Of a stretch of DNA of 64,000 bases, positions 1 to 64,000 are shown in pieces (positions within the stretch are counted from its first letter, which is position 1; each line of letters begins with the position of its first letter). A program made the position numbers and the translations under genes. The stretch is from Candidatus Staskawiczbacteria bacterium (GTDB lineage: Bacteria > Patescibacteriota > Minisyncoccia > Minisyncoccales > Staskawiczbacteraceae), in contig JAPLZC010000006.1 in assembly GCA_026395215.1 (NCBI GenBank), positions 8,081 through 72,080 on the forward strand. The letters are read 5' to 3'. The notes beneath the pieces are model-generated. The model worked only from the letters and a program-made list of their open reading frames with translations. It ran no database searches and was not told the DNA's origin.

Positions 1-108
1 GATTTTCCATAATACTAGCCACTTTTTTCACCATCATATAGAAAAGGTGGTTTTTTATTAGGAAATGGTTGTTTTTTGGGATAATTTTGAGTATACTGAA
101 ACAATAAA

Positions 109-441
109 ATGATAAACGGAAAAAAAGATAAAAATTTGAATTTTTCTAAGGTGTCGGTAAACGAGCTGATTTTGTTTTGCATACATTCTATAGTTTTGAA
201 TAACGAGCAGTGCAGTTTTGATAGACTTGTGAAGGAATGTTTTACTTTATTTCCGGATACGCTTAGATTTACAAGATATCCAATTTGGCCCGATTCAAGA
301 AAATTAGATAGGCCGCTGAGGGCGCTTAGAAATGATAAATTAATAGTAGGGGATCCTAAAACGTATTTTATTTTAACAAAAGAAGGAGAGGAAAAAGCCA
401 ATGTTGTCTCAAAAATGTTAAGACAAGGTAAGCTATTATAA
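109..441 (+). CDS. hypothetical protein (110 aa)
   Basis: ATG ORF in backbone AT-rich composition that ends 1 nt before the mltG start. No family recognised. Confidence 0.5.
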   Translation: MINGKKDKNLNFSKVSVNELILFCIHSIVLNNEQCSFDRLVKECFTLFPDTLRFTRYPIWPDSRKLDRPLRALRNDKLIVGDPKTYFILTKEGEEKANVVSKMLRQGKLL

Positions 442-442
442 A

Positions 443-1408
443 ATGAATGATTTTTCTACAATATCTATAGAATATCTAAAAAAAATTACATCAATAATTG
501 GGAGTGTTTTTTTGTTGATAATTTTTTATTTATGTTTTGAAATTTATGTCCCGGTAAATCCGGCCTCTCATGAAACAATTGTCTATACGGTGCAGAAAGG
601 TTGGGGGGATAGTGACATTGCTAATAATCTAAAGCAATTGGGTATAATTAGGAGTAGTTATTTTTTTAAGTTTTATGCGGTGTTGTCTTTAAAACATTCG
701 GGTTTGCAGGCCGGAGAATATAATTTGTCTCCAAGAGATTCTATTCATGAAATTGCCAACAAAATGGCTAATGGGGATGTTATAAGGGATAATGTTGTAA
801 TCTTGGAGGGCTGGGACGTAAGTGATATTGGCCAGTATTTAGAGTCAAAAGGAATATGTAAAAAAGATTATTTTGTTTCTCTTGCAAAAGGTCACGAAGG
901 CTATATTTTTCCGGACACTTATGAGATTGCCAAAGGAGAAACCTGCGAAGGTATTTTGAGTTTGGCGTTGGCTAATTTTGACAAAAAACTAACGCCGGAA
1001 TTAAGAGCTGAAATTATTAGCCAGAAAAAATCAATTTTTGATATTGTTACAATGGCCTCAATGATTGAAAAAGAAGTAAGAAGTTTGGATGACAAAAAAA
1101 TTGTTTCAGGTATTTTGTGGAAAAGGTTAGCCATTGATATGCCTTTGCAACTAGACGCAACAATTGTATATATTACCGGTAACGCCCAGATTACAGCAAA
1201 AGATAAATTAATAAACTCTCCATATAACACCTATAAATATTATGGCCTGCCAAAGGGGCCAATTTCAAATCCGGGCATAGACTCAATTACTGCTGCCATT
1301 TATCCAACAAAAACAAAGTACTGGTATTATTTAACCGACGGCATAACCCATTTTAGTGAAACCCTAGATCAGCACAATGCCGCCAAAGCCAAGTATTTAG
1401 GTAGGTAA
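443..1408 (+). CDS. mltG: endolytic murein transglycosylase MltG (YceG-like)
   Basis: N-terminal TM helix. Motifs HEGYIFPDTYE, ASMIEKE and NSPYNTYKYYGLPKGPISNPG are typical of the YceG/MltG family. Confidence 0.9.
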   Translation: MNDFSTISIEYLKKITSIIGSVFLLIIFYLCFEIYVPVNPASHETIVYTVQKGWGDSDIANNLKQLGIIRSSYFFKFYAVLSLKHSGLQAGEYNLSPRDSIHEIANKMANGDVIRDNVVILEGWDVSDIGQYLESKGICKKDYFVSLAKGHEGYIFPDTYEIAKGETCEGILSLALANFDKKLTPELRAEIISQKKSIFDIVTMASMIEKEVRSLDDKKIVSGILWKRLAIDMPLQLDATIVYITGNAQITAKDKLINSPYNTYKYYGLPKGPISNPGIDSITAAIYPTKTKYWYYLTDGITHFSETLDQHNAAKAKYLGR

Positions 1409-1413
1409 AACGC

Positions 1414-1554
1414 TTGACATATAATTCAAGATAGATTAAGATACAACTACAATTAATTAAAGCCATAGACAATGGGTCGCGAAAGCATAAATCCCATCGA
1501 GGCAACTCAACTAGTTTTATACTAGTTATTGCTGTCTGTGGAGACAGTTTTTTT
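1414..1554 (+). promoter_or_regulatory. rplJ promoter and structured leader with a terminator-like hairpin abutting the start codon (L10-leader-like)
   Basis: TTGACA 1414-1419, 17-nt spacer, TAAGAT 1437-1442. Stems atggg/cccat (1472-1497) and aactagt/actagtt. Hairpin ctgtct/agacag 1532-1547 followed by a T7 run 1548-1554 directly before ATG 1555. The position matches known L10(L12)4 autoregulatory leaders. Confidence 0.5.
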
Positions 1555-2049
1555 ATGGCACTAAATAAAGAACAGAAGACAAAGCAAATAGATAGTATTA
1601 AAGAAAGTGTTGCAAAACAAAAGTCGGTAATTTTTGTTGATTTTGCGAAGGTTCCTTCAAAGGAAATGTTTAGTTTGAGAAAATCTTTGAAAGAAGCTGG
1701 GTGTAAATTAAAAATTGCCAAGAAGACATTGGTTAGAATTGCTTTTGGGCAATCAAACATTTCATTTTGGAACAAAATGAAAGCAGTTATTCCTGGACAA
1801 TTAGCCTTGGTTTTTGGAATTGAAGATGATATAGCTCCAGCAAGAATTGCCAATCAGTTTTCAAAAACAAATGAAAATCTTAAGATTTTGGGAGGAATAT
1901 TTGAGAAGAGATTTATTGATAGAGAAAAGGTATTGGTATTAGCCAATTTACCTACAAGAAACGAGCTATTGGGCAGATTGGTCGGCTCTATATACAGCCC
2001 AGTGTCAAGCTTTGTAAGAGTATTAAATAAAATTAGCGAAAATAAATAA
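1555..2049 (+). CDS. rplJ: 50S ribosomal protein L10
   Basis: 164 aa, directly upstream of L7/L12. Typical L10 N-terminus (KEQKTKQIDSIKESVAKQKSVIFVDF). Confidence 0.9.
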   Translation: MALNKEQKTKQIDSIKESVAKQKSVIFVDFAKVPSKEMFSLRKSLKEAGCKLKIAKKTLVRIAFGQSNISFWNKMKAVIPGQLALVFGIEDDIAPARIANQFSKTNENLKILGGIFEKRFIDREKVLVLANLPTRNELLGRLVGSIYSPVSSFVRVLNKISENK

Positions 2050-2057
2050 ACAAAACA

Positions 2058-2140
2058 CTAATCTACGGAAAATATCCTAATCTACGGAAATACGAATTCG
2101 CATTTTTGTAGATTAGCATAAGATTTGCAGATTAGTATTA
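2058..2140 (+). repeat. intercistronic AT-rich word-palindrome element, family A copy 1
   Basis: 5' arm has 2x ctaatctac (2058, 2077). Core is tacgaattcgca 2091-2102. 3' arm has gtagattag 2108 and gcagattag 2127. The last 30 nt (2111-2140) are identical to 28513-28542. Confidence 0.7.
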
Positions 2141-2147
2141 TAATAAT

Positions 2148-2543
2148 ATGACAGACGAAATGCAAGTACCAGAAAAATTTCAGAAATTAGTAGCTGAAAT
2201 AGAGAAAATGCCAGTTGTAGAATTGGCAGAATTGGTAAAAGTTTTGGAAGCCAAATTTGGTGTTTCTGCAGCAGCTCCAGTAGCAGTTGCCGCAGCAGCC
2301 GCCGGACCAGTTGAGGAAAAGACTTCTTTTAACGTTGAGTTGAAAGAGGTTGGAGCTCAAAAAATTGAGGTTATTAAAGTTGTTAGAGATGTAACAGCCA
2401 AAGGATTGAAAGAATCAAAAGACTTGGTTGATGCAGCCGCAGCCGGAACAGCTCAATTGGTAAAAGAAGGCGTAAAGAAAGAAGAAGCCGCCGAAATTGA
2501 AAAGAAATTCGCCGCCGCCGGCGCCAAAGTAGTTATCAAATAG
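2148..2543 (+). CDS. rplL: 50S ribosomal protein L7/L12
   Basis: 131 aa with an Ala-rich hinge ([14 protein letters not shown]) and a C-terminal domain [19 protein letters not shown]. Confidence 0.95.
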
Positions 2544-2562
2544 GAAATAGAAATTAGAAAAA

Positions 2563-2589
2563 GCAGAGGATTGACTCCTCTGCTTTTTT
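2563..2589 (+). terminator. rho-independent terminator after rplL
   Basis: gcagagga/tcctctgc 8-bp stem, 5-nt loop, T6 run. Confidence 0.8.
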
Positions 2590-2667
2590 GTTGTAAGGTT
2601 ATTGCCGAAGGACGTAATGTGCGTTCTAAAACGGAATGCGGACGTTCTTTGACAAGGAGGATGTGTT

Positions 2668-3165
2668 ATGGCAACAACAAAACTGGCCAGCACGTTCACT
2701 GGGGTTCGGTACAACATTGGCGTGAGACTAGACCAACTTTTGTCGGTTGGAGACTATTTTCGAAAGGCGGGTCTCGCTGGTGATGACGAAAGGGATATTG
2801 TTGATACGTCCGGATGGAATATGAAGAACAAAACGGTAGGTGTTCGCGTTTTCGTTCCATCTGGCAATCACGGTGGAAGAAGTAATTACGAAATCTTCTG
2901 GGAGGAGATGGGCAAATTTGGTGTTACTAAAAAGAATATACGGCATGCTGAAGCAGTAACTCTACGTTGCCCGCCGGCGCCGGAACCGTGCACGGATGAT
3001 GGATATCTTGGGACTTGCTCCATATGTGGGGAAGAACACCCAGTGATTGGTCCTATTGGAGCAGAGAGGAAATTCCTTATGGGGCGTCATACTCCCCATG
3101 GTGATGATTCTAGCCTCTGTAGTGGCACTTCTGCGCTTCCCAATGGTGAAGTGCGGCGTAAATAA
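2668..3165 (+). CDS. hypothetical protein, GC-rich cassette a (165 aa, Cys-containing C-terminal half)
   Basis: ATG preceded by AAGGAGG at 7-nt spacing. GC-richer than its neighbours. Own terminator downstream. No family recognised. Confidence 0.6.
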   Translation: MATTKLASTFTGVRYNIGVRLDQLLSVGDYFRKAGLAGDDERDIVDTSGWNMKNKTVGVRVFVPSGNHGGRSNYEIFWEEMGKFGVTKKNIRHAEAVTLRCPPAPEPCTDDGYLGTCSICGEEHPVIGPIGAERKFLMGRHTPHGDDSSLCSGTSALPNGEVRRK

Positions 3166-3204
3166 CCATAGTACCTGATTTTCAGGTTGTTGCTTTGCAA
3201 CGGC

Positions 3205-3232
3205 GTCCCGATGTCACATCGGGACTTTTTTT
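3205..3232 (+). terminator. rho-independent terminator after cassette a
   Basis: gtcccgatg/catcgggac 9-bp stem, 3-nt loop, T7 run. Confidence 0.8.
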
Positions 3233-3244
3233 ATAAATTGATTG

Positions 3245-3272
3245 TTGACAAATTGGGGACTTCTGGTATACT
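3245..3272 (+). promoter_or_regulatory. sigma70-type promoter of cassette b
   Basis: TTGACA 3245-3250, 16-nt spacer, TATACT 3267-3272. The leader contains a perfect 10-bp hairpin gtagcgattt/aaatcgctac at 3309-3348. Confidence 0.55.
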
Positions 3273-3405
3273 TAAAATATTAAATTGTTCTTTGAAATTT
3301 GATTCTCGGTAGCGATTTGGAAATAAATATTTGTTTTTAAATCGCTACTGAGACAGTGGCCATGTGGGAACAAGTCCCTCATGAACCTGGAACGGGAGAA
3401 CAGAA

Positions 3406-3888
3406 GTGAGCAGGAACAGCAAGAAGGGTGATGTCCAAACAATGTCGTTAAGCCAAGGTGTGATGTTGGCGATCGACATGAACCGTGAAGCCTTGTTGAA
3501 GGTTAACGGTGGAATTCTGCACGGAATGCAGGTTAACATGGAGCTTGGCTCTGAGAGACCGGGTCGTTCGATTTTGGATCTGAGGAAGGATCCGTACTTC
3601 GACGCCGCGACCAAGGACGAGACCATACGGGTGATCACCTTCAACGGCTCAGCCATGGGCCGTAACGGATGGTTCCGTTTTACCAGCATCTGCATAATCA
3701 GTAATTTTGTGCAGAAGATGTGGGACCCGTGGTTCGTCGACGTCAAAATCGAAGACTCCGACAAACTCCGGTTCACATACGTCAGGGACCACGAAGGCTT
3801 GCCGGTTATGATTGACTGGCACGCGGTCTCAGACGATTACCCGCCTCTTTCGGAGGATACGGGCACTGAGGATGCGGACGAGGAGTAA
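3406..3888 (+). CDS. hypothetical protein, GC-rich cassette b (160 aa from GTG 3406; alternative ATG 3442)
   Basis: GGGAG lies 8 nt before GTG 3406, and GAAGGGTGA lies before ATG 3442. GC-rich coding composition with an acidic C-terminus. No family recognised. Confidence 0.55.
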   Translation: MSRNSKKGDVQTMSLSQGVMLAIDMNREALLKVNGGILHGMQVNMELGSERPGRSILDLRKDPYFDAATKDETIRVITFNGSAMGRNGWFRFTSICIISNFVQKMWDPWFVDVKIEDSDKLRFTYVRDHEGLPVMIDWHAVSDDYPPLSEDTGTEDADEE

Positions 3889-3900
3889 TATCCGCTTTAA

Positions 3901-3948
3901 AGCGCCGGAAGAGTGAGAACATCTCACTCAACCGGCGCTGTTTTTTTT
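3901..3948 (+). terminator. rho-independent terminator after cassette b
   Basis: Nested stems agcgccgg/ccggcgct and gagtgag/ctcactc followed by a T8 run. Confidence 0.85.
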
Positions 3949-3977
3949 GCAAAAAGATGGTAGAATTGTTTAATAGG

Positions 3978-4002
3978 TTAGAGGGCAGTTAGTTCACTGG
4001 TA
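3978..4002 (+). repeat. degenerate duplicate of the tRNA-Val 5' end (left direct repeat of the GIY-YIG cassette)
   Basis: ttagagggcagttagttcactggta aligns with ttagagggcacgtagctcagctggtta at 4328-4354, about 21 of 27 positions. Confidence 0.6.
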
Positions 4003-4084
4003 CCCGACCAAAGCCCGCAAGGCGGGCATTGTGACGGGCCCGTCAAAATGCGCAAAGCGCTTTTGTCGGGGAGCATCAAATTTT

Positions 4085-4342
4085 ATGTTTTACACTTACG
4101 CATTTTACGACAAAACTAGAGGAATATTTTATATCGGTTTTACTAATGATTTGAAACGCAGAGTTAAGGAACATCAATTAGGTAAAACTCAAACGACACA
4201 AAGAATGCCGGACAAATTATTAGTTTATTATGAAGCCTGTTTATCTAAGAAAGATGCAGAGGATAGAGAAAGACAATTAAAAACAGGATTTGGTAGGGGG
4301 TACCTAAAACGAAGATTGAAATATTATTTAGAGGGCACGTAG
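4085..4342 (+). CDS. GIY-YIG nuclease-domain protein (small UPF0213/YhbQ-like)
   Basis: The N-terminus FYTYAFYDKTRGIFYIGFTNDLKRRVKEHQ is a classic GIY-YIG block. Start taken at ATG 4085 rather than the GTG 4031 track start. The stop codon lies inside the first 10 nt of tRNA-Val. Confidence 0.75.
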   Translation: MFYTYAFYDKTRGIFYIGFTNDLKRRVKEHQLGKTQTTQRMPDKLLVYYEACLSKKDAEDRERQLKTGFGRGYLKRRLKYYLEGT

Positions 4343-4406
4343 CTCAGCTGGTTAGAGCGCACCATTCACATTGGTGAGGTCTGTGGTTCGAGTCCACACG
4401 CGCCCA
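4333..4406 (+). tRNA. tRNA-Val (anticodon CAC)
   Basis: Manual cloverleaf. Acceptor GGGCACG/CGCGCCC has one A-C mismatch. D arm GCTC..GAGC. Anticodon loop TTCACAT. T arm TGTGG-TTCGAGT-CCACA. Discriminator A. No encoded CCA. Confidence 0.85.
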
Positions 4407-4407
4407 C

Positions 4408-4869
4408 ATGACAGTTCAAGAGTTTAGAGAAAAAATAAAGCCATTAATAAAGTTGTCTATTGAGGGCAAAGATTTTTTGGTCAAAGAAGTTGTTAAATTT
4501 AGATTTGACGACGGAAGTTTTTATATAAAATGCTGGATTAGCGACGATTATGTGTTTGCTGACGATTTAAATGAAAATAATTTTTTATTAGTTAAAGAAG
4601 TAAAGACGCCATTTGTGGCACCGTTTGCCCAAGAATTAGAATTTGATAATAAAAAATTTAGTTTTTTATATTCGGCCCACGCAATAGCCGAAGAAATTCA
4701 GGGAGAGGAAATATTTAAAAAGGGAGAAGGCGAAAGGTTTTGGGATTATAGAGCAGAAGACAATAGTTATCTTAGTCTAGGAACAGAAGATAAAACGGGC
4801 GAAAGAGCAGATTTTTACGGAAAAATTATAGATGTTAACCTAGTGGAAATTCATGATAGCGCAATATAA
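4408..4869 (+). CDS. hypothetical protein (153 aa)
   Basis: ATG lies 1 nt after tRNA-Val. Backbone composition. Overlaps the next ORF by 17 nt. Confidence 0.55.
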   Translation: MTVQEFREKIKPLIKLSIEGKDFLVKEVVKFRFDDGSFYIKCWISDDYVFADDLNENNFLLVKEVKTPFVAPFAQELEFDNKKFSFLYSAHAIAEEIQGEEIFKKGEGERFWDYRAEDNSYLSLGTEDKTGERADFYGKIIDVNLVEIHDSAI

Positions 4870-5236
4870 AAAATTACTTTGGACGGAGCATAGTAAGATT
4901 AAGATGAGGCAGTACGGGTTGTCCAAACAAAAGTTGTTGGGGATACTTTATAAACCGGAAAGAAAAGAACAGGGGATTGTGCCCGGGACTGCCGCCGTAA
5001 TGAAAACCAACAAGACATTTTTCAGGGAAAAACAAATAAGCCTGGATAAAGCCTGGAAAAAGCCGCGTAAAGCTCCCGGAGAAATCTGGTTGATGTATAA
5101 GGATGTAAAAATGGCTATGGTGCCGGTGCGCAAAATAATCAGCGCATGGCGTTATCCGGGCATTTCTAAACCGGGAGAAGCAATTCCAATACCTGACGAT
5201 ATTAAAATTTTCTTAAATAGTGGTACAATAGAGTAA
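4853..5236 (+). CDS. hypothetical protein (127 aa)
   Basis: Overlapping-operon arrangement with both flanking ORFs. No confident family. Confidence 0.5.
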   Translation: MIAQYKKLLWTEHSKIKMRQYGLSKQKLLGILYKPERKEQGIVPGTAAVMKTNKTFFREKQISLDKAWKKPRKAPGEIWLMYKDVKMAMVPVRKIISAWRYPGISKPGEAIPIPDDIKIFLNSGTIE

Positions 5237-5625
5237 TGCAATCATCTGAAAGAAAAAATATCATATCATTGTGGCTAGTTTGGCATTTTGGAGAGATGCC
5301 GAGGTTTTTGGCTGGGGTCTGGAAAAACTATATTTTATTTGCCTCAAACTATTTTTCATTGCCAATCTTGTTAAAATCACTTTTTGCCCCATGGCGAAGG
5401 TACAGATGGAATTATCCTAAGGGTTTTCAGATTGGAGAATTTTTTACCACTCTTGTTTCTAATATTTTTTCCCGTTTGATGGGTGCCATGGTCAGGATTG
5501 TTTTAATTATTTGCGGAATTGTTTTTCAAATTTTTGTTATATTAGCAGGAGCAGTAGTTTTTATATTTTGGATATTGCTCCCTCTTATTATAATAATTGG
5601 TTTGTGGTTTGTTTTTTTCTACTAA
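5236..5625 (+). CDS. hypothetical membrane protein (129 aa)
   Basis: Strongly hydrophobic C-terminal half (IVLIICGIVFQIFVILAGAVVFIFWILLPLIIIIGLWFVFFY). Confidence 0.55.
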   Translation: MQSSERKNIISLWLVWHFGEMPRFLAGVWKNYILFASNYFSLPILLKSLFAPWRRYRWNYPKGFQIGEFFTTLVSNIFSRLMGAMVRIVLIICGIVFQIFVILAGAVVFIFWILLPLIIIIGLWFVFFY

Positions 5626-5640
5626 ACATAAATTAAAAAG

Positions 5641-8181
5641 ATGGATTTTTATTTTAAAAACACAAAGATTTTCTTAGCTTTAAAGAGGGCGCGATTTCCT
5701 TTATTTAGGTTCGCGGGATTTTTGAAAAATCTTTTTTTGGTTTTGTTTGTATTAGAAGCAATATTACTAGTGGTGGCGCAAAGCCATAATGCGGAAAAAA
5801 CGCTAATTTTATTTTTATTGTTGTATCTTGTCTTTTGGAATTTTGAGTTATTTTTGAGGTTGAAAATAAAAAGACCAAGCACTAATTTAAAAATTGAAGG
5901 TGCTGTTTTAAGCCCCAATGATTATAATCTGGCCGAGCTTTTAAGTTTTAATATGGCCACGGTTGTTTTAGAAGCAATAAATTTTTCTAAGAAAAAGAGA
6001 ATTCCAGTTAGTTCAACATCACTTCTTTATTCTGCGGTAAGGTATGGTAGAGATGTAAATCTAATTTGTTTGCGTTTAGGAATAAATCCTAAAAAATTGC
6101 AATCTGATATCAAAAATTATTTAGAAAAAACTGAGAAACATAATGTTACTGGGGAATTGTTTTCAGAAGATTTTAAAAAAGTAATAAGTAACGCGCTTAA
6201 ACTATCTGCGGATAGGGGACATAAATATATTGGGCAAAATGAGGTTTTGGTTGCTTTAGCCAAAGAAGATGATTTTTTTAAAAAAACACTGGTAGAGTTT
6301 GATCTCAAACCCGAAGATGTTGATAACTTAACATTATGGGTATCTTCGGCAGTAGATTTGGCAGATAGTAATAAAAAGTTTTGGACTTATGAAAATTTGG
6401 CGAGAAAAGGGTCGCTGGGTAAGAATTTTTCATCAGGATATACCATAACACTGGATAAATATGCAATTGATTGGAGAAAATATGTTTCGCAATGGAGGTT
6501 TACGGAAATTATTGGTCATGAAAAAGAAATAGACCAAGTTGAGGTAATTTTGGCAAAATCTAGTATGGCCAATGTGTTGATTGTGGGTGACGCGGGGGCA
6601 GATAGAAAAAGTATTGTTAAGGCAATAGCTCACAAATGTTATTTGGGAACAACTTTGCCCGAGTTAAACAACAAAAGGGTTGTGGAGCTAGATGTTGTTT
6701 CATTGGTTACCCAGATTTCTGATTTTGAAAAAGTAGAATATGTGCTAGGCCAGATTTTTTTGGAAGTTGCAATGTCAGGCTCTGTGATTTTAGTAATTGA
6801 TAACTTAGAAAACTTTGTGGGACAGAATGTGCAAAAAGCCGGCGCATTTGATATTTCAGGAGTGCTTTCAAAATATTTGCCTTTGCGTAACTTTCAGCTT
6901 GTTTGTTTGACTTCTCAAGATGGCTTGCACAAAAACATAGAAAAAGAGGCAGGGCTTGCTAATTCATTTGGGAAGGTTGAGGTTGTAGAAGTCACAGAAT
7001 TAGAAACAATAAATATTTTGCAATCAGTTGCTTTGGATTTGGAATACGTGCATAAGGTTTTGGTTTTGTATCCTTCTATTCGTGAGATTGTAAATTTGAC
7101 CGCGCGATATATGCCAAGTTTGCCTTTTCCTAAAAAGGCTTTAGATGTTTTGGAGGAATCAGTTGTCTACGTGCAAAAATTACGCGAAAAAATTGTTTTG
7201 CCCCACCACATAGCTGAAATTATTTCTAAAAAAACAGATATACCTGTTGGAAAAATGGAGGTAAAAGAAAAAGAGGTTTTGCTTAATTTGGAAAATTTAA
7301 TTCATAACAGAATTGTTAACCAAGAAGAAGCGGTTAGCCAAATATCTATTGCAATGAGGCGAGCCAGAATGGGAATTGCCTCAAAAACAAGGCCAATGGG
7401 AACATTTTTATTTTTGGGCCCAACGGGAGTGGGCAAGACTGAAACTGCAAAAGCTTTGGCCCAAATATATTTTGGATCTGAGAAAAAAATGATAAGGCTT
7501 GATATGTCAGAGTTTCAGGCAATTTCAGATATTCCAAGATTATTAGGAGCTACTTCTCCGGTTGAAATGCAAGGACTTTTAACAACACCTGTTAGAGAAG
7601 CACCGTTTTCTCTAATTTTGTTAGATGAAATAGAGAAAGCCCACCCTAATATTTTAAATTTGTTTTTGCAGGTTTTAGATGAAGGCCATATAACCGACGG
7701 GCAGGGCAGGAAAGTTGTTTTTGCAAATACAATTATAATTTGTACATCAAACGCCGGCGCCGATATGATTTTTAAGCAAGTAGAAGCTAGTCAAGCAGTT
7801 GAGAAAGATAAATTACTAAGTTCTCTCTTCGAAAAAAATATTTTCAGACCGGAATTTGTAAACCGTTTTGACGCTACTATAATTTTCCATCCTTTAACAA
7901 AAGACAACTTAATGAAAATTGCTCAGTTGTCTTTGCAGGGTTTACAAAAAGGTTTGAAGGAAAGGGATATAGATTTTATAATTACAGAATCACTCAAAGA
8001 AAGAATTGTAGAATTATCTTATAAGCCCGAGTTCGGCGCCAGAGAAATGCGAAGAGTTGTCCAAGATAAAGTGGAAAATGCGGTTGCCACAGCTCTTCTA
8101 TCTGATAAAATAAAAAAAGGAGATAAGTTTGAAATTAACCCAGAAAATTTTGAAATATTTATAAATCCCCCAAAGCCGTAA
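5641..8181 (+). CDS. Clp/Hsp100-family AAA+ ATPase, membrane-anchored, with a degenerate first nucleotide-binding domain
   Basis: NBD2 has Walker A GPTGVGKT, Walker B LILLDEIEKAH, TSNAG and FRPEFVNRFD. The N-terminus has two hydrophobic helices. The NBD1 P-loop reads GDAGADRKS and its Walker B reads VIDNLE. Confidence 0.8.
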   Translation: MDFYFKNTKIFLALKRARFPLFRFAGFLKNLFLVLFVLEAILLVVAQSHNAEKTLILFLLLYLVFWNFELFLRLKIKRPSTNLKIEGAVLSPNDYNLAELLSFNMATVVLEAINFSKKKRIPVSSTSLLYSAVRYGRDVNLICLRLGINPKKLQSDIKNYLEKTEKHNVTGELFSEDFKKVISNALKLSADRGHKYIGQNEVLVALAKEDDFFKKTLVEFDLKPEDVDNLTLWVSSAVDLADSNKKFWTYENLARKGSLGKNFSSGYTITLDKYAIDWRKYVSQWRFTEIIGHEKEIDQVEVILAKSSMANVLIVGDAGADRKSIVKAIAHKCYLGTTLPELNNKRVVELDVVSLVTQISDFEKVEYVLGQIFLEVAMSGSVILVIDNLENFVGQNVQKAGAFDISGVLSKYLPLRNFQLVCLTSQDGLHKNIEKEAGLANSFGKVEVVEVTELETINILQSVALDLEYVHKVLVLYPSIREIVNLTARYMPSLPFPKKALDVLEESVVYVQKLREKIVLPHHIAEIISKKTDIPVGKMEVKEKEVLLNLENLIHNRIVNQEEAVSQISIAMRRARMGIASKTRPMGTFLFLGPTGVGKTETAKALAQIYFGSEKKMIRLDMSEFQAISDIPRLLGATSPVEMQGLLTTPVREAPFSLILLDEIEKAHPNILNLFLQVLDEGHITDGQGRKVVFANTIIICTSNAGADMIFKQVEASQAVEKDKLLSSLFEKNIFRPEFVNRFDATIIFHPLTKDNLMKIAQLSLQGLQKGLKERDIDFIITESLKERIVELSYKPEFGAREMRRVVQDKVENAVATALLSDKIKKGDKFEINPENFEIFINPPKP

Positions 8182-8200
8182 ATTAAATTCTAAATTAAAA

Positions 8201-8225
8201 CTCGGGCAAACAAGCCCGAGTTTTT
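8201..8225 (+). terminator. rho-independent terminator after the clp-like gene
   Basis: ctcgggc/gcccgag stem, 6-nt loop, T5 run. Confidence 0.8.
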
Positions 8226-8263
8226 AGTTATTGACAAATTCGTAAAATGCTATAAACTGGAGT

Positions 8264-8323
8264 GACAACTCTGGTCTTTGACATTTTACAGTTTTTATCT
8301 TTGCCCGCAAAGCAAAGAGCTGT
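8264..8323 (+). repeat. 60-nt shared 5' leader, copy 1 (upstream of the FucI-like gene)
   Basis: gacaactctggtctttgacattttacagtttttatctttgcccgcaaagcaaagagctgt is identical to 10157-10216 except for one A/G difference. It starts at the predicted +1 of a TGcTATAAA extended -10 (8248-8256). It contains the ctttgc-cc-gcaaag inverted repeat. Confidence 0.85.
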
Positions 8324-8359
8324 TTTTGTGTTGAAGTCCAGAAAGCAGGGGAGTAGGAA

Positions 8360-10015
8360 ATGAGTAGTTCAAAGTTATATCCGCCGATAGTATTCGGCGT
8401 GTTTGGTACATTCGATCCGCGACTGGATGGCGCTGGCCCTCAGGACCGCGAACGGTCGAACTTCATCGTGAAAATGACCGCGGCAATGATTGCGGATCAT
8501 GTGAAAATGCCGGACGGTAATCCGGTGAACGTGTTTGAACCAAAAACCTTGGTTGGTGGTGAAAGGGATGCTGACATTGTCGCCGGAATGTTCAAAGGTG
8601 CCGGCGTGCAAGTTCTTGTTTGCGTTTCCGACACCTGGGCATATCCCGGCAAGACCGCGATTGCACTGGCAAATCACTTCCCAAACGACATGCCCCTGCT
8701 TCTTCTCTGCGGTAACTCGGCGCCCAAACCGGGAGTGGTTTTTGACCACGCCTGCAGCGGTGCCTTTGCGCAGATGGGACGCAAGGCTTATCTCATTGTT
8801 GGTACCTGGGACGATGTTGGCCAGAAACCGGTGATGACCGTAGAGACCGCCAGCGAACTGATTTCCTGGTGCTACGGCATGTTGCCCAAAGCCGGCTGGA
8901 AGGGAAAGCGTCTGCTTTTCCACGGCGCTCATTCCATGGAAATGGAAACTGCGATGGCGCATGTCATTGCTACCCGGAATCAGTTCGGGGTGCATATTTC
9001 CATGAACGACATGACCGAAGTCTCCGACCGTCTCACCAAGCGAGAGTACAGCGATTCCGAGCTTTATAACCTTCGCAGATGGATGGACAGGATGCTCGGC
9101 AAACGCATTCAGATTCGGAATGTCGAAGATGAGGGAAAATTCCAGCAAGAGCTGGCTATGTACCTCATCACGCGTAACCTCATGAACGAGGTCAATGCAA
9201 TCGGCGGCGGGTTTATGTCTCAGCTCTCGTGGGGCTCGGACAAACGCATTTTGCCTCGGCCGGTTGCCGATGCAATGGAAAGTCTTCACAACAGTACATT
9301 TGACCATAACGGCCCCAAAACACCCAGGCCCTATGCAACGGAGTCAGACGCACAAGGCGGGTTGACAATGTTGCTGCAGTTCTGGATCTCCGGCGGTATG
9401 CCTCCGCTTTTCGCGGACTTCCGCAAGGTGTGGGAGGCCAATGATTTGGCTGATGTGGCCGCCAGTCTGAAAGTGGTACTCTCTGATGATGGGTGGGCCA
9501 AGCGAGGAATTGTTGATTACGACAACTCCGGTTCGGCCTCGTTCAACTGGGCTGGAAAACCCGGCATGACGGCCGAGGAATGCACGGCCAAGGTCTCAAT
9601 GCCTTTGGCTGATGAATTTTATTTTCCCGGCGGAGGTAACAGTGTGACATTCATGACTCCTGGCGACATTGACATGTTGACCGGCCGGCTCTGGTATGTT
9701 CAGTCCAAAGACAGGTGGGCGCTTACCTGGGACGACGCAGTTACCTGCGAACTTCCCGCTCCGCTGGCCAACAAACTCGCCAGTCTGTCTTCGCCTGGCT
9801 GGCCACACACATGGGTCATGTTTAAGAACTTTGAGCTGGCGCTGGTCAAGCACATTTCGCCCGCCAACCACTGGCACGCAGTCTGGAACACAGACCGCCG
9901 GCGGCTGATGTATGCCATGGATGCCTTGGGTATCCAGGACCTGCATGCTTCCAAGTTCCCAGCGTACACCCCCGGGCACGACATCCCGCCAACACTGCTT
10001 TCGCTGATCAAGTAG
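8360..10015 (+). CDS. L-fucose isomerase family protein (FucI-like aldose-ketose isomerase), GC-rich cassette c
   Basis: These blocks align with E. coli FucI as I recall it: NSTFDHNG..YATESDAQGG (NSSFDWNG..VATENDSLNG), FADFRKVW (FADVRTYW), DNSGSA (INSGSA), FPGGGNSVTF (FRGGGYSSRF), WPHTW (WPTTW) and ANH. GGGGAG lies 6 nt upstream of the ATG. Confidence 0.8.
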   Translation: MSSSKLYPPIVFGVFGTFDPRLDGAGPQDRERSNFIVKMTAAMIADHVKMPDGNPVNVFEPKTLVGGERDADIVAGMFKGAGVQVLVCVSDTWAYPGKTAIALANHFPNDMPLLLLCGNSAPKPGVVFDHACSGAFAQMGRKAYLIVGTWDDVGQKPVMTVETASELISWCYGMLPKAGWKGKRLLFHGAHSMEMETAMAHVIATRNQFGVHISMNDMTEVSDRLTKREYSDSELYNLRRWMDRMLGKRIQIRNVEDEGKFQQELAMYLITRNLMNEVNAIGGGFMSQLSWGSDKRILPRPVADAMESLHNSTFDHNGPKTPRPYATESDAQGGLTMLLQFWISGGMPPLFADFRKVWEANDLADVAASLKVVLSDDGWAKRGIVDYDNSGSASFNWAGKPGMTAEECTAKVSMPLADEFYFPGGGNSVTFMTPGDIDMLTGRLWYVQSKDRWALTWDDAVTCELPAPLANKLASLSSPGWPHTWVMFKNFELALVKHISPANHWHAVWNTDRRRLMYAMDALGIQDLHASKFPAYTPGHDIPPTLLSLIK

Positions 10016-10052
10016 CGACCAGTTGGTGGTAGTCATACATAAAAATATCCTT

Positions 10053-10096
10053 ATCCTTGTGTAGTCTCTTCGGAGATTGCGCAAGGATTTTTTTTG
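10053..10096 (+). terminator. rho-independent terminator after cassette c
   Basis: 16-bp stem including G-U pairs, with a TTCG tetraloop and a T8 run. Confidence 0.85.
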
Positions 10097-10156
10097 CATA
10101 AAAACTATTGTGCGACAATTTGTTTGACAAAAGAGGAAAATAATGTAAAATAATAA

Positions 10157-10216
10157 GACAACTCTGGTCTTTGACATTTTACAGTTTTTATCTTTGCCCG
10201 CAAAGCAGAGAGCTGT
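10157..10216 (+). repeat. 60-nt shared 5' leader, copy 2 (upstream of the XylA-like gene)
   Basis: Same 60-mer as 8264-8323 with one substitution. Preceded by TTGACA 10124-10129, a 16-nt spacer and TAAAAT 10146-10151. Confidence 0.85.
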
Positions 10217-10252
10217 GTGGTATTTAGGCTAGAGAGAAAGAAGGCAGGAACA

Positions 10253-11386
10253 ATGAAGCGGCAAATGTTTAATCGTGGGCCAGTCACACAAAGGTCAATG
10301 CCTTTTTGGCCGTTGCAGTACCGCGGGACAGATCCTTTTGGCGGTCCGATTTTGGGCGCCATGGATTCATTGGAAACAGCCGATCTGCTGTGTTGGGCGG
10401 GAAAAGAAGGATTCATTGAACTAACCTCGGCCCATGATGATGACTTGGTGCCGTGGAATCCGAAGAGGCCGGAAGACGACCTGGATAAAAGCGGACTAGT
10501 CTACGGACGGCTTATGGAAATCCGTCAAAAACTCGACGCCGCCAACGTGGGTTTTCACATGGTTACCTGTTGTCTGCACGGAGACCCTATGTTCCGGCGC
10601 GGTGGGCTAACCAACCCCGATCCGAAAATTCGTGAACTGGCTAAGCTCAAAGTTCAGCGCACTTTGCGCATTGGCAGTATGCTCGGCGCCAAGCGGTTCA
10701 CCTACTGGGTGGCCCGCGACGGTTTCGAGGTGATGATCACTGTCGATCCGAAGGTGATGGACTGGTTGGCTGAAGGGTTGAATAGCGCAATCAGCTACAT
10801 GACTGAGGCCAGTCTGGACTACGATATGGCCACAATTGAACCCAAACCCAACGAACCGCGCGGACACATGTACCTGCCAACAGCAGGTCATGCCGCGGCC
10901 TTCACTCAAGCTCTCAACGAGCCAGGTTTCTGGAAAGTGAATCCGGAATTAACCCAGCACGAAGGTATGGCTGGGCTTGACCCGATTACTTGCATTCGCC
11001 TGCTCGTCAAGCTCGACAAATTGGGATTCCTACACTTCGGCAACCAGATTAACGGTCAGTTCGACAACGATTTTCCGCCGTTGGTTGGCCCGGAGCATCT
11101 CAAAGAAACAGCCGAGATGTTCCGCGTGCTTGAACAGCTCGGCTGGAAAGGTGTGGTTGAATATGACTGCCACGCATTGCGTTCTGAATTGAATCCGGAT
11201 GATTCGCTCGGATGCAAGAAGGACTTCATTGTAGACTGCACCATGGGCCTTTCCATCTCGCTCAAATTGGCGGAGCGGATTAAAAGCCTTGTGTTCGGCA
11301 TGCGCGAGAGCCAAGCTGATCTCAATTCGATTATGTTGCTTTGCAATCTTTCAGACGAAGATGTTAGTCATTACCTTGTTCGATAA
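10253..11386 (+). CDS. xylose isomerase-like TIM-barrel protein (divergent XylA family), GC-rich cassette d
   Basis: Blocks AHDDDL (XylA FHDxD), YWVARDGFE (FWGGREGYE), IEPKPNEP (EPKPxEP), NPELTQHEGMAGL (NIExNHAxLAGH) and FDNDFPP (WDTDQFP). Start taken at ATG 10253, with GAAGG upstream, rather than GTG 10217. Confidence 0.7.
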   Translation: MKRQMFNRGPVTQRSMPFWPLQYRGTDPFGGPILGAMDSLETADLLCWAGKEGFIELTSAHDDDLVPWNPKRPEDDLDKSGLVYGRLMEIRQKLDAANVGFHMVTCCLHGDPMFRRGGLTNPDPKIRELAKLKVQRTLRIGSMLGAKRFTYWVARDGFEVMITVDPKVMDWLAEGLNSAISYMTEASLDYDMATIEPKPNEPRGHMYLPTAGHAAAFTQALNEPGFWKVNPELTQHEGMAGLDPITCIRLLVKLDKLGFLHFGNQINGQFDNDFPPLVGPEHLKETAEMFRVLEQLGWKGVVEYDCHALRSELNPDDSLGCKKDFIVDCTMGLSISLKLAERIKSLVFGMRESQADLNSIMLLCNLSDEDVSHYLVR

Positions 11387-11413
11387 AAGCAGGAAAACAA
11401 ACATTTGAAATGG

Positions 11414-11443
11414 CCCCGAGTTAACAGCTCGGGGATTTTTTTT
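11414..11443 (+). terminator. rho-independent terminator after cassette d
   Basis: ccccgag/ctcgggg stem, 7-nt loop, T8 run. Confidence 0.85.
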
Positions 11444-11477
11444 ATGTCTATCCGTGGTAGACAGGCGACAGAGGGGC

Positions 11478-11637
11478 TTGACATAAAAGTGTAACGGAGT
11501 AATATAAAGCCATGAATAAAAACTTTGCCCTATTGTTAAGCTTGTTGTTATTGGACAAACAGTCTAGGGGGTTTTTGATAAAATAAACACAAAATAAAAT
11601 TACATATCAAAAAATCCTCCTAGAAAGAGGATTTTTC
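11478..11637 (+). promoter_or_regulatory. promoter plus a leaderless Leu-rich leader peptide and terminator/antiterminator (putative attenuator) of cassette e
   Basis: TTGACA 11478-11483, 16-nt spacer, TAATAT 11500-11505. ATG 11512 sits at the predicted +1. The 24-codon ORF 11512-11586 is MNKNFALLLSLLLLDKQSRGFLIK (8 Leu). Terminator hairpin atcctc/gaggat is at 11614-11632 followed by TTTT. The upstream ctaggggg (11564-11571) can pair with cctcctag (11616-11623). Confidence 0.45.
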
Positions 11638-11687
11638 AGTGTGTAATTTTGTCAGCACTTTCACAACTCAAAGAAAGGACGGATCCT

Positions 11688-11969
11688 ATGTCCATTGTCA
11701 CAACAAAAGAACTTACGCACAAATTCGTCGTTCCAACAACGCGCCACCCAGAGTACGGTTGGTTCTATGCTTTCGTTTTTAGCGTAGATCAAAACGAAAT
11801 CTGCAAACTACTTGCGTGGTGGAGTGCGAATATTTGTAGAGAGATTTGGGTGCCAGTGGGAACAATCGAGTCGTTCACGTTGTTTGATAATGATAAAGAG
11901 GCTAAAGCATGTTTAGAAGAAAGAAAATCGGCCTCATCCAATCCAAAAGGTTGTCGGCTTCGTTGCTGA
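11688..11969 (+). CDS. hypothetical protein, GC-rich cassette e (93 aa)
   Basis: ATG 11688 preceded by AAAGGA at 8-nt spacing. Own terminator. No family recognised. Confidence 0.55.
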   Translation: MSIVTTKELTHKFVVPTTRHPEYGWFYAFVFSVDQNEICKLLAWWSANICREIWVPVGTIESFTLFDNDKEAKACLEERKSASSNPKGCRLRC

Positions 11970-11986
11970 CAGCGTACTAGTCTTGT

Positions 11987-12012
11987 GCCTCACTTCGGTG
12001 GGGCTTTTTTTT
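11987..12012 (+). terminator. rho-independent terminator after cassette e
   Basis: gcctcac/gtggggc stem, TTCG loop, T8 run. Confidence 0.8.
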
Positions 12013-12084
12013 GCTTTGCCTCGCCGAAGCTTTTAGCGTAGGCGGGAGCTGTGCATAACTAAGGGTGTTGACTGGGTAGTGTGA

Positions 12085-12131
12085 AGTGGAGTATAAATAA
12101 GCTACAGTGGGTAAAAGTGGATAACAGTGGG
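12085..12131 (+). promoter_or_regulatory. MraZ-box-like direct repeats in the mraZ promoter/leader
   Basis: AGTGGA 12085, AGTGGG 12106, AGTGGA 12116 and AGTGGG 12126, the last three at exact 10-nt spacing. They overlap and lie downstream of TTGACT 12068-12073 / TATAAA 12092-12097. MraZ is known to bind GTGGG direct repeats in its own promoter. Confidence 0.6.
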
Positions 12132-12141
12132 ATAACTAATT

Positions 12142-12573
12142 ATGCTAATAGGACAATACGAACACACAATTGATATCAAAAAGCGCCTAGCCCTGCCTGC
12201 AAAATTTAGGGGGGAACTTGGTGATAAAGTAATTGTTACAAAAGGAATTGAATCTTGCTTGGTGGTTTATACTGAAAAAGAATTTAAAATAATGTCAGAT
12301 AAAATAAGTAATTTAACAATCAGCCAATCAGAAGCAAGAAGTTTTACCAGAACAATGCTAGCAGGAGCTATGGAAGTAAATTTTGATAAGCTTGGAAGAA
12401 TATTGGTTCCAGACTATTTAAAAAAATACGCTAATTTAAATAAAAATGTTGTTATTTGCGGATTGTCCAATAGACTAGAAATTTGGGATGCAGAAAATTG
12501 GAATGCTTGGACAAAGGAAGCTGAAAAAGGAGTAAGTGATATAGTCTCTAAGCTTGGAGGATTAGGTATATAA
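12142..12573 (+). CDS. mraZ: transcriptional regulator MraZ
   Basis: 143 aa with a duplicated SpoVT/AbrB-like DxxxR pattern (IDIKKRLALPAKFR, FDKLGRILVPDYL). First gene of the dcw cluster. Confidence 0.9.
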   Translation: MLIGQYEHTIDIKKRLALPAKFRGELGDKVIVTKGIESCLVVYTEKEFKIMSDKISNLTISQSEARSFTRTMLAGAMEVNFDKLGRILVPDYLKKYANLNKNVVICGLSNRLEIWDAENWNAWTKEAEKGVSDIVSKLGGLGI

Positions 12574-12658
12574 CATTAACGAATAACGAATCTATTACAA
12601 ATATACGAATTCGTAAATTTGTACGGAATTCGTAATTCGATGATAGAGCAAAGCGATT
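12574..12658 (+). repeat. intercistronic AT-rich word-palindrome element, family B copy 1 (mraZ-rsmH spacer)
   Basis: About 85% identical to 13547-13634. Arms are built from acgaat/attcgt words around the core tacgaattcgta 12604-12615. Ends gagcaaagcgatt directly before the ATG. Confidence 0.75.
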
Positions 12659-13546
12659 ATGATACATACAGCGGTTCTTAAAAAAGAAGTTCTTGAATAT
12701 TTAAACCCGCAACAAAATGAAAATTTTGTTGATTGCACAGTGGGCGAGGGAGGGCATTCTGAAGATATTTTAAATAAAAATGGGCCTGAAGGAAAAGTTT
12801 TGGGAATTGATTTAGACCCACAACAAATTGTGGCTAGCCAATGGTTGCATGTGCAGTTTAAAGAAAGGATAATTTTGGCTAACGATTCTTATATAAATGT
12901 AAGAGAAATTGCTGAAAGGAAAAATTTAGGCCAAGTTAACGGAATATTGTTGGATTTAGGAATGTCATCTGCACAGTTGGTTAGGGCACACAAAGGATTT
13001 TCATTTCAGGTAGATCAGGGTTTGGACATGAGATATAACGACGAGACAGGATATTTGACGGCAGAAAAAATAGTTAATGAATGGCCGGAAGAAAAAATTG
13101 CAGAAATTTTGGAAAATTACGGAGAAGAAAAATTTGCGAAAAAAATTGCCAAAAATATTGTTGAAGAAAGAAAAAAAGGAAGAATAAAAACAACATTCCA
13201 ACTTATAGAAATTATAAAGGACGCCACACCATCTGCATATTGGAGAGGGAAAATTCATTATGCTACCAGAACCTTCCAAGCCTTAAGAATTGCGGTCAAC
13301 GACGAGCTTGAAAGCATTAAGAGAGTTTTGCCAGAGGCAGTTTCACTTTTAGCGCCCGATGGAAGGCTTGTGGTTATATCATTTCATTCTTTAGAGGATA
13401 GAATTGTTAAGAACTTTTTTGCAGAGCAGGCAAAAAAGGGAGTATTAAAAATAATAACAAAAAAGCCTATAACAGCCAGCAGAGATGAACTTGGGAAAAA
13501 TCCCAGAGCCAGGTCTGCAAAACTGAGAGTGGCAGTAAAAATATAA
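12659..13546 (+). CDS. rsmH: 16S rRNA (cytosine1402-N4)-methyltransferase RsmH
   Basis: 295 aa with HTAVLKKEVLEYL, DCTVGEGGHS, ISFHSLEDRIVK and NPRARSAKLR blocks. Located in dcw context. Confidence 0.9.
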   Translation: MIHTAVLKKEVLEYLNPQQNENFVDCTVGEGGHSEDILNKNGPEGKVLGIDLDPQQIVASQWLHVQFKERIILANDSYINVREIAERKNLGQVNGILLDLGMSSAQLVRAHKGFSFQVDQGLDMRYNDETGYLTAEKIVNEWPEEKIAEILENYGEEKFAKKIAKNIVEERKKGRIKTTFQLIEIIKDATPSAYWRGKIHYATRTFQALRIAVNDELESIKRVLPEAVSLLAPDGRLVVISFHSLEDRIVKNFFAEQAKKGVLKIITKKPITASRDELGKNPRARSAKLRVAVKI

Positions 13547-13634
13547 ACCATCAACGAATAACGAATCCAATACGAATATACGAATTCGTAAATTCGTAAC
13601 TAAATTCGTAATTCGATGATGGAGCAAAGCGATT
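13547..13634 (+). repeat. intercistronic AT-rich word-palindrome element, family B copy 2 (rsmH-ftsL spacer)
   Basis: Paralog of 12574-12658. Core tacgaattcgta at 13579-13590. Confidence 0.75.
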
Positions 13635-13994
13635 ATGACAACAGCAGTATTAGGATATTTAAAGGTTCAAAAAAGCATCCAATCTAAAGTAAGATCAATA
13701 AATCTTCCTGTTATTAATTGGAAATCGGTTTGTTTTGTGGGATTTTTTGTCAGCTTATCTTTGCTTGTCTTTTACGTTTGGCAAATTAATAATTTGACAA
13801 GAGGTTCTTTTCTGGTAAATAGCTATGAAACGCAAATTAGCAAGCTTTCGGCAGAGAATAAAAATTTACAGGTTTCATTTGCCGAGAACAGCTTTTTGGG
13901 GCAGGCTATGGAAAAAATTCAAGCATTAAATTTTCAAAAAACAACTTCTGTAAAATATATACAAATTCCTGACAGCTCGGTTGCAATAAAATGA
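13635..13994 (+). CDS. ftsL: cell division protein FtsL-like (single TM plus coiled coil)
   Basis: 119 aa, one TM helix, located between rsmH and ftsI. ATGA overlap with ftsI. Confidence 0.6.
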   Translation: MTTAVLGYLKVQKSIQSKVRSINLPVINWKSVCFVGFFVSLSLLVFYVWQINNLTRGSFLVNSYETQISKLSAENKNLQVSFAENSFLGQAMEKIQALNFQKTTSVKYIQIPDSSVAIK

Positions 13995-15709
13995 AAAAGC
14001 CTAAAAGCTGGCGTGTAAATATAGTATTTATTTTTATATTACTTTTTGGGGCAGCTATAATAAGCCGCCTGTTTTTTCTGCAAATAATTGAAAGAAAGCT
14101 TTACGAGTCGCAAGCGCTTGGTCAACAAACCACATTTAGCAATGTTGTAGGTACAAGGGGACAAATTTTTTGCGAAAATAGTCAAGAAACCAAAGGGGTA
14201 CAAGGATCGGGCGAAGTTAAAAGTCTGGCAATAAATAAAGATAGTTGGACAATATCGGCAAGCCCTAAAGACATACCAGACAAGCAGAAATTTGCAGAGT
14301 TGTTAAGCCAAATTACAAAGCAAACTGTTAAGCAAATACTTACACTGTTAGACGGCTCAAATAGCTATGCTGTTTTGCAAAAAGATTTGTCGGGAGAGCA
14401 ATTAGATGAAATTAAAGCCTTAAATTTAAAAGGGCTGTCTTGGCAGAATATTCCCGATAGATTTTATCCGCAAGGCGAAATGGCTTCGCAGACAATTGGA
14501 TTTTTAGGTGGAGCCGGCTCGGGGCAATATGGCGTTGAGGGATATTATGAAGATGTTTTAAAAGGCAAATCGGGGGTTGTGGTAGAAAAATCCGGGATTG
14601 GTTCCCTTTTTTCAAATAACAGCCAGATATCTTTAAATGGATCTGATTTGTATCTGACAATTGATTATAACATTCAATTTCAGGCAGAAGAATTGTTGAA
14701 GCAAGAGCAGAAAAAAAATGATATAGATTCGGGTCAGATAATTGTTATGAGGCCGGACACCGGCAAGATTTTAGCCTTGGCTGAGTTTCCAAGTTTTAAT
14801 CCAAATCAATATTCTAGAGAGGCAGATTTGAATATTTTTCAAAACTCTGCTGTGCAAAAACTTTTTGAGCCTGGTTCTATTATGAAGCCATTTACAATGG
14901 CAGCAGCTTTAAATGAAGGAAAAATAACGCCTGACACAACCTATACTGACACGGGCGTTGTAGATTTTGGGAAGTATCAGATTCATAATTTTGCCAACGA
15001 AAAATATGGTCTACAGACTATGACACAAGTCCTTGAAAGTTCAATTAATACTGGGGCAGTATATGCTGAACAACAAATTCCTCACAAAACATTTTTCAAT
15101 TATTTGGATAATTTCGGATTTTTTCAAAAAACAGGAGTTGATTTGCAAGGAGAAACTTATTCTAGCAACTATTTGCTGAAAAACGGACCCGATGTAGAAT
15201 ATGCGACTGCTTCATTTGGACAGGGAATTGAATTAACTCCACTTCAAATTGCCAGAGGATTTTGTGCAATTGCTAACGGCGGAAAACTGGTTAAGCCATA
15301 TATGGTTGAAAAAATTATAAATGGGAAAGATGAGGTAAAAACAAGGCCAGATGTTTCTGACCCAATTATTTCTAAGCAGACAGCTTCGCAATTGAATATG
15401 ATGTTAATTAATGTGGTTGATAAGGGTTTCAATAGTGTGGCAAAAATTCCGGGCTATTATTTGGCTGGGAAAACGGGAACAGCCCAAGTTCCATTAAAAA
15501 ATGGAAAAGGATATGAACAAGACAAAACCATCCAGAGTTTTGTGGGCTATGGTCCGGCTTTAAATCCGCAATTTTTAATAATGGTAAAATTAGATAATCC
15601 AAAGGTTCCCAAATCATCTCTCTCGGCAGTTCCTGTTTTCAAAAAACTAGCCCAATACATAATCAACTACTGGCAAATCCCCCCAGACTATGATATAAAT
15701 GCTAAATAA
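13991..15709 (+). CDS. ftsI: penicillin-binding protein 2 / FtsI transpeptidase
   Basis: N-terminal TM helix. Motifs SIMK (SxxK), SIN (SxN) and KTGTA. Confidence 0.9.
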   Translation: MKKPKSWRVNIVFIFILLFGAAIISRLFFLQIIERKLYESQALGQQTTFSNVVGTRGQIFCENSQETKGVQGSGEVKSLAINKDSWTISASPKDIPDKQKFAELLSQITKQTVKQILTLLDGSNSYAVLQKDLSGEQLDEIKALNLKGLSWQNIPDRFYPQGEMASQTIGFLGGAGSGQYGVEGYYEDVLKGKSGVVVEKSGIGSLFSNNSQISLNGSDLYLTIDYNIQFQAEELLKQEQKKNDIDSGQIIVMRPDTGKILALAEFPSFNPNQYSREADLNIFQNSAVQKLFEPGSIMKPFTMAAALNEGKITPDTTYTDTGVVDFGKYQIHNFANEKYGLQTMTQVLESSINTGAVYAEQQIPHKTFFNYLDNFGFFQKTGVDLQGETYSSNYLLKNGPDVEYATASFGQGIELTPLQIARGFCAIANGGKLVKPYMVEKIINGKDEVKTRPDVSDPIISKQTASQLNMMLINVVDKGFNSVAKIPGYYLAGKTGTAQVPLKNGKGYEQDKTIQSFVGYGPALNPQFLIMVKLDNPKVPKSSLSAVPVFKKLAQYIINYWQIPPDYDINAK

Positions 15710-15723
15710 ACAGCTGAATAATT

Positions 15724-15798
15724 GGCCCCATCGTCTAGCCTGGTCTAGGACATTTCCTTCTCAAGGAAGTAACTCGGGTTCGAATCCCGATGGGGCCA
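15724..15798 (+). tRNA. tRNA-Glu (anticodon CTC)
   Basis: Manual cloverleaf. Acceptor GGCCCCA/TGGGGCC. D arm GTCT..GGAC. Anticodon loop TTCTCAA. T arm TCGGG-TTCGAAT-CCCGA. Confidence 0.9.
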
Positions 15799-15801
15799 CA
15801 A

Positions 15802-15832
15802 ACGGGCGGGTTATACACATAGCCCGTTTTTT
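15802..15832 (+). terminator. rho-independent terminator after tRNA-Glu
   Basis: acgggc/gcccgt stem followed by a T6 run. Confidence 0.7.
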
Positions 15833-15850
15833 GTTTTAATGGTAAAATAG

Positions 15851-16999
15851 ATGAATATGTTAAAGGATTTATTTAAGGATTATATTTATCCTGTAGCGGT
15901 GTTTTCGGGGGGGATGGTAGGCGTGGGGTTTTTGTCCCTGCCATATATTGCAGTGCAGACCGGTATTTGGATTATGCTTGGTTATTTTTTGGTTATAACG
16001 GCAATAGTAATTGCGCTTAATTTAATTTTTTGCCAAATAAGTTTAAAGACCCCTGATTACAAAAGATTCCCGGGATTTGTGGGACATTACCTTGGAAAAT
16101 ACGCCAAAGCCTTTTCAATGATATCGGTAATTTTTGCAACCGTTGGAGTACTTCTGGTTTATTTATTAGTTGGTGGCAAGTTTCTAACTACTGTTTTCCA
16201 ACCAATTTTTTCCGGGAGCGTTTTAACCTATGTGCTTATTTATTTTTTCATTGCAAGCATAATTATATATTTTGATATAAAAGTTGTTGCCAGAGCGGAG
16301 TTTTGGATTATAGCCTTACTTTTTTTATCTCTGCTTGTAATTTTTATAGAAGGTTTTTCCCAAGTCAAACTCTCTAATATATTTATTTCAAATTTTAAAC
16401 TTCAAATTTCAAATTATTTCCTGCCTTATGGTCCGCTGTTATTTGCTTTGTGGGGGATTGGGTTAATACCAGAAGTGGAGGAAATGCTTGCCGGCAGAAA
16501 ACATTTACTTAAAAAAACAGTTTTGATTTCAACTATAATAGTTTCTGTTTTTTACTTTTTGTTTATTCTCTTAATAACCGGAATTACCGGAGCAAGAACC
16601 GAGCAGACGGCCTTAATTGGACTTAATAATTTTTTACCAGGTATACTTGTTTCAGTTGCTATTTTTATGGGTATTCTCGCAACTTTTACCGCTTTTATTA
16701 CCCAGGGAATTATTTTTAAAAAAACACTTATGTTTGATTTAAAAATCAAGCATTGGCAGGCCTTTGTAATGACCTGCTTTCCACCGTTGATACTTTTTTT
16801 GCTTGGAATAAACTCTTTTATACCCTTGTTGTCCTTTATTGGAGGAGTTCTTTTAGGAATCAACGGAATTTTAATTTTATTAATGTATAGAAAAATATCT
16901 TGCTTGCCGGCAGAAAAAATAAAAAAGAATATCATAATCTGGGTTTTGTCTTTAGTCTTTTTATTAGGTTTAATTTACGAGATAATATACTTTATTTAA
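15851..16999 (+). CDS. amino-acid-permease-like polytopic membrane protein
   Basis: 382 aa with about 11 hydrophobic helices. The N-terminus resembles aromatic/amino-acid transporter families. The family call is weak. Confidence 0.5.
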   Translation: MNMLKDLFKDYIYPVAVFSGGMVGVGFLSLPYIAVQTGIWIMLGYFLVITAIVIALNLIFCQISLKTPDYKRFPGFVGHYLGKYAKAFSMISVIFATVGVLLVYLLVGGKFLTTVFQPIFSGSVLTYVLIYFFIASIIIYFDIKVVARAEFWIIALLFLSLLVIFIEGFSQVKLSNIFISNFKLQISNYFLPYGPLLFALWGIGLIPEVEEMLAGRKHLLKKTVLISTIIVSVFYFLFILLITGITGARTEQTALIGLNNFLPGILVSVAIFMGILATFTAFITQGIIFKKTLMFDLKIKHWQAFVMTCFPPLILFLLGINSFIPLLSFIGGVLLGINGILILLMYRKISCLPAEKIKKNIIIWVLSLVFLLGLIYEIIYFI

Positions 17000-17006
17000 T
17001 TTTATT

Positions 17007-17981
17007 ATGAATATAATTTTTCAAATTATAATTTTTGGATTTTCTTGTGTGGGGCTATTTCTTGGCGGTAAATTTATGTCAAATTCTGCTATAAGAATTT
17101 CAAAGTTTTTGGGTTGGAAAGAGTTTGTTGTTTCCTTTTTTCTTATTTCTTTTATAGCGTCTTTGCCTGAAATTTCTATTGGTATAACTGCTGCCCTCAA
17201 AGGAATACCAGAATTGTCATTTGGAAATATAATTGGGTCTAATATTATCCACTTTACGCTAGCTATTGGGTTATCTGTTTTAATGCTTGGTGGCGTCACA
17301 ACCAACAGTAGAACAGTACAAATAGGCTCTACTTTTGCAGCCGTTGTCGGAGTTTTTCCTTTATTTATGCTTTGGGATGGAGTTGTGGGTAGAATAGATG
17401 GCGTTATTCTTATGCTTTCATTTATTGTTTATACAGTCTGGATATTTTCAAAAAAAGAACATTTTACAAAAGTTTATAAATTTAAGAAGGGGATTAAAGA
17501 GATAAGCACAGGAGTTGGGAGTTTTTTTAAAGATATAATATTTTTAGCAATTGGTTCTATTTTTATTTTGTTAAGCGCGCAGGGAATTGTTGTTTCAGCT
17601 TCCGATCTTGCGGGCGCCTTAAATGTTCCTGTTGGGCTTATTGGACTTTTAATTGTAGGTATAGGAACTGCCTTGCCAGAGTCATATTTTTCGGCAATGT
17701 CTGCTACCAAAAACCAGTCATGGATGATTTTAGGTAATCTTATGGGATGTGTTGCTATTACAGCAAGCTTTGTTTTGGGTATGGTTGCGGTAATACATCC
17801 AATTGTAATACAAGATCAGTCGCCATATATATTGGCTCGTATATTTTTGATTCTTTCTGCTTTACTATTTCTATTTTTTTCAAAAAATGATAAAAAAATA
17901 AGTCGAAGAGAAGCTATAATTTTAATTTTAATATACGTGGTTTATTTATTAGCAGAAATTTTTATTCGACAAAAATTATAA
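17007..17981 (+). CDS. Ca2+/Na+ antiporter (CaCA / YrbG family)
   Basis: Two alpha-repeat motifs, GNIIGSNIIH and GNLMGCVAIT, and about 10 TM helices. Confidence 0.8.
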   Translation: MNIIFQIIIFGFSCVGLFLGGKFMSNSAIRISKFLGWKEFVVSFFLISFIASLPEISIGITAALKGIPELSFGNIIGSNIIHFTLAIGLSVLMLGGVTTNSRTVQIGSTFAAVVGVFPLFMLWDGVVGRIDGVILMLSFIVYTVWIFSKKEHFTKVYKFKKGIKEISTGVGSFFKDIIFLAIGSIFILLSAQGIVVSASDLAGALNVPVGLIGLLIVGIGTALPESYFSAMSATKNQSWMILGNLMGCVAITASFVLGMVAVIHPIVIQDQSPYILARIFLILSALLFLFFSKNDKKISRREAIILILIYVVYLLAEIFIRQKL

Positions 17982-17986
17982 ATTTT

Positions 17987-20578
17987 GTGAATTTCTCTCA
18001 ATATACAAACATATCGGTTGAAGAAACGTTAAGAAGTCTTAAAACTTCAACTTTTGGTCTTTCTGAAAAAGAGGCAGTATTAAGAATAGAAAAATACGGA
18101 TTAAATGAAATAAAATCAAAAAATATTAACGCCATCAAAGTTCTTTTGAGGCAATTAAAATCTCCTTTTACTTATTTGCTTTTAATTGCCGCCTTAGTGT
18201 CTGTTTTAATAGGCCAATTGGTTGATAGTATTGCGGTTTTTGCCTTTATTGTGATTAATGTAGTTATTGGTTTTGTGCAGGAATACAAAGCAGAGAAAGC
18301 GGTATTTATGTTGCAGGAGTTTATACCAAAAAAAGTAAAAGTTTTGCGTGATTCAAAGGAAGAAATAATAGATGAAAAATTTTTAGTACCCGGAGATATT
18401 GTTTTGTTAGAGGCAGGGGACTTGGTTCCGGCGGATTTGAGGGTAGTAAATATGCACAACTTTTTGGTGAATGAATCGGCACTTACAGGAGAATCGGTTC
18501 CTGTTTCTAAAATTACAGAAGCGTTTAATAGTCAGGAAAGTGAGATATTTAAAGCCAAGAATATTATTTTTTCCGGTTCATTAGTTGTGTCGGGCAAGGC
18601 ACAGGCAATTGCCATAGCCACAGGCAAAGATACTGTTTTTGGTGATATTGTTAAAACAATCTCCGGCATAAGAAGAGAGAGCACCTACGAAAAAAGCATT
18701 TTGTTTTTCTGTAAGCTGATAATGAAAATTGTTGCGACAACAATAATTTTAATTTTTGTTGCAAATATATTAATAAAAGGCGTAAGCAATATTTTTGAGC
18801 TTCTTTTGTTTTCAGTTGCTTTAATAGTGAGTATTTTGCCAGAAGCTTTACCAGCCGTTGTAACTTTTGCGCTTTCGGGCGGAAGTTTACGTATGGCAAA
18901 GCAAAACGTGGTTGTAAAGAGATTATCTGCAATTGAGGATTTGGGAAACATAGAAATTTTGTGCACTGATAAAACAGGAACCTTAACGCAGAATAAACCT
19001 TCTTTAGAAAAAACCGTTTCGTCAGATAAAAAAAAGTGTTTTTTATACGGAATTTTGGCCTCGGGTGGAATTTTTCCCGCCACAGCGGGATCCCGCCCTT
19101 GGCGGGAAAATCCTTTTGACTCGGCCTTATATCAAAGGGCTACGGAAGAAATTTTGAGGGAATCAAAAAAATTTAAAATAGTTTCCGAATTACCATTTGA
19201 TTCATACAGAATGAGGTCGGCTTTTTTGGTAAAGAGTATAAAAAATGAAGCATTTTTAATTGTTAAAGGCGCGCCCGAGTCTATTATAAAAAATTGTAGA
19301 AATTTTTCCGCCCAAGGCGGACCAGCTTCGGGCTGGGATAAAAAAGAAATTCAAGAAGATATTGACAGAGAAGGCGTGGAAGGGAAAAGAGTTTTGGCTA
19401 TAGCATATAAAAAAATAGCAAACGAGAAGCGCGCTACAAACGAGGCCATACGAATAGAAGATGAAAAGGGGCTGACCTTTTTGGGTTATTTTGTTTTTGA
19501 TGATCCAATAAAAACTACTGCAAAAGAGGCGATAAGTTTATCTAAAAAGCTGGGAATTAAAATAAAAATTGTCACAGGAGATTCTAAAGAGGTTGCTTGT
19601 TATGTTGCCAGAAAAACAGGGCTTGTTTCGGGCATTGAAGATACAATTTCTGGTCAGGAATTGGAAAAATTATCAAAGGAAGAATTTGAAGACGCATGTG
19701 AAAGCAAAACTATTTTTGCCCGCATTTCCCCAGACACAAAACACAACATAATAAAATCTCTGCAAAAAAAATGTGAGGTTGGATTTATGGGCGAGGGTGT
19801 TAATGACGCGCCGGCTCTAAAAACAGCCGATGTTGGAATTGCCGTTGTTGAGGCGTCTGACATAGCCAGGGAAGCGGCTGATGTTGTTCTTTTGCAAAAA
19901 GATTTGCGGGTTATTATTAACGGAATTAAGGATGGCCGGACTATTTTTGCAAATATTAATAAATATATTAAATGCGCGCTTGCCAGCAATTTTGGTAATT
20001 TTTATTCAATTGCCGTAATTTCCTTGTTCATAAATTTTTTACCAATGCTTCCGGTACAGATTTTGCTTGGGAATATTTTATCGGATTTTCCATTAATTTC
20101 TATTGCAACTGATTCAGTTGACATAGACGAGCTTAAAAAACCAAAAGCCTACCAGTTGTATAATGTTTTGCCGTTGATTATTTCTCTGGCATTAGTCAGC
20201 ACTGTTTTTGATTTTATTTTCTTTTCTATTTTTCATGCGCAACAACCGGGCGTTATACAAACTTTGTGGTTTATTGAAAGCATTTTAACTGAACTTTTGC
20301 TAATTTACATTATCAGAACACGAGGTATTTTTTACAAAGCAAAAAGACCAGGTTTTTGGCTCATTTTCCTCACTGCAATTGATGGCATATTTGTTGTTGC
20401 CTTGCCGTTTTTGCCAATTGCGCAAAGCTGGTTCCATTTTGCAGTTTTGCCAATTATGCCATTGTTGATTGTTTTTTTCCTAATTGGTATGTATTTTATT
20501 GTCAGCGAAATAGTAAAATTAATCTATTTCCATTACCTGCCTGCCGGCAGGCAGGTTGGAAGCCAAAGATTTCTGTGA
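17987..20578 (+). CDS. cation-transporting P-type ATPase (type II, Ca2+/Mg2+-like)
   Basis: Motifs LTGES, CTDKTGTLT, VTGD and GEGVNDAPAL. GTG start. TGA stop. Confidence 0.9.
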   Translation: MNFSQYTNISVEETLRSLKTSTFGLSEKEAVLRIEKYGLNEIKSKNINAIKVLLRQLKSPFTYLLLIAALVSVLIGQLVDSIAVFAFIVINVVIGFVQEYKAEKAVFMLQEFIPKKVKVLRDSKEEIIDEKFLVPGDIVLLEAGDLVPADLRVVNMHNFLVNESALTGESVPVSKITEAFNSQESEIFKAKNIIFSGSLVVSGKAQAIAIATGKDTVFGDIVKTISGIRRESTYEKSILFFCKLIMKIVATTIILIFVANILIKGVSNIFELLLFSVALIVSILPEALPAVVTFALSGGSLRMAKQNVVVKRLSAIEDLGNIEILCTDKTGTLTQNKPSLEKTVSSDKKKCFLYGILASGGIFPATAGSRPWRENPFDSALYQRATEEILRESKKFKIVSELPFDSYRMRSAFLVKSIKNEAFLIVKGAPESIIKNCRNFSAQGGPASGWDKKEIQEDIDREGVEGKRVLAIAYKKIANEKRATNEAIRIEDEKGLTFLGYFVFDDPIKTTAKEAISLSKKLGIKIKIVTGDSKEVACYVARKTGLVSGIEDTISGQELEKLSKEEFEDACESKTIFARISPDTKHNIIKSLQKKCEVGFMGEGVNDAPALKTADVGIAVVEASDIAREAADVVLLQKDLRVIINGIKDGRTIFANINKYIKCALASNFGNFYSIAVISLFINFLPMLPVQILLGNILSDFPLISIATDSVDIDELKKPKAYQLYNVLPLIISLALVSTVFDFIFFSIFHAQQPGVIQTLWFIESILTELLLIYIIRTRGIFYKAKRPGFWLIFLTAIDGIFVVALPFLPIAQSWFHFAVLPIMPLLIVFFLIGMYFIVSEIVKLIYFHYLPAGRQVGSQRFL

Positions 20579-20593
20579 TAAACTAAATTAAAC

Positions 20594-21643
20594 ATGGATA
20601 TAACAACTATACTTTTAATAGTAATTGCAGTGGGGATAATTATAGCTGTTTTTTTGTTGTTAAGAAGAGAAAAGAAAGATTTGCCTGCGCAGGCAGGGGA
20701 CGGGTCTCTATTAATGCTTCAACAACAGTTGAATCAGGTGGCACAGGCGGTGGACAGTAAGTTATCAGAGTCAAATAAAAATGTGCAGGAGCAATTTAAA
20801 CATTCGGCTGATATAATTAGAAATGTTACTGAGAAGCTGACTAAGTTAGATGAAACAAATAGGCAAGTGGTTGGGTTTGCTGACCAATTAAAAAGTTTGC
20901 AGGATATTTTAAAAAATCCAAAACAGCGTGGAATTCTGGGGGAATACTATTTGGAAACCGTTTTAAAAAATGTTTTACCGCCTTCGTCTTTTCAAATGCA
21001 ATATTCATTTTCCAATGGCGAAATTGTTGATGCGGTTGTTTTTGTAGATAAGCGTATAATCCCAATAGACTCAAAGTTTTCTCTGGATAATTATAACAGA
21101 ATGTTGCAAACCAATGACCCGGTTGAAATAAAAAGATTGGAAACGGCTTTTGTTAATGATTTGAAATTGAGAATAGACGAAACCGCAAAATATGTAAGGC
21201 CGGAAGAAAAAACAATGGATTTTGCTTTTATGTTTATTCCATCAGAAGCCGTATATTATGATTTGTTAATAAATAAAGTCGGGGTTATTGCCGAAGACAC
21301 AAATAATTTAATTTATTACGCCGGAAAGAAAAAAGTTATTGTTGTTTCACCAACTTCATTTTTAGCTTATTTACAGACAGTTTTGCAGGGCTTAAGAAAT
21401 CAAAAAATTTCAGAACAAGCACAGACAATAATAAAAGAGGTAGAACGGCTGGGCAAACACTTATTTACTTACTCGGAGCATTTTAATCGTTTAGGTCAGC
21501 ATTTAGACGAGACAGTAGGTAGTTTTAACAAGGCAAAGGTAGAATTTGCAAAAGTTGATAAAGACGTAATAAAACTGGCCGGTGGGGAGAGTAAGCTGAA
21601 ATTAGAGGAAGTAGAAAGGCCTGCGATTGACAGCGGACAATAG
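20594..21643 (+). CDS. rmuC: DNA recombination protein RmuC
   Basis: N-terminal TM helix, coiled coil and C-terminal nuclease-like blocks (IPIDSKF, FMFIPSEAVY, VVSPTSFLAYLQTV). Confidence 0.85.
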   Translation: MDITTILLIVIAVGIIIAVFLLLRREKKDLPAQAGDGSLLMLQQQLNQVAQAVDSKLSESNKNVQEQFKHSADIIRNVTEKLTKLDETNRQVVGFADQLKSLQDILKNPKQRGILGEYYLETVLKNVLPPSSFQMQYSFSNGEIVDAVVFVDKRIIPIDSKFSLDNYNRMLQTNDPVEIKRLETAFVNDLKLRIDETAKYVRPEEKTMDFAFMFIPSEAVYYDLLINKVGVIAEDTNNLIYYAGKKKVIVVSPTSFLAYLQTVLQGLRNQKISEQAQTIIKEVERLGKHLFTYSEHFNRLGQHLDETVGSFNKAKVEFAKVDKDVIKLAGGESKLKLEEVERPAIDSGQ

Positions 21644-21645
21644 TC

Positions 21646-21774
21646 TTGCTATAATGTCTAATTAACCTAATTATTCTAATTAACCTAATCAAGTTCTAAA
21701 TTTAGAAATTTAAAAATTAGAAATTATTTAGAATAATTAGAGCAATTAGCATAATTAGAATAATTTTAAATATT
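21646..21774 (+). promoter_or_regulatory. rplU promoter and long AT-rich hairpin leader
   Basis: Extended -10 TGcTATAAT at 21647-21655. Perfect 14-bp stem 21669-21682 / 21752-21765 (aattattctaatta / taattagaataatt). Central 14-nt palindrome ttctaaatttagaa at 21694-21707. Confidence 0.6.
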
Positions 21775-22080
21775 ATGATTGCAATTATAAAGACTGGCGG
21801 AAAACAATATGTTGTTAAGCCGGGAGACAAATTAAAAATAGAAAAGTTACTCAAGGAAGTGGGGGAAGAGTTTTCCTTTACAGACGTTTTGTTGACTGAA
21901 AAAGCCGGCAGTGTAGAAGTTGGCGCTCCTTTTGTTAAAGCCGATGTAAAAGCAAAAGTCCTAAGCCACGGAAAAGGAGATAAAGTTGTAGTTTACAAAT
22001 ATAAATCAAAGAAAAGAGAAAGCAGAAAAATCGGCCACAGACAACCCTATACCGAAGTAGAAATTCTCAGCATTAAATAA
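21775..22080 (+). CDS. rplU: 50S ribosomal protein L21
   Basis: 101 aa. MIAIIKTGGKQYVVKPGDKLKIEKL is a typical L21 start. Confidence 0.95.
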   Translation: MIAIIKTGGKQYVVKPGDKLKIEKLLKEVGEEFSFTDVLLTEKAGSVEVGAPFVKADVKAKVLSHGKGDKVVVYKYKSKKRESRKIGHRQPYTEVEILSIK

Positions 22081-22090
22081 ATATTTTAAA

Positions 22091-22112
22091 AACCCGCAAA
22101 AGCGGGTTTTTT
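22091..22112 (+). terminator. rho-independent terminator after rplU
   Basis: aacccgc/gcgggtt stem, 4-nt loop, T run. Confidence 0.85.
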
Positions 22113-22247
22113 GTTGCGCAAGTATTGACAACAATTTAAGAAGGAGTATTGTAAAGGTGAATATAAAAATAACACGATCTATTGTTTTTATTATACAAAT
22201 AAATTAAAATAAATAATTAAAATTTATAAATATAATATTAAAAAATT

Positions 22248-25200
22248 ATGGCAAAAACTATAAAAAGAATTTTTAAGTCACAAGCTGGTAAAATAGCAAT
22301 CGGCGCAAGTGTTATATTAACCATTTCATTGGTCACCGTCGGCGTCTTAACCGGTTTTTTTATCCCCGCCGGAAACGCTTTAGCAGCAAGAACAGTAATG
22401 TCTGTAAACTTAAATGGTGTAGCGATGTCTTCGGGTAATAGTATTATTGTTGGGGGGGGGTGGAGTAACAATTTCTGCACAAATTAACGTTAATAATGAT
22501 GGAGGAAGTGATTGGCAATCAACTGGATGGAGAATTTCTACAACAGCTCCAGGTTCTTATAATTGTATAAATCATACAAACCATAATGGTAATGGTAGTT
22601 ATGCGGAAACTTTTAATGTAGCGGCTCCATCAGGTACAGGGACTTACGATGTTTATTTTAAGGCTTTTAGTGACAACTCTTGTGGTTCTGGCAGTTCTGG
22701 CAGTTTTTCTTACAATGACGGTATTGTTGTTAATCTTAAACAGATAACCTCGGCGACAGTTAATGGAGGTTCGAGCGTGACGGTTGCTCCAGGCGCCTTG
22801 ATCTCGACAGTTGTTAATCTTACCGCAACCGGTACTGGTAACGACAATTATTGGAGCTCGACTTCATGGAGGTTATCAACAACTGCTCCAGGGTCTACAA
22901 CCTGCGTAAACACTTCTCCAGATTCAAACACAGCAGGAAATTATACTTCTAACGCTTTTAATGTTACGGCCCCTGCTAGTTCTGGAACATACAATTTATA
23001 TTTGATCGCAAGAGAAAATAATTCTTGTGGCGGTGCCTCCAGTTCAGTGTATACATTATTAGGCGCAGTAACAGTTGTTACCGATAGTACCCCTCCGACA
23101 GTTTTGAGTATTGTCATGGATGATACTGATTTTAAGATTGGAGACACAGCTCAAGTTGATATTACGTTTTCAGAGGCAGTTACGGGTTTTGATAATAGCG
23201 ACATAACAACAATAGATAACGGTACCTTAACACCAGTATCTTCATCTGATGGCGGAGTAACTTGGTCAGCGGTATTTACTCCCACAAACGATATTGAGGT
23301 TCCTGCAGATCCATTTGGAATACCATCGAAAAACTTAATAGTTGTAACTTTGACTGGCTTAGCTGATTTAGCCGGAAACGCCGGAGTTGGGACAGAAAGA
23401 TCGAGCTATTATTCAATAGACACAAAAGCACCAGTTTTGACTCTACCTTCCAATATTACAGTAGAAGCTACTGGCCCAAGTAGTGCAGTGGTTACATGGG
23501 AGGCATCGGCAACTGATTTAGATCCAGCCAATCCAACGGTAACTTGTGCTCAGAGTTCTGGTTCAACTTTTTACCTTGGATCAGAAGGAGTTAATTGCTC
23601 TGCTACCGATACCGCTGGCAACACAGCCACTGGTGGTTTTAGCGTAACAGTGCAAGATACTACTCCACCAGTATTGACAGCTCCAGCTGATCAAACCTTT
23701 GAGGCAACTGGATCAATTGATTCTTATTCATTAGTTTTGGCAACAGCTACTGATATTGCTGACGCAAGCGTAGATATTGATTCTAATCCAACTAGTTTTC
23801 CATTAGGAACAACCCTTGTTACTTGGACCGCAACTGATGATTCTGGTAATACAGCCACAGCTACTTCTAATGTGACTATTGTTGACACTACCGCACCAAT
23901 AATTGCTTTAATGGGTAACAATCCTTTTGATTTATATATTAACAATGATTACTCTGAACCTGGATTTTCTGCTGTAGATATTGTTGATGGTGATATAACA
24001 GGAAGCGTTACTGTTGAGGGAGAAGATTTTGACAATACTGTTTTGGGAGCACATATTATTACTTATAGTGTTACTGATGCTAATGGAAATAGCACAAGTG
24101 TGACTAGAACAGTAAATATTGTTGATAGAAATAAACCGATTATTTATAGAGTTGGCGCCAGTCCATTAACAGTTGAAGGCGGATCAACTTACACCGATCA
24201 AGGGGCAACAGCCATTGATAGAGACGGGTCTGATATTACTTCATCAATTATTACAGTAAACCCAGTAAATACCGTTGTTTTGGGTGGTTATACCGTGACA
24301 TACGATGTTACTGGAGCTGAATTAGGTGATTTGACTGGGACAAATATTGCAGACCAGGCAAAGAGAATCGTGAATGTTGTTGATACTACTGCGCCGATTA
24401 TCTATGTAGATCCAGGCGCTGTAAATGTTAATGTTGGCGATTCTTATATTGATACTGGAGTAACAGCTTCTGATATTATTGATGGTGATTTAACTTCTTC
24501 AATTGTAAGAAGCGGGACATTCACCGACACGTCAACACCTGGAACCTACACTATTCTTTATGACGTCTCAGATTCTGCTGGAAATCCCGCAATAACGATT
24601 CAACGATCAATCAACGTAGTTGTTCCCGACACCAAGGCCCCAGATCTTACCTCTGCAGATTTGATTGATGGTATAACAATAACAGCCTTCTTTGATGAAA
24701 ATCTCGACGACGATGCATTACAGGCAGGCGACTTTGGAGTTAAAATAAATGATATTGGTGAATTTATTTATCCAATTAGTGCGGTTGATGACAATGGCAC
24801 TGTCACATTAATATTCACTGACAGTTTCGGAACTGCCAATTCTCTTAAACTTTATATTAATCCTAATACACCAATGAGTATTAAGGATATTGCTGGTAAC
24901 GAACAAACAGGTTATTATGGAGTAACCGTAAATGACAAAATTAAGCCAGTTATTACCTTAACCGGTGACGCTACTGTAAATCTATTTGTTGGTGGTTCTT
25001 ATATAGAAACTGGAGCAACTGCTAGTGACATCATTGACGAATTAATTACAGTTACAGTTACGGGTACAGTTGATACAAATACAGTTGGAACATATACTAT
25101 ATATTACAATGCATCTGACTTGGCTGGTAATCCTGCAAATGAAGTAACTAGAACAGTTAATGTTAATTTGCAACCGGTAAATGGTGGGTGGTCGGATTGG

Positions 25201-26001
25201 GGGACTTGTTCGGCAACTTGTGGAGGTGGAACACAGACTAGGACTTGTACAAATCCAACTCCAGCTAATGGAGGTGCTACGTGTGTAGGTGAAACAAGCC
25301 AAACATGTAATCCACAATCGTGTGGTGGAGGTGGAGGGGGAGGAATAACGTTGGCTCCGGAATTGATGATTTCGGGAATTGCTTCTACGGGTGTTACAAC
25401 AGATACATTGACTCTTACATGGACAACTAACTTGCCTGCTAGCAGTTATGTAATTTACTCGGCAGAAGGTGAAAATCATACATTAAATATGGCAGATAAT
25501 GCTGGGACACCGCCATTGTTTGGATATGCTCACGCAACAGCAGAGCTTGATACAGATCCAAAGGTTACATCGCACACAGTAGTAATTACAGGTTTAACAC
25601 CTTTTACAAATTATTACTTTAGAACAGTTTCAAGAGGGTCATTGGCCGTTAGTGGAGAATATAAAGTAACAACTCCAGCGGTATTGGCAGCAGCAACTGT
25701 GGCAGCTGCCTCAGAAGAGGTGAGCGTTGCCCCAGAGGGTGCAGAAAACAATGGTGCAACAATTGCTCCTCAAATTGAAGAGGTGGCAGGGACAGAGGCA
25801 GTTAGTCAAACAGAAGTTCAAACAGAAACTCCAGCAGAAACAGTAGTGGGAGAAAATCAAGCTACAGATGATTCCAATCTATATGCAGCTGGATTTATGG
25901 GAGCTGCTGGTAAATATTTCTGGCCGTTGTTAATTATATTAATAATTGTTATAATAGGGTACGGAGTTTACTACTTTATAATTAAGAGAAAGAAAAAATA
26001 A
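22248..26001 (+). pseudogene. giant surface/adhesin-like protein interrupted by a frameshift at a G9 tract (signal-anchor exon 22248-22487, body 22447-26001)
   Basis: The N-terminal ORF has a signal/TM segment. The body has 2 N-terminal repeat modules, Ig-like, HYR-like and about 5 DUF5011-like Ig repeats, a TSP1 repeat, an FN3-like domain, an Ala/Glu linker and a C-terminal TM plus KRKKK. The repeat-module alignment continues across the frameshift. Confidence 0.75.
22452..22460 (+). repeat. G9 homopolymer at the frameshift point of the giant surface protein
   Basis: Nine consecutive G. Removing one G (or adding two) fuses ..[10 protein letters not shown] to [10 protein letters not shown].. 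in frame. Confidence 0.9.
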
Positions 26002-26005
26002 AAAT

Positions 26006-26176
26006 ATGGAAGAAATACCGGGAAAATATTTTGCGGCGGATTTGGGGGGGGCTGATTTGATGGACGTAGCTTCAAAACACCCTGTGGTGTTTTGGGTAAT
26101 ATTTGTTGTGGTGGTTGTTGTTGGGATAGGATACGGCATTTATTACTTAGCCAAAAGAAAAAAGGCACAAGACTAA
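26006..26176 (+). CDS. small C-terminally anchored protein (56 aa, not in the ORF track)
   Basis: ATG lies 5 nt after the giant gene stop. Sequence MEEIPGKYFAADLGGADLMDVASKHPVVFWVIFVVVVVVGIGYGIYYLAKRKKAQD mirrors the giant protein C-terminus (GKYF...[14 protein letters not shown]). Contains an in-frame G8 tract at 26044-26051. Confidence 0.45.
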   Translation: MEEIPGKYFAADLGGADLMDVASKHPVVFWVIFVVVVVVGIGYGIYYLAKRKKAQD

Positions 26177-26191
26177 TTATTATAAAAAAAG

Positions 26192-26224
26192 ACAGTCCTT
26201 TGACAAGTTCGGGACTGTTTTTTT
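26192..26224 (+). terminator. rho-independent terminator after the surface-protein locus
   Basis: acagtcc/ggactgt stem followed by a T7 run. Confidence 0.75.
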
Positions 26225-26342
26225 GTTTTACGACGTACATCTTGACATAATTTTTAATAAGAGTAGAATTGATGAAAATGCGTTTGTTGTGTTGTTCGTT
26301 GTAAACGGGAAAGTGAGTTAAACTCTACGAAAGGTTAAACCA

Positions 26343-26603
26343 ATGAAAGCAACAGTAGTTAAGTCACGGGAAGAGTTTCTTGAAGCCTATAAAGACGTTT
26401 ATAAAGACGCGGGGGAGCTTATTGAAGGGAGGCGTTGGGTCAAGCTCAAAGAGACTGGCCGAATGTTTCACGTTCTTGCAGACGACAGTCCCGCATATAA
26501 ACAAACCTATACATGGGTTGGAGATTATTCCGAAGGACTCGCTCCAGCCAGAGAGGATATGGATCCATCCCTGATTAACCACAATGGTATAATAACAGAC
26601 TAG
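26343..26603 (+). CDS. hypothetical protein, GC-richer cassette f (86 aa)
   Basis: Promoter TTGACA 26242-26247, 16-nt spacer, TAGAAT 26264-26269. GAAAGG lies 8 nt before the ATG. The C-terminal YSEGLAPAR..INHNGIITD weakly resembles a WG-type repeat. Confidence 0.55.
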   Translation: MKATVVKSREEFLEAYKDVYKDAGELIEGRRWVKLKETGRMFHVLADDSPAYKQTYTWVGDYSEGLAPAREDMDPSLINHNGIITD

Positions 26604-26622
26604 ACGTGTTGTTTAGTAGTTC

Positions 26623-26647
26623 AGGTCCTCAATGAGGACTTTTTTTA
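26623..26647 (+). terminator. rho-independent terminator after cassette f
   Basis: gtcctc/gaggac stem, AAT loop, T7 run. Confidence 0.8.
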
Positions 26648-26674
26648 TTCACAAAATTTTGGTAAGGTTGAGTT

Positions 26675-27316
26675 ATGAAAAAAGAAATTGAGTGGTACCC
26701 ACAGCCTCAAGAATATGCAATTGGATTTGTAGAGTTTTTGGGTTGCAAAATTGATTTATCTAGTAGGCCATTGATTCCGCGTCCTGAAACCGAATTCTGG
26801 GTAGAAAAGGCGATAGAGGTAATACATCATAATATCCACGGCCGTGGGAAATATGATGTAAGAGTTTTAGACATGTTTGCGGGGTCTGGGTGCATTGGCA
26901 TGGCAGTTTTAAAACATGTTAAAAATGCAAAAGTAACTTTTGCCGACAAATATAAATATTTTGATAGTCCAAATTTTATTAAGTCAGATGTTTTTAGCAA
27001 TATAAGAGATAAATACGACTTCATTTTTGCTAACCCGCCATATATTCCAACAAAAAATAAAAGCAAAGTAGGGAAGTCGGTTTTGAAATATGAGCCCAAA
27101 ACAGCATTGTTTGGTGGGCCAGATGGACTTTTTTATATAGATAAATTTTTACGTGGCGTGAAAAAACATTTAAATACTAATGGGCAAATTTTTATGGAGT
27201 TTTCTCCCGAACAAAAAACAGCAGTGGGGAAGTTGACTAAAAAATACGGATATAAGAACTACGAATTTCATAAGGACCAATTCAATAGATGGCGATGGGT
27301 GAGTATCTTTAATTGA
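26675..27316 (+). CDS. prmC: HemK/PrmC-family N5-glutamine methyltransferase (short form)
   Basis: SAM motif DMFAGSGCIG and catalytic NPPY (FIFANPPYIPT). 213 aa. Confidence 0.65.
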   Translation: MKKEIEWYPQPQEYAIGFVEFLGCKIDLSSRPLIPRPETEFWVEKAIEVIHHNIHGRGKYDVRVLDMFAGSGCIGMAVLKHVKNAKVTFADKYKYFDSPNFIKSDVFSNIRDKYDFIFANPPYIPTKNKSKVGKSVLKYEPKTALFGGPDGLFYIDKFLRGVKKHLNTNGQIFMEFSPEQKTAVGKLTKKYGYKNYEFHKDQFNRWRWVSIFN

Positions 27317-27411
27317 CAAGAGTTTTTAAAAAAATTATTCTTACATAATCTCATCAGTTTTTTGGTACACAACAGAGCAACCGCTCGTTGAAAAAGACAG
27401 GAGTTGTCTAA

Positions 27412-27660
27412 ATGCACGAGTACAATACGGAAAGTCATCTGCCTAAAATAATGTCGCATTTGCCGGTAATCCCACAAAGGAAACTGCCGTGTAAATTGTC
27501 GGCGAAAAGTAAGCCACGGCGGAAGAAGTCGAAGGGAAGTAATCTGTTAATTATGGAGCTTTCCTGGGATTCTTTGAAAAATCCCGGCGTGGCTAACGCG
27601 TTGGCAGAAAGCAAATTGTTTGCCGATCGATATGCCATCCGGCCCAAGTCGAAAGACTGA
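27412..27660 (+). CDS. hypothetical basic protein, GC-richer cassette g (82 aa)
   Basis: Promoter TTGACA 27313-27318 overlaps the prmC stop, with a 17-nt spacer and TATTCT. AGGAG lies 8 nt before the ATG. Own terminator. Confidence 0.5.
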   Translation: MHEYNTESHLPKIMSHLPVIPQRKLPCKLSAKSKPRRKKSKGSNLLIMELSWDSLKNPGVANALAESKLFADRYAIRPKSKD

Positions 27661-27664
27661 GCAT

Positions 27665-27702
27665 ATCCTCATATTACTGCACAAGTAATTGAGGATTTTT
27701 TT
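27665..27702 (+). terminator. rho-independent terminator after cassette g
   Basis: Nested stems atcctca/tgaggat and attact/agtaat followed by a T7 run. Confidence 0.8.
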
Positions 27703-27744
27703 GTTTGAAAATTTAAAATTGTAAATTGAAAATTAAATCTTGGC

Positions 27745-28449
27745 ATGGTATTATTAAACAATAATATGGACAAGAAGATACAGTTATCGCCAAACTCACT
27801 CAATCTATTTCTCGAGTGTCCGCAGTGTTTTTGGCTGGATAAAAATTTGGGGATTAAGAGGCCGCCTCCATATCCTTATGCTTTAAATTCGACGGTGGAT
27901 GAATTACTGAAAGAAGAGTTTGACACATATAGGCAGAAAAAAATTCCCCACCCGTTGCTTGCCGAAAATAATATAAAGGCGCATTTATTTGAAAATCAGA
28001 AATTATTAAATCAGTGGAGAAATAATCTAGCGGGTGTAAGATATTTTGATGAAGACTTGGAAGCAACTTTATTTGGTGCGGTTGATGATGTATTAGAGTT
28101 TGGTGATGGGAAAATAGCTCCGTTAGATTACAAATCTACAGGAAGCACTGCAGGTAAGGTTTATGACAGATTTCAATTACAGCTTGATACTTACGCGTTT
28201 TTGTTAGAAAAGAACGGTTATAAAATAAAAAATAAGGGTTATTTAGCTTTTTATATAGTTGATAAGAGCAGGGGATTTATTGACAGACTTCCGTTTAGGA
28301 AAGAAATTGTAGAAATAGATACAAATCCGGCAGATGTTTATGAAATTTTTAAGGATGCGGTTGTGTGTTTAAGAAATTCAACTCCGCCTGCACACAGCTT
28401 TGATTGTCAGTTTAAAAAATGGTTAGACGGAGCAAAAACATTTGTATAA
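27745..28449 (+). CDS. PD-(D/E)XK nuclease family protein (RecB/Cas4-like, four Cys)
   Basis: N-terminal CPQC, the central DDV..APLDYKS pattern, and C-terminal Cys pair (VVCLR..FDCQF). Alternative start at 27766. Confidence 0.55.
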   Translation: MVLLNNNMDKKIQLSPNSLNLFLECPQCFWLDKNLGIKRPPPYPYALNSTVDELLKEEFDTYRQKKIPHPLLAENNIKAHLFENQKLLNQWRNNLAGVRYFDEDLEATLFGAVDDVLEFGDGKIAPLDYKSTGSTAGKVYDRFQLQLDTYAFLLEKNGYKIKNKGYLAFYIVDKSRGFIDRLPFRKEIVEIDTNPADVYEIFKDAVVCLRNSTPPAHSFDCQFKKWLDGAKTFV

Positions 28450-28470
28450 TACTAATTTACTAATTCTATA

Positions 28471-28541
28471 CTAATCTACAGAAACACTAATCTACGAATT
28501 CGTATTTTCGCAGATTAGCATAAGATTTGCAGATTAGTATT
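28471..28541 (+). repeat. AT-rich word-palindrome element, family A copy 2 (upstream of the efflux adaptor gene)
   Basis: ctaatctac words at 28471 and 28487. Core tacgaattcgta at 28493-28504. gcagattag at 28510 and 28529. The 3' 30 nt are identical to copy 1. Confidence 0.75.
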
Positions 28542-29951
28542 ATGTTTATGAAAATCAAAAAAAGTTGGATAGTCATAATAATAATTATTTTGTTGCTTGT
28601 TGGGTACTTTTTTATAAAGCCGCTTTTTAAAAGTCCGACAGATGGGCTGGTTACAGAAAAAATTGTGAAGGGCGAAGTTTTGCAGGAGGTTTCTGAAACC
28701 GGAAGCGTAAAGGCAACTGAAGATGTTGGTTTGGGTTTTAAATCAATTGGGAAAGTTTCAAAAATAAATGTTGAGGTGGGCGATAAGGTAAAAAAGGGAG
28801 ATATTTTGGCATCTTTGGATGCTAGTCAAGTTTTAGCTCAATTACAATCAGCCAAATCTGCCTTAGACTATACAACCAGCCAATATGACAGCGGAGTGTC
28901 TTCGGCTAGAGATGATTTGAGGTCAGCTTACAACAGTGCCCTAAATGTTTTGAACGATACCTATACAAAAATTTATAATTCTTATAATGCCGTGGTTGAT
29001 TTGCAAAATACTTATTTTTTAACCACAGACCAAGAAGGAATCGAAGTCCTAAACAGTAAAAATGACATACAAAAAAAGATGTCTGATGTGAAATCGTATC
29101 TAGATCTGGTGCAGGCAAATTCAAATTCTGCCATTGACTCTGCAGTCTCTGTGGTTTTGACCGATTTAGACAGTATTTATAATGATTTAAAAATTATTCG
29201 GGCTCAGTGCGATAGTGGAATTTATTATAATAATGTTTCTTCAACCAGCAAAATCTCTATTGATACTCAAAAAACAAATATAAATACTGCTATTACAAAC
29301 TTAACAGCCTCGCAAACTAGCATAAGCTCTTATAAAATTGCCTTGCAAAAGGCAGAAGATAGCACGGTGGAACAGGCGCAGGCTGATGTGGACTCTTTGC
29401 AGAGCCAGTTAAATGATAATTACCTTGCCAGTCCAATAGATGGAATAATCACCCAAGTAAATATAAAAAAAGGCCAGGTTGCTTCGCCAACTCAGACGGC
29501 AATTAATATGCTTTCTACTGAGCCGTTTCAAGTAAAAGTAGCTATTTATGAGCAAGATGTTGTAAATGTAAAAGTTGGAGATGCTACAAAAGTAAACTTA
29601 GTGGCTTTTCCAAAGCAGACATTTCTCGGAAAAGTTTTGTCAATTGATCCGGCCGAAACTATAATTGATAATGTTGTTTATTATAAAGTGACTATTGAAT
29701 TTCCAAACCAGCCAGATGGAATTAAATCTGGTATGACTGCCGACATTACAATTGAAACCAATAAAGCAGAAAATGTTTTGCGAATTCCTAAGAACGCTGT
29801 TCTGCAAACAAACGGCACTCAAACAGTTCAAATTGCTAAAAATGGACAAATACAAAACGTCACAATTACCACCGGTCTTGAGGGCAATGACTACTTTGAA
29901 GTTTTGTCCGGGCTTAAGGAAGGCGACGAAATTATCACAGGAAAAAAATAG
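28542..29951 (+). CDS. efflux membrane-fusion/adaptor protein (HlyD/MacA family)
   Basis: N-terminal TM helix, lipoyl-like KKGDILASLD, a long coiled-coil middle and beta-barrel C-terminal blocks. Upstream of a MacB-type ABC pair. Confidence 0.75.
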   Translation: MFMKIKKSWIVIIIIILLLVGYFFIKPLFKSPTDGLVTEKIVKGEVLQEVSETGSVKATEDVGLGFKSIGKVSKINVEVGDKVKKGDILASLDASQVLAQLQSAKSALDYTTSQYDSGVSSARDDLRSAYNSALNVLNDTYTKIYNSYNAVVDLQNTYFLTTDQEGIEVLNSKNDIQKKMSDVKSYLDLVQANSNSAIDSAVSVVLTDLDSIYNDLKIIRAQCDSGIYYNNVSSTSKISIDTQKTNINTAITNLTASQTSISSYKIALQKAEDSTVEQAQADVDSLQSQLNDNYLASPIDGIITQVNIKKGQVASPTQTAINMLSTEPFQVKVAIYEQDVVNVKVGDATKVNLVAFPKQTFLGKVLSIDPAETIIDNVVYYKVTIEFPNQPDGIKSGMTADITIETNKAENVLRIPKNAVLQTNGTQTVQIAKNGQIQNVTITTGLEGNDYFEVLSGLKEGDEIITGKK

Positions 29952-29956
29952 AAATT

Positions 29957-30670
29957 ATGACAGATGTGCTGATAAAATTGGAAAATGTGTGGAAGACTTA
30001 TAAGCTGGGAGAAACTCCACTTTCGGTTTTGAGGGGCGTTAATTTGGAAATTACGCAGGGGTCTTTTGTTACAATAATGGGGCCGTCGGGCTCGGGTAAA
30101 TCAACTTTAATGTATATGCTTGGGCTCCTAGATACGCCGTCTCAGGGCAATATTTTGTTACAAGGGCAAGATACTACAAATTTTTCAGAAGATAAGTTGG
30201 CAGAAGTTCGCGGAAAAAGAATTGGATTTATTTTTCAGCAATTTAATTTGCTACAGAACCTGACCGCTTTAGAAAATGTGATGCTGCCAATGATTTTTCA
30301 GGGAATTTCAGAAGGGAAAAGAAAGGAGAAAGCAAAACAGCTTTTAGAATCGGTAAGTTTGGGACATAGAATAAATCACAAGCCCTCAGAAATGTCCGGA
30401 GGAGAACAGCAAAGAATTGCCATTGCCAGGTCCTTGGTAAATGATCCGGAAATTTTAATTGCCGATGAGCCAACAGGAAACCTAGACTCTACAACCGGAA
30501 AGGCAGTTATGGAAATTTTAACAAAACTGCATAGAGAACAGAAGAAAACAATTGTGGTGGTAACTCACGACCCAAACATTGCCAAATACAGCCAAAATGT
30601 AATTCACATACAAGATGGCTTAATTGTTGCAAATCATTTTCAAGAATCAGAAATTTTATGGCAAAAATAG
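29957..30670 (+). CDS. ABC transporter ATP-binding protein (MacB/LolD type)
   Basis: Walker A GPSGSGKST, signature LSGGEQQRIAIARSL and Walker B ILIADEPTGNLD. Confidence 0.9.
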   Translation: MTDVLIKLENVWKTYKLGETPLSVLRGVNLEITQGSFVTIMGPSGSGKSTLMYMLGLLDTPSQGNILLQGQDTTNFSEDKLAEVRGKRIGFIFQQFNLLQNLTALENVMLPMIFQGISEGKRKEKAKQLLESVSLGHRINHKPSEMSGGEQQRIAIARSLVNDPEILIADEPTGNLDSTTGKAVMEILTKLHREQKKTIVVVTHDPNIAKYSQNVIHIQDGLIVANHFQESEILWQK

Positions 30671-31893
30671 ACATTAACAACCTAAAAGAATATTTAAAGA
30701 TTGCTGTTAAAACAATATCCACCAGGCGGATTAGATCTTGGCTTACAACAATTGGAATTGTAATTGGAGTGTTTTTAATTGTTTCTCTTCTTTCTCTTTC
30801 CCAAGGTTTAAAAAATGCTGTTTTGCAACAGTTGAACATGATGGGCAAGGATTTAATTACAATTATGCCCGGAGATATTACAAATGTTTCTTCCATGATG
30901 AGCGGGCAAAAATTAACAGACGCAGATTTAAAAATAATAAAAGAAACTGAAGGTGTTGATATTATTGTGGCCATGGACTATACATCTGTGGTTGCAAGAT
31001 ACGACAATCAAAAGAAAACTGTTTTAATTTATGGAGCTGATTGGAGGAATGATTTGGATATTTTTAAAAATGATATGGGTTGGTCGGTTTCGCAGGGCCA
31101 ATGGCCAAGTCCGGGGAGGGCTGAGGTGGTTGTGGGCAGTATTGTGGCGTCTGATACATTTGGCGGCCTGAGGGTTGGCAATGAGATTGTCATAAAAGGC
31201 AGAAAATTTATAGTTGCCGGAATTTTAAATTCAGTAGGGTCAAAACAGGATGACTCTATGATAGGTGTTGATTCAAATATTTTTCAATCAATTACCGGTG
31301 AACGCAATGGAGCTAAAATGACAATGGCAAAAATAGAAGCAGGATATTCAGCGGATTTTGTTGCTGAAAAATTAAAAAGTAATTTAAATGAAAATAGAAA
31401 GCGTCAGATTGGTCAAAAAGAAAATGATTCTTCTTACACTGTTTTAACCTCGGCAACATTGTCATCAATAGTGGGTAACGTAATGGGCTTGATACAGGCA
31501 GTTATAATTGGCTTTGCATCTATTGCTATAGTTGTTGGCGGTATTGGAATTATGAACACAATGTACACCTCTGTTTCTGAAAGGACAAAAGAGATTGGAA
31601 TTATGAAGGCTATAGGAGCTAAAAACAGGACAATCATAACTATATTTTTGATAGAGTCGGGAATTTTTGGTATGCTGGGCGGAGTTGGAGGAACCTTATT
31701 GGGGCTGATTTTTGCGAAAACAATTGAAATTTATTTTCAGATACATCCATTATTTTATTTACGGGCCGACGTAAGTCCCGGGTTAATTCTGTTTTCCCTT
31801 TCTTTCTCTTTTGTGATTGGATGCGTTTCCGGATATTTTCCTGCTAGAGCTGCCGCAAAATTAAAGCCAGTTGACGCTTTGCGTTATGAATAG
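30658..31893 (+). CDS. ABC transporter permease (FtsX/MacB type)
   Basis: N-terminal TM helix, a large periplasmic domain and a C-terminal FtsX-like three-helix bundle (ERTKEIGIMKAIGA). Confidence 0.85.
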   Translation: MAKIDINNLKEYLKIAVKTISTRRIRSWLTTIGIVIGVFLIVSLLSLSQGLKNAVLQQLNMMGKDLITIMPGDITNVSSMMSGQKLTDADLKIIKETEGVDIIVAMDYTSVVARYDNQKKTVLIYGADWRNDLDIFKNDMGWSVSQGQWPSPGRAEVVVGSIVASDTFGGLRVGNEIVIKGRKFIVAGILNSVGSKQDDSMIGVDSNIFQSITGERNGAKMTMAKIEAGYSADFVAEKLKSNLNENRKRQIGQKENDSSYTVLTSATLSSIVGNVMGLIQAVIIGFASIAIVVGGIGIMNTMYTSVSERTKEIGIMKAIGAKNRTIITIFLIESGIFGMLGGVGGTLLGLIFAKTIEIYFQIHPLFYLRADVSPGLILFSLSFSFVIGCVSGYFPARAAAKLKPVDALRYE

Positions 31894-31931
31894 ATTATGC
31901 TAAAATATAATAATAATTAATTTTTAAAAAT

Positions 31932-32528
31932 ATGTTCAAATTCAATAGGTCCTCCGGCCAGGCTTCAAGATTACTCTTAGTCTTGGCAGTTGTTATTTTA
32001 GTTGCAGTTATAATTGTCTATTTAGTTATGAGAATGGCGGAAAAACCGCCGGCACCTAACTCTGATCCGGCAACAACAATTCCTCAGCCGGTTTACAAAC
32101 AAACGTTGAACAAAATATTATTTTTGTATGAATCTGCTATTGATAGAGGAAATGTATTAAGAGTTTCGCAAATTGCGAGTGGTCAATACAATTCCTATTA
32201 TCAAAAAGATTTTTTTGTATCTAATACGGGAGCAAAATTTATACAAGTTACAATTGGCGCGCAAAACGTTGGCACTGAAAATATAGGACAGGGTGGGTGG
32301 GGACTGGTGAATATTGTTGACTCAGAGGGTAGAAATTTTGTTCCTCTTGATGGATATTCCGTTTCGGCATGGCTTCCAAATCCGGATATGTGCGGGACTT
32401 TACTAAAGCCGGCATTTGACCCAACTCCATGCACTAGAATTTACGAAGTTTCAAAGGTATCGTCGGGATTTAAAATACAAGTTAAAACCGGGGAAAAAAT
32501 GGCGTTAATAGATTTAATTGTTAAATAA
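31932..32528 (+). CDS. membrane-anchored hypothetical protein (possibly DUF4352-like beta domain)
   Basis: N-terminal TM helix. The central GAKFIQVTIGAQNVGTE..IVDSEGRNFVP pattern is present. The family call is weak. Confidence 0.45.
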   Translation: MFKFNRSSGQASRLLLVLAVVILVAVIIVYLVMRMAEKPPAPNSDPATTIPQPVYKQTLNKILFLYESAIDRGNVLRVSQIASGQYNSYYQKDFFVSNTGAKFIQVTIGAQNVGTENIGQGGWGLVNIVDSEGRNFVPLDGYSVSAWLPNPDMCGTLLKPAFDPTPCTRIYEVSKVSSGFKIQVKTGEKMALIDLIVK

Positions 32529-32529
32529 A

Positions 32530-32910
32530 ATGTCATTACAAGATAAAAAAGAAGAATTAGAATCACAGGAAAAACCAGTTCCTTTTGGTGAACAGGCGGT
32601 TGTTGAGCAAGAAAAAATTCCAGAGTCTAAAGAGGCCATTCGTGACGAAAAAGAAGTTTCCGATGAGTTAAAAAGGGAAATTGAATTGATGCAGGTTGAT
32701 GATAGTCTCAAAAAACAAGCAGAGCAAAAGGCAAATAAAATTAGTTTTTTGGCGGATGATGATAAATTGAAGCAATTAATGGCTGTAGCCAGGGAAAAAG
32801 GTGTTGTTTTTGCAATTAAGGTTGCAAAAACAATGAATGATCCTTTTCTGTTAGACACACTACACGATGCTTTAGCTCGTGAAGGATATTATAAGGATTT
32901 TGTTAAATAA
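32530..32910 (+). CDS. hypothetical acidic protein (126 aa)
   Basis: ATG lies 2 nt after the previous stop and the ORF ends 2 nt before the next gene. Start taken at ATG rather than the TTG track start. Confidence 0.45.
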   Translation: MSLQDKKEELESQEKPVPFGEQAVVEQEKIPESKEAIRDEKEVSDELKREIELMQVDDSLKKQAEQKANKISFLADDDKLKQLMAVAREKGVVFAIKVAKTMNDPFLLDTLHDALAREGYYKDFVK

Positions 32911-32912
32911 AA

Positions 32913-35408
32913 ATGGCGATTATTATTCCGGGTTTAATTTTAGTCTTTTTATTGATAGTCATGGCATTTGTCATGGTTTTAAATGCCGAAACAAATGAAA
33001 AGAATTCAGTTTTTGGTGGTTTGGAAATGACCTTGTTTTTGGTAATGATGCCAAAATACACTCCTAAGAAAGAAGGGGAGCAACAGAAAGAAGAAAAAAT
33101 GTTAATTGCCCAAATGGAGCAGGTTTTTGCAAACTTTCTGTATTTGAAAAAACCAAAAATGTTTCAAACTCCTCCGTCTTGCGCTTTTGAGATTGCGTCT
33201 CAAATTGGAAGTTCTGATATATCTTTTTACGTGGCTGTTCCAAAATATTTGGAAACGGTTTTCGAAAAATATGTGCAGGGAGTTTATCCAAATGCGGTTG
33301 TTGATAAAGTACCGCAAGATTACACAATTTTTGAGCCTCAAGGAGCTACTGCTGCTGCATATCTTAGGCTTTCAGAAAGTTTACTTTTTCCAATTAGCAC
33401 ATATCAGACTTTAGAAACAGATCCTTTGGCTGTGGTCACAAATAATCTTAGCAAAATTTCTGCTGATGAAGGAGGGGCTGTTCAGGTTCTAATTAGACCG
33501 CTGTCTAAATTAAATTTAAGAAGAAAAGGCGAAAAAGCGCTGAAAAAAATAAGAGAGGGAAAAGGAATACGGGAAGCCGTGGTACAAGCATCTCACGGTT
33601 CTTTTAGAGAGGCATTAGAGGATGCATTAAAGGTATTGCTTGGAAAAAGTCAAAAGAAAAAAGAAGAAGAGCTGGGTTTGAGAGAAAAAGAACAAAGCTT
33701 TGATCAAAAAGGGTATGATGCAATTCAAAATAAAATTCAAAAACAACCTTTTGAAGTAAATATAAGAATTGTTTCGTCTGCTCAGTCAGGACAGAGAGCA
33801 GAAGAAATTTTACATCAGCTTACTTCGGCATTCAGCCAGTTTTCTTTGTCAGCCATAAATAGTTTAGAGCCAAAAGAGGTTTATAAAAGAGAATTGCAAA
33901 AATTGGTTTATGATTTTAGTTTCAGAAATTTTAGTGAAAAACAGTCCAATGTGTTGAATCTTGAAGAGTTAGCATCTATTTATCATTTTCCAACGCAATA
34001 TGTTGAAACCCCATATATTAAGGCCGCAAAATCAGTCAGCGCACCTCCGCCTTCAGATTTGCCGGACAAGGGCGTATTGGCAATTGGAAAAGTTACTTAC
34101 AGAAACGAAGATAAAAAAGTTTATTTTGCATCACGCGTAGACAGGCGCAGACACTTTTACTATATTGGACAAACAGGTACTGGAAAATCTTGGTTTATGA
34201 AGGGTATGATTATTCAGGATATTTTAAATGGTGAAGGGGTTGCAGTTATTGATCCGCACGGAGAATTAATAGAAGATATATTGGCATTTATTCCAAAAGA
34301 AAGAATTGATGACGTTGTTATGTTTGAGCCGTTTGATTTGGAAAGGCCATGTGGATTGAATATGCTAGAGTACGACAGTCCCGAGCAGAAAGATTTTGCA
34401 GTGCAAGAAATGATAGCCATATTTATGAAGCTTTTCCCGCCGGAAATTATTGGTCCAATGTTTGAGCACTATATGAGAAACGCAATGTTAGCTTTAATGG
34501 CAGATAAAGATAATCCTGGAACATTGGTTGAGATTCCAAAAATGTTTACCGATCCCGCATTTTTGCAGACACGATTGGCAAAGGTTTCCGACCCTATTGT
34601 GCGATCTTTCTGGACAAAAGAATGGGCGCAAACAACCGGCTCTACAAGGTCTGATATGTTAGGATATGTTGTTTCCAAGCTTGGTAGATTTATTGAAAAC
34701 GAAATGATGAGAAATATTATAGGTCAGTCTCATTCTGGTTTTAATTTGGGCGATATAATGGATGGGAAAAAAATATTTTTGGCAAACTTATCTAAAGGTT
34801 TGACCGGCGAAGTTAACAGTTCGTTGCTTGGATTAATTTTGGTTTCAAAAATGCAAATGGCCGCTATGAGAAGAGCAAGAATTGCCGTAGAAAAAAGAGA
34901 AGACTTTTATTTATATATTGACGAGTTCCAAAACTTCACAACTGATTCAATTGCATCAATTTTATCTGAGGCTAGAAAATATAAGCTGTGCTTAATAATG
35001 GCTCACCAGTATATGCCACAACTAACTGACCAAATTAGGGAAGCGGTTTTAGGAAACGTTGGAACAATGGGGGCATTTAGAATTGGGGCTGAAGATGCAG
35101 AAAAACTAGAAAAGCAATTTGAGCCTGGGTTCTCACGATTTGACCTGGTTAATTTGGATAACTTTACAATGGTAATTAAGATGATGATAAATGATAAAAT
35201 TTCAACTCCGTTTAAAATGAATACTCTTCCTCCGCCAAAAGGCAAGCCAGAAATTGTTGAAGCCATCAAAAAAATATCAAAGTTAAAATACTCCAGAGCC
35301 CGCGCTATTGTAGAACAAGAAATCGCCACCCGTTCTTTCGCCGAACCTCCTCCAGTTGCGCCAGTTGCCCCAACTCCAGTTTCACCCATTATCCCACCTA
35401 AAAAATAA
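32913..35408 (+). CDS. VirD4/TraD/TraG-like (type IV coupling-protein-like) membrane ATPase
   Basis: N-terminal TM helices. Walker A GQTGTGKS, Walker B FYLYIDEFQNF and MAHQY. Pro-rich C-terminal tail. Confidence 0.7.
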   Translation: MAIIIPGLILVFLLIVMAFVMVLNAETNEKNSVFGGLEMTLFLVMMPKYTPKKEGEQQKEEKMLIAQMEQVFANFLYLKKPKMFQTPPSCAFEIASQIGSSDISFYVAVPKYLETVFEKYVQGVYPNAVVDKVPQDYTIFEPQGATAAAYLRLSESLLFPISTYQTLETDPLAVVTNNLSKISADEGGAVQVLIRPLSKLNLRRKGEKALKKIREGKGIREAVVQASHGSFREALEDALKVLLGKSQKKKEEELGLREKEQSFDQKGYDAIQNKIQKQPFEVNIRIVSSAQSGQRAEEILHQLTSAFSQFSLSAINSLEPKEVYKRELQKLVYDFSFRNFSEKQSNVLNLEELASIYHFPTQYVETPYIKAAKSVSAPPPSDLPDKGVLAIGKVTYRNEDKKVYFASRVDRRRHFYYIGQTGTGKSWFMKGMIIQDILNGEGVAVIDPHGELIEDILAFIPKERIDDVVMFEPFDLERPCGLNMLEYDSPEQKDFAVQEMIAIFMKLFPPEIIGPMFEHYMRNAMLALMADKDNPGTLVEIPKMFTDPAFLQTRLAKVSDPIVRSFWTKEWAQTTGSTRSDMLGYVVSKLGRFIENEMMRNIIGQSHSGFNLGDIMDGKKIFLANLSKGLTGEVNSSLLGLILVSKMQMAAMRRARIAVEKREDFYLYIDEFQNFTTDSIASILSEARKYKLCLIMAHQYMPQLTDQIREAVLGNVGTMGAFRIGAEDAEKLEKQFEPGFSRFDLVNLDNFTMVIKMMINDKISTPFKMNTLPPPKGKPEIVEAIKKISKLKYSRARAIVEQEIATRSFAEPPPVAPVAPTPVSPIIPPKK

Positions 35409-35442
35409 TTATATACAAATATAATATTAAAATAATAAAAAT

Positions 35443-36783
35443 ATGAAAAACGAAAGAAATATCGGAGAAGGTAGTGACGTTATTCCACAACCACAAGAAA
35501 CCGGTGTTGTTACTCCACCGGAGGCTGTTGTTGCACCGCCTGAAAAAGGTGGTAAATTATCAGCTGAGGAAAAGTTGGCTGCGCTAGAGCAGGGTATAAA
35601 AGATAGAGAAACAAAAAAAAGAGGCAGAAAGAAGAAAATGGCAGAAGACGTTGTGGATATGGAAGAAGGAAATAAAAAATTGGCGGAAAAAGTTAAAACT
35701 ATTAGCAAAAAGCCAGGTTTTGAGAGCGCAGTGGAATCAGAAACAAAAGGTCTGCGTGCGCAACAAGCGAAGTTAGAACAAGAGGCAGAAGATCTTTCTA
35801 AAAGAGCCAAGGAAATTAAAATTAAGGTTGGACGACTTCGTGGAAATGTAACACGCGGAGAAGAAAAAGACCTAGATGAAGCTCTTGCCGGCGTCGAAGA
35901 AATGGAAAATGAGGTAGCGGTAAAAAAGTCAAATGCTGAAGGTATAAAATACCAAATTTCTGATATAGCAAATAGACACCGCGAGGTGGAAATACAACAA
36001 CAAGTAACCGGTTATAACGCGGAGGAATTTGCTATAGATCAAGTTGCTTTAGCTAACGACCCGGAAAGATTTAATGCAGGTATTGAAGTACCAGAAGATG
36101 AAAAGAAAGAACTTGGAAGAGATGTTAAAGTAGAAGAAACGCGTAGGAAAGAAGAGGGCTGGGCAGAAGATGCGCACAGGGTTTTGAGCGAGTTTAGTGA
36201 GAAGTCGGAAAAAGAATTTCCAGAAGCCGTAGCTCAATTTGAGCAAATACTAAAAACTTTAAATTTTGAAGGTGGTGCAGGCCAGCAGTTATCGGCCAAA
36301 ATTGAAGCGGTAAAACAGGCTGACTCTAAATTAAAGCAAGCTGAGGGCGCATTTTTATTCAGAGATAAGAAACTTGCTAAAGCATATGAGGTTGAGACCG
36401 CTGCAAAAAATATCTTAGCTGAAGCACTTAATGGGTTAATGCAAGAGATAAGGAATGCTTCTCAGTATAGAATTAAGACTGATAAAGGTAGATACTCAAC
36501 GAGGATGTTTGGCTATGATATGTCAAAGGGTGCAATTTCTCCTGCTGAAGCTGACAGGAGCATTGCTTATATAAAGGATACTGTTTCGTCCGGGTCCAGT
36601 GATTATGATAAAAAGCTGGGCCAAACATTGCAAAATCCTGAAATTGCAAATACAATCGAGCAAGAAAGGGCTAAGGTGGTTAGTGAAGCAAAAGTAAAAA
36701 TTGCAGACGTCTCTCAAAGAGAACAGCAGGCTAGGGGAATATTGCAGAAAATTGCTACAGAATGCGGGATAAGAGTGGAATAG
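35443..36783 (+). CDS. hypothetical highly charged coiled-coil protein (446 aa)
   Basis: Long ORF with no TM helix and Lys/Glu-rich heptad-like sequence. Last gene of the four-gene cluster. Confidence 0.5.
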   Translation: MKNERNIGEGSDVIPQPQETGVVTPPEAVVAPPEKGGKLSAEEKLAALEQGIKDRETKKRGRKKKMAEDVVDMEEGNKKLAEKVKTISKKPGFESAVESETKGLRAQQAKLEQEAEDLSKRAKEIKIKVGRLRGNVTRGEEKDLDEALAGVEEMENEVAVKKSNAEGIKYQISDIANRHREVEIQQQVTGYNAEEFAIDQVALANDPERFNAGIEVPEDEKKELGRDVKVEETRRKEEGWAEDAHRVLSEFSEKSEKEFPEAVAQFEQILKTLNFEGGAGQQLSAKIEAVKQADSKLKQAEGAFLFRDKKLAKAYEVETAAKNILAEALNGLMQEIRNASQYRIKTDKGRYSTRMFGYDMSKGAISPAEADRSIAYIKDTVSSGSSDYDKKLGQTLQNPEIANTIEQERAKVVSEAKVKIADVSQREQQARGILQKIATECGIRVE

Positions 36784-36791
36784 ATTTAAAC

Positions 36792-36826
36792 AAAAAAACA
36801 CTCCGATGTACATCGGAGTGTTTTTG
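36792..36826. terminator. bidirectional terminator between the coiled-coil gene and efp
   Basis: acactccgatg/catcggagtgt stem flanked by an A run and a T run. Confidence 0.8.
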
Positions 36827-36833
36827 TTTTAAG

Positions 36834-37403
36834 TTATTCTTTTTCTACGCGTTTTACGTATTTGCCGTCTTCGGTGTTGATTTCAATAACGTCGCCTTCT
36901 TCAATGAAGAGGGGGACTTGTACAACTGCGCCAGATTCTAGTACGGCTTCTTTGGTTCCGGCCTGGGCTCGGTCGCCTTTAACTCCGGCGGCGGCTTCCT
37001 TAACTTTTAGCTGAACTTTTATTGGAAGTTTGAAAGTAATAATTTTTTCCTCAAAGACAATTCCGGTAACAATCTCGTTTGGTCTTAAATATTTTGCTTG
37101 TACTCCAATTTGAGCTTCTGTAAAGGAAAGCCTTTTTGACGGGTCATTTGGTTCACAGAAAAAACATTGGCCTTTTGTTTGGTAAAGGAATTTTATTTCT
37201 TTTTTCTCCAAATTAGCTTCGTCAAACATATCTCCCTGTTGGAAGCTTTGTTCTTGAACTCTGCCGTCAACCAAATTTCTTATTTTGGTTCTTACAACCG
37301 GCCGTCTTTGCGCCATTTTCATAGAGTTGGCGTCTAAAACCTCCCAAGGTTGCCCCTCAAAAATAAATTGCGTCCCCGGTTTTAAATCTGTATGGTATAA
37401 CAT
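36834..37403 (-). CDS. efp: elongation factor P
   Basis: 189 aa. LKPGTQFIFEGQPWEVLD start and three OB/KOW-like domain length. Confidence 0.9.
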   Translation of the reverse strand: MLYHTDLKPGTQFIFEGQPWEVLDANSMKMAQRRPVVRTKIRNLVDGRVQEQSFQQGDMFDEANLEKKEIKFLYQTKGQCFFCEPNDPSKRLSFTEAQIGVQAKYLRPNEIVTGIVFEEKIITFKLPIKVQLKVKEAAAGVKGDRAQAGTKEAVLESGAVVQVPLFIEEGDVIEINTEDGKYVKRVEKE

Positions 37404-37419
37404 TTTAACTACTGATTGA

Positions 37420-37495
37420 CACAGATTCTTAACGGATTTTCACGGATCACAGATTTTAGTATCCGTGATATGTGTAAATCCGTAATTTATCTGTG
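37420..37495. repeat. nested inverted-repeat (word-palindrome) element between the HhH gene and efp
   Basis: cacagat 37420 pairs with atctgtg 37489. acggattt 37432 pairs with aaatccgt 37476. tcacggat 37440 pairs with atccgtga 37461. Confidence 0.7.
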
Positions 37496-37509
37496 CAAAT
37501 TTGTTTTAT

Positions 37510-38178
37510 TTATTGTACTATTTTCCATTCTATTTCTTCTTTTTTTCCGGCGTATTCTAGCCATTCGCCGTCTTTTATTACAAACCATTTCTTTTTGGTT
37601 TCGGAGAAAATCATTGGATCGCCTCTATAAAATGGTTTTTTAACTATTTCTTTTGGCTTTAATCTATCTAGTTCAAGCCATTTTTTGAAAACAGTCTCAA
37701 TAGTATAATCTAGTTTTCTAGAATTTGCCCAATTGGCAATCTTGGTTATTGCTTCTTTTGAAGCCTCAACCGAACCTGCTAAATCCAGCAATTGCTTTGC
37801 GGGTTTAGTATACCTAGAATATATTATCTTCCTCTTTTTAGCATTTTCTTTTAATTCTTGCAACCCCAACCCCTTTGTCTGGAAAAAGTGCGCAATTACA
37901 TTCTGTATAGCCGTTTCCTCGTTTAGCTCTTCAAATTCTTTAATTCTTTCATGTTTTATATACTCCTCAATCTTCTTGGCATTCTTCTCCCCAATGCCCA
38001 ATTCCCGTATTCCCTTAAGTCCTTTCTCTTTATATATATCACTAATATCAACCTTCAAATGATTCAAAATATTGATGGCATTCCTATAAGCCCTAATTTT
38101 GTAACTCAAAGCCTTATCTCCCTTAATCTCCAGAAGCCTAATAGTCTCCCCAAATATTTCCGCTATTTCTTTGTTCAT
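37510..38178 (-). CDS. helix-hairpin-helix domain protein (PolX N-terminal-like)
   Basis: The N-terminus NKEIAEIFGETIRLLEIKGD..YRNAINIL..IRELGIGEKNAKKIEEYI resembles the 8-kDa/HhH region of family X polymerases. No polymerase domain is present. Confidence 0.45.
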   Translation of the reverse strand: MNKEIAEIFGETIRLLEIKGDKALSYKIRAYRNAINILNHLKVDISDIYKEKGLKGIRELGIGEKNAKKIEEYIKHERIKEFEELNEETAIQNVIAHFFQTKGLGLQELKENAKKRKIIYSRYTKPAKQLLDLAGSVEASKEAITKIANWANSRKLDYTIETVFKKWLELDRLKPKEIVKKPFYRGDPMIFSETKKKWFVIKDGEWLEYAGKKEEIEWKIVQ

Positions 38179-38359
38179 GCACCTTCATTTTATCACAAGC
38201 GCAGGGAAGTGGCACTATTGACATTGTCATATTATATTGTAATATAAGAATAATTCTTATTCGGATGGATAAGTCGTCCTTAGCGAGAGCGAAGGATAAG
38301 GAGGTTCTAGTCTTGCCTCAACTCAAGACTGATTAGTACAAATACAAAGGAGGTGCCGT

Positions 38360-38698
38360 ATGGCACGCTTCACAATCACAAACGGTCCCAGCAAATGGGA
38401 GTTTATCTTGGCTATCTTCGACGGGGATTCCCGTGCCCGGAGAGCCGTCACATTCGTTCTTAATGATCCCCGACGTGAACTGTCAGAGGATTATGGAGAG
38501 GTGGTATTGGATGATGCCAATCCTCCTTATCTTACCTTTGTCATCAACGGGGCTGAGAGGGTAGATGGTAGCGATGACAACTGGCATTTCAAGGGTTTTT
38601 ACCCTCACGCCACGGGTCACATCTTTGCGAGGGGTACCTTCTCTACCAAAGACCGCAAAGGATGGGTGGAGTGGGATTGTGACTACTCGAACTCCTAA
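38360..38698 (+). CDS. hypothetical protein, GC-rich cassette h (112 aa)
   Basis: Promoter TTGACA 38218-38223, 16-nt spacer, TAATAT. Strong AAGGAGGTG 4 nt before the ATG. Own terminator. No family recognised. Confidence 0.6.
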   Translation: MARFTITNGPSKWEFILAIFDGDSRARRAVTFVLNDPRRELSEDYGEVVLDDANPPYLTFVINGAERVDGSDDNWHFKGFYPHATGHIFARGTFSTKDRKGWVEWDCDYSNS

Positions 38699-38728
38699 GT
38701 CCTAGATGGTCAGAAGATCAATTCTTTA

Positions 38729-38767
38729 CCTCAGTCAGTATGGAAGCTGATTGGGGTTCTTTTTTTG
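38729..38767 (+). terminator. rho-independent terminator after cassette h
   Basis: 10-bp stem cctcagtcag/ctgattgggg including G-U pairs, followed by a T-rich run. Confidence 0.7.
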
Positions 38768-38797
38768 GAGAAATATGGTAACATTAAAAAATAAATT

Positions 38798-38899
38798 ATG
38801 GAAAAACGACACAGAATATTTGTGGCGATTAATTTGCCGGGGGAGAGTTTGTTCGACGTCCGACATCGAACAAACTTAAAATTTTGGTATAATAAATAA
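38798..38899 (+). pseudogene. displaced 5' fragment of thpR fused to element sequence (33 codons)
   Basis: MEKRHRIFVAINLP matches the thpR N-terminus MEKRHRVFVAINLP. The reading frame runs through hairpin H1. Its TAA stop abuts the ATG of the HUH gene. Confidence 0.6.
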
Positions 38900-39667
38900 A
38901 TGGCTTATATACGTCCACAATTAATTAATGATGAATATTATCATATTGTAAGCAAAACTGTTGGTGATACGGTTGTATTTGAGAAGGAGGACGATTTTTT
39001 TCGAGGTATTTTTTCTATTTATGAATTTAATAATGCTAACCCCGTAAGCATATCTCGGAGACGGCGTGATCGTAAAACGGAAAAGAAACTAGAAAAACAA
39101 AATGTTCAACGTCCGACGTCGAACAATTTAGTTGATAAAAGAGATAGATTTGTAGATATTCTTGCTTTTTCTTTTATGCCGAATCATTTGCATTTAATTT
39201 TGAAACAGTTAAAGGACAACGGAATAACTGAATTCATGAAGAAGGTTAACGGTGGGTACGCAAAGTATTTTAATGAAAGATATAAAAGGCAAGGGCATTT
39301 ATTTAATAAGTTTCGAGCAGTGCACATTGAGGATGACAATCAACTGGAAACCGCCTTCGTGTATGTGCATACGAATTTGATATCTATGATAAAGCCTGGT
39401 TGGAAAGAAAAAGGAATAAATAATTCTGATAAAGTAATAAAATTTTTAGAGAATAATAAGCGGCATAGCTATATGGACTATCTTGGGAAAAAAGCCTTTC
39501 CGTCCGTAACACAAAGAGAATTTTTTCTGGAAGCTATGGGCGGGGTAGATGGATGTAAAACATTTGTTGATGCACGGATAAATCATAAAAAAGAATTAAA
39601 AGACTGGAGTGATATTGTTCTAGAATAATTAAAATTGTTCAACGTCGGACGTCGAACAACTATATTT
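38839..39667 (+). mobile_element. HUH/RAYT-like element with REP-like terminal hairpins inserted in the 5' end of thpR
   Basis: Bounded by 41-bp imperfect direct repeats (38798-38838 / 39668-39708). Hairpin H1 is at 38846-38876 and H3 at 39635-39659, with their loops inverted (tccga versus tcgga). The internal copy H2 is at 39103-39125. Confidence 0.6.
38900..39628 (+). CDS. HUH Y1 transposase-like protein (IS200/RAYT family)
   Basis: HUH motif in FMPNHLHLILKQ and a Tyr motif in FVYVHTNLI. 242 aa. Confidence 0.65.
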   Translation: MAYIRPQLINDEYYHIVSKTVGDTVVFEKEDDFFRGIFSIYEFNNANPVSISRRRRDRKTEKKLEKQNVQRPTSNNLVDKRDRFVDILAFSFMPNHLHLILKQLKDNGITEFMKKVNGGYAKYFNERYKRQGHLFNKFRAVHIEDDNQLETAFVYVHTNLISMIKPGWKEKGINNSDKVIKFLENNKRHSYMDYLGKKAFPSVTQREFFLEAMGGVDGCKTFVDARINHKKELKDWSDIVLE

Positions 39668-40246
39668 ATGGAAAAGAGACATCGAGTATTTGTGGCGATT
39701 AATTTGCCTCATGAGATTAGGAAGGAGCTTTTTGAGTATTCGGAAAAGCATTTGGATTTGCCGGCAAAATGGACTGCAAAAGACAATTTGCATATTACGT
39801 TGGAATTTTTGGGAGCGTTGACTGATGAGGAAGCTGGGGAAGTTTGTTTAGCCGTAAAAGAAGTTGCTGAAAGACATAGCAGTTTTTCTTTGAATTTGAA
39901 TAAAATTTTATATGGGCCTCCTAATCTAAAAGCTGGTCAGGCGCCAAAGTTTGTTTGGGCCGAGGGGGATAAATCAGAAGAGTTGTCAGCACTGCGCGAA
40001 GATTTGGAAAATTCTTTAGCTGAGAAAGTTGCTTTTGTCCCAGAAAACAGAGTTTTTGCTCCGCATATTACGTTGGCCCGCATCAGCTCATGGGAATGGA
40101 AAGCAATTGAACCTGAAGAAAGACCCGAAATAAACGAAAATCTAGATTTACTTTTTACTGTAGAATCCATTGAAGTTATGGAATCGGAAAAAAGAAAAGA
40201 TGGGCAGGTTTACACGGTTTTAGAATCTCATCAATTAAATAATTAA
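39668..40246 (+). CDS. thpR: RNA 2',3'-cyclic phosphodiesterase / 2'-5' RNA ligase family (ThpR/LigT)
   Basis: Two HxT motifs (HITLEFLG, HITLARI). Start taken at ATG 39668 rather than the track start at 39635. Confidence 0.85.
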   Translation: MEKRHRVFVAINLPHEIRKELFEYSEKHLDLPAKWTAKDNLHITLEFLGALTDEEAGEVCLAVKEVAERHSSFSLNLNKILYGPPNLKAGQAPKFVWAEGDKSEELSALREDLENSLAEKVAFVPENRVFAPHITLARISSWEWKAIEPEERPEINENLDLLFTVESIEVMESEKRKDGQVYTVLESHQLNN

Positions 40247-40267
40247 TATAATAATAATTTTAAAAAT

Positions 40268-40486
40268 ATGTTTGAAGAATTAAAAACGCGAGAACCTGGA
40301 GACAATCCAGACAAAAAATTTACAATTAAAATTATTTGTAGCTGGTGTGAAAAAGATATGGGCACAAAAGAGGCAGAGGAACCAGGGGAGACTCATAGTA
40401 TCTGTCCAGATTGCAAGAAGAAATTTGTCGATGAATTTGAAGAAAACAAAAACACCAATAATCCTGAAAAGGAAGAAGCAGCATAA
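40268..40486 (+). CDS. small zinc-ribbon protein (72 aa)
   Basis: CSWC..CPDC pairs. Backbone composition. Confidence 0.5.
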   Translation: MFEELKTREPGDNPDKKFTIKIICSWCEKDMGTKEAEEPGETHSICPDCKKKFVDEFEENKNTNNPEKEEAA

Positions 40487-40493
40487 TTTTAAA

Positions 40494-41786
40494 ATGAAGA
40501 TACATTTGATTGGAATTGGGGGGATAGGGGTGTCGGCGTTGGCACAATACTATTTGGCAAAGGGGCACGAGGTTAGTGGCTCTGATTTGGTTGCTTCGGA
40601 AATTACGGAATTTTTGAAAAAAAGGGGTGTTGAGATTTTTATTGGAAATTCTGCTGAAAATATAAAACAGGATTTAGATTTAGTGGTGTACAGCCCAGCA
40701 GTAAAGTCTGATAATCCAGAGTATAAAAAGGCAAAAGAGCTGGAAATAAAAACCCAGAGTTATCCTGAAGCGCTGGGGGATTTAACTAGGGAATATTTTA
40801 CAATTGCGGTTTCGGGAGCGCATGGAAAAAGCACAACAACTGCAATGATTGCTTTAATTTTATCAGCGGCGGGGTTAGATCCAACGGTTATTGTTGGCAC
40901 AAAATTAAAGGAATTTGGGAATAGTAATTTTAGAATAGGAAAAGGTAGATTTTTAGTTATAGAGGCTTGTGAATATGATTCTTCATTTTTAAATTATTCG
41001 CCAAAAATAATTGTAGTAACAAATGTTGATAAAGAACATTTGGATTATTTTAAAACTTTTGAAAACGTGAAGAAAGCTTTTGAGAATTTTATTGTGCGAC
41101 TACCAGCGGATGGGTTTTTAGTTTTTAACAAAGACGACAAAAATATTTTATTACCTAAGAAATTTGATTTTAAGGTTTCCAGTTTTTTCTTAAAACAGAA
41201 GGAAGCTAAAAAGGTTAAAATAATGTTGCAGGTGCCCGGTCAACATAATATCTCAAACGCGTTGGCAGCTTTGCAGGTAGCAAGAATTATGCGAATTCCC
41301 GATATTATTTCTTTTAAAGCGCTTTCTGAGTTTCAAGGAACATGGAGGAGATTTGAAGTAAGAGAGGCTAATATAAATGGGAAAAAAGTAACAGTTATTT
41401 CTGACTATGCGCATCACCCTAACGAAATTTCGGCAACCTTACAGGCTGCACGAGAAAAATATGGGAAAGAAAGAATTTGGTGTATTTTCCAACCGCATCA
41501 ACATCAAAGAACGTTTTATTTATTTGATGACTTTGTTAAAACTTTTAGAAAAGCCAAAATAGACAAAATAATTATTACAGACATCTACGACGTAGCCGGT
41601 AGAGAAGAGAAAAGTATAAATGAAGAAGTAAGTTCAGAAAAATTAGTAAAAAAAATAAACCGAAAGAATGTTTCATATTTACCAATGAATAGTTTAGAAA
41701 AATATATCACAGAGAATGTCAAAAGCGGGGAAGTGCTAATAATAATGGGCGCCGGAGACATTTATAAACTTGCTGATAAGTTTTAG
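40494..41786 (+). CDS. murC: UDP-N-acetylmuramate--L-alanine ligase
   Basis: MKIHLIGIGGIGVSALA Rossmann start and P-loop GAHGKSTTT. Start taken at ATG 40494 rather than 40347. Confidence 0.9.
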   Translation: MKIHLIGIGGIGVSALAQYYLAKGHEVSGSDLVASEITEFLKKRGVEIFIGNSAENIKQDLDLVVYSPAVKSDNPEYKKAKELEIKTQSYPEALGDLTREYFTIAVSGAHGKSTTTAMIALILSAAGLDPTVIVGTKLKEFGNSNFRIGKGRFLVIEACEYDSSFLNYSPKIIVVTNVDKEHLDYFKTFENVKKAFENFIVRLPADGFLVFNKDDKNILLPKKFDFKVSSFFLKQKEAKKVKIMLQVPGQHNISNALAALQVARIMRIPDIISFKALSEFQGTWRRFEVREANINGKKVTVISDYAHHPNEISATLQAAREKYGKERIWCIFQPHQHQRTFYLFDDFVKTFRKAKIDKIIITDIYDVAGREEKSINEEVSSEKLVKKINRKNVSYLPMNSLEKYITENVKSGEVLIIMGAGDIYKLADKF

Positions 41787-41829
41787 GGCCGGATATTGAC
41801 ACAGGATCCTGTTGTGATATGATTAACAT

Positions 41830-42078
41830 ACATTGAAAATTACAAAACCGTTGAGTTAGGTCCTTTGGTTCCCAAGACCAGAGGGTGGGCCTAATTCGCC
41901 CCGTCATCCGACAGGGCAAGGTGATTCTTGCGTAAGTGAGAGTCCGGCTTCCTCCGTAATCATAGGATAACTGCTTCTATAAGAGTCAGTGAGAACAAAC
42001 AAAGGTGGTACCACGAGATAATTCCTCGTCCTTTGCGCTCCGACATTACGTCGGAGTCCAGAGGACGGGGATTTTTTT
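41830..42078 (+). ncRNA. T-box riboswitch leader (antiterminator/terminator resolved, Stem I not resolved)
   Basis: Promoter TTGACA 41796-41801, 16-nt spacer, TGaTATGAT 41815-41823. T-box core AAAGGUGGUACCACGAG at 42001-42017. The antiterminator is aaagg/ccttt plus acgag/ctcgt with a UGGUACC bulge. The competing terminator pairs 42024-42035 with 42059-42070, with the inner stem ctccgac/gtcggag, followed by a T7 run. Confidence 0.75.
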
Positions 42079-42107
42079 GTACATTCACAACTAATTAGGA
42101 GAGTGCC

Positions 42108-42296
42108 ATGGCTGAGAAAGAAAAACCAAAAGAAATTTGCCAGCAATGCGGAAAAACGTTGCCTATTTTGGATGACAAAGGGCGACCCAATTTTCGTACG
42201 GTTGGAGGCGAAGGTTTTGGTGCCGTAAGGAAACGTATTTGCAGGTACTGCCCAGATGAACCAAGGCGGATGAAGCCTGTTGGATTTGGGCAGTAA
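42108..42296 (+). CDS. zinc-ribbon mini-protein, GC-rich cassette i (62 aa)
   Basis: AGGAGA lies 6 nt before the ATG. CQQC..CRYC pairs. Sits immediately downstream of the T-box terminator and has its own terminator. Confidence 0.55.
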   Translation: MAEKEKPKEICQQCGKTLPILDDKGRPNFRTVGGEGFGAVRKRICRYCPDEPRRMKPVGFGQ

Positions 42297-42316
42297 AACT
42301 CTCCATACATGCAAAA

Positions 42317-42351
42317 AAGCGAGTACTCACAGGGTCTCGCTTTCTTTTTTT
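42317..42351 (+). terminator. rho-independent terminator after cassette i, upstream of tyrS
   Basis: aagcgag/ctcgctt stem, 12-nt loop, T-rich run. Confidence 0.7.
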
Positions 42352-42395
42352 GGGAAAAGTTGGTATTATTGAATAATGTTTTAAATTATAAAATC

Positions 42396-43604
42396 ATGAT
42401 AAATACAGACCCTAATAAAATAGAGGAAATTTTAACTCGTGGAGTAGAGGAGGTAATAGATAAGCAGAATTTAGAAAAGAAACTGAAATCAGGTAAAGTT
42501 CTACGCGTTAAACTTGGAATTGATCCTACAAGTCCAAATTTGCATTTGGGTAGGGCTATACCGTTGCTAAAGCTTAGAGATTTTCAGTTGGCCGGTCACA
42601 AAATTGTTTTAATAATAGGTGATTTTACCGGAGTTATTGGAGACACTTCCGATAAAGATTCTGAAAGGCCTATGTTAGATGAAAAGACTGTAAAAGCTAA
42701 TATGAAAAGCTATGTTAATCAGGCCGGAAAAGTTTTGGATATTAAAAAGTGTGAGATAAAATATAATTCTAGGTGGTTAAAAAAACTTGGCTTTGGTGAA
42801 ATAGGCAAACAGGCGGATAATTTTTCTCTAAATGAGTTTATTTCCCGAGAAAATATCAGCAAAAGGATGGATTCTGGAACAAGGGTCTCTTTAAGAGAAC
42901 TTTTGTATCCGTTAATGCAGGGGTATGATTCGGTTGCAGTTAAAGCTGATGTTGAAATTGGTGGAACTGATCAAAAATTTAATTTATTGGCGGGCAGGCA
43001 ATTGCAAAGGTATTATAAACAAGAACCTCAAGATATACTTATGAATCCTTTGGTGGAAGGTTTAGATGGTAGAAAAATGAGTTCTTCTTGGGGAAATACA
43101 GTAAATCTTTTAGACAGCCCAACAAATATGTTTGGAAAAATAATGTCCCTAAAAGATGAATATATAATAAAATATTTTGTCTTGGCGACAAGGATTGGAA
43201 TGGAAAAAATAAAAGAATATGAAACTGAACTAAAAGCTGGAAAAAACCCGCGTGATATTAAAGTTCTATTGGCCAAGGAAATTGTAAAAATGTATCACGG
43301 CGAAAAAGAGGCTAACAAGGCAGAAGAGGAATTTAACAAAGTACACCGCGATAAAGAATTGCCGACAGATATTCCGGTTTTTGAAACCGATAAGAAAAAT
43401 TATTTTATTGCGGATTTGTTAGTTGATACAAAATTAGTTTTATCAAAAAATGAAGCCAAAAGATTAGTAGAAGGCGGGGGAGTAGAAACTATTCTTGGCG
43501 AGAAAAAGGAAAGAATTACTGATTGGCGAAAAGAGGTCGTTTTGGAAGATAGCATGATAATAAAAGTTGGTAACAGAAAATTTGTTAAAATTAAACTTAA
43601 ATAA
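42396..43604 (+). CDS. tyrS: tyrosine--tRNA ligase
   Basis: HIGH-type HLGR, the KMSSS (KMSKS) motif and a C-terminal S4-like domain. Start taken at ATG 42396 rather than 42309. Confidence 0.9.
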   Translation: MINTDPNKIEEILTRGVEEVIDKQNLEKKLKSGKVLRVKLGIDPTSPNLHLGRAIPLLKLRDFQLAGHKIVLIIGDFTGVIGDTSDKDSERPMLDEKTVKANMKSYVNQAGKVLDIKKCEIKYNSRWLKKLGFGEIGKQADNFSLNEFISRENISKRMDSGTRVSLRELLYPLMQGYDSVAVKADVEIGGTDQKFNLLAGRQLQRYYKQEPQDILMNPLVEGLDGRKMSSSWGNTVNLLDSPTNMFGKIMSLKDEYIIKYFVLATRIGMEKIKEYETELKAGKNPRDIKVLLAKEIVKMYHGEKEANKAEEEFNKVHRDKELPTDIPVFETDKKNYFIADLLVDTKLVLSKNEAKRLVEGGGVETILGEKKERITDWRKEVVLEDSMIIKVGNRKFVKIKLK

Positions 43605-43605
43605 T

Positions 43606-45045
43606 ATGCAAAGATTTTTAATAAAGGATACGGCAAAACATGTAGGGGAGAAGGTTAGGGTTTGCGGGTGGGTGAACACATATAGGGCCCATGGGAAAAT
43701 TTTGTTTATTGATTTACGCGATATTAGCGGAGTTATTCAGGTGGTTTTTGTGCCTTCAAACAAAGAAGCTTATGAATTGGCGCAAACTTTAAGAACAGAG
43801 TGGGTTGTAGAAATAATCGGGACAATTGTAAAAAGGCCCGAGAATATGATTAATGCTAAAATTGAAACCGGAAGTGTTGAACTTTCTGTTGAAAGCTTGA
43901 AGGTTTTGTCACAGTCGGAAACCTTGCCATTGTCCATTGAAGGTGACGGTTATGAAATAAATGAGGAGGTAAGAATGAAATATAGGTACTTGGATTTACG
44001 CAGAGAAAGGCTGAAAAACAATATGTTAATGAGGCATAAAGTGATAAAGTTTTTCCGAGATTTTTTAGATGCAGAAGGATTTGCCGAAATTGAAACTCCA
44101 ATGCTGACAAAATCAACCCCCGAAGGGTCTAGAGATTTTATTGTTCCTTCAAGACTGCAGGCTGGTAAATTTTATGCGCTTCCACAATCTCCTCAGCAAT
44201 ATAAGCAACTCATAATGGCTTCCGGTTTGGAAAAATATTTTCAGGTTGCAAGATGTTTTCGAGATGAAGATTCAAGAGGGGACAGGCAGTTTGAACACAC
44301 CCAGCTTGATATGGAAATGAGTTTTGTGGAAAGAGAAGACATTTTGGAATTGGTTGAAAGAATGTTTATAAAATTGGTTGAAACGTTGTATCCTAATAAA
44401 AAAATTCAGGAAATTCCTTTTCCAAGAATCCCTTATGCCGAAGCTATGGAAAAATATAATTCAGATAAGCCAGATTTGAGAAAAGATAAAAACGACCCAA
44501 ATCTTCTGGCCTTTTGTTGGATTATTGATTTCCCATTTTTTGAGAAGACAGAAGAAGGCGGGTGGACATTTGTGCATAATCCATTTTCCGCGCAAAGGCC
44601 TGAATTTGTTCAGGATGTTTTGGACAAAAAGAATCTGGGTGATATTGTAGCAAACCAATATGACATTGTCCTTAATGGAATGGAGTTGGCCAGCGGCGGG
44701 ATTAGAAGCCACGACCCAAAAATTTTAGAAAAAGTTTTTGAAATAATGGGATATAAAAAAGAGGAGATCTGGGAAAAATTTGGGCATATGCTTACCGCTT
44801 TTACCTATGGTACACCTCCTCATGGCGGGATTGCTCCGGGAATTGATAGAATACTTTCAATTTTACAAAACGAGCCAAATATAAGGGAGGTTATTGCCTT
44901 TCCAAAAACTGGCGACGGTAGAGACTTTATGATGAATGCTCCATCAGAAGTTAGCAAAAAACAGTTGGAAGAACTTCATATAAAGATAGATTCAGCTAAA
45001 ACAAAGTTAGATCATAAGAAGCCCGCTAAAACTAGTAAGAAATAA
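43606..45045 (+). CDS. aspS: aspartate--tRNA ligase (bacterial-type core without the GAD insertion domain)
   Basis: OB-fold N-terminus, motif 2 FRDEDSRGDRQFEHTQLD, DKPDLR followed directly by FCWIIDFPFFE, and motif 3 GIAPGIDR. 479 aa. Confidence 0.9.
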   Translation: MQRFLIKDTAKHVGEKVRVCGWVNTYRAHGKILFIDLRDISGVIQVVFVPSNKEAYELAQTLRTEWVVEIIGTIVKRPENMINAKIETGSVELSVESLKVLSQSETLPLSIEGDGYEINEEVRMKYRYLDLRRERLKNNMLMRHKVIKFFRDFLDAEGFAEIETPMLTKSTPEGSRDFIVPSRLQAGKFYALPQSPQQYKQLIMASGLEKYFQVARCFRDEDSRGDRQFEHTQLDMEMSFVEREDILELVERMFIKLVETLYPNKKIQEIPFPRIPYAEAMEKYNSDKPDLRKDKNDPNLLAFCWIIDFPFFEKTEEGGWTFVHNPFSAQRPEFVQDVLDKKNLGDIVANQYDIVLNGMELASGGIRSHDPKILEKVFEIMGYKKEEIWEKFGHMLTAFTYGTPPHGGIAPGIDRILSILQNEPNIREVIAFPKTGDGRDFMMNAPSEVSKKQLEELHIKIDSAKTKLDHKKPAKTSKK

Positions 45046-45062
45046 AAAATATCTAATATAAA

Positions 45063-46124
45063 ATGACAACAGATGTCCTTGATGTTATTAAGGTTTTTGT
45101 ACTCGCAGCTATAACTTCAGTTGTGGCCATTTTGTGGTGTCCCTTGCTTACCAATTTTTTGTATAAGCATCAGCTCTGGAAAAAAATAGCCAGGCAAAAG
45201 GCAATGTCGGGCGAGGACGCCGTGGTTTTTAATAGTTTGCACAAGGAAAAAGAAGTTGGCACACCTCGCATGGGTGGACTACTTATTTGGGTAACAGTTG
45301 TATTTATTACTTTGGTATTTTTTGTTTTGTCGCTGGTTTTTCCAGATTCATGGGTTGCTCAATTTAATTTCTTATCAAGAAGCCAAACATGGTTGCCAAT
45401 TTTTACATTAATTATTGCGTCGATTGTTGGCTTGGTTGATGATTTTCTTGTTGTTAAAGGATGGGGAAAATATATTGGCGGGGGAATCTCATTCAGAAAA
45501 CGTTTGCTAATAGTAATTTTAATAGGTTTAATAGGTAGCATTTGGTTTTACCAAAAACTTGGCTGGGACACTGTGTTTATCCCATTTATAGGTGATATAT
45601 CCATTGGTCTGTGGTATATACCTCTATTCATAGGTGTAACTGTTGCTTGCTGGTCTGGAGGCATTATAGACGGCCTAGATGGCCTTGCAGGAGGTACATT
45701 TGCTTCAATATTTGGCGGATTCTCAATTATTGCTTTTTCTGCCGGTAAAATTGACCTCGCAGCATTTTGCGCGGTTGTAGCAGGAGCAATATTTGCTTTC
45801 TTGTGGTTTAATATTCCACCGGCAAGATTTTATATGGGAGAGACGGGGATTCTTGGTTTAACAACAGTTTTATCTGTCATAGCCTTTTTAACTGATTCGG
45901 TTTATATCCTGCCAATAATTGCCGGGCTTTTAGTGATAGAGGTTTTGTCGGTAATTATACAGCTTTTGTCTAAAAAATTCCTTAAGAAAAAAGTTTTCCT
46001 TTCTACTCCAATCCACCATCACTTTGAGGCGCTTGGCTGGCCCGCTTACAAAGTCACAATGCGCGCCTGGATTATAGGAATAGTCTTAGCCTTCATCGCA
46101 GTTGCAATAAGGCTTCTTAAATAG
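45063..46124 (+). CDS. mraY: phospho-N-acetylmuramoyl-pentapeptide-transferase
   Basis: GLVDDF, IIDGLDGLAGG and HHHFE motifs. 10 TM helices. Confidence 0.9.
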   Translation: MTTDVLDVIKVFVLAAITSVVAILWCPLLTNFLYKHQLWKKIARQKAMSGEDAVVFNSLHKEKEVGTPRMGGLLIWVTVVFITLVFFVLSLVFPDSWVAQFNFLSRSQTWLPIFTLIIASIVGLVDDFLVVKGWGKYIGGGISFRKRLLIVILIGLIGSIWFYQKLGWDTVFIPFIGDISIGLWYIPLFIGVTVACWSGGIIDGLDGLAGGTFASIFGGFSIIAFSAGKIDLAAFCAVVAGAIFAFLWFNIPPARFYMGETGILGLTTVLSVIAFLTDSVYILPIIAGLLVIEVLSVIIQLLSKKFLKKKVFLSTPIHHHFEALGWPAYKVTMRAWIIGIVLAFIAVAIRLLK

Positions 46125-46172
46125 TATAATGGAAAATTAAATAGTTTTGCCCCGTGATAAACACAGGGCTTT

Positions 46173-46243
46173 GGGCCCATAGTAAATCGGTATTATGCCT
46201 CCATGGCATGGAGGAGGGCGGGGTTCGACTCCCCGTGGGTCCA
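46173..46243 (+). tRNA. tRNA-Ala (anticodon GGC)
   Basis: Manual cloverleaf. Acceptor GGGCCCA/TGGGTCC with the G3-U70 Ala identity pair. Anticodon loop ATGGCAT. T arm CGGGG-TTCGACT-CCCCG. Confidence 0.85.
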
Positions 46244-46245
46244 CT

Positions 46246-47043
46246 ATGAAAAATATGGAAACAATGCACAATTCAAATAGTGAAAAAATAGTAGCTTTTG
46301 AAAATCAACAGGAGATTATGGGAAAAATCCGTGAAGACGGTTTTGCAGAATATGCTAAAACATTGCCAAATATGGCTGACGCTTTTGATTTGGAAAAAAA
46401 TAAGGCATCATCAGAACTTCATCGCTGTATTTGTTGTATGGATGGAAGAACTCCCTGCGGAATACATTCAGCCGGTAGTGGGATGCTTTTGTCAGATGCG
46501 GAATTTAATAAATTATTTGAAGAGTCGGAAGCTGATTCTATTTCCAGCCATACAGGTTGCGGAGCTGCAAAAATTTATGCGGAGAGAAACGGCCTTAGCG
46601 GAGACCCTGACGAGATAGCCAAACAATGGGCACAGGAAAAAGCCAAGGAATTGGGGGTTCCTTATGTTCATCTTGAAGTTGATAAACCTTTTCATTATGA
46701 GCGAGTTTGCTACTACGATGGCACAGGCAATTTTAATTACAAAGGAGTCAAAGGTTTACCACCTGGATTTGTTGTCGGAAGAAAATTTATGGAAAAAGGT
46801 GCATCTCTTGCCGAAGTTGGCGTTGCAATTAATATAATTTTTGGAGACCATGGTCTTGGAGGACTTCTTAACGAGGAGAATCCGTTTGTTTTAGCGGTTG
46901 TGGCGGATAATCAAAAGGAAATGGAAGAATTAAAAAAAGAACTGGAAGAAGTTGTAAAAACATTAGGAAAAAAAGTGACAATTAATGGATTTATTTCTCC
47001 AAAAGAGGAGGAAGAAACTAAAATCAGCCGTATAGCCGCCTAA
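46246..47043 (+). CDS. hypothetical protein with a beta-carbonic-anhydrase-like CxDxR / HxxC motif pair
   Basis: CCMDGR and SHTGCGAAK. Start taken at ATG 46246, after tRNA-Ala, not the track start at 46195. Confidence 0.55.
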   Translation: MKNMETMHNSNSEKIVAFENQQEIMGKIREDGFAEYAKTLPNMADAFDLEKNKASSELHRCICCMDGRTPCGIHSAGSGMLLSDAEFNKLFEESEADSISSHTGCGAAKIYAERNGLSGDPDEIAKQWAQEKAKELGVPYVHLEVDKPFHYERVCYYDGTGNFNYKGVKGLPPGFVVGRKFMEKGASLAEVGVAINIIFGDHGLGGLLNEENPFVLAVVADNQKEMEELKKELEEVVKTLGKKVTINGFISPKEEEETKISRIAA

Positions 47044-47092
47044 CAATTTTTCTGTTGTTGCTTTGCAAAATATAATTTGTTAAAATGTTTAT

Positions 47093-48274
47093 ATGAACTA
47101 TAAAAAAATAATTTATCCGATTATTTTAATTGTGGCTTTTGCCGCTTTTTTTGGTTTAGGAGCCTGGGTTGGCGTAACTAAAATGGCCTATCATGTTCCT
47201 CAGCCGGGGACAATTGATTTTTCTCTTTTCTGGGATGCTTATAGCAATCTCCAGAATAATTTTATAAATCCGTCAAAAATTACTGACAAAAAAGTGCTTT
47301 ATGGCGCCATAGAAGGAATGGCAAGTTCGTTGGGAGATCCCTACACCAGTTTTTTTGATCCAGAACAAGCAAAAATGTTTCAGCAGGATTTAAACGGATC
47401 ATTTGAAGGAATAGGAGTGGAGATTGGAATTAAAAAAGATTTAATTACTGTTATTGCTCCGCTGAAAGACACGCCGGGAGAGGCAGCTGGACTGAAGTCG
47501 GGAGATATAATTGTCAAAATTGACGGAAAAGACGCGACAAACATGACTACCGAAGAGGCTGTAAATTTAATAAGAGGGCCAAAGGGTACGTCGGTGACGC
47601 TAAATATTTTTAGAAGTAATTGGAACAGTGCAAAAGACATTAAAATTACCAGAGGCATTATTAATGTTCCGTCTATTGAATGGTCCTTAAAGCAAGGTGA
47701 TGTGGCTTATATACAAATTTATCAATTTGGCGGGTCACTGCCGACTGATTTTGAAAAAGTTGCGCTTGAGATTTTACAAAGCCCGGCAAAAAAGATAATA
47801 TTAGATTTGAGAAATAATCCTGGAGGATATCTTGATGCTGCCCAAAATATTGCAGGGTGGTTTATTGAAAAAGATAAAATTGTAACTATAGAAGATTTTG
47901 GAGAAGGTAAAGACCAACAAATTTATAAAACACAAGGAAATGCTAATCTTTCAGGTTATCCAATGGTTGTTTTAATTAACGAAGGCTCGGCTTCGGCATC
48001 GGAGATTTTAGCGGGAGCTTTGCGTGACAACAGAAATATCAAATTAGTTGGAGTAAAATCATTTGGAAAAGGATGCGTGCAGGAAGTTTTAGATTTGCCA
48101 GGAGGGTCATTTCTTAAGATAACCATTGCCAATTGGCTTACTCCAAAAGGAGGTTCTATATCAGACGTAGGATTAACCCCGGATATTAAAGTTGAAATTA
48201 CAGAAAAGGACGCAGAAACCAAAAAAGACCCTCAACTAGACAAAGCCCTTGAAATTGTTGGTGGTTTAAAGTAG
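47093..48274 (+). CDS. S41 family carboxy-terminal processing peptidase
   Basis: N-terminal TM helix, PDZ region (GLKSGDIIVKIDG), catalytic GSASASEILAGAL and the KSFGKG block. Confidence 0.85.
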   Translation: MNYKKIIYPIILIVAFAAFFGLGAWVGVTKMAYHVPQPGTIDFSLFWDAYSNLQNNFINPSKITDKKVLYGAIEGMASSLGDPYTSFFDPEQAKMFQQDLNGSFEGIGVEIGIKKDLITVIAPLKDTPGEAAGLKSGDIIVKIDGKDATNMTTEEAVNLIRGPKGTSVTLNIFRSNWNSAKDIKITRGIINVPSIEWSLKQGDVAYIQIYQFGGSLPTDFEKVALEILQSPAKKIILDLRNNPGGYLDAAQNIAGWFIEKDKIVTIEDFGEGKDQQIYKTQGNANLSGYPMVVLINEGSASASEILAGALRDNRNIKLVGVKSFGKGCVQEVLDLPGGSFLKITIANWLTPKGGSISDVGLTPDIKVEITEKDAETKKDPQLDKALEIVGGLK

Positions 48275-48328
48275 AATACAAATATTGTAATAATCAAAAA
48301 AATATAAATAAAAAGAAAAATAAATAAT

Positions 48329-48796
48329 ATGAAGGTTATATTACTGCAAGACGTTGAAGGTCTTGGAAAAAAATACGAAGTAAAAGAAGTAAAAAATGGT
48401 CATGCCAGAAATCTTTTGTTGCCTGAGAAAAAGGCTAGGGCCGCAACAAAAGAAGCATTAAAATGGTTGGCTGATCAGAAAGGTGTTATAGAGAAGGAAG
48501 TTGAAGAAGATTTAAAGAAGGCGCAGGAATTGGCTTCACAATTAGATGGTTTAGAAGTAGGTATTACTGTAAAGGTTGGCGATGAAGGACAACTTTTTGA
48601 ATCAATTAATAGCCAGAAAATTGTTGAGAAATTAAAAGAGATGGGTTTTGAGGTCAAAAAATCTCAAGTTAAACTTGAAAGTCCCATAAAAGAAACAGGA
48701 GAATTCGCGGTAAGCATAAACCTAGATCATAATTTAGAAGCAGAAGTTAAGGTTGTAATAAGCGGAGAAAAATCAGAGGAAAAAATAGAAGAATAA
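48329..48796 (+). CDS. rplI: 50S ribosomal protein L9
   Basis: MKVILLQDVEGLGKKYEVKEVKNGHARNLLLP is a typical L9 N-terminal domain. Confidence 0.9.
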   Translation: MKVILLQDVEGLGKKYEVKEVKNGHARNLLLPEKKARAATKEALKWLADQKGVIEKEVEEDLKKAQELASQLDGLEVGITVKVGDEGQLFESINSQKIVEKLKEMGFEVKKSQVKLESPIKETGEFAVSINLDHNLEAEVKVVISGEKSEEKIEE

Positions 48797-48805
48797 AATT
48801 ATAAT

Positions 48806-50437
48806 ATGCCAACAAAATACATTTTCGTCACTGGGGGCGTAATGTCGGGGGTGGGCAAGGGTGTCGCAACAGCTTCAATAGCAAAGCTTCTCCAATCGCG
48901 CGGTTTTAGTGTCACTGCTATCAAAATTGATCCTTATGTCAATGTTGATGCCGGGACAATGAATCCAACCGAACATGGGGAAGTTTTTGTTTTGGACGAC
49001 GGAATGGAGTGCGACCAAGATATGGGAAATTACGAAAGATTTTTGGATGTAAGCCTTTCAAAGGCAAACTATATGACAACTGGAAGTATTTACCTTTCAG
49101 TTATACAAAAAGAGAGAAATCTTGAGTATAAAGGAAAGTGTGTTGAGGTTGTTCCACAAATTCCACTTGAAGTAATTAACAGAATTGATAATGCGGCCAA
49201 GGAAAGCAAAGCAGATATTGTTATGATAGAGGTTGGCGGGACAGTAGGGGAATATCAAAACGTTTTGTTTTTAGAAACAATCCGTATGCTTAAAATAAAG
49301 AAGCCAAAGGATGTTCTTTTGGCCTTGGTCAGCTTTATTCCCGTATTGGGCGCCGGTGGCACAGAGCTTAAAACAAAGCCTACACAGTATGCTGTGAGAA
49401 CATTAAACTCGGCAGGACTACAGCCGGATATAATTTTAGCTAGAGCCACAGTTCCGCTGGATGAAAAAAGAAAACAGACTATTTCACTAAATTGTAATAT
49501 AGATAAAGAATTTATTATTTCAGCACCAAATGTTGAGAGTATTTATGACGTACCTATTAATTTTGAAAAAGATAATTTTAGCGATAAAATTCTAAAGAAG
49601 CTTTCATTACGTTCAAAAACAAAAAATTTGCAGGAATGGAATACACTTGCTAATAGCATAAAGAATTTTACCGGAGAGGTAAAAATTGGGATAGTGGGAA
49701 AGTATTTTGGAAGCGGAGATTTTGTTTTAACCGACTCATATATTTCTGTTTTAGAGTCTGTAAAACACGCTGCGTATTCCTTGAAAAAGAAGCCGGTAAT
49801 AAGCTGGCTTGATGCAGATTCTTACGAATCTTCACCGGCAAAGTTAAGTGAACTGAAATCTTTTGACGGTATAATTGTTCCCGGCGGATTTGGAAACAGA
49901 GGAATAGAAGGCAAAATAAAAGCCATTGAGTATTGCAGAGTAAATAAAATTCCTTATTTTGGACTTTGCTATGGTATGCAATTAGCTTGTATAGAATTTG
50001 CCAGAAATGTGGCTGGGCTAAAAGATGCCAATACTACAGAAATAGACAGGAAAACTAAAAACCCCGTTATAGACTTAATGCCCGAGCAGAAAATTTTAAT
50101 CGAAGAAAAACGCTATGGCGGGTCTATGCGTCTTGGGGCTTATCCTTGTAAGTTAATAAAAGGGACTAATGCATTTAAAGCCTATGGCCAAGAAAATATT
50201 TCAGAAAGGCACAGGCATAGATTTGAATTTAATAATAATTACAGGGAAGTTTTATCCAGCAAGGGTTTAATAATTTCAGGAATAAATGCAGATAGAGACT
50301 TGGTGGAAATAGTGGAGATAAAAGACCACCCATTCTTTGTAGGCACACAGTTTCATCCGGAGTTTAAATCTAGGCCGTTAAAACCGCACCCATTGTTTAA
50401 GGAGTTTATAAAGGCGGCAATCAAGAAACACGCATAA
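48806..50437 (+). CDS. pyrG: CTP synthase
   Basis: KYIFVTGGVMSGVGKG start and the GATase block GLCYGMQ..HRHRFE. 543 aa. Confidence 0.95.
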   Translation: MPTKYIFVTGGVMSGVGKGVATASIAKLLQSRGFSVTAIKIDPYVNVDAGTMNPTEHGEVFVLDDGMECDQDMGNYERFLDVSLSKANYMTTGSIYLSVIQKERNLEYKGKCVEVVPQIPLEVINRIDNAAKESKADIVMIEVGGTVGEYQNVLFLETIRMLKIKKPKDVLLALVSFIPVLGAGGTELKTKPTQYAVRTLNSAGLQPDIILARATVPLDEKRKQTISLNCNIDKEFIISAPNVESIYDVPINFEKDNFSDKILKKLSLRSKTKNLQEWNTLANSIKNFTGEVKIGIVGKYFGSGDFVLTDSYISVLESVKHAAYSLKKKPVISWLDADSYESSPAKLSELKSFDGIIVPGGFGNRGIEGKIKAIEYCRVNKIPYFGLCYGMQLACIEFARNVAGLKDANTTEIDRKTKNPVIDLMPEQKILIEEKRYGGSMRLGAYPCKLIKGTNAFKAYGQENISERHRHRFEFNNNYREVLSSKGLIISGINADRDLVEIVEIKDHPFFVGTQFHPEFKSRPLKPHPLFKEFIKAAIKKHA

Positions 50438-50444
50438 CAAAAAA

Positions 50445-50471
50445 ACCGTCCCGATGTAACGTCGGGGCGGT
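50445..50471. terminator. bidirectional terminator between pyrG and rpmA
   Basis: accgtcccgatg/cgtcggggcggt stem flanked by an A run and a T run. Confidence 0.8.
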
Positions 50472-50480
50472 TTTTAATAA

Positions 50481-50789
50481 TTACTTTGTCTTTGCTACCT
50501 TGGCCTTTTCTACAGCAGGTATTACTGAAACAATCTTGGCAACTCTTGTTGCTCCGTTAAAAATCTTTTTGGATTTTGAGCCAAATTCTACCACACCATC
50601 CTTCATAGCGTAAATAGTGTTATCGGAACCCATTTTGACATTTTTGCCCAAAAGGTATTTTGTTCCGCGTTGTCTGACAATAATCATTCCAATTCTGACT
50701 TTTTCGCCGGCCGAAACTTTTATTCCAAGCCTTTGAGCAGCCGAATCTCTCCCTAGCCTAGATGAACCTCCTTGTTTAGATGTTGACAT
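50481..50789 (-). CDS. rpmA: 50S ribosomal protein L27
   Basis: [27 protein letters not shown] blocks. Confidence 0.9.
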
Positions 50790-50883
50790 GTGAATTTTTG
50801 AACGAAGTGAGAAAAATTCATCCCGAGCCAGTAGGCGAGGGAATGCCTTTCACGTTCTTTCTTAATTTTGTTATAATAATAGT

Positions 50884-51036
50884 ATGTTATCAGAAATAAG
50901 AGACTTTGTCAAAGTTCATTTTAGTGATATAATGCTATTTATAATAGTTGTGCTTTTGGTTATGCTAGCATTTGCTACAGGATACATAACCGCCAAGTAC
51001 CAAATAAAAACACCAATTACCATAGAACAAAAATAA
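50884..51036 (+). CDS. small membrane protein (50 aa, not in the ORF track)
   Basis: MLSEIRDFVKVHFSDIMLFIIVVLLVMLAFATGYITAKYQ.. contains one TM helix. TAATG overlap with the uppS start. Confidence 0.4.
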   Translation: MLSEIRDFVKVHFSDIMLFIIVVLLVMLAFATGYITAKYQIKTPITIEQK

Positions 51037-51725
51037 TGACAAACAAAATACCAAATCATATAGTTTTATTTCCAGACGGCAACAGACGCTGGGCAAAGCA
51101 AAACGGATTAAAATCATTGGAAGGTCACAAAAAAGGTTACGAAAATCTCTTGGACTTTTCTGATTGGTGCAGAAATAAAGGCGTAAAAGTGCTCACGGCT
51201 TTTGGTTTTTCAACAGAAAACTGGAATAGAAGCGAAGAGGAAGTAAATTACTTAATGAAGCTTTTAGAAGGTTGTTTGGTGGATAATTTGGGCAGATATG
51301 AAAAAGATGGCGTTAGAGTCAGAGTAATAGGCCAAAAAGAGCGTTTACCAAAATCCTTACAGGAAGCAATTATAAAAGTAGAAGATTTAACAAAAAATAA
51401 TTCTAATTTGTTTTTAAATTTGGCAATAAGCTACGGTGGTAAGTGGGATATTTTAAACGCCGTAAAAAATATTGTAAAAGAGGGGATTAGCCCAGGTCAA
51501 ATTACTGAAGAAGTTATGGAATCTCATTTATCTACAGCCGGTTTGCCTTCACCAGACTTTATTATTCGCGCCGGCGGAGAAATGCGTATGTCCAACTTTG
51601 TCCTATGGCAATCCGCATACGCTGAACTATACTTTTCTCCAAAATACTGGCCAGAATTCACCGAACAAGACCTAGACATAGCTCTAACCGAATTCGACAA
51701 GCGCACCCGTAGATTCGGCAAATAA
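51036..51725 (+). CDS. uppS: isoprenyl transferase (undecaprenyl diphosphate synthase)
   Basis: HIVLFPDGNRRWA, FSTENWNR and RAGGEMRMSNF blocks. Confidence 0.9.
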   Translation: MTNKIPNHIVLFPDGNRRWAKQNGLKSLEGHKKGYENLLDFSDWCRNKGVKVLTAFGFSTENWNRSEEEVNYLMKLLEGCLVDNLGRYEKDGVRVRVIGQKERLPKSLQEAIIKVEDLTKNNSNLFLNLAISYGGKWDILNAVKNIVKEGISPGQITEEVMESHLSTAGLPSPDFIIRAGGEMRMSNFVLWQSAYAELYFSPKYWPEFTEQDLDIALTEFDKRTRRFGK

Positions 51726-51730
51726 AAAAA

Positions 51731-51753
51731 ACAGGGCCTTAGCCCTGTTTTTT
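51731..51753. terminator. bidirectional terminator between uppS and the LAGLIDADG gene
   Basis: acagggc/gccctgt stem flanked by an A run and a T run. Confidence 0.8.
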
Positions 51754-51758
51754 AGTAG

Positions 51759-52253
51759 TTAGTTAGTTTTTGATAACGTCTTGGCCATATCTAACCATTT
51801 GGGTTCTCTTGGTTTATTTTTATATTTGGCAGAAGATTTGTGAATTTCTATTAGGGTGCAAATGTCGTTCTTTTTCCATTCGGCTAAATGTTTTCCTTTG
51901 TTTTTGTGGATTACCTCAACTCCTTTTGCCCAAAGCTCAAAATCTTTTTTCTTTTTATCTGACAAAAGATTTTTTTTGAAAAAGGGAACAACAATTCCGG
52001 CAATGTCATCAATTTTTTGCACAGAAAATCTTGCCTGGTCTTTTGATATATTAACTTCTCCACAAGCTAATTCTTTTTTAATTTTCTCTAAAACCTTAAC
52101 ATTGTCCTTTGGTCCTGTCACCACAAATTGCGCCTTCCACCTATAATAAGTAGGTGACCCAGTTCTTTCCCGCCTAACATCCTTCCTAAACTGCAAATCA
52201 AAACATCCATCCTGATTAGTTAATACTGCAACGTTAAATTTTTTTTCTGCCAT
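51759..52253 (-). CDS. free-standing LAGLIDADG-family homing-endonuclease-like protein
   Basis: 164 aa. Degenerate motif VAVLTNQDGCF. The characteristic VLEKIKKELACGEV..IVVPFFKKNLLSDKKKKDFELW layout is present. Confidence 0.6.
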   Translation of the reverse strand: MAEKKFNVAVLTNQDGCFDLQFRKDVRRERTGSPTYYRWKAQFVVTGPKDNVKVLEKIKKELACGEVNISKDQARFSVQKIDDIAGIVVPFFKKNLLSDKKKKDFELWAKGVEVIHKNKGKHLAEWKKNDICTLIEIHKSSAKYKNKPREPKWLDMAKTLSKTN

Positions 52254-52419
52254 AAATTTTATTAATTATATTTTATTATATATCAATTGTGCGACAAAGT
52301 ACAAGCCCCAATTGCTTCGCCCGTCCGAAGCTCGTAGAGCGTAGGAGAATGCGACAAAATGTGAAAAATAAGAGAGAATTTTGGATAAAATGTCAAGCGG
52401 TAAAAAACGGAAAATTTGC

Positions 52420-52544
52420 TTGACTGGGGGGCGGGGACTGGTAAAATAGGGGGTATAGTATAATTAACATAAAAATACTATGCCAAAACCAGAATTTGCA
52501 CCAAAACCATAGTGCTCAAAAAAAGCCCCTCTCGGGGCTTTTTT
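52420..52544 (+). promoter_or_regulatory. self-contained micro-transcription unit (promoter, 10-codon ORF, terminator)
   Basis: TTGACT 52420-52425, a G-rich 16-nt spacer and TAAAAT 52442-52447. ORF ATG 52480..TAG 52512 encodes MPKPEFAPKP. Terminator gcccc-tctc-ggggc at 52525-52538 followed by a T6 run. Confidence 0.35.
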
Positions 52545-52549
52545 GATTG

Positions 52550-53521
52550 TTATTTTTTGTCAGGGTCGGAGTGGAATTGGTGGTGGATGTCGCGTAACCT
52601 TTTGTTGGTTACGTGGGTGTAGATTTGGGTAGTGGCGATGTTGCTGTGGCCAAGAAATTCTTGGATACTGCGGAGGTCTACGCCTTGGTTTAGTAAATCA
52701 GTGGCGTAACTGTGGCGGAGGGTGTGTGGGGTGGTGAAAATTGGGACACCAGATAGTAAGGCATATTTTTTGACCATACGTTCTATTGAACGTGGTGTGA
52801 GTCTGGAGTCTTCATCGTCTTTTTTATCGCGAAAGTTTATAAACAAAGCTTTTTGATTGATGTGTTTAGAATCATTTCTTATTTCTAAATATTTTCTGAT
52901 GAAGTTTAGCGCGCGTTCAGAAAAATAAACAACTCTTGGTTTGCCACCTTTTCCAATAACTCCAAGTTCCATATCCTTTTTATCTTTTAAACTGTTGAAC
53001 TGTTCAAGGTTTAGGGCGGTGAGTTCGGCAATGCGCAAGCCGGTTGAGAAAAAGGCCTCTAAAATGGCTCGATCCCTAATACTTCCATCATCTTTTGGGT
53101 TTATTGAGGCTAAAAGCTTGCCAACTTGGTCTAGGTTAAGGAATTTGATGCTTTTTTGGCCTTTATCTGCCTTAGGAAGGACGATTTTTCCTGGGGGTAT
53201 CGAAGGCACGTCTTTGGATACAAAATACGCTAGAAAGCCTCTTAGAGCGACTAAATAGTAGTTCTGGGTGCCTTTGGACAACAATTTACCTGTTGCAGGG
53301 CTAGGAGTCCTAGAAAGGTAAACTCTATAGGCCCAAATATGCTCTGGAGTCAGTTGATGGGGAAGTAGAGAGCCCAATTTAGCCTCATCCATCCAATGGA
53401 AAAACTTTTCCAAATATTTTCTATAATTTTCCTGAGTATTTTTTCTTAAACCTTTTTCTATTTCACAATAATCTAAAAAGTCTTGAATATGTTCTTTAAT
53501 TGGTTTTGTTGAATTTTGCAT
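52550..53521 (-). CDS. tyrosine recombinase (XerC/XerD-like)
   Basis: HTLRHSYATDLL, LGHSNIATTQIYTHV and an N-terminal SAM-like domain. 323 aa. Confidence 0.85.
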   Translation of the reverse strand: MQNSTKPIKEHIQDFLDYCEIEKGLRKNTQENYRKYLEKFFHWMDEAKLGSLLPHQLTPEHIWAYRVYLSRTPSPATGKLLSKGTQNYYLVALRGFLAYFVSKDVPSIPPGKIVLPKADKGQKSIKFLNLDQVGKLLASINPKDDGSIRDRAILEAFFSTGLRIAELTALNLEQFNSLKDKKDMELGVIGKGGKPRVVYFSERALNFIRKYLEIRNDSKHINQKALFINFRDKKDDEDSRLTPRSIERMVKKYALLSGVPIFTTPHTLRHSYATDLLNQGVDLRSIQEFLGHSNIATTQIYTHVTNKRLRDIHHQFHSDPDKK

Positions 53522-53671
53522 TGTTTTGAAGTTTCTTAAGAGGCCCCCTTATGGTACGCCTGTTTACCTACATTTTGCGACATACCTTATATCTATATAA
53601 TAGGCTCCCCTTGGGCCTTGGTCAACCCCCAAATATCCACAGGTACAAAAAAGACGATGTTTGGGTCGTCT

Positions 53672-54229
53672 TTATTGGCCGGTCGGACATTGGCAACTGC
53701 CAGAATTATTTTCTTTTCCTTGAATTGCATTAGAAATTCCGGAAATATAATTTTCAATATTATTTTTTGTGTCAGAAATTTTTTGTGTAGTTTGATTAAC
53801 CGAATTTTGTACAACCTCTCCCCCATTTTTGATGGTTTCACCCACTTTTTGAGATACCCCGGAAACCGCTTCTACGCCCTTGGCAACATAGTCTCCAATA
53901 CTAAGTGGACTGGCTGGTTTGATACCTGTAGTGTCAATTAATTGCTGTGAGGCGGCGTTAGTAGCACTGAATGCGTCGATAGTATTTGATGAATTAGTAT
54001 TTGATGAATTGCTAGATGCTGTGTCAGTCTTAGGTACAGTATCTGTTGAGGTTTTGGTATCTTCCGAATTAAGATTGTTTACCCCACCCAGTAAGCTGGC
54101 ACCAGCGTATTTTTGAATCATGGAAAGAATATTTTTAAAGACATCTCGTGAATACGCCTGCTGACTAAAAAACACAGCCACCAATATAACAATTATTATA
54201 ACTATATAAATTATTATTTTCTTATTCAT
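53672..54229 (-). CDS. membrane-anchored Ser/Thr/Asn-rich hypothetical protein
   Basis: N-terminal TM helix and low-complexity STN-rich segments. ATGA overlap with the gltX stop. Confidence 0.5.
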   Translation of the reverse strand: MNKKIIIYIVIIIVILVAVFFSQQAYSRDVFKNILSMIQKYAGASLLGGVNNLNSEDTKTSTDTVPKTDTASSNSSNTNSSNTIDAFSATNAASQQLIDTTGIKPASPLSIGDYVAKGVEAVSGVSQKVGETIKNGGEVVQNSVNQTTQKISDTKNNIENYISGISNAIQGKENNSGSCQCPTGQ

Positions 54230-55722
54230 GAAAGCATTTTGATGGCGTCGGAGATGCGTTTTAGGGTTTTTTCTTTGCCTAATATATTGGCTATTTCAAA
54301 CGGGCTTGGTGAGGTGCTTTTTCCAGATAATGCTACGCGTAATGGCCATAACATGTATCCTTTGTTTTTCTCCGGATAACCCTTTTCTATGTTAAATTTT
54401 TCAGATGCAGAAAACATTTCTGTTTCCAAACTTTTTAAAGTCCATTCTTTGACGTTAGATAATATTTTTTCTGAAAAAGCCAAGGAATCTTTTACTTCCC
54501 CACTTCCCATCTTTGCCCAGGTTAATAAATCTTTTTCATAAACAAGTTTGTCACCAAAAAAGAAATCAGATAAGCCAGCTATGTCAGATAATTTTTTCAT
54601 TCTGGTTTTTGATATTTCAACTATTTCTTGTAGCTTATTCTGTGAAATCTGTCCTTGGACCAAAAGTCCGGCCTCCTTAAGATATGGCACACAAAGTTCC
54701 GTAAGTTTTTCAATTGATTTTTCTCTAATATAAAGCCCGTTTAAAAAATCCAGTCTTTGTGTATTAAATACAGCTCCGGCTTTCTGCACCTTTTCTATGG
54801 AAAACTCTTTTATCAACTGCGCCAGCGTAAACATTTCTCGTTCTGTGCCAGGGTTCCAACCAAGTAAAACCATAAAGTTAATTAAAGCCTCAGGTAAATA
54901 GCCATTTTTGTGATAATCAGAAATAGCAACATCGCCTTGGCGCTTAGACATTTTGCTTCTATCCATGTTTAGCATTAAAGGTAAATGTGCATATATAGGT
55001 TGGTAAAATCCCAACGCTTCCTGAATTAATATTTGTCGCGGTGTGTTTGATAAATGCTCCTCTCCTCTTATTACGTGGCTTATTTGCATTAAAAAGTCAT
55101 CAACCACAACTGCAAAGTGATATAAAGGGCTGTTTAGGTCTTTGGCAATAACAACGTCCCCCAATAATCCGGTGTCAAACTCTACTTCTCCGCGGATTAA
55201 ATCATTAAATTTTACTTTTTTATTTTGTACTTTAAATCTTATTACGCAAGATTTATTTTCAGCGATGTTTTTGTTAATTTCGGCATCTGATAAATGTGCG
55301 CATTTGCCATCGTATTTAGGAGCCAATCCCCTGCTCATTTGCTCTTGGCGTTTATTTTCCAATTCTTCTTCCGTGCAGAAACAGAAATATGCTTTCTTTT
55401 CTTCCAGAAGTTGTTTTAAATATTTTTCGTAAATATCTAATCTTTGTGATTGCTTATATGGTTCACAATTTCCACCAATATCTGGCCCTTCATTCCACTC
55501 AATTCCCAACCATTTTAATTGCTCAATAACTTCATCGGTCCATCTTTGTTCTGACCTTTGAGTATCAGTATCTTCAATTCTTAGCAAAAAATCACCATTG
55601 TTTTGTTTCGCAAATAAGTAGTTAAACAAAGCTGTTCTTGCGGTTCCAATGTGCGCCGGTCCTGTTGGTGATGGTGCTATTCTGGTTCGTACTTTTTTAA
55701 TTTCTATTGTTTTTTTTGTCAT
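54226..55722 (-). CDS. gltX: glutamate--tRNA ligase
   Basis: HIGTARTALFNYLFA (HIGH) and the KMSKRQG (KMSKS) motif. 498 aa. Confidence 0.9.
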   Translation of the reverse strand: MTKKTIEIKKVRTRIAPSPTGPAHIGTARTALFNYLFAKQNNGDFLLRIEDTDTQRSEQRWTDEVIEQLKWLGIEWNEGPDIGGNCEPYKQSQRLDIYEKYLKQLLEEKKAYFCFCTEEELENKRQEQMSRGLAPKYDGKCAHLSDAEINKNIAENKSCVIRFKVQNKKVKFNDLIRGEVEFDTGLLGDVVIAKDLNSPLYHFAVVVDDFLMQISHVIRGEEHLSNTPRQILIQEALGFYQPIYAHLPLMLNMDRSKMSKRQGDVAISDYHKNGYLPEALINFMVLLGWNPGTEREMFTLAQLIKEFSIEKVQKAGAVFNTQRLDFLNGLYIREKSIEKLTELCVPYLKEAGLLVQGQISQNKLQEIVEISKTRMKKLSDIAGLSDFFFGDKLVYEKDLLTWAKMGSGEVKDSLAFSEKILSNVKEWTLKSLETEMFSASEKFNIEKGYPEKNKGYMLWPLRVALSGKSTSPSPFEIANILGKEKTLKRISDAIKMLS

Positions 55723-55726
55723 GTTT

Positions 55727-56863
55727 TTAGTCTAGCATTAAAAATTCTAAAATTTCGCGGGCAATTGCTCGGGCAGCCAGTGGTTTTGCAAAAGCTAAAG
55801 CTGCTTGTTTCATTTCTTCTAATCTTTCTGGGTGTAAAAATAATAATTGAACATTTTCTAGAAAGAAATTAGGAGTAAGGTTTTCTTGTTCAAAAACAAT
55901 TGCGGCTCCAGTCTCTGAATAAATATAGGCATTTTTAGACTGATGGTCGCCCGCTGCGCTTGGCAGAGGAATTAAAATGCTTGGCTTACCGTTTGCAGCA
56001 ATTTCAAAAATTGAGCCCGACCCCGAACGCGAAACAATAATGTCGGCGGCCTTGTACGCGTGTTTTAACTTTTCTTCGTTCAAATATCCAATTGGATGAT
56101 AATATATGTCCTCGCCCTTGTCCTCTACAACCTGAGCTTCAGCCGACTCTTCTTTTAAATTGGCTACGCCTGTGACATGGATTATTTCATAATCTCTTAA
56201 TAATTTTTCTAAAATAAGCAAAATAAAATCATTTATGGCTTCGGCTCCCTGCGACCCTCCAATCACTAAAATTATTGGCTTTGAAAGAGTTAAATTGAAA
56301 ATTTCTACGGCTCTCGCTTTGTCGCCTTCTATTACCTCTTTTCTTATTGGATTACCTGTTAAAATTATTTTTTCTTGGTCAAAATATTCTGTTTTTGGAA
56401 ATGAAACAAATATTTTCTTTGCCCATTTTGCGGTTGCCTGATTTGAAAGTCCCGGCACAACATCAGACTCGTGAATAAACACCGGAATTTTTAGAATTTT
56501 TGCTGCAAAAGTTACGGCAATAGACCCCGAACCTCCCTTACTAAAAACTAAATCTGGCCTGTTAATTAAAAGTAAGAAAAAGCTTTGGACAAAGCCAAAT
56601 GGGATTTTAAATAAAATATCAACAAAATTCTGCAGAGCAAAATATCTCCTTATTTTTCCAGATATAATTGTTTTTATAATAAAATCTTCCTGCGACAGCA
56701 AAGCCAGGCTGAAATCATCTTTAGGCCCAAGATAATAAAACTCCAGATCCCTGCCCGCCGATGAGGAGGGCTTATTTGGATAGATTCTTCGTATTTCTCT
56801 GGCAATGGCAACTAGCGGATAAACGTGTCCCCCAGTCCCCGCCCCCGTAAATAATATTTTCAT
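55727..56863 (-). CDS. murG: UDP-N-acetylglucosamine--N-acetylmuramyl-(pentapeptide) pyrophosphoryl-undecaprenol GlcNAc transferase
   Basis: GAGTGGHVYP G-loop, GGSQGA and SRSGSGSIFE blocks. Confidence 0.9.
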   Translation of the reverse strand: MKILFTGAGTGGHVYPLVAIAREIRRIYPNKPSSSAGRDLEFYYLGPKDDFSLALLSQEDFIIKTIISGKIRRYFALQNFVDILFKIPFGFVQSFFLLLINRPDLVFSKGGSGSIAVTFAAKILKIPVFIHESDVVPGLSNQATAKWAKKIFVSFPKTEYFDQEKIILTGNPIRKEVIEGDKARAVEIFNLTLSKPIILVIGGSQGAEAINDFILLILEKLLRDYEIIHVTGVANLKEESAEAQVVEDKGEDIYYHPIGYLNEEKLKHAYKAADIIVSRSGSGSIFEIAANGKPSILIPLPSAAGDHQSKNAYIYSETGAAIVFEQENLTPNFFLENVQLLFLHPERLEEMKQAALAFAKPLAARAIAREILEFLMLD

Positions 56864-56881
56864 ATACTTATAATAGCAAAA

Positions 56882-58009
56882 TTAAGTGTTTTTTGAAATA
56901 TTTAGTAAGAGGCCTACGCCAATTAGTTCAGCTAGTAGGTGCGAACCTCCGTAGGAGAAAAATGGCAGTGGAATACCGGCCAGAGGAAAAATTCCCGCAA
57001 CAGATGAAATATTTATAAATGCTTGAAGGGTTATCCAAAAAACAATTCCAATGGCAGTTAATTTTGAAAACCTGTCGTCTGAATTTTTGGCTATTTGTAG
57101 GCCAAGCCAAAAAAATAAAATAAATAATGCAATTAGAGCAATACATCCTAAAGCCCCAATTTCCTCTCCTATAATTCCAAAAATAGAGTCAGACATTGCT
57201 TGTGGTAAAAAGTTAAACTTTTGGACAGACATTCCTAGTCCATTGCCAAAAATTCCACCCGATCCTAAAGAAATTAACGACTGTCTAAGCTGGTATCCTG
57301 TGCCTAGCGGGTCGGCGTTTGGGTCTAAAAATATCAGCCAGCGTTGAAGTCTGTAGGCCTCAAATCTTACCATAAAAAGCAAAAGTCCCAGTCCTCCGGC
57401 AATTATTACAATGGTGTGCCAGACAGGAGTTTTTGCTGAAAAATACATGGCAAGTAAAGTAAGCGCAATAATTCCCAGTGTACTGGCATCTCGCTGAAAA
57501 TATAAAGCCACAAAAAGTAAACCTAAAAAAATCAAAAATGGGAAGAAAATATATACTACGTTGTGATAACCTTTTTTGGTGATGGCTTTCCAGTCTGAAG
57601 CATTTTCATCTGATAATTTTGAGGCAATCCACGCAGATAAATATAAAATAGCGGTAATTTTTAAAAATTCTGAAGGCTGTATTGTAAATCCTCCCAAATG
57701 AATCCACCTGCTTGCGCCGTAAATTTTCATTCCAATACCCGGCATGAAGACAATAAATAAGGCTGCAAAGTTAAGCAATACTAGTAATGGAGACCATTTT
57801 TTCAGCCATTTCAAGGAAATTTTATAGGCAATAATACCTCCGATAATTCCCGGCAACAGCCCAAAAAATAATTGATGGAATAGATAATAATTTGTATTGC
57901 CAAATCTCTGCAGAGATGCAGATGATGATAAACAGGCAAAAAACAAAAAACTAAAACCTAGCAAAAAAGTAACAACAAAAAATAAAAAATAATTGAACTT
58001 ACTCTCCAT
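56882..58009 (-). CDS. ftsW: SEDS-family peptidoglycan polymerase FtsW/RodA
   Basis: 10 TM helices, the IQPSEFLKI block and the GIPLPFFSYGGS C-terminal block. Located between murD and murG. Confidence 0.8.
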   Translation of the reverse strand: MESKFNYFLFFVVTFLLGFSFLFFACLSSSASLQRFGNTNYYLFHQLFFGLLPGIIGGIIAYKISLKWLKKWSPLLVLLNFAALFIVFMPGIGMKIYGASRWIHLGGFTIQPSEFLKITAILYLSAWIASKLSDENASDWKAITKKGYHNVVYIFFPFLIFLGLLFVALYFQRDASTLGIIALTLLAMYFSAKTPVWHTIVIIAGGLGLLLFMVRFEAYRLQRWLIFLDPNADPLGTGYQLRQSLISLGSGGIFGNGLGMSVQKFNFLPQAMSDSIFGIIGEEIGALGCIALIALFILFFWLGLQIAKNSDDRFSKLTAIGIVFWITLQAFINISSVAGIFPLAGIPLPFFSYGGSHLLAELIGVGLLLNISKNT

Positions 58010-59317
58010 TTATTTTAAATTATTAACGGCTTTAGTAAATTGGTCGCCCCTGTCAAATTCGTTTTTAAATAAATTAAAACTTGAGCCACCGGGAGATAAT
58101 ATAACTATGTCTTTTTTTTCTGCTAGGTCCTTGGCTTTTTTTACTGCTTCTTGCATAGAGGAAACATTGTGTACTCGCGTGTATCCGCCAAGCCCTTCTT
58201 TTATTTTATCAGACGCTGTGCCTGGTAGCATAATAACCTCATCAACTCGTTCTCCTATTATTCTGGCCAAGTCATTGTATTTTAGTCCCTTGTTCATGCC
58301 ACCGCATATTAAAATTAGCCTTGAATCAGGGAAATTTTCTAGAAAAGTATTAATTGCCACTATTACGGCATCGGGCATTGTGGCGGTTGTATCGTTAAAG
58401 TATTTTACACCCCTCACTTCTCTTATAAACTCTTGTCGACTAGAAACTCCCTTAAAAGTTTTTAGTGATTTTTCTATGACCTTAGTTGGAATTTTTAGCA
58501 CCTTGGCAACTTCCAGCGCAGCAGAAAGATTATATAGATTATGCTCGCCAAGTAATTTAAAACTGTCAGTTTCTTCTGCCTTTGAAAAATAAATGACTTT
58601 TCCTTTAGACTGGCCTGCAAACTGTCGCACAATATAATCGTCTGCGTTTAGAACTAAAATGTCATTTTTCTTTTGATATTTAAAAATTATTTTCTTGGCC
58701 TCAGTGTATTCCGCCATAGTTGCATATCTATTCAAATGGTCGGGCATTATATTTGTAATTACAGCTATGTTTGGACTTTGAGTTAACCCTTCTAACTCAA
58801 AACTGGAAAGCTCTAAGACGACTTTATCATTTTTTTTAATTTTAGGCAGAAGCTCTAGTGGTGAAACGCCATTGTTTCCAGCAAAAAATGCTTTTTTATA
58901 TTTTGTTTTTAAAATATGGTAAATTAAGCCAGAAGTAGTTGATTTTCCTTTTGTGCCGGTAACGCCTATTATAAATGCACCAGATAATTTGAAAAACAAA
59001 CTAATATCAGTTTCAATTTGTTTGCCATTTTTTCTGGCAATTTCTAAATATGGAGATGTGTCCGGAACATCGGGATTTTTCATTATTAAATTTGCCCAAA
59101 GAAAATCCTTCTCTTCGTGTTTACCCAGGGCATATTTGATTTTTTTGAATTCCTTTAGCTTTCCAAGGGATTCTTGTAGTTTATCCTCGGTTTTTAAATC
59201 TGTAACCAAAACCTCCGCGCCTTGCTCGCAGAAAAATTTCGCCACTCCAACTCCCCCGCCATGCAGTCCCAGCCCCATTACCAAAACTTTTTTATTTTTG
59301 AATAAATTTTTAGACAT
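58010..59317 (-). CDS. murD: UDP-N-acetylmuramoylalanine--D-glutamate ligase
   Basis: GLGLHGGG Rossmann start and P-loop GVTGTKGKSTT. Confidence 0.9.
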   Translation of the reverse strand: MSKNLFKNKKVLVMGLGLHGGGVGVAKFFCEQGAEVLVTDLKTEDKLQESLGKLKEFKKIKYALGKHEEKDFLWANLIMKNPDVPDTSPYLEIARKNGKQIETDISLFFKLSGAFIIGVTGTKGKSTTSGLIYHILKTKYKKAFFAGNNGVSPLELLPKIKKNDKVVLELSSFELEGLTQSPNIAVITNIMPDHLNRYATMAEYTEAKKIIFKYQKKNDILVLNADDYIVRQFAGQSKGKVIYFSKAEETDSFKLLGEHNLYNLSAALEVAKVLKIPTKVIEKSLKTFKGVSSRQEFIREVRGVKYFNDTTATMPDAVIVAINTFLENFPDSRLILICGGMNKGLKYNDLARIIGERVDEVIMLPGTASDKIKEGLGGYTRVHNVSSMQEAVKKAKDLAEKKDIVILSPGGSSFNLFKNEFDRGDQFTKAVNNLK

Positions 59318-60107
59318 TGAATGGATCTTTTACTATTGGATTTATTTTTTTACTAAAACAAAAGTGGCTTATTTTTGCTAGATTATATGGCTCATCGGAA
59401 AAAAAGAATTTATGAACGTTTCCCCGCTTTATTTTTTTATCTATTACAGAATTATTTTCTAAATAAATCTTAACTTCTTTGGCCAAACTTTCCGCAGGAT
59501 TTATAACTTTTATTCCAGAGTCTATTGTTTTTTCTATTATATCCTTAAGCAATGGATAATGTGTGCATCCCAATATTAAAGTGTCTATTCCCTTGTCTTT
59601 AAGCGGTTCTATATATTTTTTAATGACTTCTATTGTTATTTTATCATCTAACATTCCTTCCTCAACCAGCGGAACAAGTAATGCGCATGGTTGTGAAAAT
59701 ACTTTAAGGTTTGAATCTGCTTTTAAAAGTTTTTTTTGGTAAACTCCGCTTTTAATTGTTCCCGGGGTTCCTATTATGCCTATTTTTTTGTTTTTGGTAG
59801 TTGCCAGCGCTTCAGCCACGGCTGGGTTTATCATTTCAAAAATAGGAGTTGGGCTAAATTTTTTCTTTAATGAATCAGATGCCCAAGCTGAAGAAGTGTT
59901 ACAGGCAATAACTATAATTTTTGCGTTTTTACGTAAAAGCCAATCTGTAATTTTTTCAGAATATTTTTTAACAAAATTCTCTCCCTTTGTTCCATAAGGA
60001 AGTCTTGCAGTATCTCCAAAATAAATTATTTGGTAGCCAGGTAAATATTTAAAGATTTCTTTAACTATTGTCAGGCCTCCAACCCCAGAATCAAAAATGC
60101 CTATCAT
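59310..60107 (-). CDS. murI: glutamate racemase
   Basis: IGIFDSGVGGLT, ACNTSSA and GCTHYP motifs. Confidence 0.9.
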   Translation of the reverse strand: MIGIFDSGVGGLTIVKEIFKYLPGYQIIYFGDTARLPYGTKGENFVKKYSEKITDWLLRKNAKIIVIACNTSSAWASDSLKKKFSPTPIFEMINPAVAEALATTKNKKIGIIGTPGTIKSGVYQKKLLKADSNLKVFSQPCALLVPLVEEGMLDDKITIEVIKKYIEPLKDKGIDTLILGCTHYPLLKDIIEKTIDSGIKVINPAESLAKEVKIYLENNSVIDKKIKRGNVHKFFFSDEPYNLAKISHFCFSKKINPIVKDPFNV

Positions 60108-60144
60108 AATAGTTTATGATAGCTTTTTTTTTAAGATAATTCAA

Positions 60145-60945
60145 TTATACTTCGGAAGAGAATCTTTTAAATACAATAACAAACAGGAATATTAGAATGA
60201 GAATTCCTAAAATCCATAAATACCAGCGTTTTAAAAATCCCATAAAACCGGTAGATTCTGAAACAGATTCAGAAACAGGAGCCACGGCTGCAGCGACAGC
60301 GACAGCGTCTGGAATAGCAGGCTCTTGAATTATTTTGCAATCATTTGAGCAATTATCATTTGTTTCGCCTAAATTGGGTTCGCACAATCCGTTTCCGCAA
60401 TTTTGATTAACTGCCGGGATGGGGGGGACACTTGGCTGGACTGGCTGGACTGGCTGAACTTGCTGAGCTGGGGCACAATAGATATTGTAATCGGCAGAAC
60501 TTGTGGCGCAAGTTGATCCATCACATTTAAATGTGTTTAAGCATTTGCTGGCAGAACATTCATCTAATGTACAACTGTTGCTGTCTGCGCAATTTTTGTA
60601 TAATCCGCTTTCAACTCCTTTTGAGTCAAACCAGTGTATAGAACCGCCATAGCATGCTTTTGTAGAATAAGGATTATAGGTGTTAACCTGTTGCACTTGA
60701 GGCAAAATTGGGTTGTATGTGCATTGCCCATATTGGCAAGTCTGTCCGTTGTAGCAACCAGTGTATAAATCTTGCTGAGTTCCGCAGGAATCATACCAAT
60801 AAATATTGCTACCTACGCAGAGCTTGTAAGCGTGATAGGTGCAATTGCCATATGAATTATATTGAGCGTTAGCAAAACCGGGCAATACTATTGCCAGCGC
60901 ACAAAACATCACTATAAATATCCCAAAAACAAGTATTTTATTCAT
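60145..60945 (-). CDS. Cys-rich secreted protein with a C-terminal membrane anchor
   Basis: Signal peptide. Repeated Cys-rich Y(W/H)(Y/F)DSxG modules, a QPV x3 tandem repeat (9-nt DNA repeat near 60437-60463), then GFMG followed by a TM helix. Confidence 0.6.
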   Translation of the reverse strand: MNKILVFGIFIVMFCALAIVLPGFANAQYNSYGNCTYHAYKLCVGSNIYWYDSCGTQQDLYTGCYNGQTCQYGQCTYNPILPQVQQVNTYNPYSTKACYGGSIHWFDSKGVESGLYKNCADSNSCTLDECSASKCLNTFKCDGSTCATSSADYNIYCAPAQQVQPVQPVQPSVPPIPAVNQNCGNGLCEPNLGETNDNCSNDCKIIQEPAIPDAVAVAAAVAPVSESVSESTGFMGFLKRWYLWILGILILIFLFVIVFKRFSSEV

Positions 60946-61002
60946 ATACTTATTATAGCATTTAGAAAGTAAATGTCAATATCTGTGCCCTTGTCGAGAC
61001 TC

Positions 61003-61044
61003 GCCAGGTGATTAACACCTGGCGCCCAGTGTTCATCACTGGGC
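61003..61044. repeat. tandem twin GC-rich hairpins (2 x 21 nt)
   Basis: gccaggtg-attaa-cacctggc at 61003-61023 is immediately followed by gcccagtg-ttcat-cactgggc at 61024-61044. Flanked by 9-nt direct repeats tgtgccctt at 60984-60992 and 61061-61069. Confidence 0.75.
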
Positions 61045-61365
61045 GAACTCATTTATTATTTGTGCCCTTAATCTTACACGATTGGAACGGAATTGTCCAC
61101 GAGATAAAAGAATATGCCGAAATTGCCAGGGCCTACAATGAAAGTCAGCTTTCAGCTTGTTAGGATATATAGTAGTAAAACTAAACTACCTATATAATAT
61201 CACATTAACTCAAAACATAAAGATGGCCGCATCCCCCACTCTTAAGGTGTGGACTTTTTATTTACCACTTAATTGTTGCGGCGACAATTAAGTTTTTTTG
61301 TGCTTGAAAAGAAGCTTGACAAATGGTAAATTAAAATAATAAACGGGAGTAAAAAATAGTTGAAA

Positions 61366-61539
61366 ATGCTTACAGACGAACAACTGGAGGAGTTTAGGAA
61401 AATTTATAAGGCAAAGTTTGGGAAAGAAATAACGAAGGCTGAAGCTCTGGCTAAGGGCCTACCTTTGGTTAATATGATGAAGACGATTTTACTGGAAAAT
61501 GAGAGACAAGACAATTTAGAAAATAACAAAAATAAATAA
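61366..61539 (+). CDS. small helical hypothetical protein (57 aa, not in the ORF track)
   Basis: MLTDEQLEEFRKIYKAKFGKEITKAEALAKGLPLVNMMKTILLENERQ.. ends 4 nt before the hsdM ATG. Promoter-like TTGACA at 61315-61320. Confidence 0.4.
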   Translation: MLTDEQLEEFRKIYKAKFGKEITKAEALAKGLPLVNMMKTILLENERQDNLENNKNK

Positions 61540-61543
61540 AATT

Positions 61544-63121
61544 ATGACTGACGAACAAAAAAAGATATTAGAAAGGCAGTTGTGGGGCGTAGCAAATGCG
61601 CTTCGTGGAAAAATGAATGCTGATGAATATAAAAATTATATCCTCGGTTTTATTTTCTACAAATACCTTTCTGAAAAACTTGAGCAGTATGTGAATAAAA
61701 AATTGCTCGTCCGTGAAAAATTTACTTTTGCGGAGATAAAAGAAAATACGCAGGAAGGTAAAAAATATCTGGAACACATTAAAACCGCATGTGTCGGCCA
61801 TCTTGGATTTTTTTTGAAGCCAATAGAGCTTTTTTCATATCTGGTTAAAAAGGGTAAGGGAGAAATAAAAGATAAAGATACATTTATTCTTGAAGATTTA
61901 AAAAATGTTCTTAATGCCATAGAAAAAACTTCTGCCGGAACTGCAAGCGAAGACGACTTTAAGGGACTTTTTGATGACGTGGATTTAACATCTTCAAAGC
62001 TTGGCTCAAGAGAGAAAGAGAAAAACGAGGTTGTGGTTGAAGTTCTCTCACTATTGGACGGCATTGATTTTCAACTTGAAAATGCCAAAAGTGATTTGCT
62101 TGGCGATGCTTACGAATACTTAATTGGTGAATTTGCAGCCGGCTCGGGCAAAAAAGGCGGTGAATTTTACACGCCTGCGCAAGTGTCCCGACTGCTTGCT
62201 CAAATCGCCTCAAATGATAAAAAGCGTGTGCGTTCGGTTTATGATGCTGCTTGCGGTTCGGGTTCGCTCCTGCTTCGTCTTGGCGAGTTTACCGAAGTTA
62301 CAAATTACTACGGACAAGAGCTAAATCCTACTACCTACAACCTTGCAAGAATGAATATGATTTTGCATGGCGTGCAATTTGATCGTTTTTCTCTTCTACG
62401 GGGCGACACTTTAACCGAAGACATGCACCCTGACCTTAAGGCGGAAATAATCGTCGCAAATCCACCTTTTTCATTGCAATGGAAGGGGGAAAGCGATCCT
62501 GTGCTGGCTCATGACGACAGATTCTCGCAATATGGCAGACTTGCTCCAAAAAGTGCCGCAGATTATGCCTTTGTGACTCATATGCTATACCATTTGGCAG
62601 ATAACGGCACTATGGCAATTGTATTGCCTCACGGAGCGCTTTTTCGCTCCGGCGCCGAAGGCCAAATCAGAAAATACATAATTGAAAAGCAAAACTATCT
62701 TGATGCGGTTATTGGCTTGCCATCAAACCTATTTTATGGGACAACAATTCCGGCCACAATTTTAGTTTTCAAGAAATGCAGAAAAGATGACGAAGACATT
62801 TTGTTTATTGACGCCTCAAAGGAATTTGAAAAAGTTGGTAACCAAAACAAACTAACTGACGAAAATATCAAGAAAATTTTTGAAACTTACAAAAACCGCA
62901 AAGAGGTTGAAAAATATTCTCACAAAGCAGGCATAGAAGAAATAAAGGAAAACGACTTTAACCTTAATATTCCAAGATATGTGGACACATTTGAAGAAGA
63001 AACTCTGGTTGATATTGAAGCCGTGGCAAAAAATTTGAAAAAATTGCACACAGACGAGACTGATTTGGAAAGCAAAATTGAGAAGTTTTGCAAAGAATTA
63101 AAAATTGATAAGCCGTTTTAA
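61544..63121 (+). CDS. hsdM: type I restriction-modification system methyltransferase subunit
   Basis: HsdM N-terminal block LWGVANALRG..YKNYILGFIFYKYLSEK, SAM motif DAACGSGSLLL and catalytic NPPF. Confidence 0.9.
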   Translation: MTDEQKKILERQLWGVANALRGKMNADEYKNYILGFIFYKYLSEKLEQYVNKKLLVREKFTFAEIKENTQEGKKYLEHIKTACVGHLGFFLKPIELFSYLVKKGKGEIKDKDTFILEDLKNVLNAIEKTSAGTASEDDFKGLFDDVDLTSSKLGSREKEKNEVVVEVLSLLDGIDFQLENAKSDLLGDAYEYLIGEFAAGSGKKGGEFYTPAQVSRLLAQIASNDKKRVRSVYDAACGSGSLLLRLGEFTEVTNYYGQELNPTTYNLARMNMILHGVQFDRFSLLRGDTLTEDMHPDLKAEIIVANPPFSLQWKGESDPVLAHDDRFSQYGRLAPKSAADYAFVTHMLYHLADNGTMAIVLPHGALFRSGAEGQIRKYIIEKQNYLDAVIGLPSNLFYGTTIPATILVFKKCRKDDEDILFIDASKEFEKVGNQNKLTDENIKKIFETYKNRKEVEKYSHKAGIEEIKENDFNLNIPRYVDTFEEETLVDIEAVAKNLKKLHTDETDLESKIEKFCKELKIDKPF

Positions 63122-63123
63122 TT

Positions 63124-64000
63124 ATGCCAACAGCTACGACTTTAAAATTAGAAACTAAAAAATTACCGAAATTACGCTTTCCGGGATTTTCTGATAGATG
63201 GCAAAAAAGAAAGCTGGGTGAAGTTGCTAAATTTTGGAATGGGAAAGCACATGAACAAGATATTTCTGAAAATGGAAAATATATTGTTGTTAATTCAAAA
63301 TTCATTTCACAAAATGGACAGGTTAGGAAATATTCTGATAACCAGAGTTCCCCGCTGAAAAAAGGCGACATTACTATCGTTATGAGCGACATTCCAAATG
63401 GAAAAGCCATAGGGAAATGTTTTTTGGTTGATAAAGATGGTGCATATAGTTTGAACCAAAGAATTGGTGGAATCAAATCAAAAGAGATTGTAAGTCCATT
63501 CTTATTTAGAATAATAAATCGCAATAAATATTTCTTGAAATTTGATAATGGCGTAAGTCAAACAAATCTGCGGAAAAATGATGTTTCGGAATGTCCGGTT
63601 ATTTTTCCATCCACAGATGAGCAACAAAAAATTGCAGATTTTTTGAGTTCAATTGATACTTGGATTGGAAGTTTACAAGCGCAAAAAGAAAATTTTGCAT
63701 CGTACAAAAAAGGAATTATGCAAAAAATCTTTTCACAAGAACTTCGCTTTAAGGATGCTAATGGAAATAATTTTCCGGAATGGGAAGAGAAACAATTGGA
63801 AGACATTTGTGAATATAAAAATGGAGGAGCTTTTGAAAATAATTTAGTTAATAATGGAAAATATAACCTGATTAATTTGAATAGCATTGATATAACTGGG
63901 AAATTAAAAAATAATAATAAAACCGTTGACCATGCAGATTGGTATTTAGAAAAGGATGATTTGATTATGGTTTTAAGCGACGTTGCACACGGATATTTTT
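63124..64000 (+). CDS. hsdS: type I restriction-modification system specificity subunit (partial, runs off the window)
   Basis: ATG lies 2 nt after the hsdM stop and the frame stays open to the window end. Layout is TRD1, then a conserved central helix (EQQKIADFLSSIDTWIGSLQAQKENFASYKKGIMQKIF), then the start of TRD2. Confidence 0.8.
   Translation, partial: MPTATTLKLETKKLPKLRFPGFSDRWQKRKLGEVAKFWNGKAHEQDISENGKYIVVNSKFISQNGQVRKYSDNQSSPLKKGDITIVMSDIPNGKAIGKCFLVDKDGAYSLNQRIGGIKSKEIVSPFLFRIINRNKYFLKFDNGVSQTNLRKNDVSECPVIFPSTDEQQKIADFLSSIDTWIGSLQAQKENFASYKKGIMQKIFSQELRFKDANGNNFPEWEEKQLEDICEYKNGGAFENNLVNNGKYNLINLNSIDITGKLKNNNKTVDHADWYLEKDDLIMVLSDVAHGYF

Follow-up and report, generated by a model that had tools for sequence, protein, structure and literature searches.

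Leadered, Shine–Dalgarno-led GC-rich genes between the AT-rich core operons of a Candidatus Staskawiczbacteria genome

Nine GC-rich genes wedged between core operons

The window considered here is a 64 kb stretch of the tiny genome of Candidatus Staskawiczbacteria (CPR), in which nine single GC-rich genes, cassettes a to i, are each wedged between core operons. All nine ORFs are present at the positions given in an initial annotation, and all cassette features described below are on the plus strand. Computation bears out the claim that they are GC-richer than their neighbours: mean GC is 0.490 in the nine and 0.363 in 51 backbone genes, and GC3 is 0.521 and 0.306, respectively (Mann–Whitney p ~2–3e-6 in both comparisons). 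When the whole 64 kb was filtered blindly for genes whose GC exceeded the median by 0.07 or more, eight of the nine cassette regions were retrieved, and no other region. The excess is restricted to the ORFs, the promoters, leaders and terminators having mostly 0.33–0.40 GC. Strongly atypical GC3 is limited to b, c, d, g and h (0.55–0.70, z = 6–9); in a, e, f and i, GC3 is ~0.40–0.42 (z ~2–2.6). The ribosomal-protein genes have no raised GC3.

Cassette a (2668–3165; GC 0.49, GC3 0.42; Shine–Dalgarno (SD) motif AAGGAGG) is a 165-aa ORF, annotated by NCBI in a 147-aa version. Its protein combines a βαββαβ-like N-domain with a Cys-rich motif conserved at the C terminus (the single-sequence structure model is of low confidence), with eight distant relatives (29–59% identity) and a positional homologue in one sibling, L038 (39% identity). 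Cassette b has a promoter at 3245–3272 (TTGACA-N16-TATACT, TG-extended), then a 5'UTR with a hairpin (3304–3353, an inverted repeat with 25-nt arms; fold z = -6.0), the ORF (3406–3888; 160 aa from GTG, or 148 aa from ATG 3442 in the NCBI version; GC 0.53, GC3 0.70) and a terminator (~3901–3948). Codon-position periodicity in b is strong (GC1/2/3 = 0.51/0.37/0.70). It is an ORFan, the sole match among 5.8e9 proteins being itself, and a search for relatives in viral contigs gave none.

Cassettes c and d encode sugar isomerases. The promoter and leader of c (8231–8359; TTGACA-N16-TAAACT, then a structured leader of ~95 nt, to which no Rfam family matched) precede an ORF (8360–10015; GC 0.55, GC3 0.64) for a 551-aa member of the L-fucose/D-arabinose isomerase family, with above-cutoff matches to the N1 and N2 domains of Pfam, an E of ~1e-30 against PDB 3a9r/4c22 and an NCBIfam score far under the equivalog cutoff; its terminator is at 10053–10088. 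The promoter of d (TTGACA-N16-TAAAAT) and its leader occupy 10124–10252; the leader duplicates that of c, positions 8264–8314 being identical in the two (a 51-nt exact repeat). The d ORF (10253–11386; GC 0.52, GC3 0.60; terminator 11414–11434) specifies a 377-aa class-I-like xylose isomerase TIM barrel (E = 4e-42 against PDB 1bxb).

Next comes a Leu leader-peptide attenuator module (11478–11637), comprising a promoter (TTGACA-N16-TAATAT), a leaderless, Leu-rich sORF of 24 aa (11512–11586, MNKNFALLLSLLLLDKQSRGFLIK) and an antiterminator/terminator pair, with the terminator hairpin at ~11609–11636. Cassette e lies 3' of it (11688–11969; a 93-aa ORFan with GC 0.43 and SD AAAGGA; terminator 11987–12004). 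The unit of f (26242–26641) consists of a promoter (26242–26269), a ~66-nt leader, an 86-aa ORF (26343–26603; GC 0.45) and a terminator (26623–26641), and the only match to it is a weak one in L070 (E = 0.003). That of g (27313–27703) is built alike, from a promoter (27313–27341), a ~64-nt leader, an ORF (27412–27660) for a basic protein of 82 aa (GC3 0.55) and a terminator (~27665–27703); searches for relatives of g gave none. In the unit of h (38218–38757), the promoter (38218–38245) and ~108-nt leader lead to the SD AAGGAGGTG, a 112-aa ORF (38360–38698; GC 0.51) and a terminator (38728–38757). The product of h is an ORFan with no homologue among 5.8e9 proteins, and its single-sequence model is all-beta (pLDDT 44).

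Cassette i (42108–42351 with its terminator at ~42316–42351; SD AGGAGA) encodes a 62-aa CxxC...CxxC mini-protein, a zinc ribbon with conserved position behind a T-box leader. Its regulatory module (41796–42078) has a promoter (TTGACA-N16-TATGAT), the T-box (41842–42036; 39 bits against RF00230, E = 2e-7, which is under the gathering score of 93) and a terminator (~42020–42078). Next, 3' of i, come the promoter of tyrS (TGGTATTAT) and tyrS itself.

Two promoter layouts and two kinds of start region

A perfect TTGACA -35 element, with TAnnnT after 16 or 17 nt, stands upstream of b, c, d, f, g and h and in the modules of e and i. The initial annotation had given every cassette a promoter, which holds for these eight and fails for a, where no upstream promoter passed our scan; the terminators that it gave to all nine (hairpin plus T-run) are indeed there. 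Its leaders need qualification, that of e being the leaderless Leu-rich 24-aa sORF with its attenuator and that of i the T-box.

The same annotation likened cassette promoters to those of backbone genes, and here it has to be corrected: the backbone relies on TGnTAnnnT, an extended -10 box that in seven window genes lies exactly 6 nt before ATG, whereas the cassettes have TTGACA and a UTR. In window and siblings together (sibling ORF starts being taken from a crude ORF caller), ORF-starting ATGs after such a box peak at d = 6 (35 cases, vs 0–2 at d = 3–5), and control ATGs give no d = 6 peak. The layout suggests that backbone transcription would be largely leaderless. Canonical TTGACA promoters in the window belong almost only to the cassettes and to leadered native genes (rplJ with its L10 leader, and rplU).

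Start signals divide in a similar way. Scored as duplex dG with a generic anti-SD, the SD averages -9.6 kcal/mol in cassettes and -1.4 in the backbone, and a dG of -6 or below is found in 9/9 cassettes vs 2/51 backbone genes (Fisher p = 4e-9), much as had been claimed by eye. SD-like motifs precede only ~12% of internal ATGs in the GC-rich ORFs, and composition alone is therefore not the source of the signal. The cassette start regions are also more structured (MFE -9.1 vs -5.3 kcal/mol, p = 0.004). In the backbone, a duplex dG of -6 is reached only by rplJ, which has an Rfam L10 leader upstream, and by a GIY-YIG gene at 4085; the former argues against taking the SD as an imported, foreign trait. 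Since rplU has a leader and no SD, the rule that leadered genes carry an SD is not absolute. The proposal of two translation-initiation regimes in one genome, SD-led cassettes and a backbone of leaderless layout, thus stands at the level of sequence; that the cassette SDs are functionally used is a prediction from the generic anti-SD.

Turnover at the same junctions in sibling genomes

Our comparison set comprised ~60 syntenic sibling loci, which are not phylogenetically independent. Backbone synteny is kept in them, with variable inserts at the cassette junctions: GC-rich, SD-led single genes for LeuA, PurC/E, PurB, PyrB and PyrF. For variable-gap ORFs that reach 100 aa, an SD with dG of -7 or below was found in 26/35 GC-rich ones vs 6/62 others (p = 1e-10, subject to the same non-independence of siblings). 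Cassettes b to h had no detectable homologue in these loci, and in this respect the view of the nine as accessory cargo is supported. As a description of a uniformly foreign set it is not: the Leu attenuator after Clp is conserved in 13 genomes; a has its counterpart in L038; a T-box element is found at the murC/tyrS junction of L062 (49 bits) and L072 (43 bits) too; and homologues of i, weak but consistent in position, are present in L062, L082 and L105, with a similar protein in L072. In siblings, LeuA occupies the position held here by e.

The enzymes at these hot spots have diverged further than their surroundings, same-junction identity being 46–49% for PyrB and 53–63% for PurC/E vs 77–88% for flanking backbone proteins, and their GC4 ranges from host-like (0.27–0.30) up to 0.68, all of which fits repeated acquisition followed by amelioration. 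PyrB of L066 has host-like GC4 (0.27–0.30) and has retained its SD. Divergence of LeuA keeps step with that of the backbone, and its fourfold sites are almost ameliorated (GC4 0.40–0.51 vs 0.30–0.47 for Clp); in L033, the LeuA cassette is in decay.

No donor lineage could be identified for the cassettes, b and h being ORFans and the nearest relatives of c (72–76% identity) lying on three contigs, at other loci and in AT-rich surroundings, beyond which the closest are only ~54% identical. These c-family copies are still GC-rich in their AT-rich contigs, and have kept their own leader. Their fourfold-site identity (0.39–0.46) makes them as diverged as sibling backbones, yet GC4 is 0.52–0.76, and their non-coding flanks are host-like (~0.37 GC). 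Simple amelioration in AT-rich hosts does not predict such high GC4; to explain it, one must invoke a GC-rich reservoir as yet unsampled or selection at synonymous sites.

Alternative explanations

Composition changes abruptly at the cassettes, and the repeat shared by the c and d leaders interrupts the Logan unitigs, as might be seen if GC-rich foreign fragments had been stitched into an AT-rich contig during assembly or binning. The break has a simple cause in the 51-nt exact repeat, which exceeds the apparent break overlap of ~30 nt. Independent Logan assemblies of two runs reproduce four junction regions with 100% identity to the window (Clp to the c leader in L002; c in L001; HhH–h–Y1–thpR–murC–i–tyrS–aspS in L117 and L118), the a/b and f/g junctions lying outside the Logan contigs retrieved, and sibling MAGs of unrelated studies have the same architecture at these same junctions, so that a chimera is effectively refuted. 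The strict version of the initial annotation, in which all nine are recent cargo from GC-rich donors, each having kept the SD of its donor and gained a local, backbone-type promoter after insertion, draws support from the GC3 of b, c, d, g and h, the lack of b to h in the sibling loci, the host-like GC of promoter, leader and terminator DNA and the apparently repeated replacement of hot-spot enzymes. We nevertheless think it unlikely. The TTGACA promoters with long UTRs are unlike the extended -10 leaderless type of the backbone, and in c the promoter and the leader move along with their gene, the core of the leader being kept upstream of the 76%-identical homologue in L045. Position conservation of i with its T-box, of the e attenuator and of a, the lack of a close donor for any cassette and the SD of native rplJ also speak against it.

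Alternatively, the cassettes might be a native class of long-term residents of the flexible genome, their GC-rich synonymous sites kept by selection or a biased process (mRNA stability, codon choice and GC-biased conversion at recombination hot spots are examples) rather than by recent import. In keeping with this, the c copies have retained their GC4 although synonymous divergence is near saturation and the flanks are AT-rich, the association of GC with SD is clade-wide, and a and its L038 homologue, only 39% identical, are both GC-rich with strong SDs. The near-amelioration of LeuA, the best case for vertical residence, the host-like GC4 of L066 PyrB with its retained SD, the very heterogeneous cassette GC3 (0.40–0.70) and the unraised GC3 of ribosomal-protein genes (against translational selection) make it improbable, a little more so even than the idea that the small ORFs (e, f, g and possibly b and h) are non-coding and their units small RNAs or decaying remnants. 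Empty homologue searches, low-confidence single-sequence models, the LeuA position of e (conceivably a remnant context) and the decaying L033 LeuA cassette would suit that idea, which is itself doubtful: each unit is equipped with promoter and terminator and with an SD at the right spacing, b has strong codon periodicity, and relatives did turn up for a and i, which are no less small or odd.

Origin and expression of the cassettes

The contrast between cassettes and backbone is real, and is largely accounted for by known processes. The nine are a heterogeneous set, not uniformly foreign, and mostly swappable add-ons. It seems fairly probable that they are plug-in or regulated genes that have leaders, depend on an SD and stand at hot spots of turnover, and that several arrived by lateral transfer and have ameliorated to differing degrees. 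For c and d, a foreign source of higher GC is plausible, as it perhaps is for b, g and h. Many units would have come laterally from GC-richer gene pools, and the ORFs would be GC-richer because amelioration is incomplete: least advanced in c, d, b, g and h, and further on in a, e and f, which may alternatively be older. A few (i, probably a) would be old residents, with a mild GC excess mainly at codon positions 1–2. Both the direction and the timing of the transfers are what we infer.

The genome would then run two gene-expression architectures, an AT-rich core and a class of self-contained leadered units. Core genes would be either leaderless, with TGnTAnnnT 6 nt before ATG, or SD-less internal members of operons, with weakly structured start regions. 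Members of the second class, all nine cassettes included, would each combine a single ORF and its SD with a 5'UTR, a -35/-10 promoter of sigma-70 type and an intrinsic terminator; in some of them, the 5'UTR is recognisable as a regulator (the T-box of i, the Leu leader-peptide attenuator of e, the structured leader common to c and d). The SD may track this class because recruitment of the 30S subunit would require it where an mRNA has a 5'UTR and its start region is GC-richer and more structured. Such units occupy a few inter-operon junctions that are, clade-wide, hot spots of gain, loss and replacement.

Nine GC-rich reading frames with Shine-Dalgarno motifs

All nine of the GC-rich open reading frames picked out in the initial annotation were located in the window, on the forward strand. 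We call them cassettes a (2668-3165), b (3406-3888), c (8360-10015), d (10253-11386), e (11688-11969), f (26343-26603), g (27412-27660), h (38360-38698) and i (42108-42296), and use the term backbone for the 51 AT-rich core genes with which they were compared. The compositional contrast claimed for them is borne out by calculation: GC content is 0.490 in the cassettes and 0.363 in the 51 backbone genes, and GC at third codon positions (GC3) is 0.521 versus 0.306 (p about 2-3e-6 in each case). A filter on gene GC content, run blind, picked up eight of the nine cassette regions and nothing else across the 64 kb. The GC excess ends at the ORF boundaries, and the promoters, leaders and terminators of the cassettes mostly have 0.33-0.40 GC. 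The set is graded: strong GC3 contrast is limited to b, c, d, g and h (0.55-0.70), whereas values in a, e, f and i are only 0.40-0.42, with the GC excess mostly at codon positions 1 and 2.

The proposed contrast in Shine-Dalgarno (SD) motifs proved equally real. Calculated against a generic anti-SD tail, CACCUCCUUUC, which may differ from the tail of the host's own 16S rRNA, the mean SD:anti-SD duplex energy (dG) is -9.6 kcal/mol at cassette starts but -1.4 at backbone starts. Motifs 4-12 nt before the start reach -6 or lower at 9/9 cassettes and at 2/51 backbone genes, namely rplJ (behind an L10 leader) and a GIY-YIG gene. GC content alone does not make such motifs, because internal ATGs within the GC-rich ORFs, used as a control, are preceded by an SD-like motif at a rate of only about 12%, and the non-coding DNA 5' of the cassettes is AT-rich.

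The window's Clp-like ATPase (5641-8181) has relatives of 60-87% amino acid identity, nearly all in metagenome-assembled genomes (MAGs) labelled Candidatus Staskawiczbacteria (some GTDB records among them are apparently mislabelled), and the cassette c protein has an exact match, encoded on an 88.7-kb contig, under the title 'hypothetical protein NTW11_01170 [Candidatus Staskawiczbacteria bacterium]'. Backbone gene names were confirmed for L7/L12, MraZ, the Mur ligase, TyrRS and the HhH protein; the gene that had been named prmC encodes a small methyltransferase. A large Ig-like surface protein, the L10 leader and three tRNA genes are also encoded. Read support for the junctions was checked through Logan contigs: independent assemblies of two sequencing runs have 100% identity to window positions 4041-8293, 8285-10186, 37822-46168 and 38107-41978, so that in these four stretches the arrangement is not an artefact, the a/b and f/g junctions lying outside the retrieved contigs. 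One contig (L118) carries the HhH gene, h, a Y1 transposase gene, thpR and murC, and another (L117) continues through i, tyrS and aspS. Contig breaks beside c fall at a 51-nt exact repeat, which is the leader common to c and d.

Promoters and an apparently leaderless backbone

Each cassette had been thought to possess its own promoter and terminator. Hairpin terminators with T-runs do indeed follow all nine, and perfect TTGACA -35 boxes with 16-17-nt spacers lie 5' of b, c, d, f, g and h and of the modules ahead of e and i, which leaves cassette a, for which the promoter scan gave no passing promoter, as the one departure. A resemblance of these promoters to those of the backbone did not hold up: the backbone type is built on an extended -10 box, TGnTAnnnT, placed 6 nt ahead of the ATG, and seven backbone genes in the window have one that ends at exactly this distance. 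When ORF-opening ATGs of the window and its siblings were pooled according to their spacing from the -10 box, the 6-nt spacing accounted for 35 and the 8-nt spacing for 23, against 0-2 for spacings of 3-5 nt, whereas ATGs that do not open long ORFs have no matching peak at 6 nt. A -10 box at fixed spacing is a signature of leaderless mRNAs, and on this pattern the backbone appears to be largely leaderless; its internal operon genes are also without SD motifs. The spacing further suggests that tightly packed backbone genes, too, may have leaderless promoters of their own.

Exact 6-nt extended -10 boxes can be seen at many backbone genes (e.g. at 5236, 26675, 38900, 47093, 54226, 55727 and 60145), some of them within the 3' end of the preceding gene. 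Unrelated backbone genes also have near-identical upstream regions in two cases, one at 2091-2141 and 28493-28543 (rplL and the gene at 28542) and the other at 12567-12662 and 13542-13638 (the gene at 13635 and rsmH). A palindrome, ACGAATTCGT, is present in these regions, with seven matches at no more than one mismatch where 1.4 are expected, and they may represent a shared operator or promoter module.

We propose that two expression architectures are in use. Core genes would be initiated in leaderless or SD-less fashion at AT-rich, weakly structured starts, and regulated and plug-in genes would have a canonical promoter, a 5'UTR, an SD motif and a terminator. The predicted folding energy of the start region (-30 to +30) is -9.1 kcal/mol for the cassettes versus -5.3 for the backbone (p = 0.004); the more structured cassette starts would need an SD interaction that AT-rich starts would not. 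Recognition of SD motifs is probably native to the host ribosome, since the native gene rplJ, behind its autoregulatory leader, has one. Given the SD contrast and the leaderless-type backbone starts, the two initiation regimes postulated for this genome appear to be real. Their coexistence is by itself not new; the unusual feature is a division that follows composition and accessory status so cleanly.

Turnover at conserved junctions

Two scans of the genome collection gave about 40 and about 69 syntenic sibling loci. Backbone gene order is strongly conserved among them, and variable gaps, the shortest measuring tens of bases and the longest over 3 kb, occur between rplL and the next gene, Clp and mraZ, rplU and prmC, prmC and the PD-(D/E)XK gene, HhH and thpR, and murC and tyrS. 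In many cases a sibling insert exceeds the backbone of its own genome in GC content; between prmC and the gene at 27745, 7/7 have 0.42-0.54 GC (versus 0.33-0.40). This last junction holds a PurC/PurE fusion or PurB in some siblings, and PyrB and PyrF are found between rplU and prmC. The Clp-mraZ insert in four genomes is 2-isopropylmalate synthase (LeuA), one copy of which reads as a pseudogene. Many small proteins are also represented among the inserts. For ORFs of at least 100 amino acids in the variable gaps, a strong SD motif precedes 26 of 35 that are GC-rich and 6 of 62 others (p = 1e-10), in counts that are not phylogenetically independent and are based on mechanically picked starts; cruder tests of SD and GC on sibling inserts point in the same direction.

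No homologue of any of cassettes b to h was detected in any sibling locus, other inserts being present at the same junctions. The exceptions with positional relatives are a (in L038) and i (in L062, L072, L082 and L105). Of the genome-collection loci, L033 has the Clp closest to that of the window (87% identity). Its GC-rich LeuA cassette between Clp and mraZ (12761-14221) is split into three ORFs, and is either a decaying pseudogene or the product of assembly indels.

Two sugar isomerase-like cassettes with a common leader

On its profile matches, cassette c is a divergent member of the L-fucose/D-arabinose isomerase family. It matches the Pfam Fucose_iso N1 (92.5 bits) and N2 (50.7 bits) models above cutoff and the C model below it (25.2 bits; cutoff 29.3), and scores 150 and 124 bits against NCBIfam equivalog models with cutoffs of 775 and 850. 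By the same kind of evidence d encodes a xylose isomerase of class-I-like type, again divergent: its score of 164.5 bits against NCBIfam TIGR02631 does not reach the equivalog cutoff of 447. Its relationship to class I enzymes of solved structure is nevertheless clear (1bxb, E = 4e-42).

The two cassettes have a promoter and leader in common (near-identical at 8264-8323 and 10157-10216), with a 51-nt identical core and a predicted long hairpin. This leader is without an Rfam match and may be an undescribed cis-regulatory RNA. Its core is also kept in another genome, on contig L045 (about 340-445), 5' of a 76%-identical homologue of c, so the leader is part of the cassette itself and was not added locally; for c, the supposition that promoter and leader were supplied locally is therefore not sustained. 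A single donor operon for c and d, later split, was considered and rejected: in two non-CPR contigs (one a Phycisphaerae MAG) the c homologue, about 53-55% identical, stands alone, with no xylose-isomerase-like neighbour.

Candidate regulatory RNAs ahead of cassettes i and e

The region preceding cassette i (promoter plus 280-nt leader) resembles the T-box family RF00230, with 39 bits and E = 2e-7 in a 341-nt search, below the gathering score of 93. The T-box-like leader itself, between murC and tyrS, occupies 41842-42078, and its counterparts at the same junction in siblings L062 (13573-13763; 49 bits) and L072 (13166-13352; 43 bits) are also below the gathering threshold. The leader includes the motif GGUGGUACC, followed by a terminator, with tyrS downstream; AAAGGUGGUACCACGAGA aligns to the T-box motif and a U-run terminator hairpin comes next. 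In L062 and L072 the order is the same: T-box, SD, a CxxC...CxxC mini-protein, terminator, promoter and tyrS. The first gene after the T-box is thus a zinc-ribbon mini-protein (cassette i), not a synthetase, and the tyrS gene after i has an extended -10 promoter of its own. We regard this leader as a candidate divergent T-box in a CPR lineage. Cassette i can no longer be viewed as unique cargo, as the T-box and mini-protein occur together at the same junction in both siblings.

Cassette e is preceded by a leaderless 24-residue sORF, MNKNFALLLSLLLLDKQSRGFLIK, rich in leucine (7 Leu/24 aa), and the corresponding sibling sORFs are likewise Leu-rich. Its 3' end, GGAGGUUUUUGAUAA, is complementary to the 5' arm of the terminator that follows (UAUCAAAAAUCCUCC / GGAGGAUUUUU). 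The whole element (11478-11637) lies directly after Clp in 13 genomes, the siblings being L003, L005, L007, L009, L010, L011, L013, L016, L019, L022, L033 and L038. The antiterminator (A:B) helix has 92.7% of cells paired across the 13 genomes, versus 39-75% for slid alignments of the arms. Support from covariation is weak, with a single compensatory pair and mostly invariant ones. Antiterminator and terminator helices are mutually exclusive, and the sORF overlaps them. The gene that follows is LeuA in L003, L011, L033 and L038, the ORFan e in the window, and another small ORF in L007, L009 and L010. From these features the element is a candidate leucine leader-peptide attenuator. A motif, TTCACAAC, that seemed common to the upstream regions of e and i was rejected, as it is not enriched in the window.

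The remaining cassettes and their neighbours

The family of cassette a is small and evolves fast, with a Cys-rich C-terminus that is conserved, and its relative in L038, at the same junction, is 39% identical to it. Cassettes b and h are ORFans with no homologue among 5.8 billion clustered proteins, and f and g are small ORFs. When h and a were modelled with AlphaFold from single sequences, the quality (pLDDT 44 and 54, respectively) was too low for function to be proposed from fold. A hairpin with 25-nt arms (predicted stem about 23 bp, fold z-score -6) lies in the 5'UTR of b (3304-3353); no credible known riboswitch emerged when the regions of a, b, c, f, g and h were scanned against Rfam by E-value.

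A phage or defence origin was rejected, as no cassette protein has a PHROG or PADLOC match; IMG/VR contained no relatives of a, b or d. Integron- or transposon-like cassettes were likewise rejected on the grounds that neither attC-like sequences nor terminal inverted repeats are found at the cassettes, where the only flanking direct or inverted repeat is the leader duplication of c and d. Circumstantial links to mobility are confined to neighbours, a GIY-YIG gene and tRNA-Val after b and a Y1 transposase gene after h. The GIY-YIG gene (4085-4342, in a region spanning 3958-4407) is AT-rich yet SD-led, and is flanked by a tRNA-like 5' fragment (about 3975-3995), which resembles the start of the downstream tRNA, and by tRNA-Val (4333-4407). 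This layout could be the footprint of homing or integration at a tRNA. The Y1 (IS200-like) transposase gene (38900-39628, within 38796-39708) is inserted beside thpR, between palindromic hairpins (38849-38879, 39103-39129 and 39629-39659), and the first 43 nt or so of thpR are duplicated (38796-38838 and 39666-39708).

Origin and timing

Cassette c has three relatives of 72-76% identity, after which identity drops to about 54%, in matches that, where named, belong to Planctomycetota, Phycisphaerae and Acidobacteriota. The relatives on contigs L043 and L045, two of the three, are GC-rich genes in AT-rich contexts at different loci (in L043 the gene has 0.57 GC and its neighbours 0.29-0.37; L045 has the same pattern). 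The third, on the short 0.55-GC contig L044, adjoins a GC-rich PyrF-like gene, and this contig could come from a reservoir organism or hold two adjacent cassettes. At fourfold sites of conserved residues the c copies are 0.39-0.46 identical, compared with 0.38-0.45 for the sibling backbone and a chance level of about 0.26, and they keep a GC content at such sites (GC4) of 0.52-0.76, against about 0.30 in the window's Clp. LeuA has diverged along with the backbone (70.7% versus 72-86% identity between L003 and L011) and is almost ameliorated (GC4 0.40-0.51 versus 0.30-0.47 for Clp). Copies of PurC/E, or of PyrB, that occupy one junction in different siblings are 46-63% identical, whereas their flanks are 77-88% identical; their GC4 goes from a host-like 0.27-0.30 up to 0.68, and the PyrB gene of L066 is fully ameliorated with its strong SD retained. 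Taken together, the divergence and GC4 of c, LeuA, PurC/E and PyrB favour a history in which genes were acquired or replaced repeatedly at hot spots and then ameliorated. The puzzle remains that c stays GC-rich amid host-like non-coding flanks, with no identifiable GC-rich source. The original reading of the cassettes as foreign cargo with local promoters is only partly right: atypical composition and variable presence speak for it, and the promoter type, the c leader and the conserved position of i with its T-box speak against it.

A more radical reading, which we consider improbable, would be that Staskawiczbacteria, and perhaps many Paceibacteria, possess a dedicated layer of SD-led single-gene modules swapped at a few fixed inter-operon sockets, with GC-rich coding actively maintained (by an unsampled GC-rich gene pool or vector, or by selection at synonymous sites) and with separate initiation routes for core and flexible proteomes. 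If this were true, a leaderless or SD-less core alongside an SD-dependent flexible genome would leave core and accessory proteomes separated or differently regulated.

Comparison with known systems

In the model of Lawrence and Ochman, horizontally acquired islets are said to have atypical composition and to undergo amelioration. The cassettes resemble such islets in being atypical in GC and GC3, variable among close relatives and located at recurrent junctions, and their GC3 gradient fits different residence times. They differ in being single genes, each with promoter (a apart), leader, SD and terminator, in that no att sites, flanking repeats or integrase were found, and, for b, c and h, in lacking an identifiable donor. 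Foreign DNA is more often AT-richer than its host; unlike the usual imports, the cassettes are GC-richer. Integron cassettes offer a likeness in their head-to-tail single-gene units at a recurrent site and in content that varies between relatives, but the units here have their own promoters (8/9 with TTGACA) and terminators and no attC-like or common recombination sites, are spread across at least six junctions rather than forming one array, and, unlike a mobile element, are without recognisable machinery.

Leaderless and SD-led genes are mixed in Mycobacterium (actinobacteria) and Deinococcus, and GeneMarkS-2 places genomes with such mixed initiation in its 'group C'. As in those organisms, a -10 box lies at a fixed short distance before many ATGs and SD-led genes occur alongside; here, however, SD-led genes make up a small, mostly accessory set with a composition of its own, SD motifs are missing from the backbone's internal operon genes too, and the partition tracks GC content. 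The leaderless transcriptome of M. tuberculosis is cited in PMC12641261. According to Jaffe et al. (2020; PMC7304191), lateral transfer shapes the sparse and patchy accessory metabolism of CPR bacteria, a picture with which our patchy enzymes and apparently independent gains (sugar isomerases, Pur, Pyr, LeuA) agree; the passages of that paper searched here do not mention a signature in composition, junctions acting as hot spots, expression modules of one gene each or a link with the signal for translation initiation.

The RF00230-like leader before i and the Leu-rich sORF before e have parallels in the classical T-boxes and attenuators of Firmicutes and Proteobacteria. Unlike a classical T-box, the former has a sub-threshold Rfam score and is followed by a zinc-ribbon mini-protein first and a synthetase later; unlike classical leader peptides, the sORF is itself leaderless, and the regulated gene in the window would be an ORFan, not leuA. 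The ingredients (horizontally transferred genes of atypical GC, their amelioration, and genomes that mix modes of initiation) are already known, but our literature search found nothing tying CPR bacteria, leaderless initiation, SD motifs and GC-rich accessory genes together.

Significance

The association of GC-rich coding with SD motifs is a solid and useful observation that extends to the clade as a whole. Gene expression in the uncultured CPR bacteria is mostly a matter of inference, and this locus with some 60 sibling loci provides a clean natural contrast between a core that is apparently leaderless or SD-less and patchy metabolic add-ons (sugar isomerases here; Pur, Pyr and Leu enzymes in relatives) present at recurrent junctions as self-contained SD-led modules. 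Two candidate regulatory RNAs, a divergent T-box and a leucine leader-peptide attenuator, are added for a CPR lineage. Flexible or acquired genes of these genomes may be flagged from sequence alone, and gene callers should be warned that a single genome may need two start models. It also becomes testable how laterally acquired genes gain expression in organisms in which most native genes dispense with ribosome-binding sites.

Follow-up and report, generated by a model that had tools for sequence, protein, structure and literature searches.

A structured 5' leader probably shared by a regulon of acquired sugar genes in Candidatus Staskawiczbacteria

Two neighbouring genes of Candidatus Staskawiczbacteria, one FucI-like and one XylA-like, are each preceded by nearly the same 60 nucleotides, and the question is why two unrelated sugar enzymes should begin their predicted mRNAs in the same way. 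The block was analysed in the window, that is, the whole stretch of 64,000 nt, in which the parts of the two gene units described below lie on the forward (+) strand. Rather than a repeat due to chance, it appears to be a shared control element that has not been catalogued before. In our reading, the 60-mer is probably the core of a cis-acting structured 5' leader RNA that marks a regulon of acquired sugar genes, served probably by one trans-acting factor. The observations behind this reading are the repeat, the promoter and terminator signals, the homologous leaders, the covariation and the strand asymmetry.

Two predicted transcription units and their common leader

The 60-mers at 8264-8323 and 10157-10216 are identical at 59 positions and differ only in A8315 versus G10208, the single A/G difference named in the original prediction. 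A 59-nt pattern allowed three mismatches or fewer was found at exactly two sites in the window and at none in 100 dinucleotide shuffles; the repeat is real and beyond chance. The match stretches to 93 nt with 85% identity (8231-8323 and 10124-10216), because the -35 TTGACA and the -10 elements of both copies are in register. Downstream, the 60-mer is separated from the ATG by exactly 36 unrelated nucleotides in both copies, close to the roughly 35 predicted. Covariance models for the leader were built in this analysis, and their hit on copy 1 covers 8264-8362 with 69.5 bits. With filters off, no third copy was found in the 64 kb, the next best site scoring 17 bits versus 70-76. A dispersed repeat or MITE was not indicated by the two copies in the 64 kb and the 10 kb beyond, both of which share the promoter offset and the distance to the ATG. 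No further leader copies were detected in about 600 kb (the window and 90 loci), and the generic dispersed repeat that was to refute the regulatory reading did not appear there.

The upstream clpB-like gene (5641-8181), which encodes ClpB-type Pfam domains, ends in a terminator-like hairpin at 8197-8224 with an 11-bp stem followed by a T run. The promoter P1 follows at 8231-8258 (-35 TTGACA at 8231-8236, a 16-nt spacer, -10 TAAACT at 8253-8258; 10 of 12 matches in the promoter scan), and it lines up with P2 and the promoters of the homologous leaders. The TGcTATAAA proposed earlier at 8248-8256 is present and overlaps this -10. Copy 1 of the 60-mer comprises a 5' arm, the basal stem ACAGU/GCUGU, a 5-nt bulge and an apical hairpin; after it come a Shine-Dalgarno-like GGGGAG (8348-8353), unpaired in the predicted fold, the FucI-like gene (8360-10015, 551 aa) and a terminator with a 16-bp stem and T7 (10053-10088). 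The second unit repeats this order, with P2 at 10124-10151 (TTGACA, a 16-nt spacer, TAAAAT at 10146-10151; 11 of 12 matches), copy 2 of the 60-mer, the XylA-like gene (10253-11386, 377 aa) and a terminator-like hairpin at 11414-11434. The NCBI call for this gene is 373 aa from the ATG at 10265. In both copies the 60-mer begins 6 nt past the -10 of a TTGACA-16-TAAAyT promoter. The three terminator-like hairpins support two monocistronic units, and together with the promoter signals they bear out the proposal of two separate units sharing a leader from about the predicted +1. Beyond the XylA-like unit, the native mraZ promoter was placed at 11478-11505 by the promoter scan, and mraZ and rsmH were identified by Pfam; this adjoining promoter is without the leader.

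Encoded proteins and origin of the linked genes

The placement of both proteins in the FucI and xylose-isomerase superfamilies was upheld, profile and PDB matches being in agreement. The FucI-like protein has the three-domain N1-N2-C architecture (PF07881/PF07882/PF02952), with Fucose_iso_N1 (92.5 bits) and N2 (50.7 bits) above the cut-off and the C domain just under it (25.2 versus 29.3). It matches FucI and D-arabinose isomerase in the PDB at E 1e-30, and by profile at 6e-49, with homology to 1FUI, 3A9R and 4C20 over nearly the full length (residues 29-527 of 3A9R). The equivalog level of FucI was not reached with TIGR01089 and NF008220 (150 bits versus a cut-off of 775, and 124 versus 850). 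The catalytic residues and Mn ligands of FucI, which we take to be Glu337, Asp361 and His528 (E. coli numbering), are in part recognisable. In the alignment to 1FUI, ATEND is matched by ATE (E328) and FADVRTYW by (F/M)DFRKVW (D353), both invariant across 16 members of the family, which keeps Glu337 and Asp361 as E328 and D353; ANH (H504) is likewise invariant, and the HMM alignment ends before His528. As judged from its profiles, the protein belongs to the superfamily and is not a demonstrated L-fucose isomerase.

The XylA-like protein matches Pfam AP_endonuc_2 (PF01261) with 35.9 bits and the xylose isomerases of Thermus and Streptomyces at E 4e-42, nearly over its full length against class I enzymes (1BXB, residues 12-314; 1XIB). 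It is thus predicted to be a xylose-isomerase-like TIM barrel homologous to solved xylose isomerases, while the class I equivalog TIGR02631 was not reached (164.5 bits versus 447). The metal-site set E181, E217, H220, D245, D255, D257 and D287, with His54/Asp57/Lys183, was compared by alignment to 1BXB. E196, E232, H236, D271, D273, D305, H61, D64 and K198 are conserved and family-invariant, so that six of the seven ligands and the catalytic His/Asp/Lys are kept, and the complete two-metal site fails only at the equivalent of D245, a family-invariant His261. The several metal-site substitutions of the original prediction are thereby reduced to one, and the motifs given for them do not hold, since WGGREG (WVARDG here) is no ligand motif and the FDNDF of FDNDFPP retains both Asp. 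A His at the Asp245 equivalent is also found in the L-rhamnose isomerase of Pseudomonas stutzeri, a pointer to follow rather than a test. Against the FucI and xylose-isomerase structures, identity is only 25-40%, and the scores lie 3-7 times below the equivalog cut-offs.

Both proteins come from large uncharacterised families, in which most of the named members are of the PVC group, and PVC-group bacteria dominate the wider families of the leader-linked genes. The FucI-like gene has a GC of 0.55 and a GC3 of 0.64, the XylA-like gene 0.52 and 0.60; GC3 is 0.44-0.80 in leader-linked genes versus 0.22-0.38 in the neighbours that were measured in the window and the locus L038. Linked genes also stand at different chromosomal places in different genomes. 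By composition and relationship, the leader-linked sugar genes are apparently acquired from other bacteria. As predicted, the Pfam scan of 59 window ORFs turned up no sugar kinase, aldolase or sugar transporter.

Predicted fold and distribution of the leader

The predicted leader hairpin is rod-like and spans about 73 nt, and the 60-mer is its conserved core in both window copies. In the FucI-like mRNA (8270-8342; MFE -31.0 kcal/mol, z about -2.9 to -3.0), the rod has 28 pairs, five of them G-U, and the non-repeated stretch 8328-8342 serves as partner for the 5' part of the 60-mer; the form with the conserved bulge lies only 1.2 kcal/mol above the MFE. In the XylA-like mRNA (10162-10234; MFE -27.5 kcal/mol, z about -2.0), there are 26 pairs with six G-U, and the 5' arm is again paired downstream, here with a different sequence (10226-10234). 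In both candidate folds the change of A8315 to G10208 replaces a U-A pair by U-G, and pairing is kept. Three further elements of the original prediction exist in the window and are not conserved in homologues. The closing helix of acaactct with agagctgt can form, but when forced it reaches -11.6 and -9.6 kcal/mol, about 18-19 kcal/mol above the best folds; the internal TTGACA reads TTGCAC, TTTTAC or TTTCAC elsewhere; and the ctttgc-cc-gcaaag inverted repeat is not kept as sequence.

Homologous leaders were found on five other contigs, CPR-like by gene content (CPR, candidate phyla radiation) and standing for at least five further related genomes, where they sit behind TTGACA-type promoters. 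The leader precedes a FucI-like gene in L003, XylA-like genes in L006 and L099, a Gfo/Idh/MocA oxidoreductase in L016/L087 and a second xylose-isomerase-like TIM-barrel gene in L038. L016 (E 6e-4) and L099 (E 3.7e-4) were recovered by models built without them, and the L016 arrangement occurs in four independent assemblies and is therefore not an assembly artefact. Close homologues with unrelated or degenerate leaders also occur (L002, L005, the XylA-like gene of L038, and L094). The copies within a genome are near-identical and the leaders of different genomes differ; the cassettes also have similar promoters and terminators from one genome to the next.

All seven rods have z-scores of -2.1 to -4.2. 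Each hairpin contains 5-8 G-U pairs and the reverse complements fold 7-20 kcal/mol worse (for copy 2, -13.8 kcal/mol, z +0.56), which places the structure on the sense RNA. The U/C-rich 5' arm carries the motif yCUUUnAyA; the basal stem RCAG(U)/(G)CUGY is followed by a bulge of 4-6 nt on the 5' side only (UUUUA, UAUUA, UAGCA or UUUUC) and by an apical stem of 7-9 bp, and A-U and G-U pairs join the U-rich arm to a purine-rich 3' arm. Invariant nucleotides cluster round the bulge, and the helices covary. In the alignment A7 (seven sequences, 24 consensus pairs), which was fitted to the model and whose statistics thus lean towards structure, 87.4% of cells are paired compared with 80.1% in shuffles (0 of 500) and 42-59% in slid controls, and 11 of the 24 pairs show compensatory changes (1 of 500 shuffles). 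The sample consists of only seven sequences of six lineages, the majority of them probably close relatives. RNAalifold on a plain MAFFT alignment gave 24 pairs with eight compensatory. These homologous leaders, with compensatory changes before four gene families on five contigs, strongly back the idea of a common riboregulator.

No conserved expression platform was found across the leaders. A clear U run after the hairpin occurs only in window copy 1 (UUUUU, 8324-8328); in L006 a short UUUU lies two nucleotides past the hairpin. The Shine-Dalgarno sequence is free in both window copies, L003 and L006, and is overlapped by the base of the rod only in L016 and L038.

Possible function of the leader among known elements

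Rfam 15 gave nothing over the hairpins in 7900-11800 at E up to 10 except a chance-level Enterococcus-1 match (10076-10204; 17.4 bits versus a gathering score of 71.4, E 3.7), and, at E up to 1, nothing in L003, L016 and L038. When the whole window was scanned at the gathering scores, only tRNAs and the ribosomal protein L10 leader (RF00557, 1445-1562) came up. Like the L10 leader, our leader is a structured, covarying 5' UTR between promoter and Shine-Dalgarno sequence, for which protein binding and action after the start of transcription are presumed; unlike it, it belongs to no Rfam family and would control acquired sugar enzymes rather than the operon of its binder. Sugar-catabolic leaders of Firmicutes and enterobacteria carry RAT hairpins, which are bound by proteins of the BglG/SacY/LicT family, overlap an intrinsic terminator and act by antitermination. 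RAT is repeated in the leaders of several units, and one trans-acting protein thus controls a regulon. The leader is similarly an imperfect hairpin with asymmetric unpaired bases before several separate sugar units, whereas it has no conserved terminator, a much longer rod (26-32 bp) and no sequence resemblance to RAT; the Pfam scan of the window showed no BglG-type protein or PTS. A stem-loop tigRNA of TIGR-Tas has been described for the TasR of Ca. Staskawiczbacteria, with box C/D flanking two unpaired spacers, arrays near or inside tas, and CUU at the stem base (bioRxiv 10.64898/2026.09.09.750476). The leader has CUUU at the base of its inner helix. As a tigRNA it was rejected, for it has no pair of box C (RUGAUGA) and box D (CUGA), its would-be spacer positions are paired and conserved, and its units are single; no Nop-domain gene was recognisable by Pfam in the window.

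Stabilising stem-loops at the 5' end are known from the ompA, ermC and aprE leaders, which are gene-specific and not known as a conserved motif shared among unrelated genes or genomes. The leader resembles them in its position 5-6 nt from the predicted +1 and, in the window copies, in its accessible Shine-Dalgarno sequence; its imperfect duplex has the size of an RNase III substrate, rnc is present in related genomes, and the likeness of cassette promoters and terminators would suit a portable cassette. A constitutive 5' handling element of this kind, a stem-loop shielding foreign mRNAs from 5'-end-dependent decay or an RNase III site, with no signal input, is nevertheless unlikely, since a generic stabiliser is expected on other genes and the leader is absent from all other promoters in the 64 kb, while the covarying helices, the conserved one-sided bulge and its invariant flanking pairs exceed the needs of a stabiliser. 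We consider it quite unlikely that the core and the asymmetric bulge bind a sugar or sugar phosphate and, as a riboswitch, switch translation or mRNA decay of the regulon. Such a cis-acting structure upstream of metabolic genes with one pathway theme would fit the exclusive link to sugar-conversion genes of four families and the invariant nucleotides round the bulge amid covarying helices, and it would be new, with no Rfam match and, to our knowledge, no class of sugar-sensing riboswitch for comparison. However, the rod, conserved with covariation in seven sequences only, is unbranched, with no multi-helix aptamer, junction or pseudoknot; there is no conserved terminator or Shine-Dalgarno-sequestering alternative; the bulge varies in sequence and length; and near-identity within genomes with difference between them fits a genome-encoded partner better than a fixed ligand.

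A transcription factor on the palindrome and/or the TTTnACA direct repeats past +1 could instead block RNA polymerase: a roadblock repressor would fit well between +1 and +60, the CTTTnAyA of the 5' arm is conserved even in L094 with its degenerate hairpin, and the inverted repeats CAG...CTG are invariant. The pairing, however, tolerates G-U and not A-C, five of six reverse complements are poor folders (z +0.4 to -1.4), unlike what the symmetry of double-stranded DNA would give, A and G replace each other freely in the 3' arm, whose complementarity to U is kept, and the CTTTGC-CC-GCAAAG palindrome of the window varies. The operator co-control that had been offered beside a riboregulator is therefore disfavoured, the pairing being strand-specific with many G-U pairs, and we regard it as very unlikely. 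The least probable reading takes the repeat for a scar of gene arrival, through recent local duplication, gene conversion or the Campbell-type insertion of a circle (UTR-fucI-terminator-P2-leader) by recombination inside the leader, or, in an integron-like variant, the hairpin for a recombination site. Two direct repeats with sharp identity boundaries do flank exactly one gene module, the linked genes are compositionally foreign and differently placed, and an rve-type integrase adjoins the L099 copy. Sense-strand folding and conservation across genomes and families with compensatory changes are left unexplained, and an integron attC was rejected: the core sites RYYYAAC/GTTRRRY are absent, the sense strand folds, the hairpin lies 5' and not 3' of the ORFs, behind a promoter, and no IntI-type integrase is nearby, the only tyrosine recombinase being 40 kb away. 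The within-genome identity of 59/60 still exceeds functional need and points to recent duplication or gene conversion, and an arrival scar may account for it on top of a functional leader.

We infer that the leader is transcribed and regulatory, acting in the following way. Each acquired sugar gene would form its own unit of a near-consensus sigma-70-type promoter, leader, Shine-Dalgarno sequence, ORF and terminator, and the leader common to four gene families that are alike in function but not related to each other (FucI-like, XylA-like, Gfo/Idh/MocA and the second TIM barrel) would tie these units into a small regulon. The hairpin would most likely be the docking site for one putative trans-acting factor, probably a protein, which, by recognising the invariant core (CAGU / bulge / UC...GA-G-CUG), may jointly control how well all leader-bearing mRNAs are translated or how long they last. 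A bolder extension, which we hold to be unlikely, is that the leader represents a new regulatory RNA specific to CPR/Parcubacteria and fitted to each newly gained foreign gene, either as a sugar or sugar-phosphate riboswitch or as a handle for a dedicated RNA-binding regulator that 'domesticates' foreign sugar genes of high GC; the host-type cassette of promoter, leader and terminator would then be the unit of gain, and recombination within the leader would add cassettes.

Two predicted transcription units with a common leader

The 60-mers at 8264-8323 and 10157-10216 are identical at 59 of 60 positions, A8315 versus G10208 being the sole difference, and both start 6 nt past a -10 hexamer, at about +1, in agreement with the original prediction. 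A 59-nt pattern with up to three mismatches matches these two sites alone in the window, and nothing in 100 shuffles. A repeat search reports a longer similarity (93 nt, 85% identity), because the promoter hexamers upstream are in register in both copies. These are TTGACA (8231-8236) and TAAACT (8253-8258) for the first copy, and TTGACA (10124-10129) and TAAAAT (10146-10151) for the second, all on the plus strand and with 16-nt spacers. Between each 60-mer and the ATG of its gene, FucI-like (8360-10015, +) or XylA-like (10253-11386, +), lie exactly 36 nt, which are unrelated in the two copies. The clpB-like gene upstream, the FucI-like gene and the XylA-like gene each end in a terminator-like hairpin (8197-8224, 10053-10088 and 11414-11434, respectively), and downstream of the XylA-like unit lie a native mraZ promoter and the dcw genes. 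The two separate transcription units claimed earlier are thus borne out at the level of predicted promoters and terminators, and two monocistronic units with a common leader seem a fair description of these signals. An assembly chimera at the repeat is unlikely, since AT-rich promoter and terminator sequence surrounds both genes and cassettes of the same design are present in independent assemblies from NCBI, JGI, ENA and Logan.

When 59 ORFs of the window were scanned against Pfam, they gave an ordinary housekeeping set of the candidate phyla radiation (CPR), including ribosomal proteins, Mur ligases, FtsW, PBP, aminoacyl-tRNA synthetases and type I restriction-modification. The scan turned up no aldolase and neither a kinase nor a transporter for sugars, as had been noticed for the surroundings of the isomerase genes. 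Genes of mobile-element type are scattered through the window, namely an IS200-like Y1 transposase (38900-39628), a free-standing LAGLIDADG endonuclease ORF (51759-52253, minus strand), a tyrosine recombinase (52550-53521, minus strand) and a VirD4/TrwB-like coupling ATPase (32913-35408). A 1184-aa surface-type protein (22447-26001) with Ig-like, HYR, thrombospondin type 1 and purple-acid-phosphatase N-terminal domains may be relevant to epibiont attachment.

The isomerase-like proteins and their foreign genes

The 551-aa protein carries FucI domains N1 and N2, with a weaker match to the C domain, and aligns over nearly its full length with D-arabinose/L-fucose isomerase structures (E about 2e-30 alone, 6e-49 as a family profile); its score of 150 bits compares with an equivalog cut-off of 775. 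Of the FucI catalytic residues and Mn ligands (Glu337, Asp361 and His528, E. coli numbering), Glu337 corresponds to E328 and Asp361 to D353, both invariant, and the invariant ANH motif (H504), at a position outside the HMM alignment, is likely the equivalent of His528. The 377-aa protein matches class I xylose isomerases with E 4e-42. Mapping to the Thermus xylose isomerase places the ring-opening His/Asp dyad at H61 and D64, EPKP at E196 and K198, NPE at E232 and FDNDF at D271 and D273, together with H236 and D305, and all nine residues are invariant in the XylA-like family. Only one of seven metal ligands is altered, the Asp244/245 position being taken by an invariant His261, and not several as had been proposed. 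WGGREG, for which this protein reads WVARDG, is no ligand motif, and where this protein reads FDNDFPP the class I enzymes have F/YDQDL rather than WDTDQFP. The profile searches uphold the assignment to the FucI and XylA superfamilies; as judged from these alignments, both proteins are members whose catalytic machinery appears intact and whose substrates are unassigned.

Both isomerase genes are compositional aliens in the window, with GC of 0.55 (FucI-like) and 0.52 (XylA-like) and GC3 of 0.64 and 0.60, versus a GC3 of 0.22-0.31 in their neighbours. A second patch of raised GC (3001-4000; 0.48 versus about 0.35) has no match to the leader model, and its ORFs 2668-3165 and 3406-3888 have no Pfam match. 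A hypothetical protein of a Candidatus Staskawiczbacteria MAG has the same sequence as the FucI-like protein, and a scan of GTDB genomes seeded with the latter gave no confirmed relative. The wider families of both isomerases comprise thousands of sequences, and their named members, at about 52-57% identity, belong to Planctomycetota, Lentisphaerota/Victivallales, Kiritimatiellia and Verrucomicrobiota. The nearest relatives (60-76% identity) lie on contigs with CPR-like gene content, and the leader-linked genes retain a GC3 of 0.44-0.80 in AT-rich genomes despite 25-40% protein divergence among the CPR-like copies. None of 80 loci with a XylA-like gene, mostly non-CPR, has a FucI-like gene within 4 kb, so a donor operon is rejected as the source of the pairing; the pairing and the common leader apparently originated inside these CPR-like genomes.

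In relatives that lack AT-rich flanks (L013, L015, L017, L018; L008, L050; L071, L074), the XylA-like gene directly follows an SDR-type dehydrogenase; in others it directly precedes an oxidoreductase of the Gfo/Idh/MocA type or a xylulokinase-like FGGY kinase. Identified from the sequence alone, these neighbours give a hint of the pathway in which the XylA-like family may act.

Homologous leaders and their covarying structure

Leaders homologous to that of the window, a 5' hairpin of about 73 nt with the 60-mer as its conserved core, occur in other genomes. On L003, a Logan contig with AT-rich flanks, a FucI-like gene (76% identical protein) is preceded by a TTGACA-16-TAAGAT promoter and then by a leader alignable with the 60-mer along its whole length. 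On L006, an 844-kb scaffold with about 31% GC over the 17 kb read, the same leader precedes a XylA-like gene (60% identical) between trmD and a histidine kinase. Directly downstream of that gene (L006 9200-11400) are the HisKA histidine kinase and a stand-alone receiver gene, possibly a local regulator pair, and no such pair was seen in the other leader contexts. A first covariance model, trained on the window and L003 only, found the leader of L016 (E 6e-4), which is present in four independent assemblies and lies after the terminator of a XylA-like gene (72% identical) and before a Gfo/Idh/MocA oxidoreductase. In L038 a weak match of the same model (E 0.3), confirmed by inspection, precedes a second xylose-isomerase-like TIM-barrel gene; this gene lies beside a XylA-like gene and a kinase of the FGGY family, with greA and a tRNA upstream. 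The L038 contig (1-5799) has CPR-like gene content and also carries a 16S 3' end; all three of its sugar genes have GC3 of 0.65-0.80 versus 0.38 for greA, and the leader is on the TIM-barrel gene only. A second model found a leader before another XylA-like gene, in L099 (E 3.7e-4).

All eight copies score 53-90 bits with the final model. This model finds no further copy in about 600 kb (the window and 90 loci, mostly non-CPR relatives), in the 10 kb past the window end or, with filters off, in the window, and the motif is therefore not a generic dispersed repeat. It is tied so far to acquired sugar-metabolism genes of four families on CPR-like contigs. Exact and degenerate DNA patterns had no match in GTDB genomes and JGI metagenomes, collections from which the leader-bearing lineages are absent, and the model confirmed none of three pattern matches in viral contigs, which are ascribed to chance. 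Close homologues with different leaders also exist (L002, L005 and the XylA-like gene of L038). The leaders of these and of the relative L009 form hairpins that match neither the sequence nor the model and are not counted, even though the L005 hairpin has a 5-nt bulge. In L094, another relative, the 5'-arm motif is kept although the folded rod has decayed.

On the sense strand, all the leaders fold as rods of 26-32 bp (z -2.1 to -4.2 versus dinucleotide shuffles). An unpaired 5' tail of about 5 nt is followed by a U/C-rich 5' arm with yCUUUnAyA, a basal stem RCAG(U)/(G)CUGY, a bulge of 4-6 nt confined to the 5' side, an apical stem of 7-9 bp capped by a loop of 4-7 nt, and a 3' arm rich in purines. 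For the window copies, the fold of minimum free energy is in a slightly different register, and the conserved bulge form costs 1.2-1.8 kcal/mol more. The non-identical stretches 3' of the 60-mers, GUGUUGAAG.UCCAGA and AGGCUAGAG, pair with the same 5' arm. The original prediction had closed the block on itself by another helix, which reaches only -11.6 and -9.6 kcal/mol versus -31.0 and -27.5 for the best fold and is not conserved among the homologues. The CTTTGC-CC-GCAAAG palindrome and the internal TTGACA that it described are present in both window copies, but they are not conserved and are specific to the window.

In a plain MAFFT alignment of six leaders, RNAalifold gives 24 pairs, eight of them with compensatory changes. 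In the larger alignment, which is fitted to the structure and holds seven sequences from six probably related lineages, 87.4% of cells are paired versus 80.1% in shuffles (0/500 reach the observed value) and 11 pairs have double changes (reached by 1/500 shuffles); sliding the partner by 1-3 columns leaves 42-59% of cells paired. For example, the outer basal pair goes from A-U to G-C, L099 has CGG/CCG for CAG/CUG, and a pair of the apical stem goes from U-A to C-G. Between the two window copies, the change from A8315 to G10208 makes a U-A pair U-G. Each hairpin has 5-8 G-U pairs, folding of the reverse complements is worse by 7-20 kcal/mol (z +0.6 to -1.4, L038 excepted), and the 3' arm varies between A and G opposite a conserved U. 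Together these points indicate that the constraint acts on the transcribed strand as RNA.

Terminators after FucI-like genes and one XylA-like gene share CCCTTGCA...TTGCAAGG stems between genomes (window 10053-10088; L003 2120-2160; and the relatives L001, 1785-1815, and L009, about 1925-1960), and all five leader-linked promoters compared read TTGACAAA. The whole cassette of promoter, leader, ORF and terminator may therefore be an inherited or transferred unit. The window (443-2049) and L001 (8607-10339) have the yceG-rplJ synteny in common, and their FucI-like proteins are 72% identical. The FucI-like gene is on one side of the yceG-rplJ pair in the window and on the other side in L001, which indicates that the cassette moved.

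A candidate cis-regulatory leader RNA

The same structured leader behind separate promoters of non-homologous genes of related function is the signature of an RNA-controlled regulon in cis, and the leader is probably a functional cis-acting RNA of a sugar regulon. The common riboregulator first proposed is strengthened by the homologous, covarying leaders beyond the window, the regulation itself being what we infer; the observation is confirmed, with several of its details corrected. A DNA operator, by which the block would act as double-stranded sequence, is very improbable, as the A/G drift opposite a conserved U is permitted by RNA pairing and not by DNA symmetry. Slighter still is the chance that the repeat is purely a scar of insertion or duplication. 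The sharp 60-nt identity around one gene module could additionally record insertion by within-leader recombination, which is compatible with function, and near-identical copies in one genome, together with compensated divergence from one genome to another, agree with gene conversion, with co-evolution alongside a partner that the genome encodes, or with both.

As to how such an RNA might act, the leader would be a docking site for a trans-acting factor in preference to a metabolite aptamer, because it is an unbranched rod with a one-sided conserved bulge, invariant flanking pairs (C-G, A-U, G-C and U-G on one side, U-A and C-G on the other) and no expression platform. The bound factor would set translation or decay of the leader-bearing mRNAs. 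Binding of a protein is a tentative proposal, held at somewhat under even chances. It is unlikely that the rod serves as a constitutive stabiliser or an RNase III site, and a riboswitch, against which the unbranched rod and the missing expression platform argue, is doubtful to a slightly greater degree.

Several known kinds of element were considered and rejected. A U run for an attenuator follows the hairpin in copy 1 only. The Shine-Dalgarno sequence is free in both window copies, L003 and L006 and is overlapped only in L016 and L038, which does not make a conserved trap. As a leader peptide, the 18-codon TTG ORF in both window copies is rejected, because it has no Shine-Dalgarno before it, because the other leaders keep neither its start nor its frame or length, and because L006 and L099 lack it. 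As an internal promoter, the TTGACA within the 60-mer has no -10 at usable spacing and is not conserved. The leader also lacks the defining features of an attC-type site, of a MITE, and of a TIGR-Tas guide (tigRNA) or target; TIGR-Tas stem-loop guide RNAs with CUU at the stem base were recently described for Staskawiczbacteria TasR (bioRxiv 10.64898/2026.09.09.750476). No family of Rfam 15 matches the leader hairpins. The window also holds a known protein-binding leader, that of ribosomal protein L10 (RF00557, 47.3 bits, above the gathering score; 1445-1562), upstream of rplJ (1555-2049). The present leader would be a new family among cis-regulatory 5' leader RNAs, which are a known kind.

To our knowledge, almost nothing is known of gene regulation in CPR/Patescibacteria. 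In a 2024 review, riboswitches were raised only as tools for engineering into these bacteria (PMC11665869). The leader is a concrete and testable cis-element that links sugar-converting enzymes of four families, all acquired horizontally, across several genomes of CPR-like content. It offers a handle on the rest of the regulon, and hence on the pathway and its sugar, which is possibly host-derived, and a bait for a CPR RNA-binding regulator or ligand; we know of none described before. The finding also flags two large uncharacterised isomerase families with apparently intact catalytic sites. In bacteria whose regulation is essentially unexplored, this leader family gives some insight into how reduced genomes connect foreign genes to their own expression system.

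Follow-up and report, generated by a model that had tools for sequence, protein, structure and literature searches.

Results

Organization of the leader region

We refer to the whole stretch of DNA analyzed, 64,000 nucleotides in length, as the window. Between a xylose-isomerase-like gene and the promoter of mraZ, it contains a short Leu-rich ORF with its own promoter, a set of alternative RNA helices, and an ORF of 93 codons that we call the cargo. In order of position, the features are as follows.

10217-11386, xylose-isomerase-like gene of the preceding cassette, upstream of the terminator at 11414..11442
11414..11442, + strand, predicted intrinsic terminator of the preceding cassette (stem of 9 pairs, 6 of them G-C, then ATTTTTTTT)
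11478..11505, + strand, sigma-70-type promoter (TTGACA at 11478-11483, 16-nt spacer, TAATAT at 11500-11505)
11512..11586, + strand, leader ORF of 24 codons without an SD, MNKNFALLLSLLLLDKQSRGFLIK
11530..11553, + strand, putative regulatory codons, 7 Leu in 8 (CTA TTG TTA AGC TTG TTG TTA TTG)
11531..11545, + strand, region 1 (anti-antiterminator), Leu codons with region 2 as their partner in the family consensus helix; the MFE structure of the window uses 11518-11537
11563..11580, + strand, region 2, UCUAGGGGGUUUUUGAUA, with region 1 or region 3 as its partner
11601..11645, + strand, window-specific stem extension (UACAUAU/GUGUGUA, with G-U pairs), not conserved in the family
11605..11624, + strand, region 3, UAUCAAAAAAUCCUCCUAGA, terminator 5' arm and loop, which pairs with region 2
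11627..11636, + strand, region 4 and U-tract, GAGGAUUUUU, forming a predicted intrinsic terminator with 11610-11619
11653..11666, + strand, conserved motif between the terminator and the cargo SD (CAGCAC motif), CAGCACTTTCACAA
11675..11969, + strand, cargo: SD AAGGA at 11675-11679 and 93-aa ORF at 11688-11969
11987..12012, + strand, predicted terminator closing the cargo unit
about 12070, mraZ promoter (TTGACT), downstream of the terminator at 11987..12012

The leader promoter matches the consensus at 10 of 12 positions, and the terminator of the preceding cassette is predicted to shield it from upstream transcription. The ATG at 11512 stands 6 nt (AAAGCC) past the -10 hexamer TAATAT, a spacing that would put +1 at or near 11512. 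The leader ORF, which lacks an SD in the window as in all 31 leaders of the family described below, is probably translated from a leaderless start. Across this family, a perfect TTGACA lies 16-17 nt ahead of a -10-like hexamer in 26 of 31 leaders, and 8 of 31 have 6-8 nt between the -10 hexamer and the ATG, most of the rest having 9-19 nt. Counting all six frames, the window has 1728 open frames of at least 20 codons, and the leader ORF is the only one in which Leu fills 7 or more of 8 consecutive codons. An nhmmer search over the window found this single leader copy and no second.

A sequence-only reading of this DNA had placed here the promoter hexamers and their spacer, the leader ORF with seven Leu codons in eight, a hairpin (atcctc/gaggat, 11614-11632) followed by T's, and an SD-led start of the 93-aa ORF at 11688. 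All four were found at these positions when checked against the window sequence, in which the T's extend to 11636 and AAGGA lies 8 nt ahead of the ATG. That the sequence represents real DNA is shown by SRR20698641, from which a Logan contig matches window positions 11596-13631 without a difference.

Mutually exclusive helices in the predicted leader transcript

The sequence-only reading had also paired ctaggggg (11564-11571) with cctcctag (11616-11623), one pair being G-U, as an antiterminator of 8 bp. The pairing stands, but its extent had been underestimated: regions 2 and 3 (11563-11580/11605-11624) form a helix of 17-18 bp, arranged as 9 + 9 bp around a 2-nt bulge. The energy of this duplex is -21.8 kcal/mol, compared with -8.4 +/- 2.3 kcal/mol for dinucleotide shuffles of the upstream segment, of which 0/2000 were as good, and it was equaled by none of 1415 other window stretches.

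The terminator stem (11610-11619/11627-11636) takes in the A-run and the U-run and has an energy of -9.7 kcal/mol. It was missed by a consensus terminator scan of the window, a probable cause being that the stem takes up the T-run. Only in the window's genome is the stem lengthened by 11601-11607/11639-11645, which brings the extended terminator to -16.7 kcal/mol (z = -5.7). Because this extension includes G-U pairs, the structure is one of the + strand RNA; we also considered a bidirectional terminator or a DNA palindrome, either of which is unlikely given that the G-U pairs exist only in RNA of that strand.

An additional helix between the Leu codons and region 2 gives the leader a 1:2 / 2:3 / 3:4 layout. 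The unconstrained MFE structure of the window leader combines 1:2 (12 bp) with 3:4 (10 bp), the partner of region 2 in this fold being 11518-11537, and a transcript that ends before region 4 folds as 2:3 (17 bp). When a ribosome was represented by a mask on the Leu run, 2:3 formed and 3:4 did not; when the mask was moved to the stop codon (11584-11586), 3 nt downstream of the end of region 2, 3:4 formed and 2:3 did not. Masked folding of the window leader thus reproduces the switch that had been proposed.

Conservation and covariation in homologous leaders

RsmH synteny, one metagenome pattern scan, and homology to the cargo together yielded a family of 31 homologous leaders, drawn from MAGs of Candidatus Staskawiczbacteria and from metagenomes. 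About two thirds of the 67 pattern matches from the metagenome scan were chance matches inside unrelated coding regions, and these were discarded because they had neither the Leu run nor the terminator. Nearly all of the 31 leaders lie between a clpB-like gene and mraZ, and they have diverged by ~25% among themselves.

A homologous leader ORF is present at 31/31 loci, with lengths of 24-54 codons including inserts. The core LLL(S/N)LLLL is retained in 27 leaders, within which TTG, TTA, CTA, CTT, CTC, and CTG interchange. The rest of the peptide, beyond the Leu run, shows no conservation as a protein: the nucleotide sequence of region 2 is conserved across three reading frames, such that the C-termini ..RGFLIK(stop), ..QEVFDK(stop), and ..PGGF(stop) are encoded over the same conserved RNA, GGAGGUUUUUGAUAA. 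Measured from the region 2 end, the last base of the stop codon falls between -3 and +14 nt in all leaders.

The family terminator has nine consensus pairs, with T5-T9 in 25 relatives, and shows one compensatory change, from A-U to G-C, in L038 and L077. Folding of the relatives produced the 2:3 helix before region 4 exists in 24/25 and the 3:4 helix with a ribosome at the stop codon in 23/25, and masked-ribosome folding reproduced the full switch in about 20/25. The exceptions reflect where our script set the stall mask in leaders that carry one more Leu codon immediately ahead of region 2.

In the 2:3 helix, 89.5% of cells are paired, compared with 38-59% when the partners are slid, and five pairs have changed on both sides. 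In an alignment-free test, the cognate region 2/3 duplexes summed to -631.5, compared with -573.8 +/- 9.9 after permutation of region 2 between sequences (0/5000), a control that, like our shuffles, makes no correction for relatedness. Compensated pairings can be read directly in the raw sequences of L003 (GAUG/CAUC), L099 (CUGAGAGG/CCUCUCGG), and L101 (GGUA/UACC), and L103 has a compensated pairing without the bulge (GGAGGUUUUC/GAAAACCUCC). The core of the 2:3 and 3:4 helices is nearly invariant, and the covariation comes from a minority of positions and sequences; in the 20 metagenome leaders, this near-invariance is due in part to the search pattern, which required those bases. The sequence-only reading had named loss of the Leu codons or of the pairing in homologous leaders as grounds for refutation; both features are conserved in these leaders, as is the terminator.

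Cargo genes behind the leader

The gene behind the leader is 2-isopropylmalate synthase (leuA) at 5 of the 31 loci. In L006, L011, and L044, it scores 777-805 bits with NF002991 (cutoff, 455); the L003 cargo is leuA-like as read from sequence, and that of L009 is leuA-like by tblastn. The LeuA proteins of these relatives are of the long "leuA_yeast" type (TIGR00970). At the other 26 loci, the window included, the cargo is a small orphan ORF belonging to one of several unrelated families. The conserved motif CAGCACTTTCACAA precedes the cargo at nearly all loci, whichever gene is present, and has one exact copy in the window.

The 93-aa ORF of the window belongs to a recurrent orphan family with the consensus MCExRDGKFVVP..MGWWIGQ..VLWV..EFD..EA. 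By exact-sequence look-up, neither the 93-aa protein nor the cassette-d protein was on record, and a single-sequence word-based search with the 93-aa protein found no homologue. A HMMER search against 1.84 billion representatives gave only three weak matches (E = 9e-6 to 1e-4), and one of them, P0003 (92 aa), does belong to the family. The 93-aa protein has no Pfam match. Its AlphaFold model is a small beta-barrel with a C-terminal helix (pLDDT 79) and had no match in the PDB at E <= 0.001 (best 0.077, TM about 0.4). The top PDB matches were SH3, Sm, L14e, and Tudor-like small barrels.

The sequence-only reading had regarded a Leu attenuator in front of such a gene as unusual. The window does have the leader ahead of a gene outside the Leu pathway, but the arrangement has an explanation: the slot holds leuA in five relatives and a different gene here. 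A tblastn search with LeuA over the whole 64-kb window found no leuA remnant, with nothing better than E = 2. Given that no Leu-pathway gene stands behind the leader and that leuA was not detected in the window, any physiological sense of the element at this locus is conjectural.

Proposed mechanism

The element is very likely a ribosome-mediated, leader-peptide transcription attenuator that senses charged tRNA-Leu and belongs to a leader family of Staskawiczbacteria (for background on the mechanism, see PMC1183508). Transcription would begin on the ATG at 11512 or slightly ahead of it, and the 24-codon leader would be translated. With Leu-tRNA plentiful, the translating ribosome would reach the stop codon and cover region 2, the 3:4 terminator (11610-11636) could form, and RNA polymerase would stop at about 11637. 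With Leu-tRNA scarce, the ribosome would stall on the seven Leu codons, which make up region 1, and leave region 2 free to pair with region 3 once the latter is made. The resulting antiterminator would block the terminator and permit read-through into the SD-led 93-aa ORF. With zero translation, 1:2 and 3:4 would both form and transcription would terminate. The transcription start, the termination step, and any leucine response are inferred from the sequence and its predicted folds. The choice between stalling on Leu codons and reaching the stop codon had been put forward by the sequence-only reading, and the relatives, the masked folding, and the leuA linkage at five loci support it.

Alternative explanations

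Since leuA occupies the slot at five loci, including L044, whose leader is the closest to that of the window, the leader might have evolved for leuA and persisted as an intact leftover after leuA was replaced. Such a leftover may still terminate transcription, but its control of the 93-aa ORF would be non-adaptive. In line with this possibility, the Leu run is 7/8 in all five leuA-linked leaders and in 13/26 others (Fisher p = 0.058, Mann-Whitney p = 0.025), being slightly degraded to 5-6/8 at some loci without leuA. The window terminator is also weaker than the family norm, with a GAGGA arm, -9.7 rather than about -13 kcal/mol, and only 5 U, and the second hairpin of many relatives is missing in the window. 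Nevertheless, all 26 non-leuA leaders retain the promoter, the ORF, Leu at >=5/8, the stop position, the terminator, and the antiterminator, despite the ~25% divergence of the leaders and an identity of only 16-28% between proteins within one cargo family. The leader and its small cargo also recur as a unit in a second genomic context (L038, L074, and L077), and the cargo proteins are Leu-poor like LeuA (6.9% versus 9.4% in host proteins; p = 0.0013), a comparison confounded by their higher GC. On this evidence, we consider a non-adaptive leftover unlikely.

A second alternative is a translation-independent riboregulator, T-box-like or LEU-element-like, that binds a protein, a tRNA, or a small molecule and in which the Leu codons are conserved for pairing. 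The Leu codons do take part in the family consensus 1:2 helix, where they form 12 pairs with GGAGGUUUUUGAUA and the changes are mostly from A-U to G-U. Furthermore, codon mutations in Streptomyces leuA/ilvB deviate from the predictions of classical attenuation (PMC1262725), and an unexplained conserved motif lies downstream, at 11653..11666. Against such a regulator, synonymous switches across codon families (TTG to CTT, CTC, or CTA) alter two bases yet retain Leu; judging from these leaders, translation of the Leu codons is under selection. The ORF, its start, and the position of its stop relative to region 2 are likewise conserved in 31/31 leaders, there is no Rfam match to a T-box or any leader family, and the spacer has no conserved unpaired core able to form a ligand pocket. 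We therefore regard a riboregulator of this kind as very improbable.

Finally, the short ORF could be the gene of a functional small hydrophobic peptide, either a toxin or one that acts at the membrane, and could be followed by a terminator of its own, in which case the 2:3 complementarity would be incidental. The promoter, small ORF, and hairpin do look like a small-protein gene in which a hydrophobic core, FALLLSLLLL, is followed by charged residues. Yet the hydrophobic stretch is only ~10 residues long, the peptide has no Pfam match and no conservation beyond the Leu run, its length varies, its C-terminus is read in three frames, and the 2:3 complementarity is far above chance and covaries, so that this reading is scarcely credible. 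A membrane peptide is unlikely in particular because the frame shifts over region 2, and we rejected a type I toxin or small membrane peptide gene on finding neither protein conservation nor a membrane-spanning helix.

Discussion

Most of what is known about classical leader-peptide attenuation comes from Proteobacteria, Actinobacteria, and some Firmicutes, and our full-text literature searches returned no paper linking attenuation to CPR / Patescibacteria. A conserved Leu attenuator in Staskawiczbacteria, which are uncultured, probably host-dependent, and reduced in genome size, would imply transcription-translation coupling, translation of SD-less or leaderless ORFs, and, in at least some of these bacteria, regulation of a leucine-biosynthesis gene. 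The 31 leaders also provide a ready covariance-model seed for CPR genome annotation.

The less expected part of these observations is that one leader precedes leuA in five lineages, whereas at 26 loci it stands before small orphan proteins that are unrelated. A tentative reading, which we think may well be wrong, is that a conserved, promoter-bearing module sensing leucine starvation stands before a hypervariable single-gene slot, in which leuA has been exchanged with at least five unrelated, small, GC-richer orphan families, among them the predicted beta-barrel family of the window, and that tRNA-Leu charging serves as a nutritional or host signal that switches on accessory small proteins. 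If selection maintains this exchange of cargo, amino-acid attenuators could be re-used as general starvation-responsive switches, and leucine limitation would be a testable expression condition for the orphan proteins.

The leader element matches no Rfam model, although the kind of attenuator that it appears to represent is already known. At the gathering threshold, an Rfam scan of the window listed only 3 tRNAs and an L10 leader. An E-value scan of 11400-11720 gave sub-threshold matches at chance level, such as Phe_leader (16.8-20.4 bits; threshold, 55), and neither Leu_leader (RF00512) nor T-box appeared in it at E up to 10.

T-boxes bind tRNA and are leaders that are not translated, with a length of roughly 200 nt or above. 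Like the Leu-specific T-box of Bacillus ilv-leu, the element described here would sense the charging of tRNA-Leu and choose between a terminator and an antiterminator, but it would span only ~125 nt and include a translated ORF; a T-box identity is excluded by the lack of an Rfam match. The actinobacterial LEU element is a Leu-run upstream ORF before a long-type leuA in which, as here, the Leu codons take part in RNA pairing (PMC1262725). That element forms a pseudoknot whose base stem joins the Leu run to the leuA SD, without an obvious terminator (PMC1262725), whereas in Staskawiczbacteria the partner of the Leu run is region 2, the leader has a canonical terminator, and the SD of the cargo is located ~40 nt past this terminator, outside every conserved helix. 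We therefore rejected identity with the LEU element.

In Staphylococcus aureus, the ilv-leu operon responds to Leu depletion through a Leu-rich attenuator peptide with a terminator and an antiterminator (PMC5794164), and the Staskawiczbacteria leaders resemble it in these conserved components. The S. aureus peptide has an RBS and a mixture of Ile and Leu codons, 52 nt separate its stop codon from the terminator, and the poly-U tail is the partner of the antiterminator (PMC5794164); here, in contrast, region 2 directly adjoins the stop codon, and the antiterminator engages the terminator 5' arm.

The leu attenuator of E. coli and Salmonella (leuL; RF00512) shares with the Staskawiczbacteria element a promoter-proximal Leu-codon ORF, the 1:2 / 2:3 / 3:4 helices, and an intrinsic terminator ahead of the structural gene. 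The first gene under control is leuA in both, in our case in five relatives. The enterobacterial leader has four Leu codons, mostly the rare CUA, whereas the window leader has seven drawn from several codon families. The Staskawiczbacteria element differs further in lacking an SD and being probably leaderless, in its phylum (Patescibacteria), and in controlling a single ORF that differs between genomes.

The leuA, ilvBNC, and trp leader peptides of Corynebacterium glutamicum are also comparable, and LeuA is of the same long type (TIGR00970). According to PMC4046766, the leuA leader peptide has four Leu codons in a row, the ilvB leader peptide is synthesized although a ribosome-binding site is lacking, and small ORFs occur that are leaderless. 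The sequence-only reading had called a leaderless start unusual for a leader peptide, a view that gives way to this Corynebacterium precedent for SD-less or leaderless leader peptides, for which the same paper cites Morbach 2000. Relative to the C. glutamicum leaders, the Leu run of the Staskawiczbacteria element is longer, its antiterminator is much longer, and its cargo can be swapped.

Alternative RNA structures of the leader

According to the sequence-only reading, a leaderless, Leu-rich short ORF and a mutually exclusive terminator and antiterminator stand in front of a 93-amino-acid (aa) ORF of the window (11688 to 11969). The sequence observation was confirmed. The promoter (TTGACA at 11478 to 11483, a 16-nt spacer, and TAATAT at 11500 to 11505) had been placed correctly, the ATG at 11512 lies six nt after TAATAT, and the leader ORF (11512 to 11586) reads MNKNFALLLSLLLLDKQSRGFLIK as claimed, with seven Leu codons inside 11530 to 11553. 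A run of at least seven Leu in eight codons occurs once among the 1728 open frames of the window, namely in this ORF. The hairpin at 11614 to 11632 with its following T's, the complementarity of 11564 to 11571 to 11616 to 11623, and the ATG at 11688 with its SD were likewise present.

Folding of 11512 to 11700 gave -44.8 kcal/mol (z = -3.2), with a terminator stem that takes in the A-run and U-run (11610 to 11619 with 11627 to 11636). When nascent folding was followed stepwise, the MFE structure switched at 3' ends of 11623 to 11632, as soon as region 3 existed, to a pairing of region 2 (11563 to 11580; UCUAGGGGGUUUUUGAUA) with region 3 (11605 to 11624; UAUCAAAAAAUCCUCCUAGA). The alternative pairing thus stood, but as a helix of 17 to 18 bp with a 2-nt bulge instead of the short pairing described. 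Once region 4 and the U-tract (11627 to 11636) were present, the optimum went back to the terminator plus a pairing of the Leu-codon segment (region 1) with region 2. Classical attenuators have this same four-region layout, in which 1:2 is the anti-antiterminator, 2:3 the antiterminator, and 3:4 the terminator.

The energy of the 2:3 duplex (-21.8 kcal/mol) compared with -8.4 +/- 2.3 in dinucleotide shuffles of the upstream segment (0/2000 as good) and was matched by none of 1415 other window segments. With a ribosome mask on the Leu run, the 17-bp 2:3 helix formed and the terminator was absent; with the mask at the stop codon, the terminator formed and 2:3 was absent. A stem extension (11601 to 11607 with 11639 to 11645) is specific to the window genome and, because it has G-U pairs, exists only in + strand RNA.

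Conservation of Leu decoding and pairing in related leaders

Since no homologue of the 93-aa protein turned up among 5.8 billion proteins in a word-based search, we used the neighboring gene rsmH as an anchor. Three sibling MAG loci (L006, L011, and L012), with 72 to 76% nt identity to window 11483 to 11644, share the promoter, Leu-rich short ORF, and hairpins. A pattern built on regions 2 and 3, run once against metagenomes, picked up 67 loci; 20 distinct ones are true leaders, and the others are chance matches inside genes. An alignment HMM detected divergent copies in L003, L004, and L008 and a single copy in the window, and homologues of the cargo protein, encoded by the gene behind the leader, led to four more leaders independent of the pattern (L099/L100, L101/L102, L103/L104, and L105). 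The family totals 31 leaders and one truncated copy (L008).

All leaders contain the core LLL(S/N)LLLL, while the codons at the same positions vary among TTG, TTA, CTA, CTT, CTC, and CTG, including two-base switches between codon families; by this synonymous variation, it is Leu decoding that is under selection. Outside the core, the peptide is not conserved as a protein. The region 2 RNA GGAGGUUUUUGAUAA is conserved, yet it is read as ..RGFLIK, ..QEVFDK, or ..PGGF, each followed by the stop, in different genomes. Leader ORFs range from 24 to 54 codons. Relative to the end of region 2, the last nt of the stop codon falls between -3 and +14 in every leader, so a terminating ribosome would always cover region 2. 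In three leader ORFs (L032, L085, and L091), ~27 additional codons (..HPVKYREAVIS..AKLFN..), containing two small hairpins, separate the Leu run from the N-terminal NKN motif; they lengthen the peptide to 44 to 54 codons and leave the attenuator undisturbed.

In the consensus fold, the terminator reappeared with 9 pairs, one of them compensated from A-U to G-C, and the Leu codons paired with region 2 in a 12-pair helix in which most changes are A-U to G-U. This pattern fits a UUA/UUG wobble that decoding and pairing tolerate alike. For the antiterminator, with kinship ignored throughout, 89.5% of cells were paired versus 38 to 59% with partners slid by 1 to 3 columns; five pairs had changed on both sides, a number reached by 2/500 shuffles; and, alignment free, cognate region 2/region 3 duplexes summed to -631.5 kcal/mol versus -573.8 +/- 9.9 when region 2 was permuted among sequences (0/5000). 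Compensation is visible in the raw sequences of L003 (GAUG/CAUC), L099 (CUGAGAGG/CCUCUCGG), L101 (GGUA/UACC), and L103 (GGAGGUUUUC/GAAAACCUCC, without the bulge). The helix cores are almost invariant, which in the 20 metagenome leaders was forced by the search pattern.

When 25 relatives were folded, 24 adopted 2:3 before region 4 was made, 23 formed the terminator with a ribosome at the stop codon, and ~20 formed 2:3 with a ribosome placed over the Leu codons; under this last mask, the exceptions arose from our script's placement of the stall mask in leaders with an extra Leu codon beside region 2. With Leu codons, stop position, and pairings kept in homologous leaders, the interpretation as a Leu attenuator is supported.

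None of the 31 leaders has an SD before its ATG. The best -35/-10 pair lies 6 to 8 nt before the ATG in 8 of them, the window included, and 9 to 19 nt before it in most others. The missing SD and the short distance point to a family trait, a 5' end that is leaderless or else very short and unstructured, with +1 predicted.

Genomic setting of the leader

The window belongs to a low-GC genome (GC of ~0.36). Its RsmH shares 79 to 87% identity with its counterparts in MAGs that carry the label Candidatus Staskawiczbacteria, which places the host in the Patescibacteria (CPR). The following genes flank the leader.

Genes around the leader (window positions)
5641 to 8181: clpB-like gene, the usual gene preceding the leader
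8360 to 10015: fucose-isomerase-like gene, extra cassette, GC 0.55
10217 to 11386: xylose-isomerase-like TIM-barrel gene, extra cassette, GC 0.52
12142 to 12573: mraZ, division/cell-wall cluster
12659 to 13546: rsmH, division/cell-wall cluster

A penicillin-binding protein gene of the same cluster lies downstream of rsmH. Several GC-richer units (terminator, TTGACA promoter, 5'UTR, ORF, terminator) precede mraZ, and the leader unit is the last. A Logan contig (L001, SRR20698641) equals window 11596 to 13631 at full identity, which shows that both this DNA and the junction with mraZ are real. This only public contig with the exact DNA begins inside the leader's A-rich spacer, for which low coverage or upstream strain variation could be the cause.

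In loci with flanking sequence, the clpB-like gene and mraZ stand on either side of the leader, except in L038 (~6440 to 6930), L074, and L077. There, judged by eye from translations, a leader with KFVVP/GWW-family cargo has XseA-like and FKBP-like genes upstream and a membrane-protein gene downstream; the unit has been either moved or duplicated in some lineage. The window carries the two extra cassettes as insertions downstream of the clpB-like gene and ahead of the leader. Most sibling loci lack both and have the clpB-like gene directly next to the leader; a FucI-like gene also precedes the leader of L043. The two cassettes share a repeat (8231 to 8323 and 10124 to 10216; 85% identity over 93 nt) that holds a promoter and a ~60-nt 5'UTR with the hairpin CTTTGCCCGCAAAG.

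Downstream of the attenuator terminator, before the cargo SD, the motif CAGCACWTTCACAA (11653 to 11666; one exact copy in the window) occurs in nearly all loci whatever the cargo, at the same position in L009, L054, and L093 and with variation in others; a long hairpin of variable sequence precedes it in many relatives. The mraZ promoter (~12070 to 12135; TTGACT-N17-TATAAA) is followed by GTGGG / GTGGATAA boxes repeated ~10 nt apart, which are conserved in L003 to L012, L044, and L093 and resemble MraZ operator repeats and DnaA boxes. Farther upstream, a block GTGCATAAC..TATTGTGCGACAAAA..CTGTGGATAACT is conserved and partly missing in the window. In L049 and L072, the leader promoter and the start of the ORF lie between the arms of an inverted repeat (CCCCGTTAGAR ... 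YTCTAACGGGG), and a similar repeat forms a ~130-nt, GTTGAC-flanked insertion in the mraZ promoter region of L004 (9340 to 9475); it looks like a miniature mobile element.

Elsewhere in the window, the Rfam L10_leader matched 1445 to 1562 (47.3 bits; gathering score, 44), upstream of a 164-aa ORF (1555 to 2049). Judged by its translation, the ORF at 2148 to 2543 looks like one for ribosomal protein L7/L12. Next come GC-richer orphan ORFs (2668 to 3165 and 3406 to 3888), neither of which matched Pfam, and then tRNA-Val at 4333.

Cargo genes behind the leader

Behind the leaders of L006, L011, and L044 lies a gene for 2-isopropylmalate synthase (NCBIfam NF002991, 777 to 805 bits versus a cutoff of 455; L006 and L011 also reach the TIGR00970 cutoff), and L003 and L009 have leuA-like genes there. 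As the expected target of a Leu attenuator, leuA is the strongest functional argument for the model. The LeuA proteins (L006, 7663 to 9324; L011, 7635 to 9287; L044, 4937 to 6604) are only 51 to 59% identical to each other, against 75 to 90% for the flanking ClpB, MraZ, and RsmH, and leuA in this slot is either fast evolving or itself exchanged. No other leu genes adjoin leuA in the 20-kb loci, as far as inspected.

Each of the remaining 26 loci has one small ORF (67 to 130 aa) as cargo; these ORFs come from at least five unrelated families, e.g., zinc-ribbon-like and receiver-like. The most frequent family (consensus MCExRDGKFVVP..MGWWIGQ..VLWV..EFD..EA, at least 11 loci) includes the 93-aa ORF of the window; its members lack a Pfam domain and are all annotated as hypothetical. 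The model of the 93-aa protein predicts a small beta-barrel with a C-terminal helix (pLDDT 79); since the PDB gave no significant match (best E = 0.077), no function was assigned. No leuA remnant was detected in the window. The sequence-only reading had called a Leu attenuator before such a gene unusual; the oddity is explained by a slot that is occupied by leuA in five relatives and by other genes in the rest, whichever cargo came first.

GC is 0.32, host-like, in the leader versus 0.43 in the cargo. Cargo proteins contain 6.9% Leu versus 9.4% for host proteins (P = 0.0013, confounded by composition), and LeuA contains 6.7 to 7.0%; the low content would suit expression in Leu shortage, with the same confounding. 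Seven of eight Leu are found in 5/5 leuA-linked leaders versus 13/26 others (P = 0.025 to 0.058, phylogeny uncorrected), and constraint on the Leu run may be somewhat relaxed, yet not lost, without leuA. Leu control of an orphan cargo may be adaptive or a leftover; intact leaders conserved across the 26 loci without leuA, and the second genomic context of the leader-cargo unit, favor continued function.

Comparison with known attenuators

The element belongs to none of the curated RNA families. A T-box identity was rejected, as was the actinobacterial LEU element, a pseudoknot that pairs Leu codons with the leuA SD and has no terminator (PMC1262725). Because full-text literature searches likewise turned up no paper on attenuation or leader peptides in CPR or Patescibacteria, this Staskawiczbacteria leader family appears to be undescribed, with a mechanism that is already known. 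For the SD-less start there is a precedent in Corynebacterium, whose leader peptides are reportedly produced with no ribosome-binding site (PMC4046766, citing Morbach 2000). In mechanism, the element matches the leu attenuator of enterobacteria as well as the general ribosome-mediated attenuation model (PMC1183508), and it resembles the Leu-rich attenuator peptide of Staphylococcus aureus ilv-leu (PMC5794164).
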